Below, in pieces: positions 1 to 64,000 of a stretch of 64,000 nt of DNA. The stretch spans positions 29,946,001-30,010,000 of the forward strand of contig NC_047015.1 of the NCBI RefSeq assembly GCF_902652985.1. The letters are read 5' to 3'. How positions within the stretch are numbered: position 1 is the first letter of the stretch; each line of letters opens with the position of its first letter. The notes beneath the pieces are model-generated. The model did no database searches and had not been told where the DNA came from. It worked only from the letters and a program-made list of their open reading frames with translations. Origin of the DNA: Pecten maximus. Lineage: Eukaryota. The position numbers and the translations under genes are program-made.

Positions 1-630
1 GTATGGAGTCACTGTTCGCTGGTTCACACATGAAGTTGCAAAAATCACTGTTAATTTAAAATTACCACCCACGAAACATCGCCGCGTCAACTCTCAACAG
101 ACTTGAACTATGAATGGAATTCCAATGACAGTCGTGACGTCATGCAGTGACGTAGTATTTTATAAAAATGTGACTTGGCAAAAAAAAGGACAGTTTGTTC
201 CGTGAAAGGATCAAATATGCCCAGTTGCAAATCAAATCATATGTAAAATTGGATAACACTTTTCAGCGTAGGATTTTTCAAAAAAACTGTTGATAGAACT
301 TCTTTTCTCGGATGTTGACAATTTGATCACGGCCACGTCAAAAGTCGGTAAAGTTACGGCAATTTTTATCGGCGAATTGTTCATTCGTTCATTATTTAAC
401 CACAAAAGGAATAAAATTTGTGGGCAAACTTTGTTTGCCTAAATCGGGTATGATCTTTCAGAATATCATAAGTATTTTTTAGTAAAAACGTCAAATAAAA
501 AAAAATAAACAATGCAAAAAATGGATGGCTGAGGGACACTTTCAGAGTATCTAGCTTGTCTTATACTACCTGGCAGGTTTATTTTGTTATATTCGAGGTA
601 TTGTTATAAAGTAAATGTTGTTGCTTTAAG

Positions 631-3600
631 CTAAAACTATTGGACCACAAGAAACTTTCTAGACACGCTGAGCTCAGCCTTGCCCGCATACAGTTGTCCT
701 TCTTTGTAGCAGGATACGTCTGGCAAAACGGACGAAAAGATCCCGCCGAGGTAAAGGAATATATAATATTAAAACAGACATAACCAATATATATTTATTG
801 TCAACGTATATAGAAATAAAAATGTATATTCAACATATCTAAATAATCAACGTGTGGGTACAAAATACTCTTTCCATCACGCACCCCACATGCCAATCCT
901 CCCTCACGCCTGTCCCAACTTAACCTAGTCTGATGGTAATAAGATATAAATGTATATTTGTCTTCTTTTGGCGTCATATTTATCACCTTTCAGAAAATAC
1001 CCAGATGCATAGCTATACCCTTTTACGGTGTGTCCGAAAGTTTGTCTCTTCCCCCAGTCTTATGTTACTGCGATGCCGCATTAATGAACTGGCGAGCTAT
1101 TGACCCAGAAGCGTGAGTAATAAAACATTCGTATGTATATAGTCAAATGTATCGTTTTCGCAGGTTATTTTCATCGCTATCATTTTTTTATGGTGACACA
1201 TTTAGATATCTTGTAGTCACACATATGTATATTATATAATCACACATGTAGATATTTTTTAGCCACACATATACATTTTTTGTAGTCACACACACAATAA
1301 TTTTGTATATAGATATTATAGAGTCACACATGTAGATATTTTGTAGTAACACATGTAGATATTTTGTGGTCACACACATATGTATGTTTTGCTGTAACAC
1401 ATAGATATTTTGTAGTATTATATATAGATATTTTGCAGTAACATATATACATATTTCCACATTTTATCACATGATTGCATTAACTGATTAAAGTCGATGC
1501 ATGCAAGAGCTATTCAACATGTCATATTGCTGTGTTTATGTTTCATAGACCGCTGACGCTCGCGTAAGTATATACACTCACTTATAACGTAACTGTACAG
1601 AGTTTTGATCAGAGAGTAAGAGTTCAAATAAACCTTCAGCATTATGTTCCAGCTACCATCAATAAAACTATATAAAGGAAACACTGGTGTAACCATAATT
1701 GATACAGTCAGAAAATATGCTCGATGTTTTCTATTTTATTATTCGATTAGGAACTTGGATACATACTTCTTATTGGTGGGTGTATTTTCGTAGAAAATAG
1801 AAAATACAAAAACATGCAGGCTCAAAACTATTGTGATATGTTGTAGCAACATGAAAACAATTTACCTATTTCCCGGTGGACATGAAACAGACACTTTTAT
1901 TCGAGTATCTGTTTGGATCGAACTGGCATTTGCACCCGCAATTCAGGTGAGAGAACCCTTCCTTAGTAGAAAAACTGTACCAAATTGTATCGGAACAAAT
2001 TAGATGCCGAAATTAACACTTCAAAATAATGCAGTATACATAAATCTGACGATAACTTAATTAATACATCAAGTGCTAATTTTATTTTTAATATTTGCAA
2101 CATTGCGTGTATAGTTGTGTTTCCTAATGTCAATATTGCTGTATTTATAACATGTTTCGATGAGTTTATTACATCTGTGTGGTATTGTGATACAGCGGAT
2201 ACTGGATGCCATGCATGCCGCGGAAGCCTCGGACACCGTGTCACTAATTAACAGTCTGGAAGATATTGCTGCTGTCCTGAGAAAATTGAGAGAATTGCTA
2301 CCTTGTTTTCACGGTAAAAATGAAGCACTAAACGATAAAATCAATGTTGTGCAGTGGATATAGCATCATAAAAAATGTTGCTGAGGGCAGACTGATGATT
2401 TTCCCTGCAGGTAGAGCATAAGAATGTACATGCTACTTCATTGCATGGCCGTAAAATGCGACTAAATTTTGGATCAACTATCTACTTCTTAATAATACAT
2501 TTTTGCCTTCTTTGGAGGGTACTATGGTCTATAGTGTTTTCGAGGGGTAGTGTAGTACCCGAGCTGGATAACTGATATAACTTCTTCTGATTTACTGAAA
2601 GCTAGTTATCAAAGCATTAAAAAGCATATTAACGATGCAGGCCCATTAGGTCTGTTGAGGAATTACAATATTGCGAACCATTATTAACTCTCTAACTGTC
2701 TTAGTACATCACACTCCCATTTTATTTTGCTTATTATAATATTCAATTAATATTTCACCACATGAAGGCCTATCAGCGTGTTAGCCATTTTCGTCGCCTG
2801 CACCAATCACAACAGTAACAGTGACAGAGCAATAATATTAATTCTTCATATATTTTTTAGAAAAATTAACATAGACGTGCTGATAACAACATGTTAGATA
2901 TCATATATGCAAAACAAAAAAGGTTTTTTTAATACATTAGGAACAGGAGATGAAATGTGATGGATTTTGAGTAAGAACATGCTCTATTGATGTTAAGCGA
3001 AAATTTTCTGAAGGTCAATATACAACATATTATTGCAGTCCATTCGTCTGCAAACAGTATAAAATGAATTGCCAAAAATAGTTATTAGGAGTTTTGTGCA
3101 AAGTAATTAAAAGTGATTGACAATATTGCAATGCAAGTTTTAAAAGAAAAACGAACATAGGACATTGTGTAGTGTACTGAAAGAAAATGTTTATAGTTGA
3201 TTTAATTAGTACACAAGAACTGACACCTCAACTATTAATCAACTAAAGTGAAATTTCACTTTCAAAATGCCCTGATTCAACAGAGTGGTTGAGTTTAAAC
3301 ATTTATAGTAGTCATATACGTCATTGTATCAGAGCTGGAGTGTATATCATAGACCTTTATAACAATAGAATAGTATATAAAGAATTGATCCGGAAAGTTA
3401 TTTACTCCATTGTTCTTGTGGATATCGTTAATGTACAGATTTTATATCAAACGATAATGAGACCCCCAAATCGATAAGTTAGCATTCGATTATAAATAGA
3501 TGTATATATATATATTACTCAATTGTGAATTCTCCTCTCGTGTGAAATAGCGGTCACAGTTATCAACAATCATGATAAAATCAATTAGTTTAAGTTCCAG

Positions 3601-6600
3601 AATAAATGTTTGACGTTTTCTTGTTTCTAGATTGAGGATCATTGACCAAATTATTTATCAATTGTACATTTATTAATCATCTTATCATATGTTGTTGTTT
3701 TATTAAAAAGAGAAATCATCAACACAAAAAAAAAAAACAAACAAAAAAAGGATATGATATATGATAAAATGTAACTGGCTGATTCCTTTAACTCCAGGTA
3801 TAACAGACAGGTGTGGTTCCTATGTATGCGGGGCCAGATCACCTTACACGTAATGCTAAAACAAAATTGATCAAAACAGATTTTGATGTCGACAAAAATA
3901 TAATAATCTCGAGCTAGGACAATAAATCGCTTGTCTGTCAATGATAGCATAATGAGGTTGATTACATTTGGCGCATACTTACAAATATTCAAGCTGCAGT
4001 CATAAAAATATCAAACTACATCGACCTCAAAAAATCAAAGTACTTTTCATAGGGTCGAGACGGGGAAACTATTCGCAAATAATACGTAGTTACCTCTTTC
4101 AAAGCAAAAACCATCCAGTGAGATACCTGAGAGAATATATATGTGTTTGGTTTTACAGACAGCATCACAGTCGATACATTTTTCAATGTGCTTCAACACT
4201 ACTTCGGAGGGTATGTATGTACATTTTATTATGAGAATAATTTTCATATCCCTCTTCACACCCCAATCCTAGAACATAACAATGTGTTTTATAGAATGAT
4301 ATACGACAGAAATGCACTGCAGAAACACATGACAATTTTTTCCTCAAAAATACTTACACCATTAAATTAGGGTAAATTGTATTTGATGGTTCTAACAAGA
4401 TGTGTAATTCAGAACTTATTGAAATCACAATTAATCCAAATGCTTTTCGCATACTATTTAGATACGGGCCAAAAACACCCTTACTAAATGGTCTAGTGTT
4501 TGAAGGCGTCCGCGACGAACCGATAAATGTAAGTAGCAGCAATAATTACATTACGACATACATATGTACGGTGTCTACAAACCAAAGGAGGCCAGGAAAT
4601 AGTGGACTTTACATTAGTGACTGTCTATTTACTAAACGAGTTCAATGATCATGTCACAATCCCTAATACTATTACACGAGATTTTAAGAAACACGGTAAA
4701 TCCACGAGTATAAGAGTCTGTTATCATATAAGTCATATATATGTAAGACAAAATTGTCAAATTAATTTCTTTACTCGACTCAGACGGTATTTGTCTCTCT
4801 ACAGAGACATTTGTGCGACGTCATATACAAAATGTATTAATGCTGTGTTGTAATTATGTATATATTGATCACCTTGTTTCTGATTAATTAATGTATACTT
4901 GGCAGGCCATCCCGTGCAGTGCTGCCCAGACGTCGACTCTCCCATTGGTAGACGCTGCCCTTGGGGTCAAACACAAACCAGGTAAATTGTACAGTTCTTA
5001 ACGCACCAGACTCCAATTTAAAAAAAAAAAAACTTATACTCTGGTTTATTTTACCAGCATCTACATCACACGATCTTTCTCGTTTCTCAGTGAGTAATAA
5101 TCCTAACATATCAACATTACTTCATGTGTTACTGTTTAGTTATTACATATAAGTCACTCACTCTAAATTACGTTATTTATGTAAATCACCAATCTATTTA
5201 AAGAATTTGATTATATATACCGAAGTGTTAATGTATTGTATGACATTGCATATATCTTACACATTAATGTTTTTTTTTTTATAATTAACTTATACTCAAT
5301 CAATTGTTTTATAACAAGCTGTCCTGACTGATACTACATGTAATACTCATTTAAATTTTAAACATCTCAGTGTTTTAATTGAGTAAAGAAAAAAAATCGG
5401 TAACGCTTTCCAATGATGTTTCCAAATTTCTTTTAGTCAAGCATTGATGAATCTGAGACTTTTATCAGAAGAGTGAAATTCAAAATAGGAATCAGTACAA
5501 AAATATACTCCCTAACACAAATACCGACGACCATATTAGTGTAGGTTTTGCCCTTAACTCTTCTCATTAAGCTATTTTTTCAAAAAGAAAAAAAAAGTTT
5601 TTATGTCAATACACTGTATCGTTTAATCTCAAAATGAAAGAAAATTCACCTTTAACACTGATAGCATTTCTTTGATCTATATCTAACGTTATTGGAATGA
5701 AATTCTTTTGGTATTCAGCTTATTTGATCCTTTTTAATGATATTATATCTTCCTTAATGTTGCAAACGAAAAAACACACAAATCTATAATAAGATCATTG
5801 AAAAGATTAATTCAAGAATTCATACTTTCTTGAAAGATATAACAAGTTCCAACATTACTGATTCAAGGATACTTTAAACTTGACAATTCTAATAGTCATA
5901 GAAGTTAAAACACTTCACTTCAAACTAGACAATACGGAGAAGAAAAGACACAAACTATGTTATTTTTAATCAGACGATCTTAATAATCAATGGTGACCTA
6001 CGAGGCAATTTCAACTATATGATAGAAAACGGTAATAATACACATTAAGGAGAACTATGGCTTGCCAAGTAAACGATGATGCTATTTCCAAGTGAGTGTA
6101 CATGATTTAAGGACCAATAAAGTCAGATGTTGTTTCAGGTATCCGAGCCAAGTTCGTGCGATTTAGGAAACACATGCCATTACACCATAGGCAGCTTATT
6201 GAGGCTGTTGAACAACGATCACAGATACGTCAGTACGGTAAGTCAGGCCACAGATACACAGGTAAACAACGATCACAGATATGTCAGTACGGTAAGTCAG
6301 CCCACAGATACACAGGTAAACAACGATCACAGATACGTCAGTACGGTAAGTCAGCCCAACAGATACACAGGTAAACAACGATCACAGATACGTCAGTACG
6401 GTAAGTCAGCCCACAGATACACAGGTAAACAGCGATCACAGATATGTCAGTACGGTAACCCAGTCCACAGATACACAGGTAAACAACGATCACAGATACG
6501 TCAGTACGGTAAGTCAGCCCACAGATACACAGGTAAACAACGATAACAGATACGTCAGTACGGTAAGTCAGCCCAACAGATACACAGGTAAACAACGATC

Positions 6601-9600
6601 ACAGATACGTCAGTACGGTAAGTCAGTCCACAGATACACAGGTAAACAACTATCACAGATACGTCAGTACGGTATGTCAGCCCACAGATACACAGGTAAA
6701 CAACGATCACAGATATGTCAGGACGGTAAGTCAGCCCACAGATACACAGGTAAACAACGATCACAGATACACATGTAAACAACGATCACAGATACGTCAG
6801 AACGGTAAGTCAGCCCATAAACAGCGATCACAGATACGTCAGTACGGTAAGTCAGCCCACAAACAACGGTCACAAAACGCCAGTATTGTAATTATAAGTC
6901 AACATACAGGGAAACCGACGAGTTATATCTAAACCTCAGACAGGTTCAAACACTTCATGTAGTTTTTGTTACAACGCAACCTCTATTGTATTATCATATG
7001 TCTTTACCAATTTTCCTAATTTCGATTCTAGACAGTGCAAACGTGTGGCATAGCATCATTGACGACACCTAGAAGGACAAAGTAGTCATGTAACATCTAC
7101 ATGTAATGTTGCTATTCAATTGAATATCTGTTGTCCTCTGTACATGCACATGTGGCATGTTGTCGGTAGACAGGTTCATTCTAGTTGAATACGGATTCCA
7201 AAATACGATATCAAATATTTTATTAAATAATCAATAAATTCCAGCGGTCACTGAATGATACATATTGTTTTACCTTGCAGTGACTGATTGCAACGATGAG
7301 GCTCTGACGTCAGCCTTTGAGAACTGTCTGCGTGAACTGGCTGGCTTCCGAAGTGATCACATCAAAATAGTCACCAAGTAAGTGTGGTTAGCAATATCAG
7401 AAGTCTAAAAGGAACTGTCAGTATGAACAAATAGAGGATACTGAATGGTTTAACGCTGAATATAACCTATATTTAACGAGTATGACAGAGTATGACAGAA
7501 TATCGATAATTTCAGGTGTGCGAAGCACGAGTAAAAAATATCGAAATATGCTGTCATACGAGTGATATCAATGTTATATCCAATGGGAAACCTTCAATTT
7601 TATTGCATTTTTATATTAAAAAAACAAAATTAAAAACAGAATCAGTAACATAATGCATGACGTCACTCCAAGTCATTTTCAAAGGACTGATCAATATAAG
7701 ATTTTTCTGAGAATATGTGCATGAAAAGCTAGTGTCAAATTGGTATTTTGACAAAAAACTAGTCAATTTTTTCAGAAACACAGCAAAATAACCAATGTTT
7801 CTATCTTCGCGTTGATTTGAAAAATCGGCAAATTTCCGTGAGGTGAATACTGAGGTTCACTCTGATTGGCAAAAACGAGTTTGATACATTTCTAAATTTC
7901 ACTGAAAAAAAGCAACAAAGTATTACATAATACCCTGTATTAATGTTTAATCTTAATTTGGTTCGGGTTGTGCAAATTTGCACATTGCTAACATTGTTGA
8001 CATTTAAGACTTCGCTCATACTCTAAATGATGATTCCAGTGGTTCACAATTTATGATAACTGAAATACAAGTTTCTATATTTATCTTGATTCTTTCAATG
8101 GAAGGTGTTCTTTCATATCTTGATGATAGATATTGATGTGTTTATGTTTCGGCTTGAAACAAAATCGCATTCTAATCTACTAATATCCCAATTTAATCAT
8201 CTATTTATTTCACTTCCAAATCCCAATGAACTTTATACTAAGGAAATTAACAATCTGTTTTATGATTTTCTGTGGAATGGTAAACCTGATCCAGTAAAAA
8301 GAGACATAATTACAAAAAAAAGTATGAATAAGGGGGGCTCAAGATACTTCATTTAAAATCTTTCATAACCGCTCTTAAAGCAACTTTGGTCAGACGTATA
8401 TATAATAAAGTAGGAAATTGGGATATTGTTCTAGAATCATTATTAGATAAACAGAAATTACCAAATTTTGGAATTGAATATTTAAATAAGAATAAAAAAA
8501 TTGTAAAAATATATTTTGGAAAGATGTTTTAGACGCCTGGTGTAAGACTCTTAATGCACGCAATATATATAAAACAAACATTCTTGAAAATCAAATATGG
8601 TATAATAGTGAAATCAAAATAGATAAAAAAAACAATTTTAAATAATGCCTGGTTTAAAAAAGGTATATACTTTATTCATAACATCATGAAAACAGATAAA
8701 TTTGTATACACTTTTGAATTAGGACTTAATATAAACAGTCTAAAGAATCATATTAAGTTTGAGTTAAAAGCGCATAAAATTTTAATATCCAAAAGTAACA
8801 TTAAAAACAAAATACATATTGACACACAAATACAACAGTGGCTACAAATTTAAAACAATAATACAAATATACAACATCTCTGACCTAGGTTTATTATGTC
8901 CTTTCTATGTCTGTTTTCAGTTGTTTTTGTACACTCGTTTGTTCCTTTCTTTTTTCTCTCTCTTACTCTTATGTTTGTTTGTTTTGTGTACTTATACTCT
9001 TTTTCACTGACGTAATGCTTTTTGAATAAAGTTTAATAAATTATATAATCTAAAGATCACACAATTGTCTTGGGTAGAGTGTAAGTGTTGATGTATAAAG
9101 CGTGAATTTTTTTGTCCTTACTCATGTATTTTGTATTTGTCATGTATTGTAAACTAAATTTGAAAATGAATAAAATATCAATTAAAAGAAAATCGCATTC
9201 GTACGTCTTACATGTACATAACTACTGGAACATTATACTTCTTCAGTTTAAAAACTAAATTTCCAAACGTGTTTGTATTACAGATATGTGGTGATTCCCG
9301 GCAAGGGTGTTACTCCTGACATAGAAGGTAAGGCAGTCCTTAGCTTTATGCTTAGACGAGATAGAACACAAGCTCAAGTTACAAATGTATACGGTTGATT
9401 GATCTCGGATAACATGGTACATGTACATGTTAATAACTTAATACGCTGATACCGTGTCAGGTGGCACGATCATAGAAGTTCACACACTGAAGCCAGGGGT
9501 GTGGTACTAATGTAGTTCATGTTCGTACAATGTGTACATTGATGTCACGTCACGTGGTAGCAGATCATATATCACGCTGATGTCACGTCACGTGGTAGCA

Positions 9601-9989
9601 GATCATAGTCCACGCTGATGCCACGTCACGTGGTATCAGATCATATTTCATGCTGATGTCACGTCACGTGGCATCAGATCATACTTCACGCTGATGTCAC
9701 GTCACGTGGGACCAGATCATTTCCATATGCTTATGTAGTGTTACATGGTACTTTTATCATATGTCTATAAATCTGGTATACTTAAAATGATATCTCATAA
9801 GAACACAATGTTATCTGTTAGAAATATCTATTAGCATACTGAAAGTCAGTAAAATGTTAGGTCGGCGTGGTAGTTTTTTTTGTTTTTTTTTTTGTTTTTT
9901 TGTGATAATCTAATACTTTCAAAATCTTGAACGTTTCAGGCATGATGACCTCTCTGAAATGTATGAGGAATGAATCCACTGGCACTTAG
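631..9989 (+). CDS. IDO-family heme protein, divergent paralog (gene A; IDO-like/IDO-type myoglobin-like). 5'-partial; exons 3-14 in window
   Basis: AG/GT-bounded, phase-compatible exons: 631-750 (LKLLDHKKLSRHAELSLARIQLSFFVAGYVWQNGRKDPAE), 994-1112 (KIPRCIAIPFYGVSESLSLPPVLCYCDAALMNW..), 1549-1563 (15-nt microexon), 1847-1946 (NMKTIYLFPGGHETDTFIRVSVWIELAF..), 2196-2313, 4159-4210 (DTFFNVLQHYFG), 4462-4528 (NGLVFEGVRDEP), 4906-4981 (AIPCSAAQTSTLPLVDAALGVKH), 6139-6237 (FRKHMPLHHRQLI), 7281-7377 (LAGFRSDHIKIVTK), 9284-9327 (YVVIPGKG..), 9940-9989 (MMTSLKCMRNESTGT*). Total 957 nt with no internal stop. Exon sizes 120/119/15/100/118/52 match gene B and the vertebrate IDO1 pattern. Confidence 0.92.
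1190..1460. repeat. Degenerate low-complexity tandem repeat (tagatattttgtagtcacacatatg-like) in gene A intron 4
   Basis: Recurrent 'tagatatttt..gtagtcacaca' motifs; produces the spurious 1188-1460 ORF. Confidence 0.6.
6211..6885 (+). repeat. 54-bp minisatellite (~12 copies) built from the 3' end of gene A exon 11 plus its splice donor
   Basis: Unit aacaacgatcacagatacgtcagtacg|gtaagtcagcccacagatacacaggta. The first copy overlaps the exon; donor positions after 6237, 6291, 6345, 6400 and onward. Confidence 0.95.
7432..7600. repeat. Imperfect palindromic (hairpin-forming) interspersed element in gene A intron 12
   Basis: Arms 'gtatgacag..atatcgata' and 'atatcgaaatatgctgtcatac' surround a central 'gtgcgaagcac' hairpin; resembles a non-autonomous palindromic element. 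Confidence 0.4.
8173..9188 (+). mobile_element. 5'-truncated, decayed L1/Tx1-like non-LTR retrotransposon fragment
   Basis: Peptide remnant LISQFNHLFISLPNP..EINNLFYDFLWNGKPDPVKRDII..KGG (post-RT region typical of Tx1/L1); A-rich tail with AATAAA; 12-bp target-site duplication aaaatcgcattc at 8161-8172 and 9189-9200. Confidence 0.85.
9538..9745. repeat. 38-bp minisatellite (~5 copies) in gene A intron 13
   Basis: Unit gatgtcacgtcacgtggtagcagatcatatatcacgct. Confidence 0.9.
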
Positions 9990-11781
9990 GAAGTACACGA
10001 CGGAAACGGAACAACCCGGACTTAATGTGCACGTGACTAGTTTATTATGAGACGTACAAACTGCTACGATCATTTACATATCAATTCCATAATCAGAGTT
10101 GTACAAATAGACAATACTGCTTGGCCATATGTCAATTTAAAATCTTAATACGTAATGATGTAATATTTATAATTATGCATGTAGTGTACCATGGTTTAAT
10201 CTGACGTACGCTGCTCTTTTCCAGCTAAATCCATTCATATATCATAGAGAACTAGTCTGGTTGTTAATTTTCACAATAATTTGCAAAACAACCGAAATTT
10301 CGTGCCTCAGGACCAACAATTCCGTCCAAATCAAAGACGTCGAAACTTCAAACCCCATTTCGGCTATCAATAAAAAAAAAACCCACTTTTTTCTACAGTA
10401 CCTAATTCAAAAATGTCTTTAAATGAAACTCGGCATATTGCGTTCCTACAATCTCAGAAGTCTCTTGAAAACAAAAATATCCACTGTTACACACAAAATG
10501 TGTGTGCTATTTCAATGGACAATATACAAAAAAAGAATGTATATATATACAATGTATTGTGTTCATATCACGGACTTTTTCAACGGAAGTTAAACGGACA
10601 TTTAAACGGACATTATTTATGTTTGGAAATGTGTCATTTCATTTAGACTCTGGGACAGAGTCTTCTGGAGCGAGAGGGCAGTTATCATAGAGAATTTTCC
10701 GATATTTTTTCTTTGTTCCTACATTCTATTCAATCTGTGTTTACCTGTACCTATATCTGTTTCAATGCATTGTATGGAACATAATTAATCTTGTCCCCAA
10801 GCTTATGTTTAATTCTTTGTGATGACCAGCAATTATGAATGACTTACTCTCCAGTTATCAATGTTTTGTTATCTAAATACCTTCCCGAGGCTATATTACA
10901 TCATCTATTGTTATGTCAGGAAAAGTTCACTTGCATGTCCAGTTTTATTTACCTATGCTAACGCCTTTTTGTGTCATTCATCTTAATTATATACTTTCCT
11001 ACGTGTCAATTTGGACAATGGTCAGTTCCATTTTATATGTTTACACCGGAGACCCGGGCGGTAGTTGGATTCCCAACCAGCAAATGGACAACACGTACAC
11101 TACGGATTACCAAGTGTGATCAGAACTTCATCATTTGACTTGCTTAATTTACAAAGTTGGATCGCCAGCTATATACATTGTATCTATTGGAATACAAATA
11201 CATGTGGACTTAATTATGCTGTTATAATTTGTGAAACGGTTAATATTATGATTTGAAACTATTTGAAACAAATAATATAAGAAATCATTACAAACTGATT
11301 TAAATTCTTTTTTTTTTGTGTCCTGCCATGCGTCCAATCATACAACAGTCCGAATCTAAACAGATACAGCAAAACGCTGTATGAAACATATATTAGATTT
11401 TGTTAACAAGTCCCGTCGTGCGGTTAGACATTGCCGAGTTAACTCCAATAAGCAACAGAAGTCAATCAAAACATTTAATGGGGGTGCAGTTTTTATGTAA
11501 TTAACAATTTCCTACAACGCGCGTGTTAATACATTAACTCTGCTGACCGATTTTTACTCCTTGTGAGTATTGGGTCAGAACACGGAATTCCTTATTCTAA
11601 GACATCAAATACTCAGACAAGCCTTTATAGCCAAGAGTAATGGATAGCCTAACGCCACTGAAAATGATAATACGTGCACGGTATTTGCTTAAGGCTAATT
11701 ATATCTTTTAATAATGTAGATCTTTATCAATCAAAGACTCAGTGACATATTGAGATTATACTATATAATAATACTACTATA

Positions 11782-12309
11782 CGAGGGCTGATTGATAAGT
11801 TGTGTGCCTCATATTGAAGGATTTGAATTTTGCTGGACATATTGAATTATCTATACACTTTTGCTAGTGGTGTTTAAGGACCTCAATGCCACTGTTATAT
11901 AACCCCTTTTCTTTGCTGTTCAGAAAGTCATCCACTGCATCTTAAGGTTAGGGTTAGGATTAGGGTGCCTGAAATAGCTGTTTTCAGTTTTGGAAATAGA
12001 TAAAAGTCTGATGGAGCGAGATCAGGCGAATAAGGCGAATGCTCAATCAATTTAAAGCCACAATCGTGAATGGCAGCTATGGCAATGGCAGACTCTTTCA
12101 CCCTAAACCTAAGCCTTACCGATTCTGTTCATTTTGCAGATGTCGCTTGTCTAGTTTACTTTAGAGTGCTACCTCGTTGATATAAACTAACCGAATAAGA
12201 CCAGTCCTTGGGTACACAGTCCTATATAATCAGAGAATAGAAGGACTTAAAAGAACATCCTTGAGTACCTCCTTCAGTACGAGGCTCACAACATATCAAT
12301 CATCTCTTG
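11782..12309 (-). mobile_element. Internally deleted mariner (Tc1/mariner) transposon
   Basis: TA flanks at 11780-11781 and 12310-12311. Imperfect ~29-bp TIRs (cgagggctgattgataagttgtgtgcctc vs revcomp caagagatgattgatatgttgtgagcctc). The minus strand at ~11980-12085 encodes AIAAIHDCGFKLIEHSPYSPDLAPSDFYLFPKLK, containing the mariner YSPDLAP motif. Confidence 0.9.
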
Positions 12310-14740
12310 TAATTATATAATATGTTATACATTACAATAATTATCATAGCTTTAATTAAGTTATTGTAAACAATACTATGAGTTTTGTGTTTTTTTTTGT
12401 TTTTTGTTTTGTTTTTTTGTTGTTGTTGTAGTTTTTAAATAATTGCTTTTTTGGAAAATTGCAAATTATCTCCAAATAGTCTTGATAAAATTAACATGGA
12501 AATGCAAAGTAATGTTTTGCAGCAAAGCCAATGGTGACGCAAAGATCGCTCATGTCAATATCTTGATAACCGCTTTATTATTTCCTGACCATGTCGTATC
12601 CCCTTAATACACGACACTTTAACGGCCGTTAGGAAACCATATAGAAATAAACATGCACCAGCAAATAATTTTGAGACCAATTTAATCTTCGAGTAGGTGT
12701 CTCTCACTAATGGCACATATTTACAATACCATGAAGACGGCATTATGCACACCAAAACTCGATATATACTCCACACTTTTGATACTAAAATAGAAACGTA
12801 GAAGTCAATTTCAGTCGTGTTTATTTATAAGGAGACATGGAAAGATTAGCCGACACCTTACAAAGGGGCAGCAGATCAGTCTCATCAACGCTCTTAGTAG
12901 AATACAGATGTTGTCACCTCCTTATCTTAACATGCAATGGGACAAAAAGGTCATGGTAGAAGTCGGAGGAACCCTGACGATCTCAAAGGTGGGGCCAAAA
13001 GTAAGGTGGCATGTGAATGCATCTCAAACATCATCACCTTCTTGTGAGGAGCTTTTTCATTCGCTACAATATTGAAGCAAATAGTAGTTGTTCTACTGCA
13101 ATTAATTCTGTAATAAGTCGGACTTAATTGACAGGATAATGCTTGCCTATTTGATGCAACTATTTCCGTAAAATATTGTCACGTGAAACGAATTGGCACG
13201 ACAAATTCTGTTAATACGTTTCAATTTGTTACAATCATATTTTAATTGACTTGCTACAGCCCCCGTTTTCCACAAAGTACAATTATTTATGTATTTAAAA
13301 GGCTACAATGTGTAGTGACTGTCAATACCCTTCATTCATCCTTCGTTTAAGTTGTACCGACCGGCGATCTACATTCAGATAGATGTACGTGTTCCAATAG
13401 CTCGCTACGTTCACGTCTGAAGGCAATGCCCTACAGTGACTACACTGGTACTTATTAAGGATTATTTTTAAATTACGATTATACATGTACATGTAACATA
13501 TGGTGACTAGCTTTTACATCTTCTATATTAACACTAACATACATACAAATAAATATGTACGTCATCTATGTGTCCTTGTTCATTAAGAAGCAATGTCACG
13601 TTTTGTATTTATTTGAATTTTAAAAATTGACGCTTTTCTTTAAATTATTCATTTCGAATAGCAATCATTGCTGAATAGAATAGTTTTGTTTCATTATTCT
13701 TAACGGTTACGTAATTCCTTCACTGTTATTCAATACATAAAAAACCACAAATGGATATATACACAATGTGATACAGTATAATTCGTGTTAATGTATGCAA
13801 ATAGATTTAGACGCCCGATTAAATTTTAGAAGTCCTGATAAAATACCAACTTGAATTAACAAGGGGAGGTAGTCTAGGCGTGGATCTTTTCGTAATACAT
13901 GCCTCATTCTTCGGAAGTACGTGGGCAAACATTTGGTGTTAACTATTGTATAAAGCTGATTCACAGCAGTGTTTGCCTCCATTTAGCAACCTCATTACAG
14001 CTACATAAATACCACGCAATATGAAAAGCAAGTTTAAATATAATGTTTTATTCCAAAACAATAATGATAAGTTTACTCTTATCAATAACAAGTTGAAATC
14101 TAGTTTATTATTCCGAACAATAAGAGTCTTTTCGTTTCTATAAATAATCTGTTTGCCGAATAAATGCAAGCGAGTCAAGAGACTATTACAATCAGACAGC
14201 CTCGGGCCTTTCCGGATAGCTTGGAAAAACACCCCGGATGTACATGGCGGAGTGATATGCAGATTTGCTGACTATTGACCTCGCCGGAAAACGTTTTGCA
14301 TAGTAGGGAACATGTATTACTTGAAAAGGAATGGCTAAGAATATGAATTAAAATTGGACTCTTTTCCAACATGAACTGTTGCATTAAACACATTCTTCGA
14401 GGTTATTAAATCACTATCCATTCACTTCTAATCTACGTACCTGCAGGTCTTATTTCTCTAGCAATCTTTAATAAGGAAAAGATGTGTCTGCATCAATGAT
14501 TAATGATGAATCTAATGTATCAGACTCCTTTAGTTCCAGGGTAGGATCTGGCTTCATCGCTGAACATTTTTAATCGTTTCGATTTCTCAACACATTGTAT
14601 TACTGCATCTGCTATCGTATTTGACCTACACTGTCGTCGTAGTGCTGATGGTGGAGCTTCAGAGAAGATTTATTTGAATTTGTTTCATCTTTAATATTGT
14701 TCACACTTCCCAGTTTCTCAACCAATTTAATGTAGCTTCC

Positions 14741-15600
14741 ACTTCATACAACCAAAGGGAGGTAGCACGTGTGTGGAACATCATACAACCAAAGGGAGGT
14801 AACGCGTGTGTTGAACTTCATACAACCAAAGGGAGATAGTGCGTGTGTTGAACTTCATACAACCAAAGGGAGGTAACGCGTGTGTGGAACTTCATACAAC
14901 CAAAGGGAGATAGTGCGTGTGTGTTGAACTTCATACAACCAAAGCGAGTTAACGCGAGTGTGTGGAACTTCATACATCCAAAATGTTAGTAAATCACGTC
15001 TTGAGCGTCCTACACTTAAGGGACGCAACGCGTGTGTTGAACTTCATACAGCCGAAGAGAGGTAGCGCGTGTGTTGAACTTCATACAACCAAAGGGAGGT
15101 AACGCGTGTGTGTTGAACTTCATTACAACCAAATGGAGGTAACGCGTGTGTGGAACTTCATACAACCAAAGGGATATAGTGCGTGTGTGTAGAACTTCAT
15201 ACAGCCAAAGCGAGTTAAAGCGTGTGTGTGGAACTTCATACATCCAACAGGGAGATAGCGCGTGTGTGGAACTTCATACAAGCAAAGGGAGTTAGCACGT
15301 GTGTGGAACTTCATACAACCAAGGGAGGTAACGCGTGTGTTGAACTTCATACAACCAAAAGGAGGTAACGCGTGTGTGGAACTTCATACAACCAAAGGGA
15401 GGTAACGCGTGTGTAGAACTTCATACAACCAAAGGGAGGTAACGCGTGTGTGGAACTTCATACAACCAAAGGGAGGTAACGCGTGTGTGGAACTGCATAC
15501 AACCAAAGGGAGGTGACGCGTGTGTGGAACTTCATACAACCAAAGGGAAGTTAGCGCGTGTGTGGAACTTCATACAACCAAAGGGATGATGTGTTGATCT
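14741..15600. repeat. 37-bp minisatellite (~20 copies, short interruption near 14985-15020)
   Basis: Unit gaacttcatacaaccaaagggaggtaacgcgtgtgtg. Confidence 0.95.
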
Positions 15601-17234
15601 TCTAACAATTTTACGCGATTACATTTATCATACTTTACTGGGGTATTACCCGATGTGCCACTCTCCCTCTTAACACAATTATCACATTTACTGTAAACCA
15701 TATGTTATCAAGCATGTATAATCATACACGTAGTTTGAAGTAGTCCATTGTCTACGTGTATGTCTCAGCGAAGCAAGAATGAGCAACATAACGTACGTAA
15801 GGGACGATATCAAACGGGGGAAAGCCAACAGGCTGTTTTAATTTCCCGAGGAATCCTTGTGAAATTCTGGTCACTAGATTTAAACACGAAAAAGATTAAT
15901 TTGGTAATATGTCACAAAGCCCATGTCCATTCATTCCAGATTTCTGACATCGTTTTATTTTAGTCGAGATTTTTACCAGTTTATTTTTTAGCCATGTTCA
16001 ATTAGCCCAAACTTTGTCAAAATTTCCGTTATGAATATTCATAAATTATCTCGACATGTCGTCATGAATGTTGTTAAATAACGTGACCTTCGATAAAACG
16101 ATGGCAAACATATGCCATCATAATAGTGTCTTTTATATAAAATCCATCACTCCGAAATTCGATAGAAATTATTTTGCCCTAATACTCGTCTTTATAGTTT
16201 TCCCTTGTAACATGACCGTTTATCTACGTGTACTCCAGAATTTGTACAATCTTATATGTACTCCCCGTATAGGTACCATTAGACAGTTTTATATGAGTTA
16301 TAAAACCCTCGATAATACCCCGAATTTCCTTTCACAAATCGGATAGGCCCATAGTATACTAATACGAATATCAATGGCTCTCCACGTGTAGTATCACAAA
16401 TCACTGACTTCTGGCCGAAAACACTAGAACTTTAGGAAACCTGTATACAAAAAGAAATAGGGACAGTGAGCCTAAGTTTTGGAGGATTACAAATAAACCT
16501 TTTAATAATAATTTCCGAAAATGCAAGCCCCAGTGACGGTGGGCCAATACAATTAGATGGAAATGATATATCGGGATGATGGTATTAGACAAAGGAGCAC
16601 GTCAATCAAACACTTTTACTTACATTTTTAGGAAGTCAGTATCATAACTATTCATTAGGGATTGGAATCCAACATTACATTTGTGAAATAATATGGTGTA
16701 TTATAATGCTTTTACGTTTCATTTTACACAATAGCTTACTGGCACTACAATACCAAGACAACTTGACAACAGGCTAATAGTTTTGTGATGTGTCCGGCCG
16801 TGCGGTTTCTTGTCAGGGCTCTATCTACACTGCTGGTCACTGGATCTTCATGAGGCGTTGCGTCATGTACCAAAAGAAGGTCACTCTGACCTTCTTTTGA
16901 CCTTTGACCGAGACAGAAGAAATAGATTCTCCATGTTCTATCGCCTACACTACTAATCACGGGAACGTCATACTAAAAAGTTGCGTTAAACTTGAAATAT
17001 ATCGAGAAAATCCCAGCCATCGTATGAAATATTTGCTCGTCGTTATTGTTCTACAAGCACGACAGTGAACGGAGCTCTCTCTGGCGTTCATCAGTTGCCG
17101 ACTTGTCTCGTAGGTATTTTCCATGGTAAGTCGTCCGTTTCACCACGGTACCATGTACTCATTCTACCACCATAACACATTTGTTTCTGTGGAATTCTAT
17201 TTGTTTCTCGAGAAGTTGAAAAAGAGACCAGTCA

Positions 17235-17375
17235 GTGCTTGTGTGGACCTGTCCTTGAGCAAGACACTTTACCCAAACTGCTCTTGATGCCATGTAACGG
17301 CCTCCTGTATAATGTTCAGTAAGGTAGCCGCTACCTACAAGGAGAACCCACGTCATAATGACCCTGGCTGTTCAT
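17235..17375 (+). mobile_element. SINE fragment
   Basis: Body 'gtccttgagcaagacactttacccaaactgctc' ending in 'aatgaccctggctgtt', the same tail start as the SINEs at 18.2-18.5 kb. Confidence 0.5.
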
Positions 17376-18155
17376 CAGCATTATGGGAGTGATTGCTGTA
17401 TGGTGGTAACAAAGTTTTCAATATTTCTGGCATGATAAGGTAAATATGATACTTTCCTCGTAAATGAGCCTTCATACCCCCTAAAATCAAGGCCATCGAT
17501 ATACATGTATATTATATACATACAAAAATGTATGAATGAGATTAAGTCATACATGTACTCTTTCCACTGTTACATTTTTTTCTGGCTTTACTGTAGCACT
17601 GCAAAAAATGGTGATAGTAACTCATGAGACCCTGATCAAACATTGTTGATACATTTGTTTTTTTGTTTTTGTATGACAGCTCTCTAGTTCTTAAACCATG
17701 CATGTACATGTAACAGAGTGATCACATGTTGACAGACATGTTCAGATGCATTTCGAAAATCTATGATCAGAAGTCGATAAGATAAATGTTTGATTTGAAT
17801 TATTTTCTTAGGTAATTGTGACTCTTTGTAAACAAGCAAGGGTATTAAGGGCCTGTGAATAGAACTGCATGTGTTTCGTTGCCACATTATTCTGATTGGT
17901 CAAAATTTAGGTACAGTGTATCTTGTGATAACGATGAACATTTGTATATAGAGATATTAGGGGAATACAAATACAATTGCATGGGTTTCGTTGCCATAGC
18001 AAACCACGTGAAGGCTGATGATTAGTCGAAATTTATACATTGATATATTTTAATGAAAATCGAATTAGATGTGTTTTTTGATATTACAAACACTATTGCG
18101 ATATCAACTTATCCATTTACGACTGCACGGGTTTGGTTTGGTTTGGTTGATTTTG

Positions 18156-18369
18156 CGGTGGCCGAGTGGTTAAGGTGTCCCGACACTTTAACACTAGCCC
18201 TCCACCTCTGGGTTGCGAGTTCGAAACCTACGTGGGGCAGTTGCCAGGTACTGACCGTAGGCCGGTGGTTTTTCTCCGAGTACTCCGGCTTTCCTCCACC
18301 TCCAAAACCTGGCACGTCCTTAGATGACCCTGGCTGTTAATAGGACGTTAAACAAAAACAAACCAAACA
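18156..18369 (+). mobile_element. tRNA-derived SINE, near full length
   Basis: Pol III A box (ggtggccgagtggttaagg), B box (gagttcgaaacc), central 'tctccgagtactccggctttcctcc' core and (CAAAC)n-type tail; 25-bp TSD gtttggtttggtttggttgattttg at 18131-18155 and 18370-18394. Confidence 0.9.
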
Positions 18370-18506
18370 GTTTGGTTTGGTTTGGTTGATTTTGTTTAAC
18401 GTCCTATTAACAGCCAGTGTCATTTAAGGACGTGCCAGGTTTGGAGAGGGAGGAAAGCCGGAGTACCCGGAGAAAAACCACCGGCCTACGGTCAGTACCT
18501 GGCAAC
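18370..18506 (-). mobile_element. 5'-truncated copy of the same SINE, opposite orientation (tail-to-tail)
   Basis: Reverse complement of ~18240-18369. Confidence 0.9.
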
Positions 18507-21500
18507 ACAGTTAAAAGGATACCACGTGCACGGATGCCTAGTAAACCCAAGTTGTTAGAGAATACTATTATCTATAGTAATCCAAAAAAGCATAGTGTGA
18601 ATTTGGGAGTTATCCCTTGCATAAAAATGTCATTGGTCCAATTGTAAATGGAAATATTCAGCGGTTCTCGATATATTGTCTATTGTACGGAATCTCTGTA
18701 GTGACATTCCGGGTACCTTTTATCGTTTATCAATAATTACATATTTGTTATACCATATTTTTGAAATATGCTAATATCTTGTGTGTCTGTTGTATAATCA
18801 TTTGAGATTTCTGCTGGAATATTTTTCTTTAGGAGTATTAGGCCACAGTACAAATCTCAGATCCCAAAGGAGGTGTGGCCCGATGTGTCGGTAAATGATA
18901 CATATGTAACAAAGCACATACGTCGACGTCACCAACTTCTGTAAGGATCGATTTCATTGGCTGCAATATTGTAGTAAATGATATACGAATTTCTGTTAAT
19001 ATTGAGATGTCTGTTGCTTCCAAGTGTATAAACATTGCATGGTATCAAAATGGGGATATTATGCAATTTGCGACCTGTATTTTTTAAGGATACGATGATT
19101 TATCAACCCGGCCTCGAAAGTAATATTCAGCAAAGTGATGTTGAATACCAGTGTGTTTTCAGCTCATGCCACTGTCGTTTAAGACTTTTTTTTTAGTTTG
19201 AAAGCGTTTCGTTTCAGCTACTAAATTCTGGACTATGAACAATGTCGATGTTAGAATGGATGTTTAATTGATAATATAATTTTAGGCATGGCCTATGTGA
19301 GAGCGCAGCAATCCCGGTGCTCATGGAATTCGAGAAACAAGCACACATAATCTAGTCTACTAGAACAGAGACCTATATATAGGTCTCTGACTAGAATAGT
19401 AAATCCCACATGATTTGTTTCATCTATGCGGAACGTAGTACAGTTTCCGATGGTGTGAAATGTAAAACAAACTGGTCGTATCACTGCCTCAAATATCATG
19501 TGAATTTAAATACATGCTTTATTTAGCGTAAGATATATTGTAATGTTTTTAAAACTCGAGGATCAAGACCGTGATTTCGATGCTAATCTATTTACGGTGG
19601 TCACGTGACTCCTCGAATACCGCGAGATCTGCCGAAGTTTACAGAGTCCACACATCACGTGGTATGCAACTCGAACGGACCGGAGCTGCACTCGTAAAAC
19701 ACCGGAAATATTTTCGTTGAAAATTATACCGTTACGTTTTGAATATAAAAAATTAAGAAATTGTTCGATATAAATTTTATTAACAAATTCTAACTAGAAC
19801 ATCTAGTGTGAAGTCAAACATTTGCATATTTTTAAAATGTTGATATTTTGTTATCTCCCGAGAATGTGACTTTGAATACAGTCTTGCGCAACACTGGATC
19901 TTGTCGTGACTTCCTGTTTCCGGTTACTGAGAAAGTTTTTGAACTCTAAGTATATTGGGGGAAAAGGGGGGGGGGGGGGGGGGGGGGGTTCCGAGACATC
20001 TCTACCATTAAGTTAGAGTTAAGCTTTGCCCGTTCGAGCTGCGCTCTCTATAATGATATAATTGATTGGCGTAACGACAACAATAACAATCACTTGTAAT
20101 GGAAATTATTCTTACCATCCTCAGACTAAAATTTTGAAAAAAGTTTATCTAAATCAACTGACAGGGTGTCAGTTAGCTCCGTTTTCTCTGCAGAAAACAT
20201 CTATTTGCTGAGATGGTTGTCACTTACCTGGTGTTTTGGAATCCCTTAATTATTTCTGGAAAAAAACTACCAATTTTCCTTCGTTTATCGTTGATAAACG
20301 CTTCATTGCCTACCGTCTTGTCAAAGAATGTCATCAGCACCGCCGATCTAGAAGCGCGCTGATTGGTTCATTTCTAATTTTGACGTCATGGAATGTGGGA
20401 AGGTCCATTTTCCCTATATTTTAGGAAAAGAAAACTAAACACGCAGTTATATGATTTATGCATGTAATGGAGACTAGAACAAGTCATGGCGCTCGATGAT
20501 ATGGCGCCATAAACCTGATCCAATGCTATACATCTCTGTAATAGACGCGGAATGCACGTACAGTTACGTAAATAACTTTGTTGTTACATGTAACTATCAA
20601 ATGTGATCAGAAAGTGTACATTCAAAGAAAGTGAAAGATATATTTATTATATAATGTAAATTATGTATTGCACTAAAGCAATTTAACTAGACTGGCGAAG
20701 GTCAATCAAATGATTTTATTCTGGGCATTTTTGTGAAAATGCATACCATTTCCTTTTTGAGTGTCAATGTTTTTCCACTGCCCGTTCAGAAATGTTTAAT
20801 GCATAAACTTACCTGAACATACAAATTAATCTGAATTTGTTACTTATTGGTAATGAACAGTTGACTTTTGATGTTAATAATTATGTGTTTGAACATGTGC
20901 AGGCTTTCATATCAAATCCAGCAAGAGTTTTTAAACATGCAAATTATGTCTATCTTTATATCACCATTTGCATAATTATGTAAAACTGACTTAATTCAAC
21001 ATTGAATTTGTAAATGTCTATGTCATCACATGTGTAAAATGTTTTGTTGATAGGAGATGGCTTCATAAGTTGCCATAACTTGTGCCAAATCCTTTGTATC
21101 TGTATCTATTTTGGACAATAAATACATACTTGTACATGAACGTGCTACTGAGGTTATATGGCTGTTCAATATTTTGGGGTGTGTTTTTCTAGCATTATCA
21201 AATTTGTTGCAATTTGATATTATCCAGAGTTTTAAAACTTATTGCAATCATATTTGGTTTGTCTGCAATCCTGGGAGAATTATAATAAAGTAACTTTCAA
21301 AATACGACAGTTTAATGTTTAAATACCCGCACTCGTTATTAGTATACCTGTGTGCGATAGGAGTGGTCCGATACACCTACTTGACAGCTAGGAGTATTAC
21401 TCGTAAGTTATATTTCACAACACACTTTGTTTCCTATTTCACGTAACAGATAAATGTATGATTATTATTTCTTCAATAGAATGTGTCCGATCAGAATTTC

Positions 21501-21561
21501 GGCCAACACTAGTTATCTCCCTTGATGACCTTCATGAGCACACTGACTTACATTGGACGCT

Positions 21562-24500
21562 ATGGACTCCGCTCGTTCGTCCCCAGCGAGCCTATCAGAC
21601 TACCATATAGACCCACATGTAGGATTCCTGTTGAAGGAAGCCCTGGTAATGTAGTCTGTTTGTCGTCTACACACTTCGTACGTCTGCTACATACGTATTC
21701 TTGTTTAGACTTTCTGAAGTCCATTATTTCACTGTTTAGTATAAACATATAATTATGTTCTTGATTTTTATCATTATAAAACTAAGGTGTCACAAAGTAG
21801 GTCGCTATTGTTGGTACATAGACGAAAGCTCATAACAGCGGTACACATAATAATGTACACATAACAATAGTAATACGCATACACACTCTACCGTGCCCAC
21901 ACCTGTGATTATACTATTGTTATACATGTAAACAGGAAGTACTACCGGAGTATTTCCACGTGTGGAATCACCTATCTGATCCGTCTGTGCTTATTCCACT
22001 CATCGAAAGTCATGCACTGCGTCAGGAAATAGACAAGGTGGGTATCACTTACTGCTTCCAGGGGAAATAAGTAATTAAAATAATAAAACAGTTTGTTACC
22101 AGTGTATATACATACACCGGAAATTCATAATAAGGAGGTGAAGTAAGAACGACACAAAGGCAGGTTTTCGCAAACAAATACGGGATTTTATAATTTCCCC
22201 TTTAAAATATATACAGCGGTTACAAATATTGAAATACATGTAATTATTAAAGTGCACTGTGTTGTAAGCCAATCTGTTCTATACGTAAAAGTCGACGACA
22301 GAAACATACAAATGTACTATCCTTATATGGACATTGAATACTCTAACTTTGTTGTACTGGGCCTGGTATATTTCAGATGCCTATTCTGGACCATTCTCGT
22401 CTTACCGGACACCGACAGCTCCGACTAGCACACCTCCAACTCTCGGTCTTAGTCAATGGCTACGTATGGCAAGATGGTGACCACGGCGTCCCAAAGGTAG
22501 GCATCCTTGAGGTTTATCTCCATCTTCATAGAAAGTTACCATGATAATCGTGTCCCAAACACTGCTTGGAGATAAATGAGAGGTTAAAACGACAAAAGGT
22601 TCCATATTTTACTTACTGATCATCATTTACTATACATATCCGTCCGCATACTTTGCCATCTCGTCTTCAGAGAGTTTCAAAGCTACCACCATCGCTAATC
22701 ACATGACCCAAATCTTGCACCAAGAGTTTTTGTCCGATGTGTTTCCATTGATATCTCACGAGATCTTGTGTCATTGTGATGGTGGCCATTTTCAAAACTA
22801 TGCTGAAACGGTATTGGAAAGAGTGTTGGCGGATATGGTTAGTGACCGATGATCAGTGAGTAAAACGTGTATGTCAGGTGATAAAATAGTATCTTTAATT
22901 TTCAACCGATGTATACCTTTTATGTGTCAGGGTGAAGGGAATTGGGGAGTGTTGTTCAAAGGCCGATGAGCGTGGGTCGGAAAAATGCTTGTTTTCTGTA
23001 TGGTGCGTCACATATATATTATGCTTCCGATTACCGCGAATTTTTCCAAACATAGATTTTTGTTTATTTTCTTTAAAAATTAAAAAAAAAAAAAAAAATA
23101 AAATTTAAAGGTTTCCCATTTTGAATATAACATGCATCGTACTCGTTTGATTGAATTTACCGTGAAGATGTCGATGTTAGTCATAATGAATGGTAAACCC
23201 TATCGATATAAATATGTTGCATTATAATGTTGCTGTTCTAGAGCGTTCCACGCTGTCTGTCCGTGCCATTTTGTGGGGTTTCACGACTCCTTGGTGTCCA
23301 GCCCATCCTGTCCCACTGTGATGTTGTACTGGCCAACTGGGTGGTTATCGACAAAACAAGGTACCGCGATCATTGCACTATTATTATTATTATTATTATT
23401 TCTTTACTTCCTCCAAATTTGAAGAGCAATAGAAATAACACAAAATACACATAAATCTCAAACAACATAGAAAGAAAAGAAAATTCGAACTGATAAGAGG
23501 GGAATGCGTGTACATTTTCAGAGTATATACTCCCTGATAAAAGAAACTAACCAAAAACATTTAAAATAGCCAGGTTTATTTCTTATGCAATGTTCTTATC
23601 ATTTTACCTCATAATAACCACGATGCTCTTGTTTCTTCTTTCAGACCACCAACTTTAGAGTAAGTGTACCAAAGACCGCCTTATCGCAGCATGTCGAAAA
23701 CCCCATGGGCATTGGTTGCGTAGTTTTGTGTAATCAAGAAAGGAGAAAATTATCAGAATTGAAAGTAGACAAAAAAAATCACCTGTTTATAATTAATTTA
23801 CCTATATTGAAACAAACCGATAAAAGAGGGGAAACGGAGTTCAGTCCTGTGGAGTTCATTTTCCTTATTTAAGCTGAAAAAACTACATAGCGATAAGAGA
23901 TTGAACACTGAAAGAAGTTGTAATATAATGTGTCCATGGTTTATACCAGACAAACTAGGTATTGATAAAACTGTTATTTTTTCAGGAACATCCGGGTCCT
24001 ATACTACCCTCCTGGAGGTGATGAGGCAGCTTGGTTCTTTAAGGCCACAGTTGGCGTGGAGCTGGCATTTTGTTCTGCGTTACAGGTAGAGTATGTTTTT
24101 GTCTCTTAATGTTTTCTACTCTATCTAGTGTAGGGCACAAATCTAGCGCGAGATTGAATATATTCTCGATATCAACTTCATCCCTTAGTTGTGTCTTCCT
24201 TGTTATTTTCCAGCCTATGATGCGGGCCATGGAGGCTGCTGACGTTGGAGACGACGCAAGTCTAGTTAAATGTCTCAAGGACATTGCTGCCACAGTAAAA
24301 AACATGCAGACAGCGGTGTCCAAACTACATGGTTCGTACCCGTGTCCGGTGTATTACCTGAATGACGTAGGCATCGTCTTAAGTTTAAAATGAACAATAT
24401 GTAAAGTCCTCTTATGCCAACATATCTTTGATTTGTTTGCGTTTGTCTTCCCTTACGCTTACAGGGAGTAGACATAATATTAACAAACGTTTGAACGAAA

Positions 24501-27500
24501 TACTAACGCATTGACATGTATTCCTGTGCCTTCGTGCACGTGTTGGCAATTCGTTCGTATTATATTTGTTTACTGATGGGTAATAGCCACTATTGCCCTG
24601 TTTAAAGATGGTGTCGGTGATATTTTGATACATGTCTAATCATGGTTTATATTTATACATACATGTATTACACATATATTTGATTGGGACGATTGATCAT
24701 ATGTCCTACAGATGGACTGAGTGCAGACACTTTCTACAATGTGACGAGACCTTTTCTTACGGGGTAAGTGATTCTTCCTTTAGAGTTTGGTTTGGTTTGT
24801 TTTGTTTATTGTCATATTATCAGCCAGGGTCATTTAAGGACGTGCCAGGTTTGGAGGTGGAGGAAAGCCGGAGTACCCGGAGAACCAAACCATCGGCCTA
24901 CGGTCAGTACCTGGTAAATGCTCCACATACATGTTGGTTTCGAACTCGCAACCCAGAGGTGGAGGGCTAGTGATACAGGAGTCCGAATATCCATTTTTTC
25001 CTAACAGAAAGGCAAAATCAATTGTTCATCAAATAAGATATCGATAATTTATACAATGAAAACATCAACAAAGCATAGTATTCGACAAATACCAACAGGG
25101 GCGACTAAATCGCAACCAGCCAGCTTGTGGCCGACTTCACCGAATCAAATACGCTGTTACCTGAATGAGGAATGATACTGTATGCTACGCATCCGGACCT
25201 CCTAGGGGAATTCTTTTGATATATACACATTTTGTTACGTGGAATTCCTCGACATCTTTTAATCTCACTGGGATATAGACCATAATAAATCCTTATTACA
25301 AACTTATAACACTCGCCTAATAACATATGTGATAGATGAAATATTCATGTTATCAAAAATCCTTGTATTAAGTTATAAATCGCTATTCCGAATGCCAAAC
25401 TAACTTTCAAGCTGTTGTGATTTGTACGGTATTATGATTTATTTGTAGATGGGGCGGGGAGAGTTCCCCTTTACCCGTGGGACTAGTGTATGAAGGAGTA
25501 AGTGATGATCCAGTCCAGGTAAGCTAAAATGATTCACATTGCAATGTAGCATAAGGCAGTGATATTGAGCGGGCGTTAAAACAGTCCGTACGATACTGAA
25601 TACATTCATAGAAACAGAAATACGTATTTATGCTTAATAATTTAAACTCACAAATGTAAAATATTATTGCGACAGAATATCTACTTGTAGTGTCAAGAAA
25701 AATTCTATTTAAGACGTTGGAAGCAGTTTGAGATTATTTCAAATCGTGTTCCAGTGATTTCCCCGTTGTGATACTGTTGTGTAAATGACTGTTTTGATTT
25801 GGTTTTACATGATGATATGTACTACAGGTGTATTATATACCTTTACATGATGATATGTACTACAGGTGTATTATATACCTTTACATGATGATATGTACTA
25901 CAGGTGTATTATATACCTTTACACGATGATATGTACTACAGGTGTATTATATACCTTTGCATGATGATATGTACTACAGGTGTATTATACACCTTTACAT
26001 GATGATATGTACTACAGGTGTATTATATACCTTTACATGATGATATGTACTACATGTGTATTATATATGTACCTTACACGATGATATGTACTACAGGTGT
26101 AGTATATAACTTTACGTGATGATATGTACTACAGGTGTATTATATACCTTTTATCCGGTAGATGACCGGAGGAAGTGCCGCCCAGAGTTCTACAATACAA
26201 AGTCTGGACGCTGCCCTCGGGATAACGCACGCGCCCGGTAAGTTGCGAGTGGGGAGGGGTTGCATGTTAAAATGTATCCTCTAAATATGCACTGAAATCA
26301 TTCCCGTACATGTATGCAGGTTTACAATGTCTTTCCTAATTTATTATAATTGTTTTTTACTAAGTGTTATGTATTCTTTGCATGTACATTTAGTTTTTTG
26401 AATATTTACCCATAGTATTTAACAGAGAACAAAATTATCCCGTTTTGAAATATAATGATGTGGTCTCCTTATTATCTGAATTCCTGGGAGAGAATTTTAC
26501 GTACAGTATATATCTTGCGTTTTAATGGATTTTGATCCATTTGTATTGGGTATTTTTAATTGTTAAACATTGATTTGCTTGATTACACTATAAATGTTGA
26601 GTCTACCATTAAAACGCATCAAATATTACCAGTTAGATTCCAGATTGAATCTATTCCCCCACGGAGAAGGGGTGTACTCCCGGACTCCATTCAAGTTATA
26701 TAGGCCTGTTGTATGGAAAACCCGAATTACTGATGTTTCCTCTCCCCAAGAGTATTGGCAAGTTGGTGTTCACTTAACACGAATATGTAAATACGATATT
26801 TGTGTGCAATATTGTAGATGTGCAGGCATTTTTTGACGGAATGAAGCCATATATGCCACGCCCACATCGAAAGTTTTTGGATGATATACGGACAAGGTCA
26901 AGAATCGCAGCTTACGGTCAGTGAATATTCCATCACATCTGTGCGTTAACGTTTACTTTGATCGAAAATGAGTGTCTGACGACAGGTTTGACTGGCTACT
27001 TATGCCCTGTTATTAATTAAAAGATGATGACATTCTCCTTTTTCCTTTTTGAATTTGACGTCCTACACATATAAATTATGATACCTTGGCTGTCTGAAGA
27101 AAACACAGATTTTATGTTAATACACTGCAATAATACCTGAACGAGTTTTATGTTGAAATTGCTACATCATTAGGCAAACGTTTGGTGATCTGAAGACTAA
27201 AGGACATTTTTTATCCTGTATCAAACAAGTTCTAGACGCTAACATTTAAGAAATCTTTGTGAGTTTGATTTCTGTTAATATTTCATATCCTATATCAAGC
27301 TGATATATTCGTCTGATGAGACAAAAACATTTTAATTTCATGGTTGTGAGATATGAACCGTAACCATACATTATTCTAAACTATTCACCGTTTCCAATTG
27401 CCACATAGGAGATTCTAAATTGTAGTCACAGAGGTGTACAAAAACGAGGTTTTTAGGGAAAAACAGCTCATTGTGCTCCAAATACGACAAATGTCAGTTT

Positions 27501-30500
27501 AAAAAGGAAAATCTGTGAAACTTTGTTCAAGATTTCAAGATATATTTATTCAACTCAGGTGCACTATTGATCGCAGCAAGAAGTCATGCATTTACAAAAA
27601 AATATCATACAATTTAATTGTCACCATCATCTTCTGAATGATTTGGTATTTCCGACAATATCATAGTCTTTCAGTTATATCTATACAGAAATAGTAAGAC
27701 ATAATTATCATCATATCACCTTATTTATTGAATATACCTAAACCTCGTGTATATATCTATACGTACAATGAGTACATAAGTTTAAAGTTATTCATAGTCA
27801 TAGGTCTACATGACATATAGATATGTACAGATATAGTTAGACAGAGGTTTTTCCTTTTTTTATCATTATCTAACCGTATTAGCAGTATTACATAAAATTA
27901 TGCAAACTTTACACATGGCGAAAAAACAATGATAAAACCAATATATAATACGTCTAAGTAAAGTATATCCAATGTAATTCTTCTTCTTCTAATATTGTTA
28001 AGTAATATAATGCTTCTATTTTTTCCAAAAATGTTTGACAAAACTTCAACATTGCATATGATACAAAGGCCGTACATTTTGTTCATATTAGGGTAAGAAC
28101 AGTGATTATAAGAAATATTTTTGTCAAAATTGTTTAACAGTTGCATGTTAACATTGGAAAAGATTGAAAAGATAATGATAAGTATCGCCAATGTCATGAA
28201 AACAAAGATTGCAAATTCTATTTTATTTTGGAATCTTTATACATCTCCCTGTTTCTATTGGTAAATACATATTAGATGTTTCAAACTTTGGATTGTCTTT
28301 CTATTGGTTTCAGCTTTAATAGGTATTTTTAAGAATTTGTTTTGAAAATAGATAAGGTACGTCCTCTTGAGGAGCTCTCAATATTGTTAAATCCTTTCTG
28401 GATAAACTGATCTTGTAATGTTAGTTTGTTAATAATTTCTATTAAATGTACTTTTTTTTTTTTTTTTTTTAATTCCAAATGAAATTTAAACCAGTTTCTG
28501 TTAATATATCAAAAACATTCTTTAACGGTTTGAACTCCCTTGTTCCATTTGTTTGTAAATTACACATTCAGCTACACATATCACTCGACAGATTATAACA
28601 CTATAGCAATTTACACCAAAACATAATTCTGCTTTTAGCTTCAATATATATATATAAAGGGGATAGCCCGGTCTCCCCATACATCATGAAGTTCGGTGTG
28701 CTTCTTCTAACATTTAATATACATTTGCAAAATTGCAAATGTACTTTTTCAACAGCACTTAAAGTTTCATTGTCCTATATTTCTACAGAAAAAAGTATTG
28801 ATACCACAAGAGAATAAAAAACATGTACATTATTGTATCTTTAACTGAAGGTCTACAAGTAAAGAATATATCTGATTTTTTTTATAAACAGCATGCATCC
28901 AGTATCCAATCATTACAATATATTTCAAATGCCCTAATAAGAGCATATCGGAGTCATTCAGCCGAATCGGACATAACGATAATATCATAATCATAGAGAA
29001 TTATAATCAACTTTAAGTACTTTTCTTGGCTTTCACTCACATTTTGTACTGTTTGTAAACAATTAACACCTTTTTCTGTAAAAAAATTCTTCACTTCTAG
29101 ATCATTTAGGTATATGGCATACAAAAATGGTGATAGTATTCTGAATTTACCATTAAGAACTATATGTATGAGCGTAAAAGGACCTTAACATGTCGTTGAG
29201 ATTCGTGTGCTATATGAAAAGTACAAACGAATAGATATGAAAAGTACAAACGAATTGTATTTGGAGCGCCAACGACTCTTCCTTACATGACCTCGTTTAT
29301 ACCAATGTGCTTTCAATTTAGAAATCTCACTTAATAAGGGGGGAAAGTCATCATATAAAATCATATTGAATTGTATTCCCGTGACTCCAGTACTTACTGA
29401 ATTTTTGTGTAATATCTACATGAGGTTACATCTAAAAAAAAATATTTTTTTTTGTATTTTTAGTCCGTTCAAGTTCGAATCAGGATGTGAACGACGCCTA
29501 CAATGACTGTATCACGTCTTTAGTGGACTTCCGTAGTTATCACATACAGATTGTCACCAAGTAGGTAACATACAGATTGTCACCAAGTAGGTAACATACA
29601 GATTGTCACCAAGTAGGTATCACATACAGATTGTCACCAAGTAGGTAACATACAGATTGTCACCAAGTAGGTATCACATACAGATTGTCACCAAGTAGGT
29701 ATCACATACAGATTGTCACCAAGTAGGTATCACATACAGATTGTCACCAAGAAGGTATCACATACAGATTGTCACCAAGTAGGTATCACATACAGATTGT
29801 CACCAAGTAGGTATCACATACAGATTGTCACCAAGTAGTTATCACATACAGATTGTCACCAAGTAGGTATCACATACAGATTGTCACCAAGTAGGTATCA
29901 CATACAGATTGTCACCAAGTAGGTATCACATACAGATTGTCACCAAGTAGGTATCACATACAGATTGTCACCAAGTAGGTATCACATACAGATTGTCACC
30001 AAGTAGGTATCACATACAGATTGTCACCAAGTAGGTATCACATACAGATTGTCACCAAGTAGGTATCACATACAGATTGTCACCAAGTAGGTATCACATA
30101 CAGATTGTCACCAAGTAGGTAACATACAGATTGTCACCAAGTAGGTATCACATACAGATTGTCACCAAGTAGGTATCACATACAGATTGTCACCAAGTAG
30201 GTATCACATACAGATTGTCACCAAGTAGGTATCACATACAGATTGTCACCAAGTAGGTATCACATACAGATTGTCACCAAGTAGGTATCACATACAGATT
30301 GTCACCAAGTAGGTATCACATACAGATTGTCACCAAGTAGGTATCACATACAGATTGTCACCAAGTAGGTATCACATACAGATTGTCACCAAGTAGGTAT
30401 CACATACAGATTGTCACCAAGTAGGTATCACATACAGATTGTCACCAAGTAGGTATCACATACAGATTGTCACCAAGTAGGTAACATACAGATTGTCACC

Positions 30501-33500
30501 AAGTAGGTATCACATACAGATTGTCATCAAGTAGGTATCACATACAGATTGTCACCAAGTAGGTAACATACAGATTGTCACAAAGTTGGTATCACATACA
30601 GATTGTCACCAAGTAGGTATCACATACAGATTGTCACCAAGTAGGTATCACATACAGATTGTCACCAAATAGGTAACATATAGATTGTCACCAAGTAGGT
30701 ATCACATACAGATTGTCACCAAGTTGGTATCACATACAGATTGTCACCAAGTAGGTACACTACAGCTTACGTGGACTTTGCGGTTTCCACGCGTCCGTCA
30801 CGGACGTGGGCATCGCGGACCCCACTCGCCCACCGGATATGGCATTCCGCGACGTTCCGTCATATATCGTGGACATCAGCTGACTGATACGGTATCCACT
30901 CGGCATCACGGTATGTGACGATCCGCGATTAGTGGTGGGCATAGTTCAACTCGAGACACCGTGTTCCACGACGATCCACGATACGTGGTGGACATGCATT
31001 TCATTTTAAAGCCCGTGGTCCATGTCGATCCGCGATATACAGTGGGTACAAGTTGTTTGCTGTTCATTTCTGATCTACACGAGTTATATCCCTTCGTCTT
31101 TCGGTAGCGGTAGTGGTATCGGTATCGTTTATCAGAATTATGCATGGTTCCATGTTGGCGGTGTAGATAAGCCTTTATGATTCGGATGAAATTGAAGAAC
31201 ATTTCAAGTTTTATTTAAAGCTTTAGACCCTTGGTCCATCAATAGCGTTATTATGGCCATATTATAAACATTAAAAAACAATCGCAATATATTAAGCACC
31301 GTTAATATTTAATGTAACTTAACATAAGCTGTTTCACCCATCCAGCATTCGCCATTGACGTATTCACGTTTTTAAAAAATATTCATTTATTTTAGAAATA
31401 TTGCATTCAGTACACGACATTGAATTGGGAAAATAGAAAAAAACCACTGCGACATAAGAACAGCTTTACCAAATCTCATCAAAATATCTAAACTTCGGCA
31501 TTTGAATCATTATTCCGTTATCTTTTAAACATCGGTGTTATCATGTTATCAGACTCCGACCATATTAAAATATGCGGAATATCGAATGTTGTGACAACTA
31601 GTTGTATATCTATTCTAAAGTGTACACACAAAAGAGCTGTAAATAACTGCCTATCTGGGTATCTTGTATACATGTAATATCGTCAATGTGGTATCTAAAC
31701 GGAAAACACAGACATGAATTAAACATTACATTATTGCATCAAAAGCAGAATGGATTCAGAATGTAATTAAAACATTACTACGGCCCTTTCTGCAATATAA
31801 TTTACATGTACAATGTTTATATACATTCCCTAAATGTACCGATTTATGATAACCATTTAATGTCTTTATATTTATCATGTATATTGAGTGCTTTGCATTC
31901 TGGTCCAATTATGGTTTCTGTTTCTATCACCACTGTGATTTCAATGATTTGTATTCAATCATATTTTAAGTCATAAATTACTCATTGAATGCAACACTTT
32001 TTATGCGGTGTTTTGCATAAACATGGCAGCCATAACCGCTGATTTTCTCGGCAGCTCGTCACACGCAGATGATTCTATTTTAGCTGTCTTGTCAATCAAA
32101 CGGGGTATCTGACGGCATCCGTGAGTTTCATTGGTTAGTGAGAATGATTGACAAGACACTAAAGCTTGTTACACTCCAGTGATCTCTGACTCTGTCAATC
32201 AAACACTGTAGAAAGGCGTCCGTTAATTCCATTGGTTGGTGAGAATGATCGACAAGTCAGCGTACGTGCACATGTTTTGTCGTCAGCTGTAATAGCAGAC
32301 GTAAAACCCGTTAAATAAATATTGAGAAATATTATCAAAAACTGTATCGATACATACCGTCAAAACTGATTATCTACCGGTTTTAATAGCCTATATAGGG
32401 ATATATTCCGCACAGTGACCTCACGTGTGAGGTTCGCCCAGAGACCGTATTTGAGTCATTGCATTAATAGTCTATTAAAAGTTTATTCTAGAGATGCTAA
32501 TATTTTAGGCAACGATGTTGCACGATTTGTGATATTCTGTTCCGACTCATCCACTCATCGGTTTTGGGTTACATTTCATTTGTTGGAGAGCTCGAGCTAA
32601 ATTATTGAAGATAGGAAAGTCTCAATGCACCTTCGATATCAGAGACGGGAATCGGTTGATCTGTGGAATAAACAATAAAAAAAAGTCCTGTCCTAGGACT
32701 GGTCATGATAATGTTATATGAATATCTACACGTAGAAACACGAACTGAGATACATCCGAGTCCGTTTTATAACCGACGAGTGGCCAACACCACAAAGGCC
32801 AGAGACCGGCAAGCCGCGGTCACAGAGGCGTGTTAAGATAATAGCCCGGTAAATACCACATCTTAATTATCTCTTAACTCTAACATGTTGAATTTACCTG
32901 TAGGGCAGTTTGTTTTGATAATGATTATATAAAAGGACTCCCAATGCCAAGAAGTGGATCCTTAACTGTAGGTAAATTTAATTCATTTATTCCTTTGGCG
33001 TTTCTACCAATCTGATTTTACAACATATACAAAGACATATACATGTACATTAGCAATACAAGATCGTGATATCACAGGTTCAACGGGATCAGACCGCTAT
33101 TTAGGAAATATATATAAACAAATGTAAACAGGTGCCTGCAATTAATGCGAATAAGACAACGATAATGCAAATGTAACATTTGGTATAATGTTCTATTATA
33201 ACGGGCCGTATACAACATGTCACAACTATATAATGTTCTGTTTTAACGGACCGTATATAACATGTAACCTCCCACTAAATATGTATTATAACGGGCCGTA
33301 AATCATATGTAACCTTTGAGCAATATTCTATTATAACGGGCCGTATAAAACATGTAACATCTCACTAAATGTCTATTAAAACGGACCATATATAACATGT
33401 AACATTTATATAACGCTCTAATATAACGGGCCGTATACAACATGTCACAATTATATCATGTTCTGTTTTAACGGACCGTATATAACATGTAACCTCCCAC

Positions 33501-36500
33501 TAAATATGTATTATAACGGGCCGTAAATCATATGTAACATTTGAGCAATATTCTATTATAACGGGCCGTATAAAACATGTAACATCTCACTAAATGTCTA
33601 TTAAAACGGACCATATATAACATGGAACATTTATATAACGCTCTATTATAACGGGCCGTATACAACATGTCACAATTATATAATGTTCTGTTTTAACGGA
33701 CCGTATATAACATGTAACTTCCCACTAAATATGTATTATAACGGGCCGTAAATCATATGTAACATTTGAGCAATATTCTATTATAACGGGCCGTATAAAA
33801 CATGTAACATCTCACTAAATGTCTATTAAAACGGACCATAGATAACATGTAACATTTATATAACGTTCTATTTAGTGTTATAACGGCACGTCTATAACAT
33901 GTCACAATTATATAATGTTCTGTGTTAACGGGCTGTATATAACATGTAACTTCTTACTAATTTTCTTTTATAATGGACCGTATATGGCATATGGCATTTG
34001 AATAATGTTCTATTTTAACGGGCGATATATAACATAACTTGTTACTAATTTTCTATTATACGGGCCGTATACAACATGTCACAATTATATTATATTCTGT
34101 TTTAACGGGCCGTATATAACATACATATTCTTACTAATTTTCTTTCATAATGGGCCGTATATGACATATGACACTTGAATAATGTTCTATTTTAACGGGC
34201 CATATATAGCAAGTAACTTCTTACTAATTTTCTATTATAACGGGCCATATACAACATGTCACAATTATATTATGTTCTGTTTTAACAGCCTGTATATAAC
34301 ATGTAAATTTTGAGCAATATTCTATTAAAACGGGCCGTATACAACATGCAACATCTCACTAATTTTCTATTATAACGGGCCGTTTATAACATGTCACAAT
34401 ATATAATGTTCTCTTTTAACGGGCCGTATAAAACATGTGATGCTGATGTAACCTCTTACTAATTTTCTATTATATCGGGCAGTATACAGCATGTAACATT
34501 TGAATAATGTTCTATCATAACGGGCCGTATACAACATGTAACATCTCACTAATTTTCTATTAAAACGGGCCCTATATAACATGTCACAATTATATAATGT
34601 TCTATTTTAACGGGCCGTTTATAACATGTAACTTCTTACTACGAACCTCACCTTACGACCACCTCAAAATTACGACCACCCCGCTATTACGGGCACTTTT
34701 TTTCAGTCCCGATTTTTTTCTCTATATATCTTTGTATTGGTCGCTTCACTATTACGACCACTTTGCTATTCCGTATTACGACCACCTTGGGCAGTCCCAA
34801 CGAATACTAATTAACGCTTATTACCCCCACAATTACGACCAGTTGGTCGTGTCTAAAAAATTACCTGGTGTGTAGCGAACCGTGAACAGCTTACGGTAAT
34901 GCGTGTCAAACTGGCCATTGACGTGTGTATACGTAATTATCGATCTTTTGTTTACTGACCAGTGTATCGACAGGTGAGTAGAATGGCTATTAATCTCTTT
35001 GAAATCTTCGCACTGACCGGAAGGTAAAATAAACATCCAGTCTTTCATTGTTCGTGACAAGCCAACATGTGCCGGGTTTTAGTTTGTAGTCCTTTGTTTA
35101 CCGTTACGGGTGATCGCCCTTCCTCGGTGGCGCTGTGACGGATTAAATACACAAGTGATCAGATTATCTATCTTGCCTTGAAAATTGTAATAACCGTACA
35201 TTTGCTTATTAATTATGGTATTCAAATAATTGATTTGTGGCTGTTGGTCGTTTTAAGACCCGATTACATACAAGCGAGTAAAATAAACATAGTAACGTTT
35301 GATTTTTTTCTGGTCAAGCGCAAGTTTTTTCAGCGATCTCGATGTTTTTGTATCAATGCCGAATAGGGTCTGTAGATAGGTGTTATTATAATTTAAAAAA
35401 AAAAAACATGTTTGGTTTCAAATATTTCGCTAGAATTATGCTATTCTTTCTAACTTCATTTCTTTTTTCGCTCATGATGGCCACATCACGTAAACGTAAC
35501 GAGTTATCACTAAAAAAGAAAATTGAACTGATTCAATGTAGCAATGGTCGTAGTCAACGACAACTTGCTGAACAGTTTGGGGTCGGCAAAACACAGGTCA
35601 GAGCATCTTGAAAAGAAAGACAGAAATTTTAGAAGGTTATGAAGAAAATAAAGGAAATGATAGACAAAAACAATTGTCTTTGTTTTTATTTAAAGTTAAG
35701 ACTATGGCATGTATTTAGCCAAATCTATACAACTTGCACCTGAGTTCAGTCAATTAAGAGTTACGGTTCCTGATGGTCTAGCTCAAATTGGTCCACCTTG
35801 GCACTTTGACCCGGACCCCCAGGTGTTCCTAATAGTGAGGTTTCACTGTAATTTTCTTTTATAACGGGCCGTATACAGCATGTAACATCTCACTGAATGT
35901 CTATTATAACGGGCCATATAACATTTAACTTCTTACTAATTTTCTACTATACTGGTGTAATGGGCCGTATACAACATGTAACATTTGAATAATTTTCTAT
36001 TTCAACGGGCCATGAAACATGTAACTTACTACTTTTCTTTTATTACGGGCCGTATACAACATATATAACGTGTAACGACTTACATCACCCTGTTCATAGC
36101 CTTTATTACGAGGACACGGGTTTCGTTGCATACCAATAACGATTTCGATTACAACACTTCTAATAATACAAGTTTAAAATGGAATTCGTACATGAAATAA
36201 ATGCTTAAAGTAAAGTTTCAACATCGTGGGTATGTGAATGTTCAAACTTAGGCTAATTATTTTATTTGTGATACGAATGTTTATTGTTTTAACTCAACGG
36301 AATTTAAATGTAAATAATGTGTTTAATTTAAAAATGAATCCCTACAGTAAAAAGAAATTTTTAACAAAACTCAAGCTAAATATACGTACAACCTGTAAAA
36401 GCATATATTCGGAACATTTTTGACGTGCACGGAAACCATACGTGTCAACTCACCAGCAGTTATAGGCGGGTTCCGATTAGAACACCCGACAGAACAGATA

Positions 36501-39500
36501 CCTGTGGTGCTGTGACAGGCGTGACGACCGTGTCGACCGTAATTTCACACCTGATTATTGTTAAATGGTATACTAACCCACTCACAGTCGAGTACACTTT
36601 TATGTCTGTATGATTTGTAATCAGTTAAGTTAAATAATATCAAGAAAAATATCAGTGATAGTTCGCCATGTTGATAAGGGTTATCGGATAGTAGTAAATG
36701 GTCTGATGTGATTTTGTTTCGCATTTTCAATCATTTAAAACAGTAAAATATCTACGTTGTTGTACTATAGCTGTCTTCTGCAAATTTGGTTTATGAAAAT
36801 GGTATGCAAAATTATTAATAAGGAATGAAATGAGATGAATTCAAAGTTCGTGTAAAATAGAGGTAAATATCATGTAATGTCGGAGAATACAGATAAGATA
36901 CATGTAATTTTGGAGAACACAGGTAAAATCCAGGTAAGGTATAGGTGAAGACTATAATGACTGTCACAACATACCTGCCCGTAACTTATTTGTAAGAAGT
37001 GGGAGAAAGGAGACCCCCCCCCCCCCCCCCCGCCGCGGTAATCGATTTTTCTTACCTTGTGGGTCAGTCACCCGTGTCGACAGATTCACAGCTCTAGATC
37101 GTTTGTCACACCAAGTCGTCATAGCAACCGCTGCGAGGCCTTAGCCCCAGGCATTTACCCGTTCAACTCAGTTTTTGTAACGGTATTTTGCTTTCCTATA
37201 CAGCGAATTAATTAATGATTATAGACTGGTCTTGCTTTTGTTTCAAACTTAAAGCAGATGATAACTATGATATCAACAAATTTTATTCCGTAGTTATTAC
37301 GTGAGAACCCATAAACCAACATACATAATGTACGTAACCAAAATATGATTATTATTGATCAGATCATAAGTAATATACGGAAAGAATATCTGTAATATAG
37401 TTCACACTTAATGAAATTTAGATATATATATTTTTTTAAATAGAAGGTGCTTCACACAGACATGGGCTCGTAAAGATGACACATTAAAAGAATTTATCCT
37501 ATAACACAGTATCAACTGATATAAGCACATCGTTTACTTTGCGTTTTAACTTCTGTAACATAAAATACATTAATACAATGGTGTACACGCAAATTACATA
37601 AAAGATATTTACTAGTGTTAATATGAGATTAATAGATTATTTACAATTAAAATAATTATGTTATATACGGCCCGTTACTAAAAGAAATTAGTGAGATGTT
37701 ACATGTTGTATACGGCCCGTTATAATAGAGCATTATTGAAATATTACATGTTATATACGGCCCGTTACTAAAGAAAATTAATGAGATGTTACATGTTGTA
37801 TACGGCCCGTTATAATAGAGCATTATTCAAATATTACATGTTATATACGGCCCTTTACTAAAGAAAATTAATGAGATGTTACATGTTGTATACGGCCCGT
37901 TATAATAGAGCATTATTCAAATATTACATGTTATATACGGCCCGTTACTAAAGAAAATTAATGAGATGTTACATGTTGTATATGGCCCGTTATAATAGAG
38001 CATTATTCAAATATTACATGTTATATACGGCCCGTTACTAAAGAAAATTAATGAGATGTTACATGTTGTATACGGCCCGTTATAATAGAGCATTATTCAA
38101 ATATTACATGTTATATACGGCCCGTTACTAAAGAAAATTAATGAAATGTTACATGTTGTATACGGCCCGTTATAATAGAGCATTATTCAAATATTACATT
38201 ACCAGTGAAACGGAAGGGAAGTAACTCTTATATATCGTTAGGCCATCCTGCCTTCGGCCGTGATTAGGAGACGCGGTAAAGTAAGCATAACTTCAAAACA
38301 TAAGCTAGCCACGCTATCTAGCGTTCCACGACGGATCGCGCTGTTCCGTGGACATACACGCCTTCCGGCGGGCCACGATATCCAGTGTTCCTCGACGGGC
38401 CGCGCTGTTGCGTGGACACCCACGGTATCTGCCGATCCATCACGAATCGCGGAATAACGTGGACACTTTGCCCACGCATGTCCACTAGTGGACATTGCGT
38501 GGGCAGTCCACCGTGGGCGCGTGGAAACCGCAAAGTCCACGTAAGCTGTAGTGTATCACATACAGATTGTCACCAAGTAGGTATCACATACAGATTGTCA
38601 CCGAGTAGGTATCACATACAGATTGTCACCAAGTAGGCATCACATACAGATTGTCACCAAGTAGTTATCACATACAGATTGTCACCAAGTAGGTATCACA
38701 TACAGATTGTCACCAAGTAGGTAACATACAGATTGTCACCAAGTAGTTATCACATACAGATTGTCACCAAGTAGGTATCAAATACAGATTGTCACCAAGT
38801 ACACATACAGATTGTCACCAAGTAGGTATCACATACAGATTGTCACCAAGTAGGTATCACATACAGATTGTTACTGACAAATATATATGTAGTGCCTCAC
38901 AGTAACGGCAGTAACGTGTTTGTAGGGTAATATCATACCTTTCCTTTTGTGTCGTCAAGCTTCCCGACAGGAGACCTACATGTCAGTTTCCTGCAATATT
39001 TAGAGATATGAAAGTGTCATGGCATAGGAACTCAACAGGTTAGCTATCTGGTTGATGGAGTACATGTAATAATCTGTATTTGATTCCTATGTTGATGTTT
39101 GTTGTGTACGGGTCTCCCCCTACACATTTTCCAGGATGTGATTACATATCACTAGTTTCCTTTCATTTAAATATATAATTGGCTCGCGTTCCTGTTTAAG
39201 GAACGTAATAATAAGGGAACGGATGGCTCCGACATCTTGGCATTGTATTCTTGTATTATAGGTACATAATTGTTGCATCCAGCAAGAAGAGACAAGAAGA
39301 GGAAAAATACCAATCTGTGTCTAAAAAAGGAACGGGCGGTTCTAGTGAGTATAGAATGATATGTGGTACATTATGACTCCTCCCCTTGTAGAAGTAGTGT
39401 TGTCCATTTATGGAAACTAAGATGACCAAAGTAATTTTGCCACCGCAATTGGAACATTTTGATCGAATATCTTTCTGCTTCCAAAGTACCAAACACTTCT

Positions 39501-39960
39501 ATAACATCTTTGTCGTCTACGTTGGTATTACTGGCTTTGGTCTCTGATATGAGTGTCCTCCCGAGACAGGTCACGAGTTCTCGCTCAGACAAACATCCAA
39601 GTTTAGAAAATCGGTATTTCTTGTTCTATTTAACGTTCAATAATAAGTTGTCGGTAAGGATTAGTAATTTTGATATGATCAGACAGGGTATCACGCTAAG
39701 GTGTATATTTACAGGTCATTCATACTTCGTACATTATTGTATTAATTAGCTTTGGCAATGATGATAAACCACAAACGGGTACACGTTTTATGCGGTATAT
39801 AAATGAAACTTCTCGGTATCTAAAATGTTTCAGATTCTCGTCGTTTGGAATTCTATAGTTGGCTTCTGTAGAAATAGATCTGTTGATAACTGTTACAGGT
39901 ATACTGCCATTCCTGAAGAGCTCCAGGGATACTACAAAGCGTATGAACGAGTCCATGTGA
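21562..39960 (+). CDS. IDO: Indoleamine 2,3-dioxygenase (gene B; canonical, IDO2-like pocket), 14 coding exons, 398 aa
   Basis: Exons: 21562-21645 (MDSARSSPASLSDYHIDPHVGFLLKEAL), 21936-22037 (EVLPEYFHVWNHL..), 22377-22496 (GHRQLRLAHLQLSVLVNGYVWQ), 23242-23360 (PILSHCDVVLANW), 23645-23659 (15-nt microexon), 23986-24085 (PGGDEAAWFFKATVGVELA), 24214-24331, 24712-24763 (FYNVTRPFLTG), 25449-25518 (W..GLVYEGV), 26162-26237 (GGSAAQSSTIQSLDAALGITH), 26818-26916 (MKPYMPRPHRKFL), 29464-29560 (AYNDCITSLVDFRSYHIQIVTK), 39262-39344 (YII..KGTGGS), 39899-39960 (ILPFLKSSRDTT..*). Total 1197 nt, all GT-AG, in frame. Confidence 0.95.
24785..24975 (-). mobile_element. SINE copy (same family as 18156-18369) in gene B intron 8
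   Basis: Reverse-complement match including the B box, core and gtttg tail. Confidence 0.85.
25806..26150. repeat. 38-bp minisatellite (~9 copies) ending ~11 nt before the gene B exon-10 acceptor
   Basis: Unit tacatgatgatatgtactacaggtgtattatatacctt. Confidence 0.95.
27525..29140 (-). mobile_element. Highly decayed non-LTR retrotransposon 3' fragment (RTEX-like) in gene B intron 11
   Basis: Minus-strand remnants ILSPFLYAIYLNDL (RT) and HLQFCKCILNVRRSTPNFMMYGETG; many frameshifts; short (ttcaaga) repeat at the presumed tail. Clade assignment is inference. Confidence 0.7.
29533..30757 (+). repeat. 28-bp minisatellite, left part (~44 copies), built from the gene B exon-12 end plus splice donor
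   Basis: Unit gtaggtatcacatacagattgtcaccaa (with a 26-bp variant lacking 'tc'). The first copy is exonic (S-Y-H-I-Q-I-V-T-K). Confidence 0.97.
33170..34641 (+). repeat. 45-bp satellite; the first part is a 5-monomer, 225-bp higher-order repeat x3
   Basis: Core tctattataacgggccgtatacaacatgtaac; cores at 33201, 33246, 33291, 33336, 33381, 33426; HOR starts at 33201, 33426, 33651. Confidence 0.92.
34642..35848 (+). mobile_element. Pogo/Tigger-like deletion derivative nested in the 45-bp satellite
   Basis: TA duplication (34640-34641, 35849-35850) interrupting a satellite unit. The right end reads cagtgaaacctcacta.. in reverse complement; the left end is eroded (cgaacctcacctt..). Remnant CENP-B-type HTH: MATSRKRNELSLKKKIELIQCSNGRSQRQLAEQFGVGKTQV/ILKRKTEILEGYEEN at ~35477-35650. 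Confidence 0.85.
35849..36070 (+). repeat. Continuation of the 45-bp satellite after the pogo insertion
   Basis: Same ataacgggccgtatacaacatgtaac core, ~5 copies. Confidence 0.9.
37655..38200 (-). repeat. 45-bp satellite in inverted orientation, 90-bp dimeric higher-order repeat x6
   Basis: tacggcccgttataatagag at 37711, 37801, 37891, 37981 (variant), 38071 and 38161; this is the reverse complement of the 33-36 kb core. Confidence 0.95.
38554..38871 (+). repeat. 28-bp splice-donor minisatellite, right part (~11 copies)
   Basis: Same unit as 29533-30757, resuming in register after the transposon. Confidence 0.97.
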
Positions 39961-41505
39961 TGTACAACCATATACGTATCAGCCACCACAGTCTGTGTCT
40001 GTCCATTAAAATAGCAATAGTATGAGATTATAGAAATAAATTGTATTGATAAAATTAGAGTTTGGTCCAAACTAAATGTTATTTACTTGTAAAAGTAGGT
40101 TTTAAGTATGAAGAATATAGACTTTATTGGCACTCGTAGTTTTATATGTCATGTACGTTATAATTTTATGATTGAATCACGATTTTGAAATTTTGTATAT
40201 TATCATTACATTGTGTGAACTGCATGTTTTAAAGGCTAGCGTTTCGTGGTCATTGTTACATAAGCCATTAAAATCTTCGTGTTCCATTATCCTTATCTTT
40301 GTGATATGTTTGGAAAATGCGATTGTTAATAGATGCACCGGTTCATGATACAAAGTTATGCACAAATAGTCCCATCGTTTTTAACTGCCCCCTATAACTT
40401 GCCATAAATAAAAGGGTTAATGATAGCCACTGGAGATTTGATTGAGGGATTGCAGAGGTTGAAATATGAAAATTATATTATACATAATGTAAGCAATAGG
40501 GAAGTGGCGATTCCGCTTACATGAAGATATAGCCATCTATATACTGCAACTTCCTACTGAAAACCATGGGACTTGGTAGAGTATATCACAGAGTTTTGTA
40601 CAATGATTAACTTGGTCTAGAGAACTGCATGAAGTGTATGAAGTCGGAAATCTAGTAACATTTATCTAAATGTTGATCCCAGATAGTTGAAACGCAAAAT
40701 CGTTCGAGATGATGGTTGTAAATGTATGGAGTTTTAGAAGTAATAACCTTGACCCCGATTCTGACCCGAGGTAGCTGAAGAAATGTAAATTAAGTTTGAG
40801 GACAATCGGATAATTGATGAAATATTTAAAGAGAAGACATTGTTTGGTTACGTGCGGGCTGACACTTTATCCCCTCGTCGACTAGTCGTGAGGGGTTGAT
40901 GATCGGGATTACACATGCTGTATACTTACAATGCAATAAAGGTTTAAACAAATTGTTTTTAACTGAAACACTAATAAAATCAGCATGTATGTAAAAGTCT
41001 ATGTGTCTCGCCGTTTACTGAAATATACAGTACCTACCTTTTTACTTCGTCATCGAACGGCTTCTATAAACATCTTTAATCTCTATGTAGAATAAAAAAT
41101 AATGGTACGCTCTTGAAGCGAGAACTGGGCCAGTTATACAAAAATACTTACTCATATACAAACTTCAATATCGAGTTTACAAATATGCAAAAGCTGGGCT
41201 TTTAAAATGATATTTCAATAAACCAATGCGTATTTGTTTACATAGGGGGGATGGGAGTCATTCCCTGCATTTTGTGTGTAAACTAAAACCTTGTCTACAC
41301 CTATAAAGTTGATGACATTTTGTCAATACACTAGGCATCATGATTCCTTAAGATGACTGGCTATTAGCGCCTCAACTTTTGTAAAGAATTGCCATGATAA
41401 ATTATTACACTACCTTATAGCTCCTTAGTTATATCAAAGATAACAAAATTAGGTAGGGACCATTGTATCATTTAGGTTGTACAATACGAATGTGTCTGAT
41501 AGACA

Positions 41506-41790
41506 CTCTACATGTACATTTGTACGTCATTCACATTTCACCTCGCTATATTTGTAATACAGTTGGTTTTCTGTTCAGTGTTCCAAAATATGAATAAAAT
41601 CAATTAAAACGTTCTCGTAAGCAAAGTGAACATTTTATTTTTACAGAATCATGGTACAGTATGTAAACGGAATGGAATGTGGTTTTATAACGACACCGCG
41701 CCAACCCCTCATGGATATTGGTCGTCTGGCGTCCCGGTACTGTGGGACTGTCTAGGGCTATAATGTCACATTTCACATGTCTTCGTCACA
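41506..41790 (+). repeat. 285-bp direct repeat, copy 1 (left flank of LINE)
   Basis: Colinear with 49369-49653, same length, about 10 substitutions by eye. Confidence 0.95.
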
Positions 41791-41861
41791 TATATTGAAG
41801 CCGAGTTGAATAATATTGACTCGTACTCTCATGATCGACTGGACCGAAGATCAGGCCCTGG

Positions 41862-41892
<31 letters not shown>

Positions 41893-44531
41893 TAATTTAT
41901 CACAAAAACACTATTGTTACAAAAAGGCGAGTTGACCTTGAACATAAAGATATTGAAATAATTTGGATAGAAGTCCATGTTGAGTCTCATAAAATTCTAT
42001 TAGGTTGTATTTATAGGCCTGAAATGCCTCTCAGCTATTGGGATACCCTAGATTCTATTCTGGAAAGAGCAGTAGACACAAATTTAAATATAGTATTGAC
42101 AGGTGACCTGAATGTTAATATGCTAAATTTACAACCTCATAGTCATCTCGGCAGATTAATAACGAAATTTAACTTCAATAGCTTTGTAAATGATCCTACT
42201 AGGATAACTACAACTACATCAACCTCTGTAGATGTTGTCATTTCTAATAATCATAATTTGGTTAAAAATGTAGTTGTAACTCCTCCTATTTGTAGTGACC
42301 ATTGTGTCTCATATAATGTGTTAAACTAAAATCTTATCAGAAACAAATATTGATCTATCATGAAGCTGACTTGAGTTGAGTTTAATAGATTTGGAATTAT
42401 TATCAGAATCACATAATAGTAATGAATTTAAAGATGTTTTGTGTGATGCTATCAATGAACAAATATCAGAATGTATCCCTAGTAAACTAATAATAGTTAG
42501 ACCTAGTGATAAAAAATGGGTTACAAATGAAGTTAGATTTAAAATAATACAAAGGAATAGGGTACATAAGAAAGCAAAAATAAGTAATCTGTCAGCCCAT
42601 TGGGGAAACTATAGGAAAGTCAGGAATGACACCATTACTCTTATACGAGAATCAAAGAAAAAAATTATTGGTAATTTACAAAAATCGTTAGCAAACAAAA
42701 ACACAACTCCTAGCAACTGGTGGAAAATAGCTAAGAATGTACTTTATATAAACAATAAGTCAAGCCCTGTCCCTCCTCTTAAATTTGAAGATTCTTTTAT
42801 TCAACATCCCTCTGATAAAGCGGAATGTCTGAATAAATACTTCACATCCATATCTACTTCTTCAGAAAATCTTGAGCCTGTTCCTGACATTGAAATAAAC
42901 CTTCCACATTCTTTAGAAAATATAACTATTACCCAACAGGACACTAGTGATCAACTTCTTCTTCTTAATAGCGATAAGCCACCTGGTCCTGATGGTATGA
43001 TTCCTAAAATCATCAAGAGACTTGAACCGTCTATCACCCTTCCTCTTACTTTACTCTTCAATAAACTATTCAAACAGGAGTTATCCCCCTTTGCTGGAAA
43101 AATGCAAATATAAATGCTATTTATAAAGGAAAGGGGTCGGTTAATGATTTGTCTAATTATAGGCCTATTTCTATTACATTTTGTTTAGGTAAAATAATAG
43201 AAAAAATAATCTTTAAATACTTGTATAATTATTTGAAAGAACACAATATTATCACTAAACATCAATCTGGGTTGATGCCGAATGATTCAACTGTTAACCA
43301 ACTGTTATCTATTTATCATACTATTGTACAAAGCCTTGCTCAATATAAAGAACTTAGATTTGTTTTCTGTGACAAAAGCAAGGCATTTGATCGTGTTTGG
43401 CATGACGGACTTTTACATAAATTACAACTTTATGGTATTAAGGGGAAACTGCTATTTTGGTTTAAAGAATTTTTATATGATCGAAAGCAAAGGGTACAAA
43501 CTGAGAGATTCATCTCTACATTCAGGTCTGTAAATGCGGGGGTACCCCAGGGCTCGGTCCTCGGTCCAATGTTGTTTTTACTTTATATAAATGATTTAGT
43601 TGACTGTGTTACCAATGTTATTAACTTTTTTGCTGATGACACATCACTGTACGCTATAACAGATGATGATCCTAATCAATTAGCTGGGCAATTAACAGAT
43701 GATTTAACTAATATTAAGAACTAGGCCACCAAATGGGATATCAAGTTCAACCCAAATAAAACTGAATCTGTTATTTTTTCTAAAAAACAAAATTCTAGTC
43801 ATCCAGACATATATTTTAATAATGAGCCAGTAATTGTGACCTGTACTCATAAACATTTAGGCCTTACATTCAGTGAAGATGCTAGATGGAATGATCACAT
43901 TAATGACATTTTTCAAAAAGCAAGTAAAAGGTTAAATACTTTAAGGATCATGAAACATCAGCTGGATAGAAAATCATTAAATACTATTTACATTTCTTAT
44001 ATAAGACCAATACTGGAATATGCTGATGTGGTATGGGACAATTGCCCACAAAACTTAAAAGATCTCTTAGAATCTGTCCAACTTGATGCTGCTAGGATAA
44101 TAACAGAATTGTACAAAGAATTAGGATGGGTAACATTAGAAAGTAGAAGAAAACAACACAAACTACTGTTGATGTACAAAATTCTCCATAATGAATCACC
44201 AGACTATTTGAATGATATTGTTGAACCCTATCTCCATGATCCAACCCTTTCTGGATATCCACTTAGATCAGTTAGACTATTTGATCCACCTTTATGCAGA
44301 ACAATTAATTATTTTAATAGTTTCTTTCCTTACATGTTTAATAAATTCAATATCATTGCTTCTAGTCTAGAAAATGTTCACTCTATATATCAGTTTAAAA
44401 AATTAATCTCTCAGCACCATATCCCAAATTCAAATACTACTGATGTTTTCAAACTATTAGAAAATCTAGAGATGAACATTCTTCTCTATCAACTAAGAAA
44501 TAATGCTAGCAATCTTAACTTCGACCTCTTC

Positions 44532-47500
44532 ATTTCAACAAATTTTATTTCTCAAAGAAGATATTTCTGAAAGAAAAAGGATTGAACAACAGGCATAGCC
44601 TATGTAAGTTCTCTCCATTTAGTAACAATGAGTATATACATGTTAACATCATTCATATAATATATAATATAGTGAGATATCAGTTATGTAGGGACAACTC
44701 TGAATCGAGTATAATTTGTCGATTTTATTTAATATATTTCATCCAGTTTATTTTTATAAAAAAATTTAAAATCCTGTAACCAAAACAGGATTCCCTCTGC
44801 CTGTGGGATACCGACCAGTAAAGTCCATAACAGCTAGGTAGCTGCTGGTCATCCACTCATAAGCTTTGGGGACCAGTCATGGATACAACATTCTGAGTTT
44901 TAATTTGATAATGACAGTTAAGAAAGGCAAAATTAGTTAGATAATATATTTAGTGGATTCCGTAAGGTTGCATAGTTGGAGAGTGATTACTTGAATTTGA
45001 TAGAAGTACGATTGAGAAATGATTATAAGAAAAATAATTAATATAGGGCACGATTATGAGCAATAGAAATATATAAGCAGTAAATATGCAACCAATTTTA
45101 ATCCACTAATTAATAAGGTTGTCCATACTATATTTCATCTAGTAAGTGTACTAATTCATAACATTCATACTATCATAATTATAATATAAAATAGAATAAA
45201 TAATATACGTCCATCGGATGGGGGGGGGGGGGGAATGTAGTAAATAACTATAACTATATACTTGCTTGCCGGATAAATGTATATATATGGATGAAAGACA
45301 AGTATTTTCAATTTTAGGGTTCAGAATCTATTAGTATCTCTGATATATTCAGTAGTAGCTTCAAAGATAGATAAATTAGTTTGATGATCACACTCACCAC
45401 AGCCTGATAAGAGTATGTCAAGGCTAAAGTGACTGTGATCTACATCAAACAATTTTTCTTTAAGGATATCTCGAGGTTCACTGTAGTTCCTACAACTTAG
45501 AAAAAAGTGAAAAACAGTTTCATATTCATTCCCACATGTACATGATGGTGAATCAATAAGATGATCTCTGTAAAGATCAGAGTTTATATTGCTAGACGAG
45601 TTTCGAAGCTGACAAAGTAAGATATTATATTTTCTATTACCTGCATTAATATAAGCAGGGTTTTGAGCAATGTCAAGTGGTATATCACTTACTGTGTTCG
45701 ATAAAATTTGTTTAAATTGGTACAGCGATGTGATATTTGTCAAGTCAACCCTTGCTGCAAGTTTATTATAGTCATTAAGTGTTGCTGGAATAAAGCTTTT
45801 GGCATATATATTTGTTCTACTCATAGGAGTAGTGAAGACTCTTTGATTTCGTAACATGTACAAGTCATTCATATTGTTATAGTGTGGTTCTACTAATTCA
45901 TTTAAATAATTTGGGGCAGTGCCTGTAAGAATTTTGTAAAGAAGAATAAGTCTATGTTTTTTCCTCCTTGCAGCAAGAGTGTCCCAACCAAGTTCATTAT
46001 ATAATTTATAATGTGAGGTTCCTCTACGCAGTCCGGTAATGGTTCGAGCCGCTTCTAATTGAATAGATTCAAGTAGAGTAGCCTCTTGCTGAGTACAATT
46101 ATCAAAAATGATATCACCATATTCCAATATAGGCCGAATATAGGCTGTATATATAGTGTTAAGTGTTTTACGGCTCATTTTATATTTTACAGATTTCAAT
46201 AAGTTTATACATTTATAAGCTTTTGTATAAATATAGTTAATATGGTGATGCCATTTACCATCTTGCGATAAGAATACTCCAAGATGCTTATGATTTGGCA
46301 CATTTGATATTGTTTCATTTTGAAATATGATATCTGGACATACTATATCCCTTTTCCTGCTAAAGGTTACTGATTCTGTCTTAGAAGGATTGAATTTAAT
46401 ATCCCACTTTTTGGACCATATATTTATGTTTTCGAGATCACTAGCTAGACTATTAGCTGCATCAAGTGAATTGGTTTGTATTACCTTAGAAATTGAAGTA
46501 TCATCAGCAAATAGCCGTTTCTCATTTGTTATACATTCAACAATATCATTTATATAAATTAGAAACAGAAAAGGACCGAGGACTGATCCCTGGGGGACAC
46601 CGGCACTTACCTGTCTATACGTGGAGCTGTAACCTTCTGTCATCACTCTATGTTTACGATTACTTAGATAACTCTTGAACCAATTAAGTAACTTACCTTT
46701 AATGCCATACATTTCAAGTTTAAATAACAAACCAGGATGCCAGACACGATCAAACGCTTTGCTCACATCACAAAATATTGACCTAATTTCCATTCCTTTA
46801 TCAAGTTTGTTTATAATTGTATCATACATGGATAATAACTGATAAACAGTTGAGTCACCTGGAATGAACCCAGACTGGTATTTTGTTAATAATTCAAACT
46901 CTAATAAATGATTATATAAATGTTTGAAAATTATTTTTTCTAATATTTTACTGAAACAGGAAGTGATAGAAATTGGGCGATAGTTTGAAACATCATTTTT
47001 ATCACCTTTGCTTTTATATATAGCATTAATATTAGCCAATTTCCAAGACAGAGGAACAGAACCAGTTGACATGGTTTTATTAAATAACATAGTGAGCGGA
47101 GTTACTATAGATGGTGTAAGGAGTTTTATAACTTTAGGTATCATTTCATCAGGCCCTGCAGGCTTCCTAGCATTAAGAACTGAAAGTTGATCTCTCACAT
47201 CCTGTTCATGAAATAAAATGTTGTTAAGTATATTTGGAGACTCAGGAACAGGCGGCAAAGGATCAATGTTATCAGAAGATGTAGAAATAGATGTAAAATA
47301 GTCAACAAGGCATTCAGCTTTATCAAATGGGTGAAACAGAGATGTGTTATTGTAGTTTAATGGTGGAATGGTAATTGATTTGTTGTTGATTTTAAGAATA
47401 GATTTAGCAGTTTTCCACCATTTTGATGATGAGAGATTTGAGTCATTCAGAGAGTTTTCTAATTTTTCAATGTATAAGGATTTAGAATCACGTATCAATC

Positions 47501-48221
47501 TGATAGTTTCATTTCTTATATTTCTGAAGCTGGCCCAGTGATTTGGACTATTGGTATGAAGTGCTTTTTTATGGATTCTATTTCTCTGTCTTAACTTTAG
47601 CCTTATCTCGTTCGACATCCATGGCTTATCATTAGGACGGATAATTATTTTTTTTCTTGGTATACAGTCATCTACAGCTTTGTTAATAGTATCAACAAGT
47701 ATGGTGTTAAGATCATCAACATCCTGCTCATCACTTATACTTACCCAGTTCATATCATCAAGTATTTGGTTCATTTTAATGACATCAGCATTATTATATT
47801 CTAGAACATATTTACTGTATGCATGTTGTTTAAATATAGAGTAGGCAATGCTAAAATTGATCACAGAATGGTCACTACATATTGGAGGAGTAACACTTAC
47901 ATTTCTCACAATATTGTCATTGTTGGAGAAGATAACATCAATTGAGGTAGAAGAATCTGGAGTTATTCTAGTAGGATCTTTTACATAACTAGACATACCA
48001 TATTTTACAAGAAGTCTACTTAAGCGAGAGTTTGGTTGGATATTGCTCATATTTACATTTATGTCACCTGTAATAATTATGTCTGCATTTGATTGTCTAG
48101 AATTGTCAGTTACATAATGTAGGGAGTTATCGAGTCTGTTCCAATAGTCAATGTTACTGTCAGGAGGTCTATATATGCAACCTAATAAGGTTTTATTATT
48201 ACCAACAGTTATTTCTGATCA
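44532..48221 (-). mobile_element. 5'-truncated CR1-group LINE (inner, younger element)
   Basis: Inserted in the outer LINE ORF2 with a TCTTC duplication (44527-44531, 48222-48226); carries an uninterrupted ORF2 fragment and a ~790-bp 3' UTR. Confidence 0.93.
45321..48050 (-). CDS. LINE ORF2 (partial APE endonuclease + reverse transcriptase); frame stays open upstream to ~48215
   Basis: 909-aa ORF with SDH (EN end), PGPD-like AGPD, NYRPIS, KAFDRVWH, GVPQGSVLGP, FADDT and a C-terminal CTC..ETVFHFFLSC. The upstream in-frame part reads LLGCIYRPP..IITGDIN, so the EN N-terminus is missing. Confidence 0.93.
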   Translation of the reverse strand: MSNIQPNSRLSRLLVKYGMSSYVKDPTRITPDSSTSIDVIFSNNDNIVRNVSVTPPICSDHSVINFSIAYSIFKQHAYSKYVLEYNNADVIKMNQILDDMNWVSISDEQDVDDLNTILVDTINKAVDDCIPRKKIIIRPNDKPWMSNEIRLKLRQRNRIHKKALHTNSPNHWASFRNIRNETIRLIRDSKSLYIEKLENSLNDSNLSSSKWWKTAKSILKINNKSITIPPLNYNNTSLFHPFDKAECLVDYFTSISTSSDNIDPLPPVPESPNILNNILFHEQDVRDQLSVLNARKPAGPDEMIPKVIKLLTPSIVTPLTMLFNKTMSTGSVPLSWKLANINAIYKSKGDKNDVSNYRPISITSCFSKILEKIIFKHLYNHLLEFELLTKYQSGFIPGDSTVYQLLSMYDTIINKLDKGMEIRSIFCDVSKAFDRVWHPGLLFKLEMYGIKGKLLNWFKSYLSNRKHRVMTEGYSSTYRQVSAGVPQGSVLGPFLFLIYINDIVECITNEKRLFADDTSISKVIQTNSLDAANSLASDLENINIWSKKWDIKFNPSKTESVTFSRKRDIVCPDIIFQNETISNVPNHKHLGVFLSQDGKWHHHINYIYTKAYKCINLLKSVKYKMSRKTLNTIYTAYIRPILEYGDIIFDNCTQQEATLLESIQLEAARTITGLRRGTSHYKLYNELGWDTLAARRKKHRLILLYKILTGTAPNYLNELVEPHYNNMNDLYMLRNQRVFTTPMSRTNIYAKSFIPATLNDYNKLAARVDLTNITSLYQFKQILSNTVSDIPLDIAQNPAYINAGNRKYNILLCQLRNSSSNINSDLYRDHLIDSPSCTCGNEYETVFHFFLSCRNYSEPRDILKEKLFDVDHSHFSLDILLSGCGECDHQTNLSIFEATTEYIRDTNRF

Positions 48222-49368
48222 TCTTCCAAGATCATCTATCCGATTTACCTGTGTGTTCTTGTAATGCTAGTATTGAAACTGCATACCACTTCTTCTTTGA
48301 ATGCACTAGATATAATGATATACGTATCATTATCTGTCAAAATACTACACAAGTCACTCATCATGACCACTTACTACTAGATCTTTTTCTCAACGGCTGT
48401 GGAAATTGTAATGAAACTGAAAATTTAGCTATTCTCTCTGCAGTATCTAAATACATTTCTGATTCAAAAAGATTTAAATTTCATACTTGATAACTTATAA
48501 CCATATTGGTATAGTACATATACAAAATGTACATGTATGTAAGCATGTTATGATATAAAAGACATACTTATATTTAGTATTATTTACTATTTATTATTAT
48601 TTCCTTTAACAAAATATGCATGTGTAGTAAGATATAAATAAAAATGATGTACTTTTTGCATATTGTGATATACTAGTAGTAATGAATGAATTTTTACAAA
48701 GATGGTATATATATTGATACCATGAAACTTGTACCATATAATTTAATGCTACTTCCTGCTTCTGCCTACTCTTTTCTATCTATAAGTCATATGGTTGTTT
48801 ACTATGGAGAGCGTGGCTTGGTGGTCAAAGTATATATATTTCTACCTACATTTTTACATGTAAATATTGTGAGGCAGCTCCTGTTAAATACTATTCTCAG
48901 TCAAATAATCATTTCAAACTTTATATTTAACCTTTAATCCAAACAATATAAACTATCTGGTGATATGGAATTTCTAAATTTCATCAGTGGATGGCCAGTG
49001 TGATGATGAAATGGACTATGTGGCCTGTCTCTATTGGGATAAGGAAATTCAATATCATCAGATGTTTATTCCATACAGTTTGTATGTTAAATTTTATTCA
49101 ATTAGGATATAAATGCCTATTCCGTCTTTTTGCTTTAAATGACGTTTTACCTAGAGTATTCTCTTCATAAAACAAAATTAATACTAATCTAATGGAGCTG
49201 CCTCTTTGTTAAGCATTGAGATTATAATATGTAATGTATTATAAAATGTCCATGTTTGTACCATTGTGTATGTTACTGTTTTGGGAGAGGACTTATATAG
49301 GCTTTGCCTGTTGTCCAATCCTATTGTCCTTGTGTCAATAAAATGTTTTGAAATAAAATGAAATTTAC

Positions 49369-49653
49369 CTCTACATGTACATCTGTACGTCACTCACATT
49401 TCACCTCGCTATATTTGTAATACAGTTGTTTTTTTGTTCAGTGTTCCAAAATATGAATACAATCAATCAAAACGTTCTCGTAAGCAAAGTGAACATTTTA
49501 TTTTTACAGAATCATGGTACAGTATGTAAACGGAATGGAATGTGGTTTTATAACGACACCGCGCCAACCCCTCATGGATATTGGTCGTCCGGCGTCCCGA
49601 TACTGTGGGACTGTCTAGGGCTATAATATCACATTTCACATATCTTCGTCACA
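49369..49653 (+). repeat. 285-bp direct repeat, copy 2 (right flank of LINE)
   Basis: Begins immediately after the outer LINE tail; matches 41506-41790. Confidence 0.95.
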
Positions 49654-49916
49654 GAAAAGACATCTTGAATAACGCCGAGTCTTCTCTAAATCAAATCATA
49701 TTCCCCTGATATATCAATCCCCTATCTCAGTGTATTTTCTCGCTAGCTGTAAGATTGTCTACGACAGAATGTAACGTTTAATATCGTTGATAGTGTATTT
49801 TATTTTTCTCATCAATGTCTGTTTTCTTAATAGAGGAATGTTTCCCCATTATAGATGACTATTTGATTTGTTACTTTCCAAAATAATTATGCATCTTCTT
49901 AATAACTATATTTCAC

Positions 49917-52217
49917 CTAGTATGTATCATTATCAGTATGTACCATTGTCAGTATGTATCATTATCAGTATGTATCATTATCAGTATGTATCATTGTCAG
50001 TATGTATCATTGTCAGTATGTCTCCTCACTCTCAGTATGTATCATTATCGGTATGTACCATTGTCAGTATGTATCATTATCAGTATGTATCATTATCAGT
50101 ATGTATCATTATCGGTATGTACCATTGTCAGTATGTATCATTATCAGTATGTATCATTATCAGTATGTCTCCTCACTCTCAGTATGTACCATTGTCAGTA
50201 TGTATCATTATCAGTATGTATCATTATCGGTATGTACCATTGTCAGTATGTATCATTATCAGTATGTATCATTATCAGTATGTCTCCTCACTCTCAGTAT
50301 GTACCATTATCAGTATGTATCATTGTCAGTATGTACCATTGTCAGTATGTATCATTGTCAGTATGTATCATTGTCAGTATGTATCATTGTCAGTATGTAT
50401 CATTATCGGTATGTACCATTGTCGGTATGTATCATTATCAGTATGTATCATTATCGGTATGTATCATTGTCAGTATGTATCATTATCAGTATGTATCATT
50501 ATCAGTATGTATCATTATCAGTATGTACCATTATCAGTATGTATCATTATCAGTATGTCTCCTCACCCTCAGTATGTATCATTATCAGTATGTATCATTA
50601 TGAGTATGTATCATTATCAGTATGTATCATTGTCAGTATGTCTCATTATCAGTATGTATCATTGTCAGTATGTCTCATTATCAGTATGTATCATTATCAG
50701 TATGTATCATTGTCAGTATGTATCATTATCAGTATGTATCATTATCAGTATGTATCATTATCAGCATGTATCATTATCAGCATGTATCATTATCAGTATG
50801 TCTCCTCTCTCTCAGTATGTATCATTATCAGTATGTATCATTATCAGTATGTATCATTATCAGTATGTCTCCTCACTCTCAGTATGTACCATTGTCAGTA
50901 TGTATCATTGTCAGTATGTATCATTATCAGTATGTATCATTATCAGTATGTATCATTGTCAGTATGTATCATTATCAGTATGTATCATTATCAGTATGTA
51001 TCATTATCGGTATGTACCATTGTCAGTATGTATCATTATCAGTATGTATCATTATCAGTATGTATCATTATCAGTATATATCATTATCAGTATGTATCAT
51101 TATCAGTATGTACCATTATCAGTATGTATCATTATCAGTATGTCTCCTCACCCTCAGTATGTATCATTATCAGTATGTATCATTATCATTATCAGTATGT
51201 ATCATTATCAGCATGTATCATTATCAGCATGTATCATTATCAGCATGTATCATTATCAGTATGTCTCCTCTCTCTCAGTATGTATCATTATCAGTATGTA
51301 TCATTATCAGTATGTATCTTTATTAGTATGTATCATTATCAGTATGTATCATTGTCGGTATGTCTCATTATCAGTATGTATCATTATCAGTATGTATCAT
51401 TGTCAGTATGTATCATTGTCAGTATGTATCATTATCAATATGTATCATTATCAGTATGTATCATTGTCAGTATGTCTCATTATCAGTATGTATCATTATC
51501 AGTATGTATCATTGTCAGTATGTCTCCTCACTCTCAGTATGTACCATTGTCAGTATGTATCATTATCAGTATGTATCATTATCAGTATGTATCATTGTCA
51601 GTATGTATCATTATCAGTGTGTATCATTATCAGTATGTATCATTATCAGTGTGTATCATTATCAGTATGTATCATTATCAGTATGTCTCCTCACTCTCAG
51701 TATGTACCATTGTCAGTATGTATCATTATCAGTATGTATCATTATCAGTATGTATCATTGTCAGTATATATATGTATCATTATCAGTATGTATCATTATC
51801 AGTATGTATCATTGTCAGTATGTATCATTATCAGTATGTATCATTATCAGTATGTATCATTATCAGTATGTATCATTATCAGTATGTATCATTATCAGTA
51901 TGTATCATTATCAGTATGTATCATTGTCAGTATGTATAATTGTCAGTATATATATGTATCATTATCAGTATGTATCATTATCAGTATGTATCATTGTCAG
52001 TATGTATCATTATCAGTATGTATCATTATCAGTATGTATCATTATCAGTATGTATCATTATTAGTATGTATCATTATCAGTATGTATCTTTATCAGTATA
52101 TATATGTATCATTATCAGTATGTATCATTATCAGTATGTATCATTATCAGTATTTATCATTGTCAGTATGTACCATTGTCAGTATGTATCATTATCAGTA
52201 TGTCTCCTCACTCTCAG
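49917..52217. repeat. 16-bp satellite, ~2.3 kb (~140 units), with interspersed 19-bp variant
   Basis: Unit tatgtatcattatcag; variant tatgtctcctcactctcag. Confidence 0.97.
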
Positions 52218-52365
52218 TTTGCCCCTCCCCCCCCCCCCCCCCCCCCCCCTCCCCCTCAATATAAATTCGTCAGATCAGTTTCAGCATGCCATGAATACCA
52301 TTGTACATTTGGCAATATGTCCTCTCTCTCCGTTAATGGTTCCTCGCTGTCAGTATGTCTTCTAA

Positions 52366-53481
52366 CTACGTGTACGTGTGTTTTTTCTGACAATTTAGTG
52401 TATCTGATACTAGTTTTTCCCATATGTAGTTCTTCATATGAGAACTTACTTTAGTTGAGGATATACGACTATTCTGAATGTAATCACACGCGTGTGGGGG
52501 GCTGTCTAGGTAAAACGTGAACCCAGGCACGTCGACCACCTCGGCACTGATCACCTTAGCCAGGATACCCGTAATGTATGCGTCCTCAATGGGGATATAC
52601 GGCATAAAGTGTGACGTTCTAAATAAGGTCGCTGCGACGTTGGCGGAAATGACATATGTGTTACCGGCAGTGTATGGTGGGTAATGTGGGAATGGGTAGT
52701 CTTTGTTCTCCACCTTCCATCTCCCTATACGTTTAACAATGCCACCGGTGTTCACGTGCCCCAGTACGACACCCTGGTAGGCCGGGTGTCGGGTTTGTGC
52801 CAAGACGTCCAATAGTTTGGGGATGTGTACGAAGGTATCCTCGTCCGCCTTCAACACGTATTGGGCGTCGGCACAATGCGTCGATACCCAGTGTAGACCC
52901 ATCAACATCTTCCGAGTCAAGTTTGAATACGTATCACTAAAATCAGCCTGTACAACATCGCCATACACTTCACTTTCCAACTGTGCAACTCTGTTGTTTT
53001 TCATGGCGGGATCCTCACCAAATAGGAACACGAGTTTTGTGGTGACGTTGATATGATATCGAGGCCAGTGGTTTCCCTTAGCAACACTTCCCCATGAATT
53101 ACGTATGGCTCGACGTTCCTCCACGTGTGTTTGTATAGATGGAATGAGGATGACCAAATACACTGAGCTTTCTCCTGAGCAAATTGACGAACCGGGAACA
53201 ATATATCTAAATGAAAAGGGATTCACTTTTTCTGTTCTGGGAATAAAGTATTGTGCATACTGTTCATCCCTTGAAAATTGAGAAAAACATCTCGTTCCAG
53301 TACATGCTTGCGATACGGGTCGGTGGAGAGCGGTATGAGTCTTTTTGGGTTGCGTTTCCTGACTCTCCGAAACTCGCAGGGATGTCATACATAGCGAAAA
53401 GAGCACTACCCCGCAAACCACAACGCCGGCTCGCATCAACAGGCGGAGAGTATACGGTAGTCGTTGTTGCGAAACTGCCAT
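52366..53481 (-). CDS. B3GALT: Beta-1,3-galactosyltransferase family (GT31) type II membrane protein, 371 aa
   Basis: N-terminal TM anchor; GT31 motifs LVILIPS..RRAIRNSWG, LVFLFG, E..YGDVVQADFSDTYSNLTRK, YVLKADEDTFV, YPPYTAGNTYVIS, IEDAYITGI. An acceptor (ttttttccag) lies just upstream of the ATG, implying a 5' UTR exon. Confidence 0.93.
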   Translation of the reverse strand: MAVSQQRLPYTLRLLMRAGVVVCGVVLFSLCMTSLRVSESQETQPKKTHTALHRPVSQACTGTRCFSQFSRDEQYAQYFIPRTEKVNPFSFRYIVPGSSICSGESSVYLVILIPSIQTHVEERRAIRNSWGSVAKGNHWPRYHINVTTKLVFLFGEDPAMKNNRVAQLESEVYGDVVQADFSDTYSNLTRKMLMGLHWVSTHCADAQYVLKADEDTFVHIPKLLDVLAQTRHPAYQGVVLGHVNTGGIVKRIGRWKVENKDYPFPHYPPYTAGNTYVISANVAATLFRTSHFMPYIPIEDAYITGILAKVISAEVVDVPGFTFYLDSPPHACDYIQNSRISSTKVSSHMKNYIWEKLVSDTLNCQKKHTYT

Positions 53482-54345
53482 TTTATCCTGGAAAAAATAC
53501 AGAAGTTTATTTATCTTTAATCCGAATGAGTTATTAAGGAATATTTCTACATGCCCTTTTCGAATTATTAATATGCAGATTTGTCATTTTTCAAAAATTA
53601 ACATCAAACATCAAACCGAAAAAATAATTTCATTTGTTAATATATTATAGTCACTTTTACAAAACTTCGTAATTATATATATCCTAAATAATCAACGTTA
53701 TCAAATACTGCGAATATGTGTGATTGCTGTGTGGGGCATTTCATTGTCTAGTGGCCGTATTATACACCAATATTAAGCTGCGGTGAAAACATTGTAATTG
53801 TTCTGATTGTCGGCCGATACATGTCCAGTTATAATTTCAGAAGTACAAATGTACCTACCAGTTGTAATGATGTGTAACTAGCACGCTAGGCCTTCCATAT
53901 CAAAAACAACACATAGTTGTAATATTCCAGAAAGCCTCAGCGAAACATACGACTTTCTCTCATTTAGAATTACACTTTAGTTAGGACGTCGTGCCTGTGT
54001 ACGATGTACGTGTATGTACTATAAATACACACTGTAGCCACGGCTTGTTATCGCTTCACCTCCTCCACACACAGATCCCCGTCATCACACACGTGTGGGA
54101 CTCACAATTCCGTATGAGCTATAATTCTACACGTTAGCCCAAAGACTACATGTTTACATGTAAACATTGGCTATACCTGGTCTGATCATGCGCTAAACCG
54201 CTCTATATGTATACCTTACTATGGGGATCACATTGTGTACTCTCGTGCGACACTCACGTCGTTAATTAGGAAGTTTTTATGTAAAACCGGAAGTATACAC
54301 GTATGTTCTTTGTTTCCTCTCGGAGAAAGTTTACATTGGACTTAC

Positions 54346-54560
54346 CGTAGCAGCCCTCCTTTGGGATCCTTTAGTACTAAATGGCCATTGTTTGAGTATG
54401 TTCTGATCCAAGTTTGGACTCCTTTCCGTGAAAACGAGTCCAGACATTTGTCTAGCGAACTCAATCTGGTGCTACTGCAGCTGAAAACCAACCTTGATTG
54501 GGAACTTATTTGGTCACGTGACTCACTGATGGTTATGTACCCCTCGCCGTTACTTCCTGT
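54346..54560 (-). promoter_or_regulatory. Candidate 5' UTR exon and promoter of the GT31 gene
   Basis: Strong minus-strand donor (ctacg|gtaagt) at 54346/54345; palindromic E-box GTCACGTGAC at ~54513-54522 and an ETS-type acttcctg at ~54552. Motif-only evidence. Confidence 0.35.
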
Positions 54561-55112
54561 TTCTGAACTTGAGCAGTAATATGATACATTGCGGTACTTA
54601 TATATAACAGCAGTCATTCACCACTTATATATATGTATATTAATTATCAATAATTGTCGTAACAGATTACTACTGTTACATCACAGCGGTAATCCAGTTA
54701 AATAACAAGAATAGTTGTAATAAAATATATCGAAAATTTGAAGAAACTTGTAGGTTCTTTTCTAATATTATTATTATTTACTTTTGGGGAGAGGAGTTCT
54801 AATAAAAGTGTATCCTTTTAGATAGCAACGCTACCTATATTTGTAGATAGGTATAACACATTCTGATAATTGTGGCAATTGGAGGTAAATTATAAGATTT
54901 TGGCTATAACAAATTGAATCTTTTAAATGACAGTGCATGGTAAAAGATTAACGTTTCATAAGTATAGTTAGTAGTACATGTAATTTTAGATAGATTATCA
55001 TTTTTAAATTAGCGATGATAAAGTACGGTGGTATAATTTAAGTCGATATCTTAAAACAAGAGCAATAACGTTAACGTATAATTATAAATATAGGGATATT
55101 CCTTTGATTTTC

Positions 55113-55747
55113 CTACAATTAACAGATCACACACTTAAACATAGACTACAATTAACAGATCACACACTAAAACATAGACTACAATTTACAGATCACACAC
55201 TTAAACATAGACTACAATTTAAACACTTAAACATAGACTACAATTTAAACACTAAAACAAAGACTACAATTAACAGATCACACACTAAAACATAGACTAC
55301 AATTTACAGATCACACACTTAAACATAGACTACAATTAAACACTAAAACATAGACTACAATTTACAAATCACACACTAAATTATAGACTACAATTAACAG
55401 ATCACACACTAAACATAGACTACAATTTAAATATCACACACTTCAACATAGACTACAATTAACAGATCACGCACTAAAACATAGACTACAATTTACAGAT
55501 CACACACTTAAACATAGACTACAATTTAAATATCGCACACTTAAACATAGACTACAATTTACAGATTAGATAATATTACATAGACTACAATTTACAGATT
55601 AGGTAATATTACATAGACTACAATTTACAGATTAGATAATATTACATAGACTACAATTTACAGATTAGATAATATTACATAGACTACAATTTACAGATTA
55701 GATAATATTACATAGACTACAATTTACAGATTAGATAATATTACATA
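55113..55747. repeat. 33-bp minisatellite with two sequential unit types
   Basis: catagactacaattaacagatcacacacttaaa, then catagactacaatttacagattagataatatta. Confidence 0.92.
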
Positions 55748-56573
55748 TGCCAATTATCCGGATGCTCTGATTTTATAAAAGATATAAAGTATTTCTCAGT
55801 ACTTCGTGATGTTCTAATTAAGGCATATTATTATTTGTTTGAATATCTTATTGATTTATTGATTGATTGATCTATTGTCAATGTTAAGAAAATTTGTTAA
55901 TTTTAATGTATTTTGTATCGTCTTTAAGTTCTAAAATGATATGTATTTATATAAGGCAATAATTGAATTACTGGTAAATGTGTACAAAATGTAATAATAG
56001 ATAAACTAAGGACCCTCGATTTCGGCAAATACCCGTAGGTCGACCGGGTAGAAAAAAAAGATGGCTATGGGCTTCGGCATTAACACTTGATATGATACTG
56101 TATTGACCTCAAATTGTATATCATGATCCGCCACTCGGCCAATGATACATCTGTACATTGCCAGATACCTTACTGATATGCGAACATCATTATTTTAATA
56201 GGTACAAATGATCTTACTAAGAGTTGTATTTTTATAGTGATTAGTAAAACGACAGCTGATTATACAGGACACAAAACCGTCTAGCTTCAGGTGATGAGGC
56301 AGACACCATAATTATTCACCTCAGGAAGTACATCCCATAGGTGATTTCCGATGCCATTAAGAAAATGGACAATTCATTTAATGCATTTGATGAAGGCATA
56401 TACATAATTAATCACATCCATAATGGACTCGGCTGGACCGACTCTCACTCAGTATCCTTCGTGAACTGGCGGCCAAAGACAAGATGGCCGCCTACCAGTT
56501 TTCTGTGTAATTCCTACAGGCTTCCAGGCTAAAGGACCAACTTACAAACTGTTTTCTGATAACTTTCAGTCAA

Positions 56574-59072
56574 ATGAATTGGAACGATACGTGTTTTCAC
56601 GGAGAGCATCCTCGTGACATCTACTGTTACCCGGACTCACCGGTATGTGTTACACCGGCATTGGTAGGTCTCCAGATACTTTTCCTTGTCTGCGTCATGA
56701 TACTAAGTGTGACGTCATGTACACTGCTAATCTACGTCGTACATCGGACGAGGTCGATGTCGATATCGATGAAGACGTGTATCATTAGTCTGTCGACTGC
56801 CTACATTTTGTCGTCCGTGTATCCAATTCCTATTCTGTGCTACTCCATCATCTATTCGCATCTCGTCATTGCCGACGCTGTGTGTCGCTCGTCTCCGCTG
56901 GTTGTCATGGTGACGTCCATATCCACTAACTGGACACTAGCTTTGGTAGGTTTGGACAGATTCCTCACTATCTTCCGTCCATTCACCTACCCTATAACTA
57001 TGAACCTCCGTAAAAGTGTGGCGATGGTGGTATCTGCGTGGTTAATCGGTGTGGTGTTCGCCACACAGCCATGTTTTGGGTGGAGAGACGTAGGTATATG
57101 TTTCCAGCCAAGGGCACTACAGATCTGTGGAATCACGTGGAATACATCTAAAGTGTTCTCCTACGTCACGTGGTCTCTGACCGTCGCAGCGCCGTTCTGT
57201 CTCCTTGTGTTTTGTTATTCCAAGATTGCACTGTTGGCGAAGTCATTGATAGACCCTGAACGCGGAGAAAATGTCATACGAATACCACGTACATGTAGCA
57301 ACAACGTCCGCCCTGAACGTCGACTTGTGCGCAGGAGATCGGTCACCGCATGCCTTAAGACATTCAAAATAGTTATCATCAACATCGGTAAGATACATAC
57401 ATTTTACCGTCACTGTTATTTCTGAAATTACGATACAATCAAAATGTAATTATTGATGTTATCAATATAACAATTATTCATGTATTGAACAAAATACAGA
57501 TTTACTCGGTGATAGTTTGATAGACATTTTATATCAATGTACAGTTATTACCAGGAATATTGAATCCGTTAAAAAGGTCAGTTTGAAATATCACAGACCT
57601 GTAACTCCTTCCCTGAGTTAAACCCCCCACCCCCCACCCATCGTGTCTGAAACAGAGCCACGCCTTACCGTCACAGCCTTCATTATGTATATCCGCCCTT
57701 GCCTTTTCATATTCGCACAAAGGAACAAATATTACCATTACGTCACTCCAGTTCAGCAAATTCCAAGTCATTGCCATCTGAATAAATACGTACCTTATCA
57801 AGTCCGCCTTTGTCAGCGGCCTTTCTTAGACCATACTTCCCGTCCCTGCTTCGAAAGAGAAGCACCATCTTGCCTCCAATTTGCTTCTTCCCGACCCTAA
57901 ATGCATGTTTAGGCGAGATATTGCCCAACCTGTCTGTTCCACACTATCTTTCCCCTACCACTCGCCTATTTCCGACCATCCCTGTTGTGGAAGCTGTATT
58001 TAGGAACCATCTATCTTGCTCCTATACGTGCTGTATATAAGAGGTCTCACAAATGTAGTCCACCGCTTTGGCGGATCTGTTAGCTCCTTTTCCAGAGCTA
58101 TGTTACCCTGTTCCGCTCTGATTTCAGGGTGGAACTCGAAAATTTCCAGAAACGGTCTTAAAAATAACTACATGTACTAATAAACATTCTAATTGATAAA
58201 TGGTTTTGTAAAGCATCACTCAAATGATATTGAATTCGACAAAAATCACTTGCATCCTCATGTGTACAATTCTGGGTCATTGAAACAGTATGGTGGCTTC
58301 AGTAAGAAACAGACAATACAATACACAGCACTTTCAATACCGTTCCGCTTGTTCTGTGAAGTACCTCAATACGATTTTAGATAAACCGGTTTTGACCTTA
58401 AGAGGTCACATTCAAAACAGATATAGCAGTATTTATGAGTGAATCAGTATTGCAACTATTACAAACGCCAATCATGCCTGCTTTTTTTATATACATGTAC
58501 TTATGGACATAAGTTTTGGGAACGTGTGTACTAGTCAAATCTTGATTAGGTAAGGAACTTATGATTTATGATAACCTTTCGAACTGCGTTATGTGATGTT
58601 TCCTAGCAGAGTGAACAATCAGCTGAGGAAATTAAAGGTAACACGGCGTCTATCGAAAGCTCTATACTCTAACTGTGCTGTGTCCTGTAGGTGCTCTATA
58701 CTCTAACAGTGTTGTGTCCTGTATATTGTAGGCACCATCTGTCTGTGCTGGGTACCCTATTCCGTGCTGTCTGTGATGAGCCTAGACGCAAACAGAGCTG
58801 GTATTACCTACAGTCAGGACTTCATCGGCTATTGTTTACTCTTCCTACCTAACTTTGTTAATCCTATTGTTTTCATCGGCTTTAACAAGGACTACAGGGA
58901 CAGCGTCACTCGGCTGTGGAACCGGATGTGGGGTACAGTAAGGAATACCTCGGGTGTGTCGGCCTATGAACGTTCACGTCGTACGCTCGACTCCACACAG
59001 TACGATTACACGACCACAACTGCGAATGTGAGAGTACGAACAGTGAGACAAGTGTCTATACGTCATATGTAG
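56574..59072 (+). CDS. Rhodopsin-like (class A) orphan GPCR, 2 coding exons, ~384 aa
   Basis: Exon 56574-57387 (TM1-5, C3.25, LDRF..I.RPFTYP, W4.50, LLVFCYSKI; phase-1 donor g|gtaaga) plus exon 58732-59072 (GTICLCWVPY, NFVNPIVFIGFNKDYR). Total 1155 nt in frame. Confidence 0.9.
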
Positions 59073-59739
59073 TGAACTTTGATCAGCATTGTCACACAAG
59101 TAAAGAGTATGTTTAGTAACGAGGGTTATATTGTATGTTGGGTAAAGAGTGTGTGGTAGTAAAGGGTTAAGTGCCAGATAGAATGTTAGATACATGTATC
59201 TACGATTGTTATTTTGTTCTCAAACTTACATATTCTGCTTTCGTTATTGCTGCATGCATAAATCTAGAACATATACCATTTCTGACAGAAAATTATTGTT
59301 CATTTTTATTTAATAGTTAATAAAATCTACTCATATTTTGTTTTATATAACAGACAAATAAATCCAAGTTTTCAACAAAAAACAAAAAAAAAAAAATTAA
59401 AAAAAAAAATTAACTACAAAAAAAGTTATATTATAATCTTCCTATTTTGGGATCTGCCTCGCAGTACCATGTTTTTCTGTTGATGTTTTTCCTGTAACTA
59501 AATAAGCGTTCTGGTTCCAAAGAAAACTCACCAAAGTCCCATTGTGTGGTTAATTATTCCTCACAGTCATCAAGAAGCTATCTTCCCACGTCGCTGAGGT
59601 TCAGTTTGACATTAGACATTTGACATTTGGACTCCACAGCAATTACAAGTAGGAAGCGAAATATATTAAGTTGGTGTGATTTGTTTCCTTTCACCTCGAT
59701 ATACCGGTAAAATACTTATTTGTTTTGATTTGTTATCTC

Positions 59740-60330
59740 ACCAAGGTCATTGCCAAAAATAAAATTTGTTTTGGCCTAAGGACCAAAATGGTATTAAACT
59801 TTGACCCTGTGGCCTTGATCTTTGGTCAGTTAACATCTTGTTTAAACCAAACCACAGAAAATTGACCTTAATCTTTAACCTTTGAAGCCAGTTGACTCAG
59901 TAAAGTTGACCTTTAACCTCGAAAAAGTCAGGTGACTTATTGTTAATCTCTATTTTTGATTCATGTCATAATTAAACTATGTATATTTGACCTTGACCTT
60001 GACATTTGACACAGTGAACCTGGCCTATGGTGAGCTGACTGCGTATTTAATTCAAACCAACATTCTTCATAATGTCATAGCAAAATATTCATTAGTAAAA
60101 AAAATACTATGTGTGACCTCGATCTTGACCTTGACCTTTGGCACAGTGGCCATGGCATGCGATCAGTTGACTCTATGTTTAATCCCGATCAACTTGACTT
60201 CATACTGTCATAGCAAAATGTTCACAAGTGAAAAAATACTAAATTTGACCCTGACCCTGGCCTTTGACCTTGACTTTTTACCCTATTGGACTCCGCCGTT
60301 CAGGGCCCCTTGACCAGGTGAGTTAAACAT
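59740..60330. repeat. Interspersed element rich in TGACCTT(T)GACC motifs (probable non-autonomous Helentron/MITE-type repeat)
   Basis: Repeated ttgaccttgacc/ttgaccctg motifs, ending in 'ccaggtgagttaaa'. Family assignment is inference. Confidence 0.45.
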
Positions 60331-60469
60331 AGAATCATCTTAACAATATGTTAATCAAACATTTTCAGAAAGTTCCATCCTGGGAAGTTAAGTAAAGATT
60401 CCACTACATCTTAATTATCTGTTCTGAACAGAGCAAATCGAAATCGGCAAAAGGTAATCATTTGATACA

Positions 60470-60828
60470 TGTACAATCTCGGAAATAAACACAGCAGAGT
60501 CATACGCTAATTAATGGTACAGTCTCGGAAGTGAACACGGATAAGTCATACGCTAATTAATGGTACAGTCTTGGAAGTGAACCGGGAGGAGTCATACACT
60601 AATTAATGGTACAGTCTTGGAAGTGACACGGAGGAGTCATACACTAATTAATGGTACAGTCTCGGAAGTGAACACGGAGGAGTCATACGCTAATTAATGA
60701 TACAGTCTCGGAAGTGAACACGGAGGAGTCATACACTAATTAATGATACAGTCTCGGAAGTGAACACAGAGGAGTCATACACTAATTAATGATACAGTCT
60801 CGGAAGTGATCACGGAGGAGTCATACAG
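60470..60828. repeat. 46-bp minisatellite (~7.5 copies)
   Basis: Unit gagtcatacactaattaatggtacagtctcggaagtgaacacggag. Confidence 0.92.
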
Positions 60829-60899
60829 TATCGTTTGAGTTTTTAGTTTGTGTGTAATCGTAAATATTCCCTTTTTAACTTGTGAACAAACAAAAAAAG

Positions 60900-62233
60900 A
60901 AATCAAAAGGTAGTACAATTTGTAATACCAGAAACATATATATAACATATAGAGAATGAGACATCATAACATCAATGATTGGTTTAGTAATTATTTCTTA
61001 ATCTAGTAGCTTCATGTATATATTTTCCTAGAGAACACAGTTCCTTTACATTTTCTACTCTGAATAGCTGAATTAATTTAAAAACAGATGGGTTATTCCA
61101 GTAATAACGTTTGATGCACTTTTTCCTTAAATTTCTATAACTACATGTATTACATTCAAGAATAAAATGATATTCGTCTTCAATTTGTCTAGTATTACAC
61201 ATATTACAAAATCGTCTTAATCTTGGAGCTTCAATGCCTAAACAATGCGCAGATAGACGTATCTTAGTAAGACAAATTCTATTTTTTTAGGAATATATTT
61301 GGTAAGATAAAATGGTAGTGTGACAGTGTCCACAAGATGTTTATATATATGATATTTTTAGGATGACTCCAATAGATGATGAAGGTGTTGCTGAGCTTGG
61401 TCAAAAATTATCTACTTAATAACTGGCAAAATATCGTCTATATAGCTTAAATACATTTGCTGGTTTTCCCACACATATCCAAAACCAAGCGAAAAAAGTT
61501 CATTTTTAACAAAAGTTACCCAATTGAAACAATTTCTTGTATTACAATTTCTTAAAAATCCATATGCTAGATTTAAAATACAATTTCGTGTAGAAATTAA
61601 CTTAAACCAGTACTTAATTATCCTTAGTTTCCTGTAATATTGAAGTGGAAAACGACCTAGTTCACAATATACCATCGCATTTGAAGTTGATTTTTTTTTA
61701 CATAAGTATTCTTTTGCAAAAATGTGTGTGGACCTTTTCAATGTCAGTTGCCTTTGACGATCCCCATATCTCGCAACTATAGCTTAAGATACTTCCAACA
61801 TATGTATCGAAAAGGTGAAGCATAGTTTCTACATGTATATTTAATTTCATGTCATTGCAAACATTGCTTTCCGACCCTGATTTGATAGCTGTATTATAAT
61901 ACTGTTGAATTTATTATTAAATTTCAGATTTATTCCTAAATATGTGAATTCATTTACACAAGCAAGGTCACTTCCCTGATATGTCCATTTCTCATTGCAA
62001 TGAACTATACCACCTTTTCGAAAAACAACGACATTTTTTTTTTTCAATATTTACAGTAAGTTTCCATTGGTTTGAATACCTTTCTAAGTTATCTACTAGA
62101 TCTTGCAAACCCTTGACAGTCACCGAAAATAGCACCATATCGTCAGCGTAAAGCATGAGAAATAAACTAAGGTCTTGAAAATTGTATTGTGAATTACAAT
62201 GCGATATAAAGAAAGATTCAAAATCATTAACTC
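60900..62233 (-). mobile_element. Decayed 5'-truncated non-LTR retrotransposon (RTEX-like)
   Basis: Minus-strand remnants LMLYADDMVLFS..KLTVNIEK, FTYLGI, MVYCELGRFPL..RIIKYW and C..CN..IEDEYHFILEC; frameshifted. Confidence 0.85.
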
Positions 62234-62389
62234 AAACTGTCGAATTGTAATAAGTTACATGTATATCGTGGCTCTTATACATTTACATTTACAGGTGTAT
62301 ATGTACGTGAAGTCGACACACTCGATACACTGATACCATATTTTCTGTTCAATATGTCACCTCTGAATATTACGAGAGAATGTTCAAAC

Positions 62390-62630
62390 TTAGTAAGGAC
62401 CAATCTATATGATAAGTAACGACCGATATATAACTAGTAAGGACCAATCTATAAGATAAGTAACGACCGATATATAACTAGTAAGGACCAATCTATATGA
62501 TAAGTACATTGTAATGACCGATATATAACTAGTAAGGACCGATATATAATTATTTAGGACCAATATATGATAAGTAATGACCGATATATAACTAGTAAGG
62601 AGCGATATATAATTAGTAAGGACCAATGCA
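62390..62630. repeat. Degenerate ~22/44-bp tandem repeat
   Basis: Alternating agtaaggaccaatctatatgata and agtaacgaccgatatataact. Confidence 0.75.
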
Positions 62631-63267
62631 TAATTGATTCGGACTGTTGGTATTTAGAAAGAATAGTAGAAGGTTTTGATGGTTTGTCTGTTTTGTATGG
62701 AAGGGTATTAGGCTCACATGTAGGATCTTTATCGAGAAATCGAAGCTATTCTCTATCGATATCCGTACAGTACTTGTCAGTGGCGTAGAGAGAGGGGGGG
62801 GGTCAATATTTTTTTTTAACCTTAAATTTTACGCACTATACAAGTCGTATTTCCGCAAAGTTAGGCAATAATTATCATTTCAACATGCCCATGATAATTT
62901 ATGTAGTACAAAATAAGTTATTTACGCAAATCAGGAAATATTATTTATAGTAAAACATGAATCACCAGGCGCGGATCCAGGATTTTCGAAAGGGGTGTGG
63001 GTTCAGTAATTTAGTGATAATGCGAGCGCCGCGAGCCGATTCCCCCCCCCCCCCCCCCCCCCCCCCCCCCATGTTTAAGGCTATAAAAAAAAATTTCCTC
63101 CTCCGAAAAAGGGAAAATTTACCTAGAACAGGTATTCACTTTATAAACTTATTATTTTTCCTTAATAATTGACAGGTTTCTAACTTTTCAAATCTGATAA
63201 AATGTGTATCTAAAGCGAACCCTACATGTTTCCCTTGACAATGCCTCACTTTTGGTCTTCATTTGAG

Positions 63268-63646
63268 CGTTCGTCCCTGTGAGGAAGGCTTTGGGTTCTG
63301 TCCACTGGCCGAGACATACCAGAGTCATTAAAAATGGTAGTTGCTACTCCTACTTAGCGCTCAGCATATTAGGAGTGGGACGACTGGTTCGCCAGTTGTC
63401 AGTATAATGTGACCGGGTGGGGTGTCCTGCTGGGTGTCTTCGGCAGTATGCTTCAGTGAGGTAGCACTATAAATCGGCAAAAGTTCCGGCCTATCACAAG
63501 GAGATTTAACACGAACATACCGCAGCCTTCCAAAACACACATACGCACTCACCACACGCATGCATGTCGCACACACGGGAGACCGTCCTTAAATTACCTT
63601 AGTTGTTAATAGGACGTTAAACAAAATAAACCAAACCAAACCAAAC
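63268..63646 (+). mobile_element. SINE-like element with a different body but the same 3' tail as the 18-kb SINE
   Basis: Ends gtccttaaattaccttagttgttaataggacgttaaacaaaataaa(ccaaa)n; compare gtccttagatgaccctggctgttaataggacgttaaacaaaa. The 5' boundary is approximate. Confidence 0.7.
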
Positions 63647-64000
63647 ATGCTGCTAATTTGTCGACAACAGATGCCAGTGCCGTTTCATGTTATACGGTGT
63701 TTTCCACTCGTACCTGTCGGTAATTAGTATTTACTCTATTCACGTTAAAACCGTACATTCTTATCCGTGTTGTGTTTCTGTCTTGTTCTCATTATGGAAT
63801 CAATCAACTTCACAAATTATCATCAACTTATCGAATCTATGTGGTGAAGTTAAGCAAAATTTCGTATTAAGATATAGATATTGACTTACCAGACTAGGCG
63901 ATGCCTGACTTTCACTTTTTCCTGGCATTAAAAAAAACTGTACTCGGGGCAGTCTTATATTGATGGTCGAAAACTTGTTTATCTGTACGTGTTGTTCGGA

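Follow-up and report, generated by a model that had tools for sequence, protein, structure and literature searches.

Gene A of Pecten maximus, whose third to fourteenth exons lie on the plus strand of the 64,000-nt stretch of DNA analysed here (the window), is a member of the IDO family by descent and predicted fold, and comparison of its sequence with canonical IDOs shows that it lacks the elements holding the amino-acid part of L-Trp while its heme ligand is kept. The preliminary description of this DNA had presented gene A as an IDO paralog with a retained heme ligand and a lost Trp-binding apparatus, with which the alignment agrees, and had regarded the loss as a concerted event in gene A itself. 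The alignment and the tree point instead to a state shared by a clade of seven scallop genes, so that by this evidence the loss of the Trp anchors is an old trait of a subfamily and not specific to gene A. What defines the IDO and TDO enzymes is the way in which tryptophan is clamped over the heme. In this natural subfamily the clamp, made up of Arg231, the GG hinge and the GTGG loop, is gone, yet selection has preserved intact genes across four scallop genera, which makes it a ready-made experiment on further uses of the IDO scaffold.

The window contains no N, and the 12 exons of gene A inside it are bordered by AG and GT throughout and agree in phase, and the reading frame stays open to the stop codon. 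The full gene has 14 exons, and exons 1 and 2 are located upstream of the window (contig positions 29938901-29938981 and 29944520-29944615) by exact match to the database protein P0001 (372 aa, named "myoglobin-like [Pecten maximus]" by NCBI). P0001 maps exactly onto the gene A exons and these two upstream exons, and departs from them solely in leaving out the 15-nt micro-exon 5 (1549..1563), which has AG/GT borders, is in frame, finishes an Ala codon and then encodes Pro-Leu-Thr-Leu. Paralogs A', B and C each have a 15-nt exon at the equivalent site, and we infer that the micro-exon is used in gene A; the spliced model that includes it has 377 aa.

Exon 3 (631..750, phase 0) is the first in the window and covers Pfam IDO positions 54-89, and exon 4 (994..1112), the most conserved IDO exon, covers positions 94-130 (E=1e-10) and contains the Tyr126-equivalent codon at 1066-1068 (LCYCD). 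Exon 6 (1847..1946) carries the equivalents of Phe163 and Ser167 (FIRVS, Ser codon 1908-1910) and is followed by exon 7 (2196..2313). In exon 8 (4159..4210) Arg231 is replaced by Gln (FFNVLQ, codon 4194-4196); in exon 9 (4462..4528), which is one codon shorter than that of gene B, Trp237 is replaced by Tyr and Tyr249 by Phe (codon 4499-4501); and exon 10 (4906..4981), the exon of gene A most divergent from its tandem sister A' (25/76 nt), encodes a distal DE loop that reads PCSAAQ instead of GGSA(G/A)Q, with the Pro-Cys codons at 4912-4917. Exon 11 occupies 6139..6237, and a 54-nt minisatellite (6211-6770) begins with the last 27 nt of this exon together with its donor. Exon 12 (7281..7377) encodes FRSDHIKIVTK, including the propionate-binding Arg (codon 7349-7351) and the proximal His (codon 7358-7360). 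Exon 13 (9284..9327) has 44 nt, compared with 83 nt in gene B (39 nt less in gene A) and 80 nt in paralog C, and the JK loop it encodes is a short link, GKGVTPDIEG, without GTGG. Exon 14 (9940..9989) ends in the stop codon TAG (9987-9989) and has Ser (codon 9951-9953) at the Phe387-equivalent position, a residue seen there in gene A only among the seven clade members. An unrecognised GTGG-containing exon, a possibility raised in the preliminary description, was not found in 7378-14000 when all plus-strand frames were scanned. The 12 phased, stop-free exons and the proximal His that had been described from the sequence are borne out by the splice borders, the phases and the exact P0001 match, and FFNVLQ, PCSAAQ and the shortened exon 13 without GTGG could each be located to their codons.

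The searches were carried out with single exons and with P0001, which is the gene A model minus the micro-exon. Seven of the eight gene A exons scanned (22-40 aa) matched Pfam PF01231 (IDO) in colinear order over profile positions 54-354, with a best E of 1e-10; all exons of 25 aa or more matched, and the one without a match encodes 22 aa. P0001 carries PF01231 and aligned with the human IDO1 and IDO2 chains at E 1e-61 to 1e-68. The AlphaFold2 model of the gene A protein (pLDDT 94.1, pTM 0.92) corresponded in Foldseek to IDO1 and IDO2 crystal structures with a TM of 0.92-0.95 and an rmsd of 1.6-2.0 A, which indicates that the IDO two-domain helical fold is present, and its JK region was modelled as two helices joined by a 6-residue link. 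Gene A has PF01231, the two-domain fold and a 14-exon structure with identical phases in common with the canonical IDOs (human IDO1 and IDO2 and scallop gene B).

The canonical tandem paralog, gene B, lies at 21562..39956 on the plus strand by exact mapping of P0110 (the last few codons are approximate), with exons 12 and 13 at 29464-29560 and 39262-39344. It keeps Arg231, GGSAAQ and GTGG, and carries His and Thr where gene A has Tyr126 and Ser167, so that the IDO1-type residues of gene A and the different pair in gene B, both noted before, are seen in the alignment. Three canonical IDO genes (paralogs B, C and D) belong to the five-gene cluster that includes gene A; the protein of paralog D, P0140, had no exact mapping on the genome. 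The losses of Arg231, GTGG and Gly262 are common to gene A, its sister A' and five genes from Argopecten, Ylistrum and Mizuhopecten, and in all seven Tyr249 is changed to Phe and Trp237 is replaced by either Tyr or Phe. In a tree that took in scallop and canonical IDOs, these seven genes formed one clade (support 100/100) on a long stem (0.65), sister to the canonical gene-B-type clade (support 98/92), which answers the scallop part of the phylogeny that had been proposed. Searches with P0001, with two alignments (one of them of a coral IDO plus gene B and C exons) and with single exons returned no recognisable gastropod IDO-like myoglobin. Related clade genes are intact in the four scallop genera. 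The identity between genera is 59-62% for the clade versus 78-80% for canonical scallop IDOs, which corresponds to a rate of evolution roughly double in the clade. We suppose that the subfamily goes back to a canonical gene-B-type IDO that was duplicated in tandem ahead of the split between the compared scallop genera.

Arg231 binds the substrate carboxylate in IDO, and Thr379 in the GTGG of the JK loop binds the substrate amine and carboxylate. Among 21 canonical IDOs, from cnidarians to mammals, Arg231, Gly261, Gly262 and Tyr249 are invariant (21/21); Trp237 occurs in 20 of them, as does the JK-loop Gly-Thr. Position 231 reads Q/A/S/Q/Q/L/L across the clade, with the caveat that the Ylistrum protein has Arg one position on; Gly262 is lost in all seven members and Gly261 in six, the Mizuhopecten gene keeping it; and the JK-loop deletion that removes GTGG is found in 7/7. 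All 31 aligned sequences have the proximal His346 and its propionate partner Arg343, and the equivalents of Arg343, His346, Val350 and Tyr353 are kept throughout the clade, bar one conservative Ile at 350. Residues on the indole-ring side are kept as well (Tyr126, Phe163, Phe226, Ser263 and Ala264): Tyr126 is present in all seven members, where gene-B-type proteins have His, Phe163 in six, and Ser167 in four, including gene A. Leu234 is changed to Phe in 5/7, and of 68 alignment columns with strong conservation in canonical IDOs, 46 have stayed conserved in the clade. Compared with canonical IDOs, gene A keeps His346, Arg343, Tyr126, Phe163, Ser263 and Ala264, whereas it is without Arg231, Gly261-Gly262, Trp237, Tyr249 and GTGG and evolves faster. 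Positions 260-266 and 164-167 are variable within the clade, and comparison of these positions and of position 231 revealed no conserved replacement anchor residue across the seven members. The Cys of PCSAAQ was considered as a new distal ligand and rejected, as Cys occurs at 262 in only 3/7 clade members.

Decay of gene A is unlikely, because dN/dS between A and A', the single pair analysed, is 0.29 (bootstrap CI 0.21-0.41) at a dS of about 0.4, while the introns of the two genes are mostly unalignable. All sliding windows gave values below 1, and under neutral change of 0.1-0.2 per site, the probability of the frame staying open would be 0.015-0.0004. Purifying selection on the gene A coding sequence is thus supported, and the earlier claim of a non-decayed gene holds, both in the dN/dS that had been suggested as a check and in the intact relatives of the other genera. 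It might be argued that gene A is unexpressed or recently freed of constraint, a pseudogene in waiting, with A' carrying the function of the subfamily. With the nearest outgroup, gene A has 33 private amino-acid changes versus 11 in A' (p=0.0009), some of them at otherwise conserved sites and including distal-loop Ser to Pro and Phe387 to Ser; however, the asymmetry is weak with the other four outgroups (p 0.06-0.37). The minisatellite repeats the exon 11 donor about ten times, which would also fit such a state, as would the contigs of four public RNA runs, which over 4100-10050 touched none of the exons and were confined to repeats within introns (at about 5500-5700, 6290-6690 and 7480-9270); this coverage is in itself neutral on expression and no proof that gene A is silent, and scallop proteome and transcriptome papers in which IDO1 is mentioned leave the paralog unspecified. 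Against these observations stand the 14 exons, splice sites and frame, all intact, and the low dN/dS, and we consider a pseudogene in waiting highly doubtful. The intact gene, the selection and the anchor loss together appear to fit a changed function better than decay.

Considering all the above, we tentatively favour, at somewhat less than an even chance, the reading that gene A encodes a heme enzyme whose substrate is an indole or other aromatic compound free of a carboxylate. Gene A would then be functional and belong to a subfamily of heme proteins that derives from IDO and is specific to scallops. In these proteins the heme would bind O2 as in IDO, and the pocket, with Phe for Leu234 in most members, would be more hydrophobic as well as more open. 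The compound oxidised would be of indole type, or some other small aromatic, and would have no carboxylate; the kynurenine pathway would not be fed by this reaction, but could be covered by TDO, which is present in P. maximus, and by paralogs B, C and D. The residue pattern suits this explanation somewhat better, since the pocket keeps its side towards the indole ring and has lost the one towards the carboxylate and amine. On the other hand, if a new substrate were tightly recognised, a conserved anchor residue would be expected, and the clade shows variable positions instead; the fast evolution of the clade and the excess of private changes in gene A also appear to speak against it.

Low-efficiency IDO paralogs are common, and this precedent would suit a residual, inefficient L-Trp dioxygenase of IDO2 type, kept as a partly redundant duplicate. 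The retained Tyr126, Phe163, Ser263, Ala264 and heme residues are consistent with such an enzyme, and according to a review, Arg231 mutants are inactive yet their substrate Kd is not heavily changed (PMC8518741). However, three separate Trp-binding elements are missing in all seven members, and in IDO1, activity is abolished by Arg231Ala, by Arg231Leu and by a Gly-to-Pro change in the loop, and lowered fivefold by Thr379Ala (PMC8518741). The genome, moreover, already has TDO and three canonical IDOs, and we regard a residual Trp dioxygenase as improbable. Vertebrate IDO2 is similar to gene A in being an IDO duplicate with impaired or altered handling of L-Trp and possibly broader ligand use; it accepts 5-substituted tryptophans, binds serotonin non-productively, and gains more than 1000-fold in activity from His143Tyr, at the position of Tyr126 (PMC13440583). 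In its residues, gene A is the opposite of IDO2, which keeps Arg231, GGSAAQ and GTGG and has its defect at His143 and Thr184, whereas gene A has the IDO1-type Tyr and Ser at these sites and has lost the anchors.

Tyr249, replaced by Phe in the whole clade, is an ITIM tyrosine in mammals, and its absence argues against a heme-independent or regulatory role (scaffold, heme buffer or signalling protein) in which catalysis no longer matters. No clade member departs from the proximal His, the Arg or the helix around them, which argues that heme still matters. Non-enzymatic functions of IDO1 are known (PMC12079389, PMC9786828), and the variable pocket residues and fast evolution of the clade would be compatible with a role of this kind, which we nevertheless hold to be very improbable.

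A non-catalytic gas-binding heme protein, either an O2 store or sensor or a binder of NO or H2S, would parallel the IDO-derived myoglobin of vetigastropods. Like the abalone protein (PMC4191572), gene A would be a molluscan IDO-derived heme protein in which Trp catabolism has apparently been abandoned, and in gene A heme ligation is kept while Trp recognition is lost. IDO-like myoglobins are reported to be without Trp-degrading activity (PMC4191572), and a ligand needing iron alone tolerates variable distal residues more easily. However, vetigastropods use an IDO-like myoglobin without a conventional one (PMC4191572), whereas the scallop genome retains many conventional globins, and in P. maximus at least 13 matches to the ordinary globin domain passed the cut-off. 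Tyr126 aside, no conserved polar distal residue is available to stabilise bound O2, and removal of the JK loop should open the pocket, favouring autoxidation. The "myoglobin-like" name is generic among molluscan IDOs (PMC9481534) and is borne by the canonical gene B too, and it was rejected as functional evidence. Gas binding is therefore rated as rather unlikely. As regards the neofunctionalisation put forward in the preliminary description, a changed function is preferred to decay, with an altered substrate as the somewhat better fit, and the O2 carrier proposed there is left without positive support by the generic label, the ordinary globins and the variation of the distal-pocket residues within the clade, the restricted occurrence of Cys262 included.

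In a wider sense, which includes both the altered substrate and the gas ligand, it is slightly more probable than an even chance that the IDO fold in scallops represents a second, independent recruitment outside tryptophan catabolism, after the vetigastropod myoglobin, with serotonin, tryptamine and indole as candidate carboxylate-free indoles. The subfamily could reveal a new heme-dependent indoleamine reaction, in a group with prominent serotonin signalling; alternatively, it could be the second case of an IDO turned gas binder. The "myoglobin-like" and "IDO2-like" labels on molluscan genes mask at least three distinct scallop IDO lineages, and the NCBI name of gene A itself was taken from the IDO-like myoglobin.

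The window covers C1:29946001-30010000 on a chromosome contig of Pecten maximus. Gene A, the IDO paralog at its start, is a member of the IDO family by descent and fold. Its sequence was read as 12 exons inside the window on the forward strand, located at 631-750, 994-1112, 1549-1563, 1847-1946, 2196-2313, 4159-4210, 4462-4528, 4906-4981, 6139-6237 (exon 11), 7281-7377, 9284-9327 (exon 13, 44 nt) and 9940-9989, with AG/GT borders and matched phases throughout; borders and frame were checked by script, and the first stop was the TAG at 9987-9989. The Pfam IDO profile gave colinear matches in seven of the eight exons of scannable length (≥20 aa), and no match to one 22-aa exon. The NCBI protein model for gene A (P0001, 372 aa, named "myoglobin-like [Pecten maximus]"), retrieved from the representative protein library with exon 994-1110 as query, maps exactly to these exons except for the 15-nt micro-exon 1549-1563, and places two more exons upstream of the window (C1:29938901-29938981 and C1:29944520-29944615). 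The skipped micro-exon is intact and AG/GT-bordered, and its inclusion gives 377 aa. It was found in four of five IDO paralogs checked: A, its sister gene A' (P0053), the downstream tandem gene B (P0110; 23645-23659, + strand) and paralog C (L007:9641-9655, + strand). As it is common to A', B and C, P0001 probably either misses it by an annotation slip or reflects an alternative form.

The preliminary description proposed that gene A keeps the heme ligand of IDO and has lost the tryptophan-binding elements, and the exons agreed with this on each point. In human IDO1 numbering, FFNVLQ occupies the canonical Arg231 site, the distal loop is PCSAAQ instead of the canonical GGSA(G/A)Q, the proximal His is retained in FRSDH, and LCYCD and FIRVS provide IDO1-type Tyr126 and Ser167. 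Exon 13 is 44 nt long, whereas its counterparts in gene B and paralog C measure 83 and 80 nt, and a check for a hidden GTGG exon found no GTGG-like coding piece in 7378-14000. Gene B retains Arg231, GGSAAQ and GTGG; its residues at 126 and 167 are His and Thr. Judged by these motifs, the predicted active site of gene A lacks three features that define a Trp-dioxygenating IDO. An AlphaFold2 model built from a 76-sequence alignment (pLDDT 94.1, pTM 0.92) superposed on the human IDO2 and IDO1 crystal structures with TM 0.92-0.95, and its JK loop was a six-residue link joining helices 316-348 and 355-371.

The losses were not, as had been supposed, an event specific to gene A, but are common to a seven-gene scallop subfamily. 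Five IDO genes are clustered within about 120 kb of the P. maximus genome; C, A', A and B are on the + strand and D on the - strand, and A' lies 23 kb upstream of A. A' and A share 78% identity and have the same exon lengths (81, 96, 120, 119, 15, 100, 118, 52, 67, 76, 99, 97, 44 and 50 nt). A word search found five further close relatives, three in Argopecten irradians and one each in Ylistrum balloti and Mizuhopecten yessoensis. In a maximum likelihood tree (IQ-TREE, LG+C20), with scallop IDOs as the only bivalve or gastropod sequences, the seven genes formed one clade (support 100/100), sister to the scallop gene-B type (98/92). The stem of the clade was 0.65, versus 0.28 for the B clade, its tips were about twice as long as B tips, and its inter-genus identity was 59-62%, where matched species pairs in the B and C clades reached 78-80%. 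A plausible history would be tandem duplication of a canonical B-like IDO before the four scallop genera split, with a burst of rapid change at first and a slower rate afterwards. Paralogs C and D (L007-L010, C1:29873800-29897700) are a divergent inverted pair with 68% identity. They make up a third IDO lineage of scallops, whose stem is very long (1.19); GTGG is replaced by GTGS, and the Ser167 and Ile349 positions are taken by His and Lys.

Selection was assessed for the A and A' pair only. dN/dS was 0.29 (NG86; dN 0.127, dS 0.44; bootstrap 95% interval 0.21-0.41), not the value near 1 named beforehand as a sign of a young pseudogene; other methods gave 0.31-0.36, and no 60-codon window attained 1. 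Apart from short patches and a shared minisatellite unit, there is little alignable sequence between the introns of A and A'. Under simulated neutral change at 0.1, 0.15 or 0.2 per site, the probability that an open frame as long as this one stays open was 0.015, 0.0016 or 0.0004. It is very unlikely, given the low dN/dS, this simulation and the intact relatives in four genera, that the subfamily is decaying. Of the pair, gene A evolves faster, with 33 private amino-acid changes versus 11 in A' (p=0.0009) when polarised with the nearest Argopecten gene, a difference that was weak with the other four outgroups. That gene A itself is silent or decaying we consider improbable. A listing of sequencing runs gave no RNA run for the stretch, and contigs of four public runs matched only intronic repeats in 4100-10050, which does not imply silence. 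Synonymous divergence was uneven along the pair (dS about 0.3 in the 5' half, 0.77-0.87 in codons 221-320), which might stem from gene conversion that once acted on the 5' part, or from a mutational hot region.

Human IDO1 holds the substrate carboxylate by Arg231 and Thr379, and the amine by Thr379 and the heme 7-propionate; Arg231Ala, Arg231Leu and a loop Gly-to-Pro change abolish activity, and Thr379Ala lowers it fivefold (PMC8518741). Across 21 canonical IDOs from cnidarians, echinoderms, a nemertean, mammals, and the scallop B and C/D types, Arg231, Gly261, Gly262 and Tyr249 were invariant, and Trp237 and the JK-loop Gly-Thr were retained in 20. No clade member has Arg231 (Q, A, S, Q, Q, L and L there), Gly262 or the JK-loop segment with GTGG; in all seven, Tyr249 is replaced by Phe and Trp237 by Tyr or Phe, and Gly261 persists in the Mizuhopecten gene alone. 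On the heme side, Arg343, His346 and Tyr353 are kept in 7/7 and Val350 in 6/7, the remaining member having a conservative Ile. Of the indole-side residues, Tyr126 is fixed (7/7), where the sister B type has His, and Phe163 and Ala264 (6/7 each) and Phe226 and Ser263 (5/7 each) are mostly kept. Canonical IDOs have 68 alignment columns with conservation of 85% or more, and the clade still conserves 46 of these. In IDO2, Tyr or His at position 126 shifts activity >1000-fold (PMC13440583). The clade has lost the whole amino-acid clamp and retained the indole-side residues and heme site; from these changes and the fixed Tyr126, we infer a heme protein without canonical L-Trp handling, and weak residual Trp dioxygenase activity seems rather unlikely. 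As TDO was found in the genome and IDO genes B, C and D are canonical, tryptophan catabolism does not rely on gene A.

Our first-ranked, still tentative, candidate is an oxygenase or oxidase with a carboxylate-free indole or small aromatic compound as its substrate, although the distal residues that vary among clade members (positions 231, 260-266 and 164-167) count against a tightly defined new substrate. A gas binder, whether an O2 store, a sensor or a binder of NO or H2S, is possible at lower probability. Against an oxygen carrier, canonical gene B and its orthologs bear the "myoglobin-like" name too, which is generic for molluscan IDOs (PMC9481534), and Tyr126 is the sole conserved polar distal residue in the clade. 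Moreover, the P. maximus genome has at least 13 ordinary globin-domain matches, unlike vetigastropods with IDO-like myoglobin, which are without conventional myoglobin (PMC4191572). A regulatory or heme-buffer role appears a distant candidate. The clade would join a known class, IDO-derived heme proteins departed from tryptophan catabolism, and offers a natural experiment, clear and open to testing, on the IDO scaffold. Its genes are already in public databases under automatic names; a literature search with thin coverage of relevant subscription papers found no description of the subfamily.

Several repeats lie in and near these genes. Contigs of the four runs covered those in gene A intron 12 (7480-9270), reaching high depth in places (7518-7565); these repeats are probably copies of a dispersed, transcribed repeat. 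A minisatellite at 6211-6770 (54-nt unit, 10.3 copies, 94% match; also at 6776-6874) has a unit composed of the last 27 nt of exon 11, the GTAAGT donor and the following intron; as the unit is a multiple of 3 with no stop in the exon frame, use of downstream donors would add 18-residue repeats. Intron 13 has a 38-nt tandem repeat (9540-9720, 4.8 copies, 90% match) with the palindromic core CACGTCACGTG. Intron 12 of gene B is about 9.7 kb (29561-39261), between exon 12 (29464-29560) and exon 13 (39262-39344). Downstream of gene B are a 909-aa open frame with a reverse-transcriptase domain, a retroelement (45321-48050, - strand), a single-exon galactosyltransferase-family gene (52366-53481, - strand) and a rhodopsin-family receptor open frame (56574-57425, + strand).

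What the first reader, a model, noticed from the sequence alone, without database searches (positions are those of the whole stretch)
6211..58731. Recurrent pattern: tandem repeats originate at or beside splice sites in three different genes
Seen: four cases with unrelated sequences in 64 kb: donor-containing arrays at gene A exon 11 and gene B exon 12, an array abutting the gene B exon-10 acceptor, and a 2-copy branchpoint/acceptor duplication at GPCR exon 2. Inference: there may be a genome-wide bias for minisatellite birth at exon-intron junctions (for example co-transcriptional R-loops or pausing). Tandem duplication of AG/GT-containing sequence is also a proposed route to intron gain or sliding. 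Caveat: at least five other arrays in the window are not at splice sites.
Basis: inference. Interest (0 to 1): 0.72.

Follow-up and report, generated by a model that had tools for sequence, protein, structure and literature searches.

The report
Scallop repeats crowd exon edges
In this scallop about one intron in eleven carries a tandem repeat that copies its own splice signal, a type already known from lancelets and humans; such repeats are modestly concentrated next to exons, more at intron starts than ends, likely because they survive longer there rather than because they are born there.

Summary
All four cases are real. The window is scallop DNA (database label Pecten maximus): two IDO-like genes and a GPCR. 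Two arrays span a donor: known 'mirage' repeats. Two only abut an acceptor. RNA contigs of two studies use gene B's exon-adjacent sites. I tested the bias on 979 dynein and myosin introns elsewhere in the genome. 85 of 421 local arrays span a splice site (84 introns, 8.6%), near chance (70-88). Donors exceed acceptors: 55 vs 30, and 31 vs 9 where 16 or more exon bases are copied (P=0.0007). Array origins are about 3.5-fold denser within 50 nt of a site than 200-800 nt away; 1.6-fold per base overall, 1.2-fold within their own intron. A sharp peak at the junction failed to replicate. Perfect two-copy duplications lie evenly (12 of 34 vs 11.6), and intron interiors turn over fast between paralogs, so survival beside exons fits better than birth at junctions; that evidence is mixed. 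No G-skew for R-loops, no intron gain. The scan noted two single mirages elsewhere in this genome. Known kind; I found no such count or asymmetry in print.

The parts
631..9989 (+). Gene A, IDO-like (PF01231), coding exons 3-14; exons 1-2 lie upstream of the window
   Evidence: P0161 (labelled myoglobin-like, Pecten maximus) aligns at 100%; micro-exon 1549-1563 from homologs
6139..6237 (+). Gene A coding exon 11
6211..6874 (+). Donor-spanning array: 54-bp unit (27 nt exon + donor + intron) x10.3, then a 42-bp variant x2.4; 22 donor-like GT sites, the first four extra ones in frame without a stop
   Evidence: two-copy seed at the same donor in the upstream paralog
21562..39960 (+). Gene B, IDO-like, 14 coding exons
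   Evidence: P0001 aligns at 100%; RNA contigs of X9 and X6
25804..26151 (+). 38-bp array x9.1 ending 10 nt before the exon-10 acceptor; each unit holds an AG that scores above the real acceptor (7.3 vs 5.5 bits) yet is skipped
   Evidence: exon 9 joined at 26161/26162 in X9 and X6
29533..30765 (+). Donor-spanning 28-bp array x44.6 (last 28 nt of exon 12, with a 6-of-7 microhomology to the donor); any later donor gives a stop at once
   Evidence: first donor used in X9 and X6
30758..38553 (.). 7.8-kb element with terminal inverted repeats beginning CACTAC and a TA duplication, inserted into the 28-bp array
   Evidence: the label CACTA/EnSpm-like is recalled, not tested
38548..38871 (+). Rest of the 28-bp array (11.8 copies) beyond the insertion
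56575..59072 (+). Rhodopsin-family GPCR gene, two coding exons (56575-57387, 58732-59072)
   Evidence: Pfam 7tm_1, E 1.5e-19; boundaries read from the sequence; no RNA joint seen
58659..58723 (+). 34-bp two-copy duplication with a branch-point-like CTAAC, ending 8 nt before the acceptor at 58731
   Evidence: DNA run X2 carries about 75 extra bases here that include a copy of the acceptor and 20 exon bases (inferred from the laid contig)

Best explanation
These are locally made tandem repeats of the 'mirage' type in a genome rich in minisatellites; they are likely born at near-even rates along introns and likely pile up beside exons because that DNA persists while intron interiors are replaced. 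Short duplications (median unit about 35 nt) arise often, and introns are short once arrays are collapsed (median about 370 nt), so chance alone puts about a fifth of arrays across a splice site. Seeds next to exons last long enough to expand. The exon-adjacent splice site is used, so extra donors downstream are tolerated, whereas an upstream copy of an acceptor with a long piece of exon is likely removed by selection. Shown: frequency, gradient, donor/acceptor asymmetry, site use in gene B, persistence of two seeds between paralogs. Inferred: even birth, survival bias, selection at acceptors.
For: 85 of 421 arrays span a site vs 69.9-87.6 expected. Gene-adjusted density 3.6, 3.5, 2.1, 1.6 at 0-25, 25-50, 50-100, 100-200 nt relative to 200-800 nt. 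Between gene A and its paralog (84% exon identity) intron DNA is alignable for 68, 29, 10, 7 and 1% over the same distances. The paralog holds a two-copy seed of gene A's exon-11 array, and both share an exon-2 donor repeat (2.1 and 7.9 copies). Perfect two-copy duplications: 12 of 34 within 100 nt vs 11.6 expected; 5 of 34 within 50 nt vs 100 of 277 multi-copy arrays, Fisher P=0.012. Deep overlaps 31 donor vs 9 acceptor, P=0.0007, kept in all six changes of settings; the acceptor deficit was fixed beforehand and replicated in myosins, 0 vs 3.9-6.3. 9 of 348 array-bearing introns collapse below 120 nt, down to 44 nt, while the shortest of 644 array-free introns is 89 nt. RNA contigs in two studies use the exon-adjacent sites of gene B.
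Against: The age test is mixed: TRF two-copy repeats show 1.47 (97% or more, n=23), 1.45 and 1.22-fold against 1.7-fold for multi-copy arrays, and the gene-adjusted rate for two-copy repeats of 90% or more is 2.6-4.7 with wide limits. Density rises again beyond 800 nt (1.8-fold), unexplained. The turnover gradient rests on one paralog pair, and alignments are anchored in exons, which inflates the first bin. In introns of 500 nt or more the excess within 59 nt is at donors only (40 vs 18-20; acceptors 21 vs 18-20), which a donor-linked birth process would also give. Copies mostly keep GT (92%) and AG (90%) with near-authentic scores (copies were found by likeness, which favours intact ones), so selection has not purged decoys. 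Splice sites are predicted by homology in two gene families, and the dispersed-repeat mask came from 2 Mb only.
Confidence: 0.55

Rival explanations
1. Duplications are born, or seeds expand, more often beside exons because recombination or repair starts in exons, which are islands of identity between divergent alleles, and slips on entering the unlike intron.
For: The broad gradient is present on both sides (donor half 4.3, 3.8, 2.4, 1.7; acceptor half 3.1, 3.4, 1.9, 1.6). Alleles differ by many intron indels. Arrays per intron rise towards chromosome ends (Spearman -0.49, P=0.003). 12 of 49 clean duplications have 4 or more bases of microhomology vs 5% by chance.
Against: Perfect two-copy duplications are evenly placed. 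Median microhomology is no larger than chance (P=0.62). No recombination data here. An expansion bias cannot be told from a survival bias with these data.
Confidence: 0.22
2. Birth coupled to transcription and splicing at the donor (R-loop or polymerase pausing).
For: Donor-side excess in both families: spanning 44 vs 28-35 and 11 vs 6.6-8.7; within 59 nt in long introns 40 vs 18-20.
Against: No G-rich sense strand: GC skew 0.07 +/- 0.04 in donor-spanning units, -0.01 in donor-near units, 0.03 mid-intron; donor-proximal intron DNA is 31-35% GC with skew near zero. Intron interiors (0.4-0.7 arrays per kb) resemble DNA far from predicted exons (0.40-0.56). The peak at -15 to +14 nt seen in dyneins (77 vs 40-44) failed in myosins (9 vs about 10).
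Confidence: 0.12
3. No real bias: background repeat density plus unmasked young insertions and the way arrays were collapsed explain everything.
For: Spanning total matches chance under the larger-footprint null (85 vs 87.6; gene bootstrap 0.78-1.17). 29% of 38 evenly sampled 10-kb stretches is tandem repeat. The mask is incomplete.
Against: The donor/acceptor asymmetry needs no footprint model and survives all setting changes. The gradient holds in introns of 500 nt or more (2.5-2.8) and appears in a small, impure independent set (6 arrays in 4.3 kb, 1.4 per kb vs 0.46).
Confidence: 0.11

Closest known systems
Amphioxus 'mirages' (globin BflGb6 and BflGb9, Adh3: PMC3087553, passages read; PGBD5 and TnC: PMC3902484, passage read)
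   Same: Minisatellite-like tandem copies of an exon-intron boundary, donor or acceptor side, units of 10-160 bp, copy number variable, splicing undisturbed, proposed as a route to new introns.
   Different: Reported there for single loci, with mechanism called unclear; here counted in 979 introns of a mollusc against a null, with a donor/acceptor asymmetry. Two of the four window cases hold no exon sequence.
Human F7 intron 7 37-bp VNTR (PMC1557585, abstract read)
   Same: First unit spans the donor; identical downstream donors stay silent; the most upstream one is used.
   Different: One locus, tested by mutation; in scallop only site use in gene B is shown, by RNA contigs.
Internal tandem repeats at exon-intron boundaries of human segmental duplications (PMC2812944, outline and passages read)
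   Same: Minisatellites at exon-intron boundaries that differ between paralogs.
   Different: There they create new introns and alternative transcripts; here no intron gain was found.
Human spl-TRs (PMC10078293, passages read)
   Same: Tandem repeats near splice junctions.
   Different: Defined by an association of length with splicing; not testable here.

Membership tests
Mirage repeats | Tandem unit spans an exon-intron boundary | tested here: met
   Gene A exon 11 (27 nt of exon) and gene B exon 12 (28 nt); 85 more in other genes
Mirage repeats | Same feature for the gene B exon-10 array and the GPCR duplication in this assembly | tested here: not met
   They end 10 and 8 nt before the acceptor and hold no exon sequence; the X2 allele of the GPCR appears to span it
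Mirage repeats | Copies keep splice signals | tested here: met
   Identical donors in gene A and B copies; 51 of 52 donor and 28 of 29 acceptor arrays examined keep at least one intact copy
Mirage repeats | Normal splicing at the authentic site | tested here: met
   Gene B, RNA contigs of X9 and X6. Gene A only through the database protein P0161; GPCR joint not covered. Contigs hide rare forms.
Mirage repeats | Length variation between alleles or cells | tested here: inconclusive
   Depths differ between X2 and X5 but contig depth is no copy number; GPCR allele differs in X2; copy number differs between paralogs
Intron gain by tandem duplication (Rogers model) | An array spans a whole intron, donor in the first copy and acceptor in the last, at a position absent from relatives | tested here: not met
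   0 of 979 confident introns; positions shared with a paralog for 38 of 84 spanned vs 443 of 895 other introns, P=0.49; genes A, A' and B have the same 13 introns
R-loop-linked repeat birth | G-rich non-template strand near donors | tested here: not met
R-loop-linked repeat birth | Mapped R-loops or pausing in the germ line at these sites | not testable with these tools
   needs DRIP-seq or nascent RNA data

The most novel reading that the evidence does not exclude
Scallop has a genome-wide process that makes or amplifies tandem repeats at exon edges, leaving of the order of ten thousand introns (extrapolated) with rows of intact decoy splice sites; the 3:1 donor/acceptor asymmetry is a natural, genome-scale readout of how the spliceosome chooses among identical sites.
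Probability: 0.3. Interest if true: 0.7.

Novelty: new member of a known kind. Interest (0 to 1): 0.46.

Why it matters
Mirages were known from a few lancelet and human loci. Here they occupy about 9% of sampled introns of a mollusc and can be counted against a null. The donor/acceptor asymmetry gives a testable prediction about splice-site choice among identical sites, and the data suggest a plain reason for the pattern (persistence beside exons) in place of a special mutation process. In practice such arrays can mislead gene models and exon-flanking primers in scallops.

Tried and rejected
A sharp peak of array ends at -15 to +14 nt: seen in dyneins (donor 41 vs 20-22, acceptor 36 vs 20-22), window chosen after the fact, fixed in a note, not replicated in myosins (2 and 7 vs about 5 each); rejected. 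Assembly artefact: rejected. Intron gain or sliding: not seen. In-frame bias: unit length divisible by three in 19 of 55 donor and 6 of 30 acceptor arrays vs 79 of 216 mid-intron; no signal. General microhomology: median not above chance. RNA joint at the GPCR intron: contigs of X9 and X6 cover exon 2 only; no verdict. Low-depth RNA contigs inside the 28-bp array may be unspliced RNA or DNA; not counted as use of later donors. The ab initio exon set is small and impure: of 32 predicted exons in the even sample 13 had a Pfam hit, 5 of them retrotransposon domains; used only as a weak check. The five IDO genes (49 introns, 18 arrays, 4 donor and 0 acceptor spans) include the discovery cases and were left out of pooled tests. 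Rows dropped: 105 of 1084 introns where two alignment passes disagreed (result unchanged when kept), introns with weak or frameshifted flanking exons, and arrays whose unit occurs in another fetched locus (52 of 497 in the first dynein run). Paper searches found no count of such repeats in a mollusc; the library lacks most subscription papers, the original Adh paper was not seen, and no supplements were read.

Full report
Identity and gene structure. An exon of gene B matches at 100% a protein labelled myoglobin-like of Pecten maximus, family PF01231; gene A likewise. The window is G000:C1:29946001-30010000, in a cluster of five IDO-like genes. A galactosyltransferase and a rhodopsin-family GPCR follow.

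The four cases. TRF finds all four. Gene A's 54-bp array starts 27 nt inside exon 11, gene B's 28-bp array 28 nt inside exon 12; the 38-bp array ends 10 nt, and the GPCR duplication 8 nt, before an acceptor. Two span a junction, two abut one. In the window 4 of 17 arrays are on or within 12 nt of a site against 0.79 expected (P=0.007), a post hoc figure. RNA contigs of X9 and X6, from two studies, join exon 9 to the acceptor at 26161 and exon 12's first donor to exon 13, although each 38-bp unit holds an AG that scores higher than the real acceptor. DNA runs X2 and X5 carry both gene B arrays. In X2 the GPCR site has about 75 extra bases that include a copy of the acceptor and 20 exon bases (my reading of the laid contig). 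The close paralog of gene A has a two-copy seed at the same exon-11 donor, and both genes share a repeat at the exon-2 donor: seeds persist and expand in one lineage.

Prior art. Tandem copies of exon-intron boundaries are described in amphioxus as mirages, with normal splicing and a proposed role in intron gain (PMC3087553, passages; PMC3902484, passage). Human F7 intron 7 shows that the first of several identical donors is used (PMC1557585, abstract). PMC2812944 (outline and passages) reports boundary repeats in human segmental duplications. Tandem repeats make up 21.7% of another scallop genome (PMC10225492, passages); my permissive TRF setting gives 29% in 38 evenly spaced 10-kb stretches. 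Two earlier notes of this scan report single donor mirages in this genome.

Test set. To choose exons without regard to repeats I fetched 17 dynein heavy chain and 19 myosin motor gene regions and aligned homologs in two passes. Kept: 750 and 229 introns where both passes agree and flanking exons score well. Arrays: TRF score 50 or more, period 10 or more, unit not found in other loci. The null collapses each array to one unit and places it evenly within its own intron, boundary overlaps allowed, with two footprint rules.

Results. 85 of 421 arrays span a site, in 84 introns (70 dynein, 14 myosin), against 69.9-87.6 expected; gene bootstrap 0.98-1.47 and 0.78-1.17. Donors: 55 vs 35.0-43.8. Acceptors: 30. 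Where 16 or more exon bases are copied, 31 donors vs 9 acceptors (P=0.0007); this holds with TRF on the other strand, four other TRF settings and without the agreement filter (for all spans one setting gives P=0.05). Of three predictions fixed before the myosin run, the acceptor deficit replicated (0 vs 3.9-6.3), the donor excess pointed the same way without significance (11 vs 6.6-8.7, P 0.06-0.24), and the narrow peak failed (9 vs about 10). The within-intron null cannot see a broad zone in short introns, so I also counted per base. Gene-adjusted density relative to 200-800 nt is 3.6 (2.4-5.0), 3.5, 2.1 and 1.6 at 0-25, 25-50, 50-100 and 100-200 nt, and 1.8 beyond 800 nt. Overall 203 of 412 arrays span or lie within 59 nt of a site: 1.6-fold per base, 1.2-fold within their own intron. 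DNA over 2 kb from predicted exons has 0.40-0.56 arrays per kb, like intron interiors.

Mechanism. Shown: abundance, gradient, asymmetry, site use in gene B, seed persistence. For survival over birth: perfect two-copy duplications are evenly placed (12 of 34 within 100 nt vs 11.6) and differ from multi-copy arrays (P=0.012 within 50 nt, 0.045 within 100 nt); intron DNA between gene A and its paralog stays alignable only near exons (68, 29, 10, 7, 1%); some array-filled introns collapse to 44-68 nt, below any array-free intron, which suggests loss of flanks up to the splice signals. Against: TRF's near-perfect two-copy class is enriched 1.47-fold (n=23), not clearly below the 1.7-fold of old arrays, and the excess in long introns is donor-only. 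I read the acceptor deficit as selection against upstream acceptors followed by exon sequence; that is inference, and decoy AGs mostly stay intact. R-loops get no support from strand skew. No intron gain: no confident intron is spanned whole, and spanned introns are no more gene-specific than others.

Limits. Two gene families, predicted sites, a repeat mask from 2 Mb, contigs rather than reads, no related genomes, no supplements read.

Verdict. The proposed bias exists in weaker, broader and lopsided form, and is more likely a matter of persistence and selection than of birth at junctions. The frequency and the asymmetry were not found in nine paper searches. Interest 0.46.

Noticed in passing
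window 30758-38553: 7.8-kb element with inverted ends beginning CACTAC and a TA duplication, inserted into the 28-bp array; holds inverted 45/90-bp arrays (33171-34632, 37658-38199) and, near 35303-35611, a reading frame that looks like a CENP-B/pogo helix-turn-helix piece (label recalled).
   Followed up: partly
G000:C1:29.87-29.99 Mb (L006-L013 and window): Cluster of five IDO-like genes, labelled myoglobin-like or IDO2-like, with a shared exon layout; two form a head-to-head-inverted pair upstream.
   Followed up: partly
window 1549-1563: 15-nt micro-exon of gene A with good splice sites, present in paralogs but missing from the database protein P0161.
   Followed up: partly
window 41835-44570 and 45321-48218: Two LINE-like endonuclease/reverse transcriptase frames in opposite orientation; the first is broken, the second runs 965 codons.
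   Followed up: no
window 52366-53481, minus strand: Single-exon galactosyltransferase frame (PF01762, E 6.8e-42).
   Followed up: partly
dynein loci L066-L071 and L119-L123; myosin loci L158-L159: Introns made almost wholly of one array, collapsing to 44, 55, 63 and 68 nt; candidates for erosion or for intron gain.
   Followed up: partly
36 dynein and myosin genes: Arrays per intron rise towards chromosome ends (Spearman -0.49, P=0.003).
   Followed up: partly
window 27521-27556: A 36-nt stretch of gene B intron 11 matches abundant RNA contigs of another transcript in X6 and X9; probably a piece of a dispersed repeat.
   Followed up: no

What the first reader, a model, noticed from the sequence alone, without database searches (positions are those of the whole stretch)
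29533..38871. About 55 tandem copies of the heme-His codon plus splice donor after gene B exon 12; every downstream donor is a poison choice
Seen: the 28-bp unit is the exon-12 end (tatcacatacagattgtcaccaa = Y-H-I-Q-I-V-T-K, containing the proximal His) plus the donor gtagg. Reading past the first donor gives AAG TAG, so use of any downstream donor creates a stop at 29562-29564 and removes the GTGG exon. The likely seed is visible: exonic gtagtta (29533) resembles donor gtaggta (29561) exactly 28 nt away. The exon-type variant 'gtagttatcac' recurs inside the array (29835, 38661, 38743), implying exchange between the coding copy and the array. Inference: the spliceosome must choose 1 of ~55 near-identical donors; array length could act as an NMD-coupled expression rheostat, and the essential His codon is exposed to conversion from array variants.
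Basis: partly seen in the sequence, partly recalled or inferred. Interest (0 to 1): 0.8.

Follow-up and report, generated by a model that had tools for sequence, protein, structure and literature searches.

The report
Splice-donor minisatellite in scallop IDO intron
One intron of a king-scallop IDO (heme dioxygenase) gene starts with about 55 tandem copies of the preceding exon's end plus its splice signal. The assembled mRNA from three RNA studies is still spliced at the first copy, so this is a large but ordinary example of a repeat type already known from human genes and lancelets.

Summary
The 28-bp unit is the last 23 nt of exon 12 of an IDO paralog (Y-H-I-Q-I-V-T-K, carrying the heme-ligand His) plus the donor GTAGG. 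There are 55 donor positions, and 44 are exact copies of CACCAA|GTAGGT. Reading past the first donor gives AAG TAG.

The array is not continuous. It is 1.2 kb and 0.32 kb of one array, split by a young 7,796-bp non-autonomous transposon with CACTA-type ends.

The strong interpretation is not supported. RNA contigs from three studies join exon 11 to exon 12, then leave exon 12 at 29560 and continue directly into exon 13. So the first donor is the one used, although 11 donor positions (6 of them exact copies) lie only 0.4-0.7 kb from the acceptor. Array RNA is present at about 3-5% per copy of the exon level, which fits pre-mRNA. Minor use of downstream donors cannot be excluded.

DNA of another animal shows array words at about 20-fold single-copy depth, so the array is not an assembly artefact.

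The kind is known: human F7, CBS, IFI6-16, LMNB2 and PDGF, and lancelet "mirages". In F7 the most upstream donor always wins.

This scan has already noted many such arrays elsewhere in this genome. Three of the five clustered IDO paralogs carry independent ones. Modest interest.

The parts
29464..29560 (+). Exon 12 of IDO paralog 'gene B'. It ends ...F-R-S-Y-H-I-Q-I-V-T-K(AA), and the His codon is at 29541-29543.
   Evidence: Pfam PF01231 positions 327-354. PDB IDO1 and IDO2 alignments. RNA contigs join 26915 to 29463/4 with GT..AG ends and leave at 29560.
29561..29566 (+). Authentic 5' splice site, CAA|GTAGGT. It is the first of 55 donor positions and the one used.
   Evidence: Loose ends behind 29563 in X6, X8 and X9 read CATAATTGTTGCATCCAGCAAGAAGAGACA, which is window 39265-39294. 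The letters GTA are shared by the intron start and the exon 13 start.
29562..29564 (+). In-frame TAG that any mRNA made with a downstream donor would contain.
   Evidence: Read directly: ACC AAG TAG.
29561..30757 (+). Left block of the 28-bp array, with 43 downstream donor positions. It includes long runs of identical units.
   Evidence: TRF. Unit-by-unit parse. 31-mers of the pure unit occur about 33 times in the reference.
30758..38553 (.). 7,796-bp non-autonomous TIR transposon inserted into one array unit. It has perfect 36-nt TIRs (30758-30793 and 38518-38553) starting CACTACAG, TA on both sides, internal inverted 45-bp arrays, and no ORF of 100 aa or more apart from a 100-aa GTG frame at 38238-38540 that runs into the right end and was not scanned.
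   Evidence: At least 124 candidate copies in the genome; the 40 scored are all 99% identical or more over the first 202 nt.
38554..38871 (+). Right block of the same array, with 11 donor positions. It is more degenerate and ends in a partial unit.
38872..39261 (+). Remaining unique part of intron 12 (390 nt) with the acceptor tattatAG. This is probably close to the ancestral intron length.
39262..39344 (+). Exon 13, (K)YIIVASSKKRQEEEKYQSVSKKGTGGS.
   Evidence: The first 33 nt are confirmed as the sequence joined to exon 12 in RNA contigs.
39899..39959 (+). Coding part of the last exon (ILPFLKSSRDTTKRMNESM, stop TGA), followed by the 3' UTR.
26162..26236 (+). Exon 10 (GGSAAQSS motif).
   Evidence: Joint 26236 to 26817 in three RNA runs. 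Sequence.
26817..26915 (+). Exon 11.
   Evidence: Joints 26236 to 26817 and 26915 to 29463. Pfam IDO 290-316.
6211..6770 (+). Same phenomenon in the neighbouring paralog, gene A. A 54-bp array x10 starts in the last 27 nt of its exon 11 and repeats GGTAAG donors.
   Evidence: The exon matches Pfam IDO 295-320.

Best explanation
This is a boundary-spanning ('mirage'-type) minisatellite, and it is a tolerated by-product rather than a regulatory device.

Inferred steps:
- A slippage or unequal-exchange event between GTAGTTA (in exon 12) and GTAGGTA (the donor), 28 nt apart, duplicated the last 23 nt of exon 12 plus 5 nt of the donor.
- The array then grew to more than 50 units by the usual minisatellite turnover. 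The left block has long runs of identical units; the right end is degenerate.
- A member of a very young, high-copy, non-autonomous family with CACTA-type ends later inserted at a TA inside one unit. Together these changes stretched an intron of about 0.4 kb to 9.7 kb.

Shown: splicing is unaffected in the dominant mRNA. The spliceosome pairs exon 12's own, most upstream donor with the exon 13 acceptor, and the 54 downstream copies leave with the intron.

Inferred by analogy with human F7: the first donor wins because the 5' splice site is chosen in the 5'-to-3' direction from the upstream acceptor (exon definition, or 'oriented scanning'). Identical sites further downstream therefore do not compete, even those that lie 25 times closer to the acceptor. 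Occasional use of the next one or two donors, followed by NMD, is possible but minor.
For: Array anatomy and the exact identity of the unit with the exon end plus donor.

Exon identity as the IDO heme-ligand exon.

The homologous boundaries of two paralogs have no such array and lack the GTAG microhomology, so the array arose after gene B diverged.

Near-identical copies of the unit occur only at this locus.

TE: perfect 36-nt TIRs, TA flanks, no ORF of 100 aa or more except a 100-aa GTG frame overlapping the right terminal region (not scanned), and at least 40 copies 99% identical or more.

RNA contigs of three studies (X6 796 nt, X8 1,514 nt, X9) show the joints 26236>26817 and 26915>29463. 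They then continue from 29560 straight into exon 13 letters. Four 31-mers link the exon-specific T at 29537 to exon 13-specific letters, so the contig path is specific to the first donor.

The pure-unit contig in RNA has word depth 24.9 (X6) and 12.1 (X8), spread over about 33 genomic copies, against 13.9 and 10.6 for the mRNA contig. That is about 5% and 3.5% per copy.

Independent DNA (X4) shows array bins at 232-353 against about 18 for unique sequence.

No special RNA structure hides the sites (z = -0.5).

Precedents: F7 IVS7, CBS, IFI 6-16, LMNB2 and PDGF (PMC1557585; CBS unit c.1444_1467+7, PMC2630376), and lancelet mirages that do not disturb splicing (PMC3087553, PMC3902484).
Against: All RNA evidence comes from de Bruijn contigs, which drop rare isoforms and NMD-depleted ones. 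Low-level use of downstream donors is therefore not excluded. In IFI 6-16 and CBS, the two nearest pseudo-sites are used in addition to the authentic donor.

The seeding event and the order of events are inferences.

Copy-number variation between animals was not measured.

The clustering of such arrays at donors in this gene cluster (3 of about 10 arrays, against about 0.3 expected) suggests that something more than neutral chance acts on where they form.
Confidence: 0.8

Rival explanations
1. NMD-coupled rheostat. A fraction of transcripts use downstream donors, acquire the TAG and are degraded, so array length tunes IDO output.
For: Every downstream donor gives a TAG more than 50 nt upstream of the last exon junction. 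43 downstream sites are identical to the real one over 12 nt. In CBS and IFI 6-16 the two nearest pseudo-sites are used, and the CBS VNTR has been associated with lower enzyme activity (title of Lievers 2001, cited in PMC2630376; the paper itself is not held). Array words are present in RNA libraries.
Against: The dominant mRNA in three studies uses the first donor. The array signal in RNA is only about 3-5% per copy, which is the level expected for pre-mRNA or DNA carry-over. In F7, identical downstream sites do not compete at all, whatever their number. No data link copy number to expression.
Confidence: 0.08
2. The array has a positive role as a cluster of U1-binding sites. It would help commit exon 12, or protect the TE-laden 9.7-kb intron from premature cleavage and polyadenylation.
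For: There are 46 intact GTAGGT sites. The intron holds a 7.8-kb AT-rich transposon. The idea rests on general knowledge of U1 telescripting, not on any test done here.
Against: The array predates the transposon, because the TE sits inside a unit. Paralogs do without it. Similar arrays are scattered over many genes of this genome according to earlier notes of this scan, which fits a mutational by-product. Nothing here shows constraint.
Confidence: 0.04
3. Assembly artefact: the long array is a collapsed or inflated product of long-read assembly.
For: Arrays of near-identical 28-mers are hard to assemble. Exact copy number is unverified.
Against: DNA contigs of a different sample (X4) cover the junction from exon 12 into the array. 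They show array words at about 13-20 times single-copy depth, close to the reference multiplicity. The array has an ordered internal variant structure and a clean TE insertion with TA flanks.
Confidence: 0.01
4. Gene B is a decaying pseudogene, and the array and the TE are symptoms of lost constraint.
For: There is a large insertion and a repeat in the intron right after the catalytic His exon.
Against: A 1.5-kb spliced mRNA contig is assembled in RNA libraries of three studies, with canonical GT..AG joints. Exons 10-14 are open and match IDO. The exon copy of the repeated 28 nt shows no listed difference in the four other data sets (X9 and X4 each cover the place with one low-depth contig).
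Confidence: 0.02
5. The array does not derive from the exon. It comes from a dispersed TE-borne 26-bp satellite (C9, C6, C8) that resembles it, or else that satellite derives from an IDO exon-end array.
For: The 26-bp unit AAGTAGATCACATCGACCTAGTCACC matches the 28-bp unit at 19 of 26 positions and the gene A exon end at 22 of 26. In frame it reads D-H-I-D-L-V-T-K plus GTA.
Against: The 28-bp unit is identical to 23 nt of a coding sequence fixed by a conserved protein motif. No IDO exon flanks the 26-bp arrays, and all IDO genes lie on C1. By my estimate, a 19/26 match to some satellite family in a 918-Mb repeat-rich genome is expected by chance, and the extra matches to gene A have p of about 0.1.
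Confidence: 0.03

Closest known systems
Human F7 intron 7 37-bp VNTR (Borensztajn et al. 2006, PMC1557585)
   Same: The first monomer of the minisatellite spans the exon-intron boundary, so the authentic donor is followed by identical pseudo-donors. Only the most upstream site is used, and no special RNA structure explains it.
   Different: F7 has 5-9 units of 37 bp (4 nt of exon plus 33 nt of intron). Here there are about 55 units of 28 bp (23 nt of exon plus 5 nt of intron), split by a 7.8-kb transposon, in a mollusc. In F7 the rule was shown by 50 minigene constructs; here it rests only on RNA contigs.
Human CBS 31-bp VNTR, c.1444_1467+7(16_21) (PMC2630376; Lievers 2001)
   Same: The unit geometry is almost identical: the last 24 nt of the exon plus the first 7 nt of the intron. 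It is the precedent for the 'repeat number lowers activity' idea.
   Different: [quoted passage not shown] Length polymorphism and a phenotype association are documented there but not here.
Human IFI 6-16 intron 2, LMNB2 and PDGF minisatellites (listed in PMC1557585)
   Same: [quoted passage not shown] IFI 6-16 has 25 pseudo-sites, the largest number cited there.
   Different: The units are 81-100 bp in PDGF and LMNB2. IFI 6-16 constitutively uses the two nearest pseudo-sites. The scallop array has about twice as many sites as IFI 6-16.
Lancelet 'mirage' minisatellites (Adh3, globins, TnC, PGBD5; PMC3087553, PMC3902484)
   Same: They are tandem repeats spanning exon-intron boundaries in an invertebrate with a repeat-rich, polymorphic genome. 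They recur in several genes, and regular splicing is not disturbed.
   Different: Lancelet units are 10-160 bp with few copies (3-6 in the globins), and they also occur at acceptor boundaries. Here there is a very long donor-side array. The phylum differs (Mollusca).

Membership tests
Boundary-spanning ('mirage') minisatellite | Head-to-tail tandem array of a 10-160-bp unit | tested here: met
   28-bp unit, 44.6 plus 11.8 copies, 96% and 91% matches.
Boundary-spanning ('mirage') minisatellite | The first monomer spans an exon-intron boundary, so the splice site is reiterated in the intron | tested here: met
   The unit is the last 23 nt of exon 12 plus GTAGG. The exon boundary is fixed by RNA joints and IDO homology. 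There are 55 donor positions, 44 of them exact.
Boundary-spanning ('mirage') minisatellite | The regular mRNA is still made from the authentic (most upstream) site | tested here: met
   RNA contigs of three studies go from 29560 directly into exon 13. Minor isoforms cannot be seen in contigs.
Boundary-spanning ('mirage') minisatellite | Length instability or polymorphism between alleles | not testable with these tools
   Only word depth in one other animal is available (about 13-20 times single copy). No long reads could be laid.
IDO family (Pfam PF01231), host gene | Exons match the IDO profile in order, including the heme-ligand His stretch | tested here: met
   Exon-by-exon hits at profile positions 51-88, 93-133, 172-220, 255-281, 290-320 and 323-360. 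RSYH aligns to IDO1 and IDO2 chains. The exons were not joined.
CACTA / CMC-type DNA transposon (the inserted element) | TIRs beginning CACTA and subterminal repeat arrays | tested here: met
   Perfect 36-nt TIRs starting CACTACAG, and inverted 45-bp arrays near both ends.
CACTA / CMC-type DNA transposon (the inserted element) | 3-bp target-site duplication and a CMC transposase | tested here: not met
   The flanks show TA (2 bp, palindromic, so it could also belong to the TIR). No ORF of 100 aa or more apart from a 100-aa GTG frame in the right terminal region, which was not scanned. I therefore call it a non-autonomous TIR element with CACTA-type ends and leave the superfamily open.

The most novel reading that the evidence does not exclude
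In this scallop, splice donors may be preferred seeding points for minisatellites, through a mutational process tied to the donor sequence or to splicing and transcription. This array would then be one product of a genome-wide mechanism rather than an accident.

In the five-gene IDO cluster alone, three paralogs carry independent boundary-spanning arrays at three non-homologous donors: gene B exon 12, gene A exon 11, and an N-terminal exon of paralog 3. That is 3 of about 10 arrays where about 0.3 would be expected. Earlier notes of this scan report the same excess elsewhere in the genome.

A by-product reading is that the locus is a natural 55-site test. It shows that the 'most upstream donor wins' rule holds in a mollusc even against identical donors 25 times nearer the acceptor.
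Probability: 0.3. Interest if true: 0.6.

Novelty: new member of a known kind. Interest (0 to 1): 0.3.

Why it matters
On its own it is a large but ordinary example. It shows that a gene can carry 54 decoys of its own splice donor, each of them lethal to the message, together with a 7.8-kb transposon, and still make normal mRNA.

Its value is as a natural experiment on 5' splice-site choice. The authentic site, 9.7 kb from the acceptor, beats identical sites 0.4-0.7 kb from it, which extends the F7 'most upstream site' rule to a lophotrochozoan.

It is also one more data point for the unusual frequency of donor-seeded minisatellites in the king-scallop genome. If that frequency is mechanistic, it would bear on how minisatellites and perhaps new introns arise.

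Tried and rejected
1. Laying exons 12 and 13 in one stretch was not possible: they are 9.7 kb apart and the limit is 6,000 letters. I read the junction from loose ends instead.

2. I laid only the first five units (26140-29720). This avoided handing the reads tool a long repeat. The TE junctions and the right block were therefore not checked in independent DNA.

3. RNA secondary structure that might mask the downstream donors: none found (z = -0.5).

4. A link to the 26-bp satellite on C9, C6 and C8: there is no IDO exon beside it, the flanks are TE-like and shared between loci, and the similarity is within chance by my estimate.

5. A search for further IDO genes or His exons elsewhere in the genome found only the C1 cluster.

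6. The exons were searched one by one.

7. The big protein searches were not used. The family was clear from Pfam, and fetching orthologues that way was outside the operators' guidance, so there is no sister-species comparison.

8. Lievers 2001 (CBS VNTR) is not held in the library. Only its title and secondary citations are used.
Full report
**What is there**

The window is C1:29,946,001-30,010,000 of a 918-Mb assembly.

Gene B is one of five clustered IDO (indoleamine 2,3-dioxygenase, Pfam PF01231) paralogs on C1 between 29.875 and 29.976 Mb. They match the IDO profile in order.

Exon 12 (29464-29560) ends F-R-S-Y-H-I-Q-I-V-T-K. It aligns with the RSYH stretch of human IDO1 and IDO2 chains. 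From established knowledge of IDO1, this His is the proximal heme ligand (His346).

Exon 13 (39262-39344) carries K-K-G-T-G-G-S. The last exon ends at a TGA at 39957-39959.

**The array**

Tandem Repeats Finder reports a 28-bp unit, GTAGGTATCACATACAGATTGTCACCAA:
- 44.6 copies at 29533-30765, 96% matches
- 11.8 copies at 38548-38871, 91% matches

Unit-by-unit parsing gives 55 donor positions:
- 44 are exact CACCAA|GTAGGT, including the authentic one at 29561.
- 2 keep GTAGGT with an exon-side change.
- 9 have an altered hexamer: GTAGTT x3, GTTGGT x2, GAAGGT, ATAGGT, GTAGGC and GTACAC.
- Nine units are a 26-bp variant, including the first two intronic units.

The unit is the last 23 nt of the exon plus GTAGG, and reading through gives AAG TAG.

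Near-identical copies of the unit (94% or more) exist only at this locus.

**The interruption**

The array is not continuous. At 30758-38553 sits a 7,796-bp element with these features:
- perfect 36-nt terminal inverted repeats starting CACTACAG
- TA on both sides
- inverted 45-bp internal arrays
- no ORF of 100 aa or more apart from one 100-aa GTG frame that overlaps the right terminal region and was not scanned

Its first 202 nt have at least 124 candidate copies in the genome. The 40 that were scored are all 99% identical or more. It is therefore a young, high-copy, non-autonomous family.

The element lies inside a unit, so the array is older than the insertion. Without the array (1,197 + 318 nt) and the element, intron 12 would be about 390 nt instead of 9,701 nt.

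**Which donor is used**

I laid Logan contigs of three RNA data sets from three studies (X6, X8, X9) and one DNA data set from another animal (X4) on 26140-29720.

The RNA contigs (796 nt, 1,514 nt, and 631 + 172 nt) show two GT..AG joints:
- 26236>26817 in all three runs
- 26915>29463 in X6 and X8

In all three runs they leave the stretch at 29563. The loose letters read CATAATTGTTGCATCCAGCAAGAAGAGACA, which is window 39265-39294. GTA is common to the intron start and the exon 13 start, so the only cut with GT..AG ends is 29560|39262.

Each contig carries the exon-specific T at 29537 within 31 nt of exon 13-specific letters. The junction therefore comes from the first donor, not from an array copy.

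The gene is thus expressed and correctly spliced in the dominant mRNA.

No listed difference falls in the 28 repeated exon letters in any of the four data sets (X9 and X4 each cover the place with one low-depth contig, X4 ending at 29562). Two exon SNPs lie outside them: 29502 A>C (Asn to His) and 29528 C>T (synonymous).

**How much array is in RNA**

The RNA libraries also hold the 58-nt 'cycle' contig of the pure unit. Its 31-mers occur about 33 times in the reference.

| Run | Word depth, cycle contig | Word depth, mRNA contig | Array signal per copy |
|---|---|---|---|
| X6 | 24.9 | 13.9 | about 5% |
| X8 | 12.1 | 10.6 | about 3.5% |

This level is compatible with pre-mRNA or DNA carry-over. 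It bounds steady-state use of downstream donors but cannot exclude it.

**Is the array real**

In the independent DNA run X4, unique sequence has word depth of about 18 and the array bins have 232-353. One X4 contig runs from the upstream intron through exon 12 to the first letters of the array.

Together with the ordered variant structure and the clean TE insertion, this rules out an assembly artefact. The exact copy number remains unverified.

**Mechanism**

The arrangement is a documented kind.

Borensztajn et al. [quoted passage not shown]
- F7: 5-9 units of 37 bp
- CBS: 15-20 units
- IFI 6-16: 25 pseudo-sites
- LMNB2 and PDGF

With 50 F7 constructs they show that the identical downstream sites are functional but never compete with the most upstream one ('oriented scanning'). 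They found no masking RNA structure.

The CBS unit is c.1444_1467+7, that is 24 nt of exon plus 7 nt of intron (PMC2630376). This is nearly the geometry seen here.

In lancelets the same structures are called 'mirages' and do not disturb splicing (PMC3087553, PMC3902484).

The scallop locus behaves as these precedents predict. The first donor, 9.7 kb from the acceptor, is used although 11 donor positions (6 of them exact copies) lie 0.4-0.7 kb from it. Folding exon 12 plus four units gives no unusual structure (z = -0.5).

That the first donor wins by 5'-to-3' choice from the upstream acceptor is an inference by analogy. It was not tested here.

**Origin**

GTAGTTA (29533) and GTAGGTA (29561) lie 28 nt apart. 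This microhomology is specific to gene B. The homologous boundaries of gene A and paralog 3 read differently and carry no array. A slippage seed is therefore plausible but not demonstrable.

The three GTAGTT units (one on the left, two on the right) can be explained in three ways: one G-to-T change that then spread, conversion from the exon, or an old variant. I estimate about an 11% chance that one of about 10 variant types would recreate the exon letter. 'Exchange' is therefore not implied.

**Context**

The phenomenon recurs in this gene cluster:
- Gene A has a 54-bp array starting in the last 27 nt of its exon 11.
- Paralog 3 has a 48-bp array x7.9 starting 12 nt inside an N-terminal IDO exon.
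- Paralog 1 has a 149-copy 26-bp array holding CAG|GTCAGT, about 57 nt after a donor.

That makes three of about ten arrays spanning a donor, where about 0.3 would be expected. This count is post hoc.

The scan's earlier notes list many such arrays in other windows of the same genome, and some report a donor excess. I did not test that claim beyond this cluster.

**Verdict**

The donors are real decoys and all are poisonous, but the cell uses the first one. The rheostat and conversion ideas have no support here.

It is a new and unusually large member of a known kind. Interest is modest.

Noticed in passing
L019:2813-3274 (G000:C1:29921812-29922273): IDO paralog 3 has a 48-bp array x7.9 whose first unit starts 12 nt inside an N-terminal exon (…REHVDQ|gtatat). 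This is a third independent boundary-spanning array in the five-gene cluster, at a non-homologous junction.
   Followed up: partly
window 6211-6770: Gene A exon 11 ends in a 54-bp array x10 built of two 27-nt sub-repeats, each ending in GGTAA. This gives about 20 donor-like sites after the real one.
   Followed up: partly
L017:5283-9139 (G000:C1:29877282-29881138): IDO paralog 1 carries a 149-copy 26-bp array (unit CAGGTCAGTATTTACAATACTTGGGT, with a good CAG|GTCAGT donor match). It starts about 57 nt downstream of a real donor and is not clearly derived from the exon.
   Followed up: no
window 25804-26151: A 38-bp array x9 ends about 10 nt before the acceptor of gene B exon 10. The branch point and pyrimidine tract must therefore lie in its last unit, and each unit holds tactacAG|G. 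RNA contigs still use the proper acceptor.
   Followed up: partly
L011:1875-7163, L012:2233-3681, L013:2188-2801 (C9:44.656 Mb, C6:46.755 Mb, C8:3.36 Mb): A dispersed 26-bp satellite (203, 56 and 24 copies) has homologous TE-like flanks. Its unit matches the 28-bp unit at 19 of 26 positions and the gene A His-exon end at 22 of 26, and reads D-H-I-D-L-V-T-K plus GTA. It may be chance (my estimate p about 0.1), or it may be a mobilised exon-end array.
   Followed up: partly
window 30758-38553: The inserted TIR element belongs to a family with at least 124 candidate copies, of which the 40 scored are 99% identical or more. It carries two internal satellite arrays in inverted orientation (33171-34632 and 37658-38199). 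The family has been active very recently.
   Followed up: partly
window 29502 and 29528: There are two exon 12 polymorphisms. 29502 A>C (Asn to His) is seen in RNA runs X6 and X8 and in DNA run X4. 29528 C>T (synonymous) is seen in X6 and X8.
   Followed up: no
window 56511-57422 and 58707-59069: Long open frames with the look of a seven-transmembrane receptor lie downstream of the IDO cluster. They were not examined.
   Followed up: no
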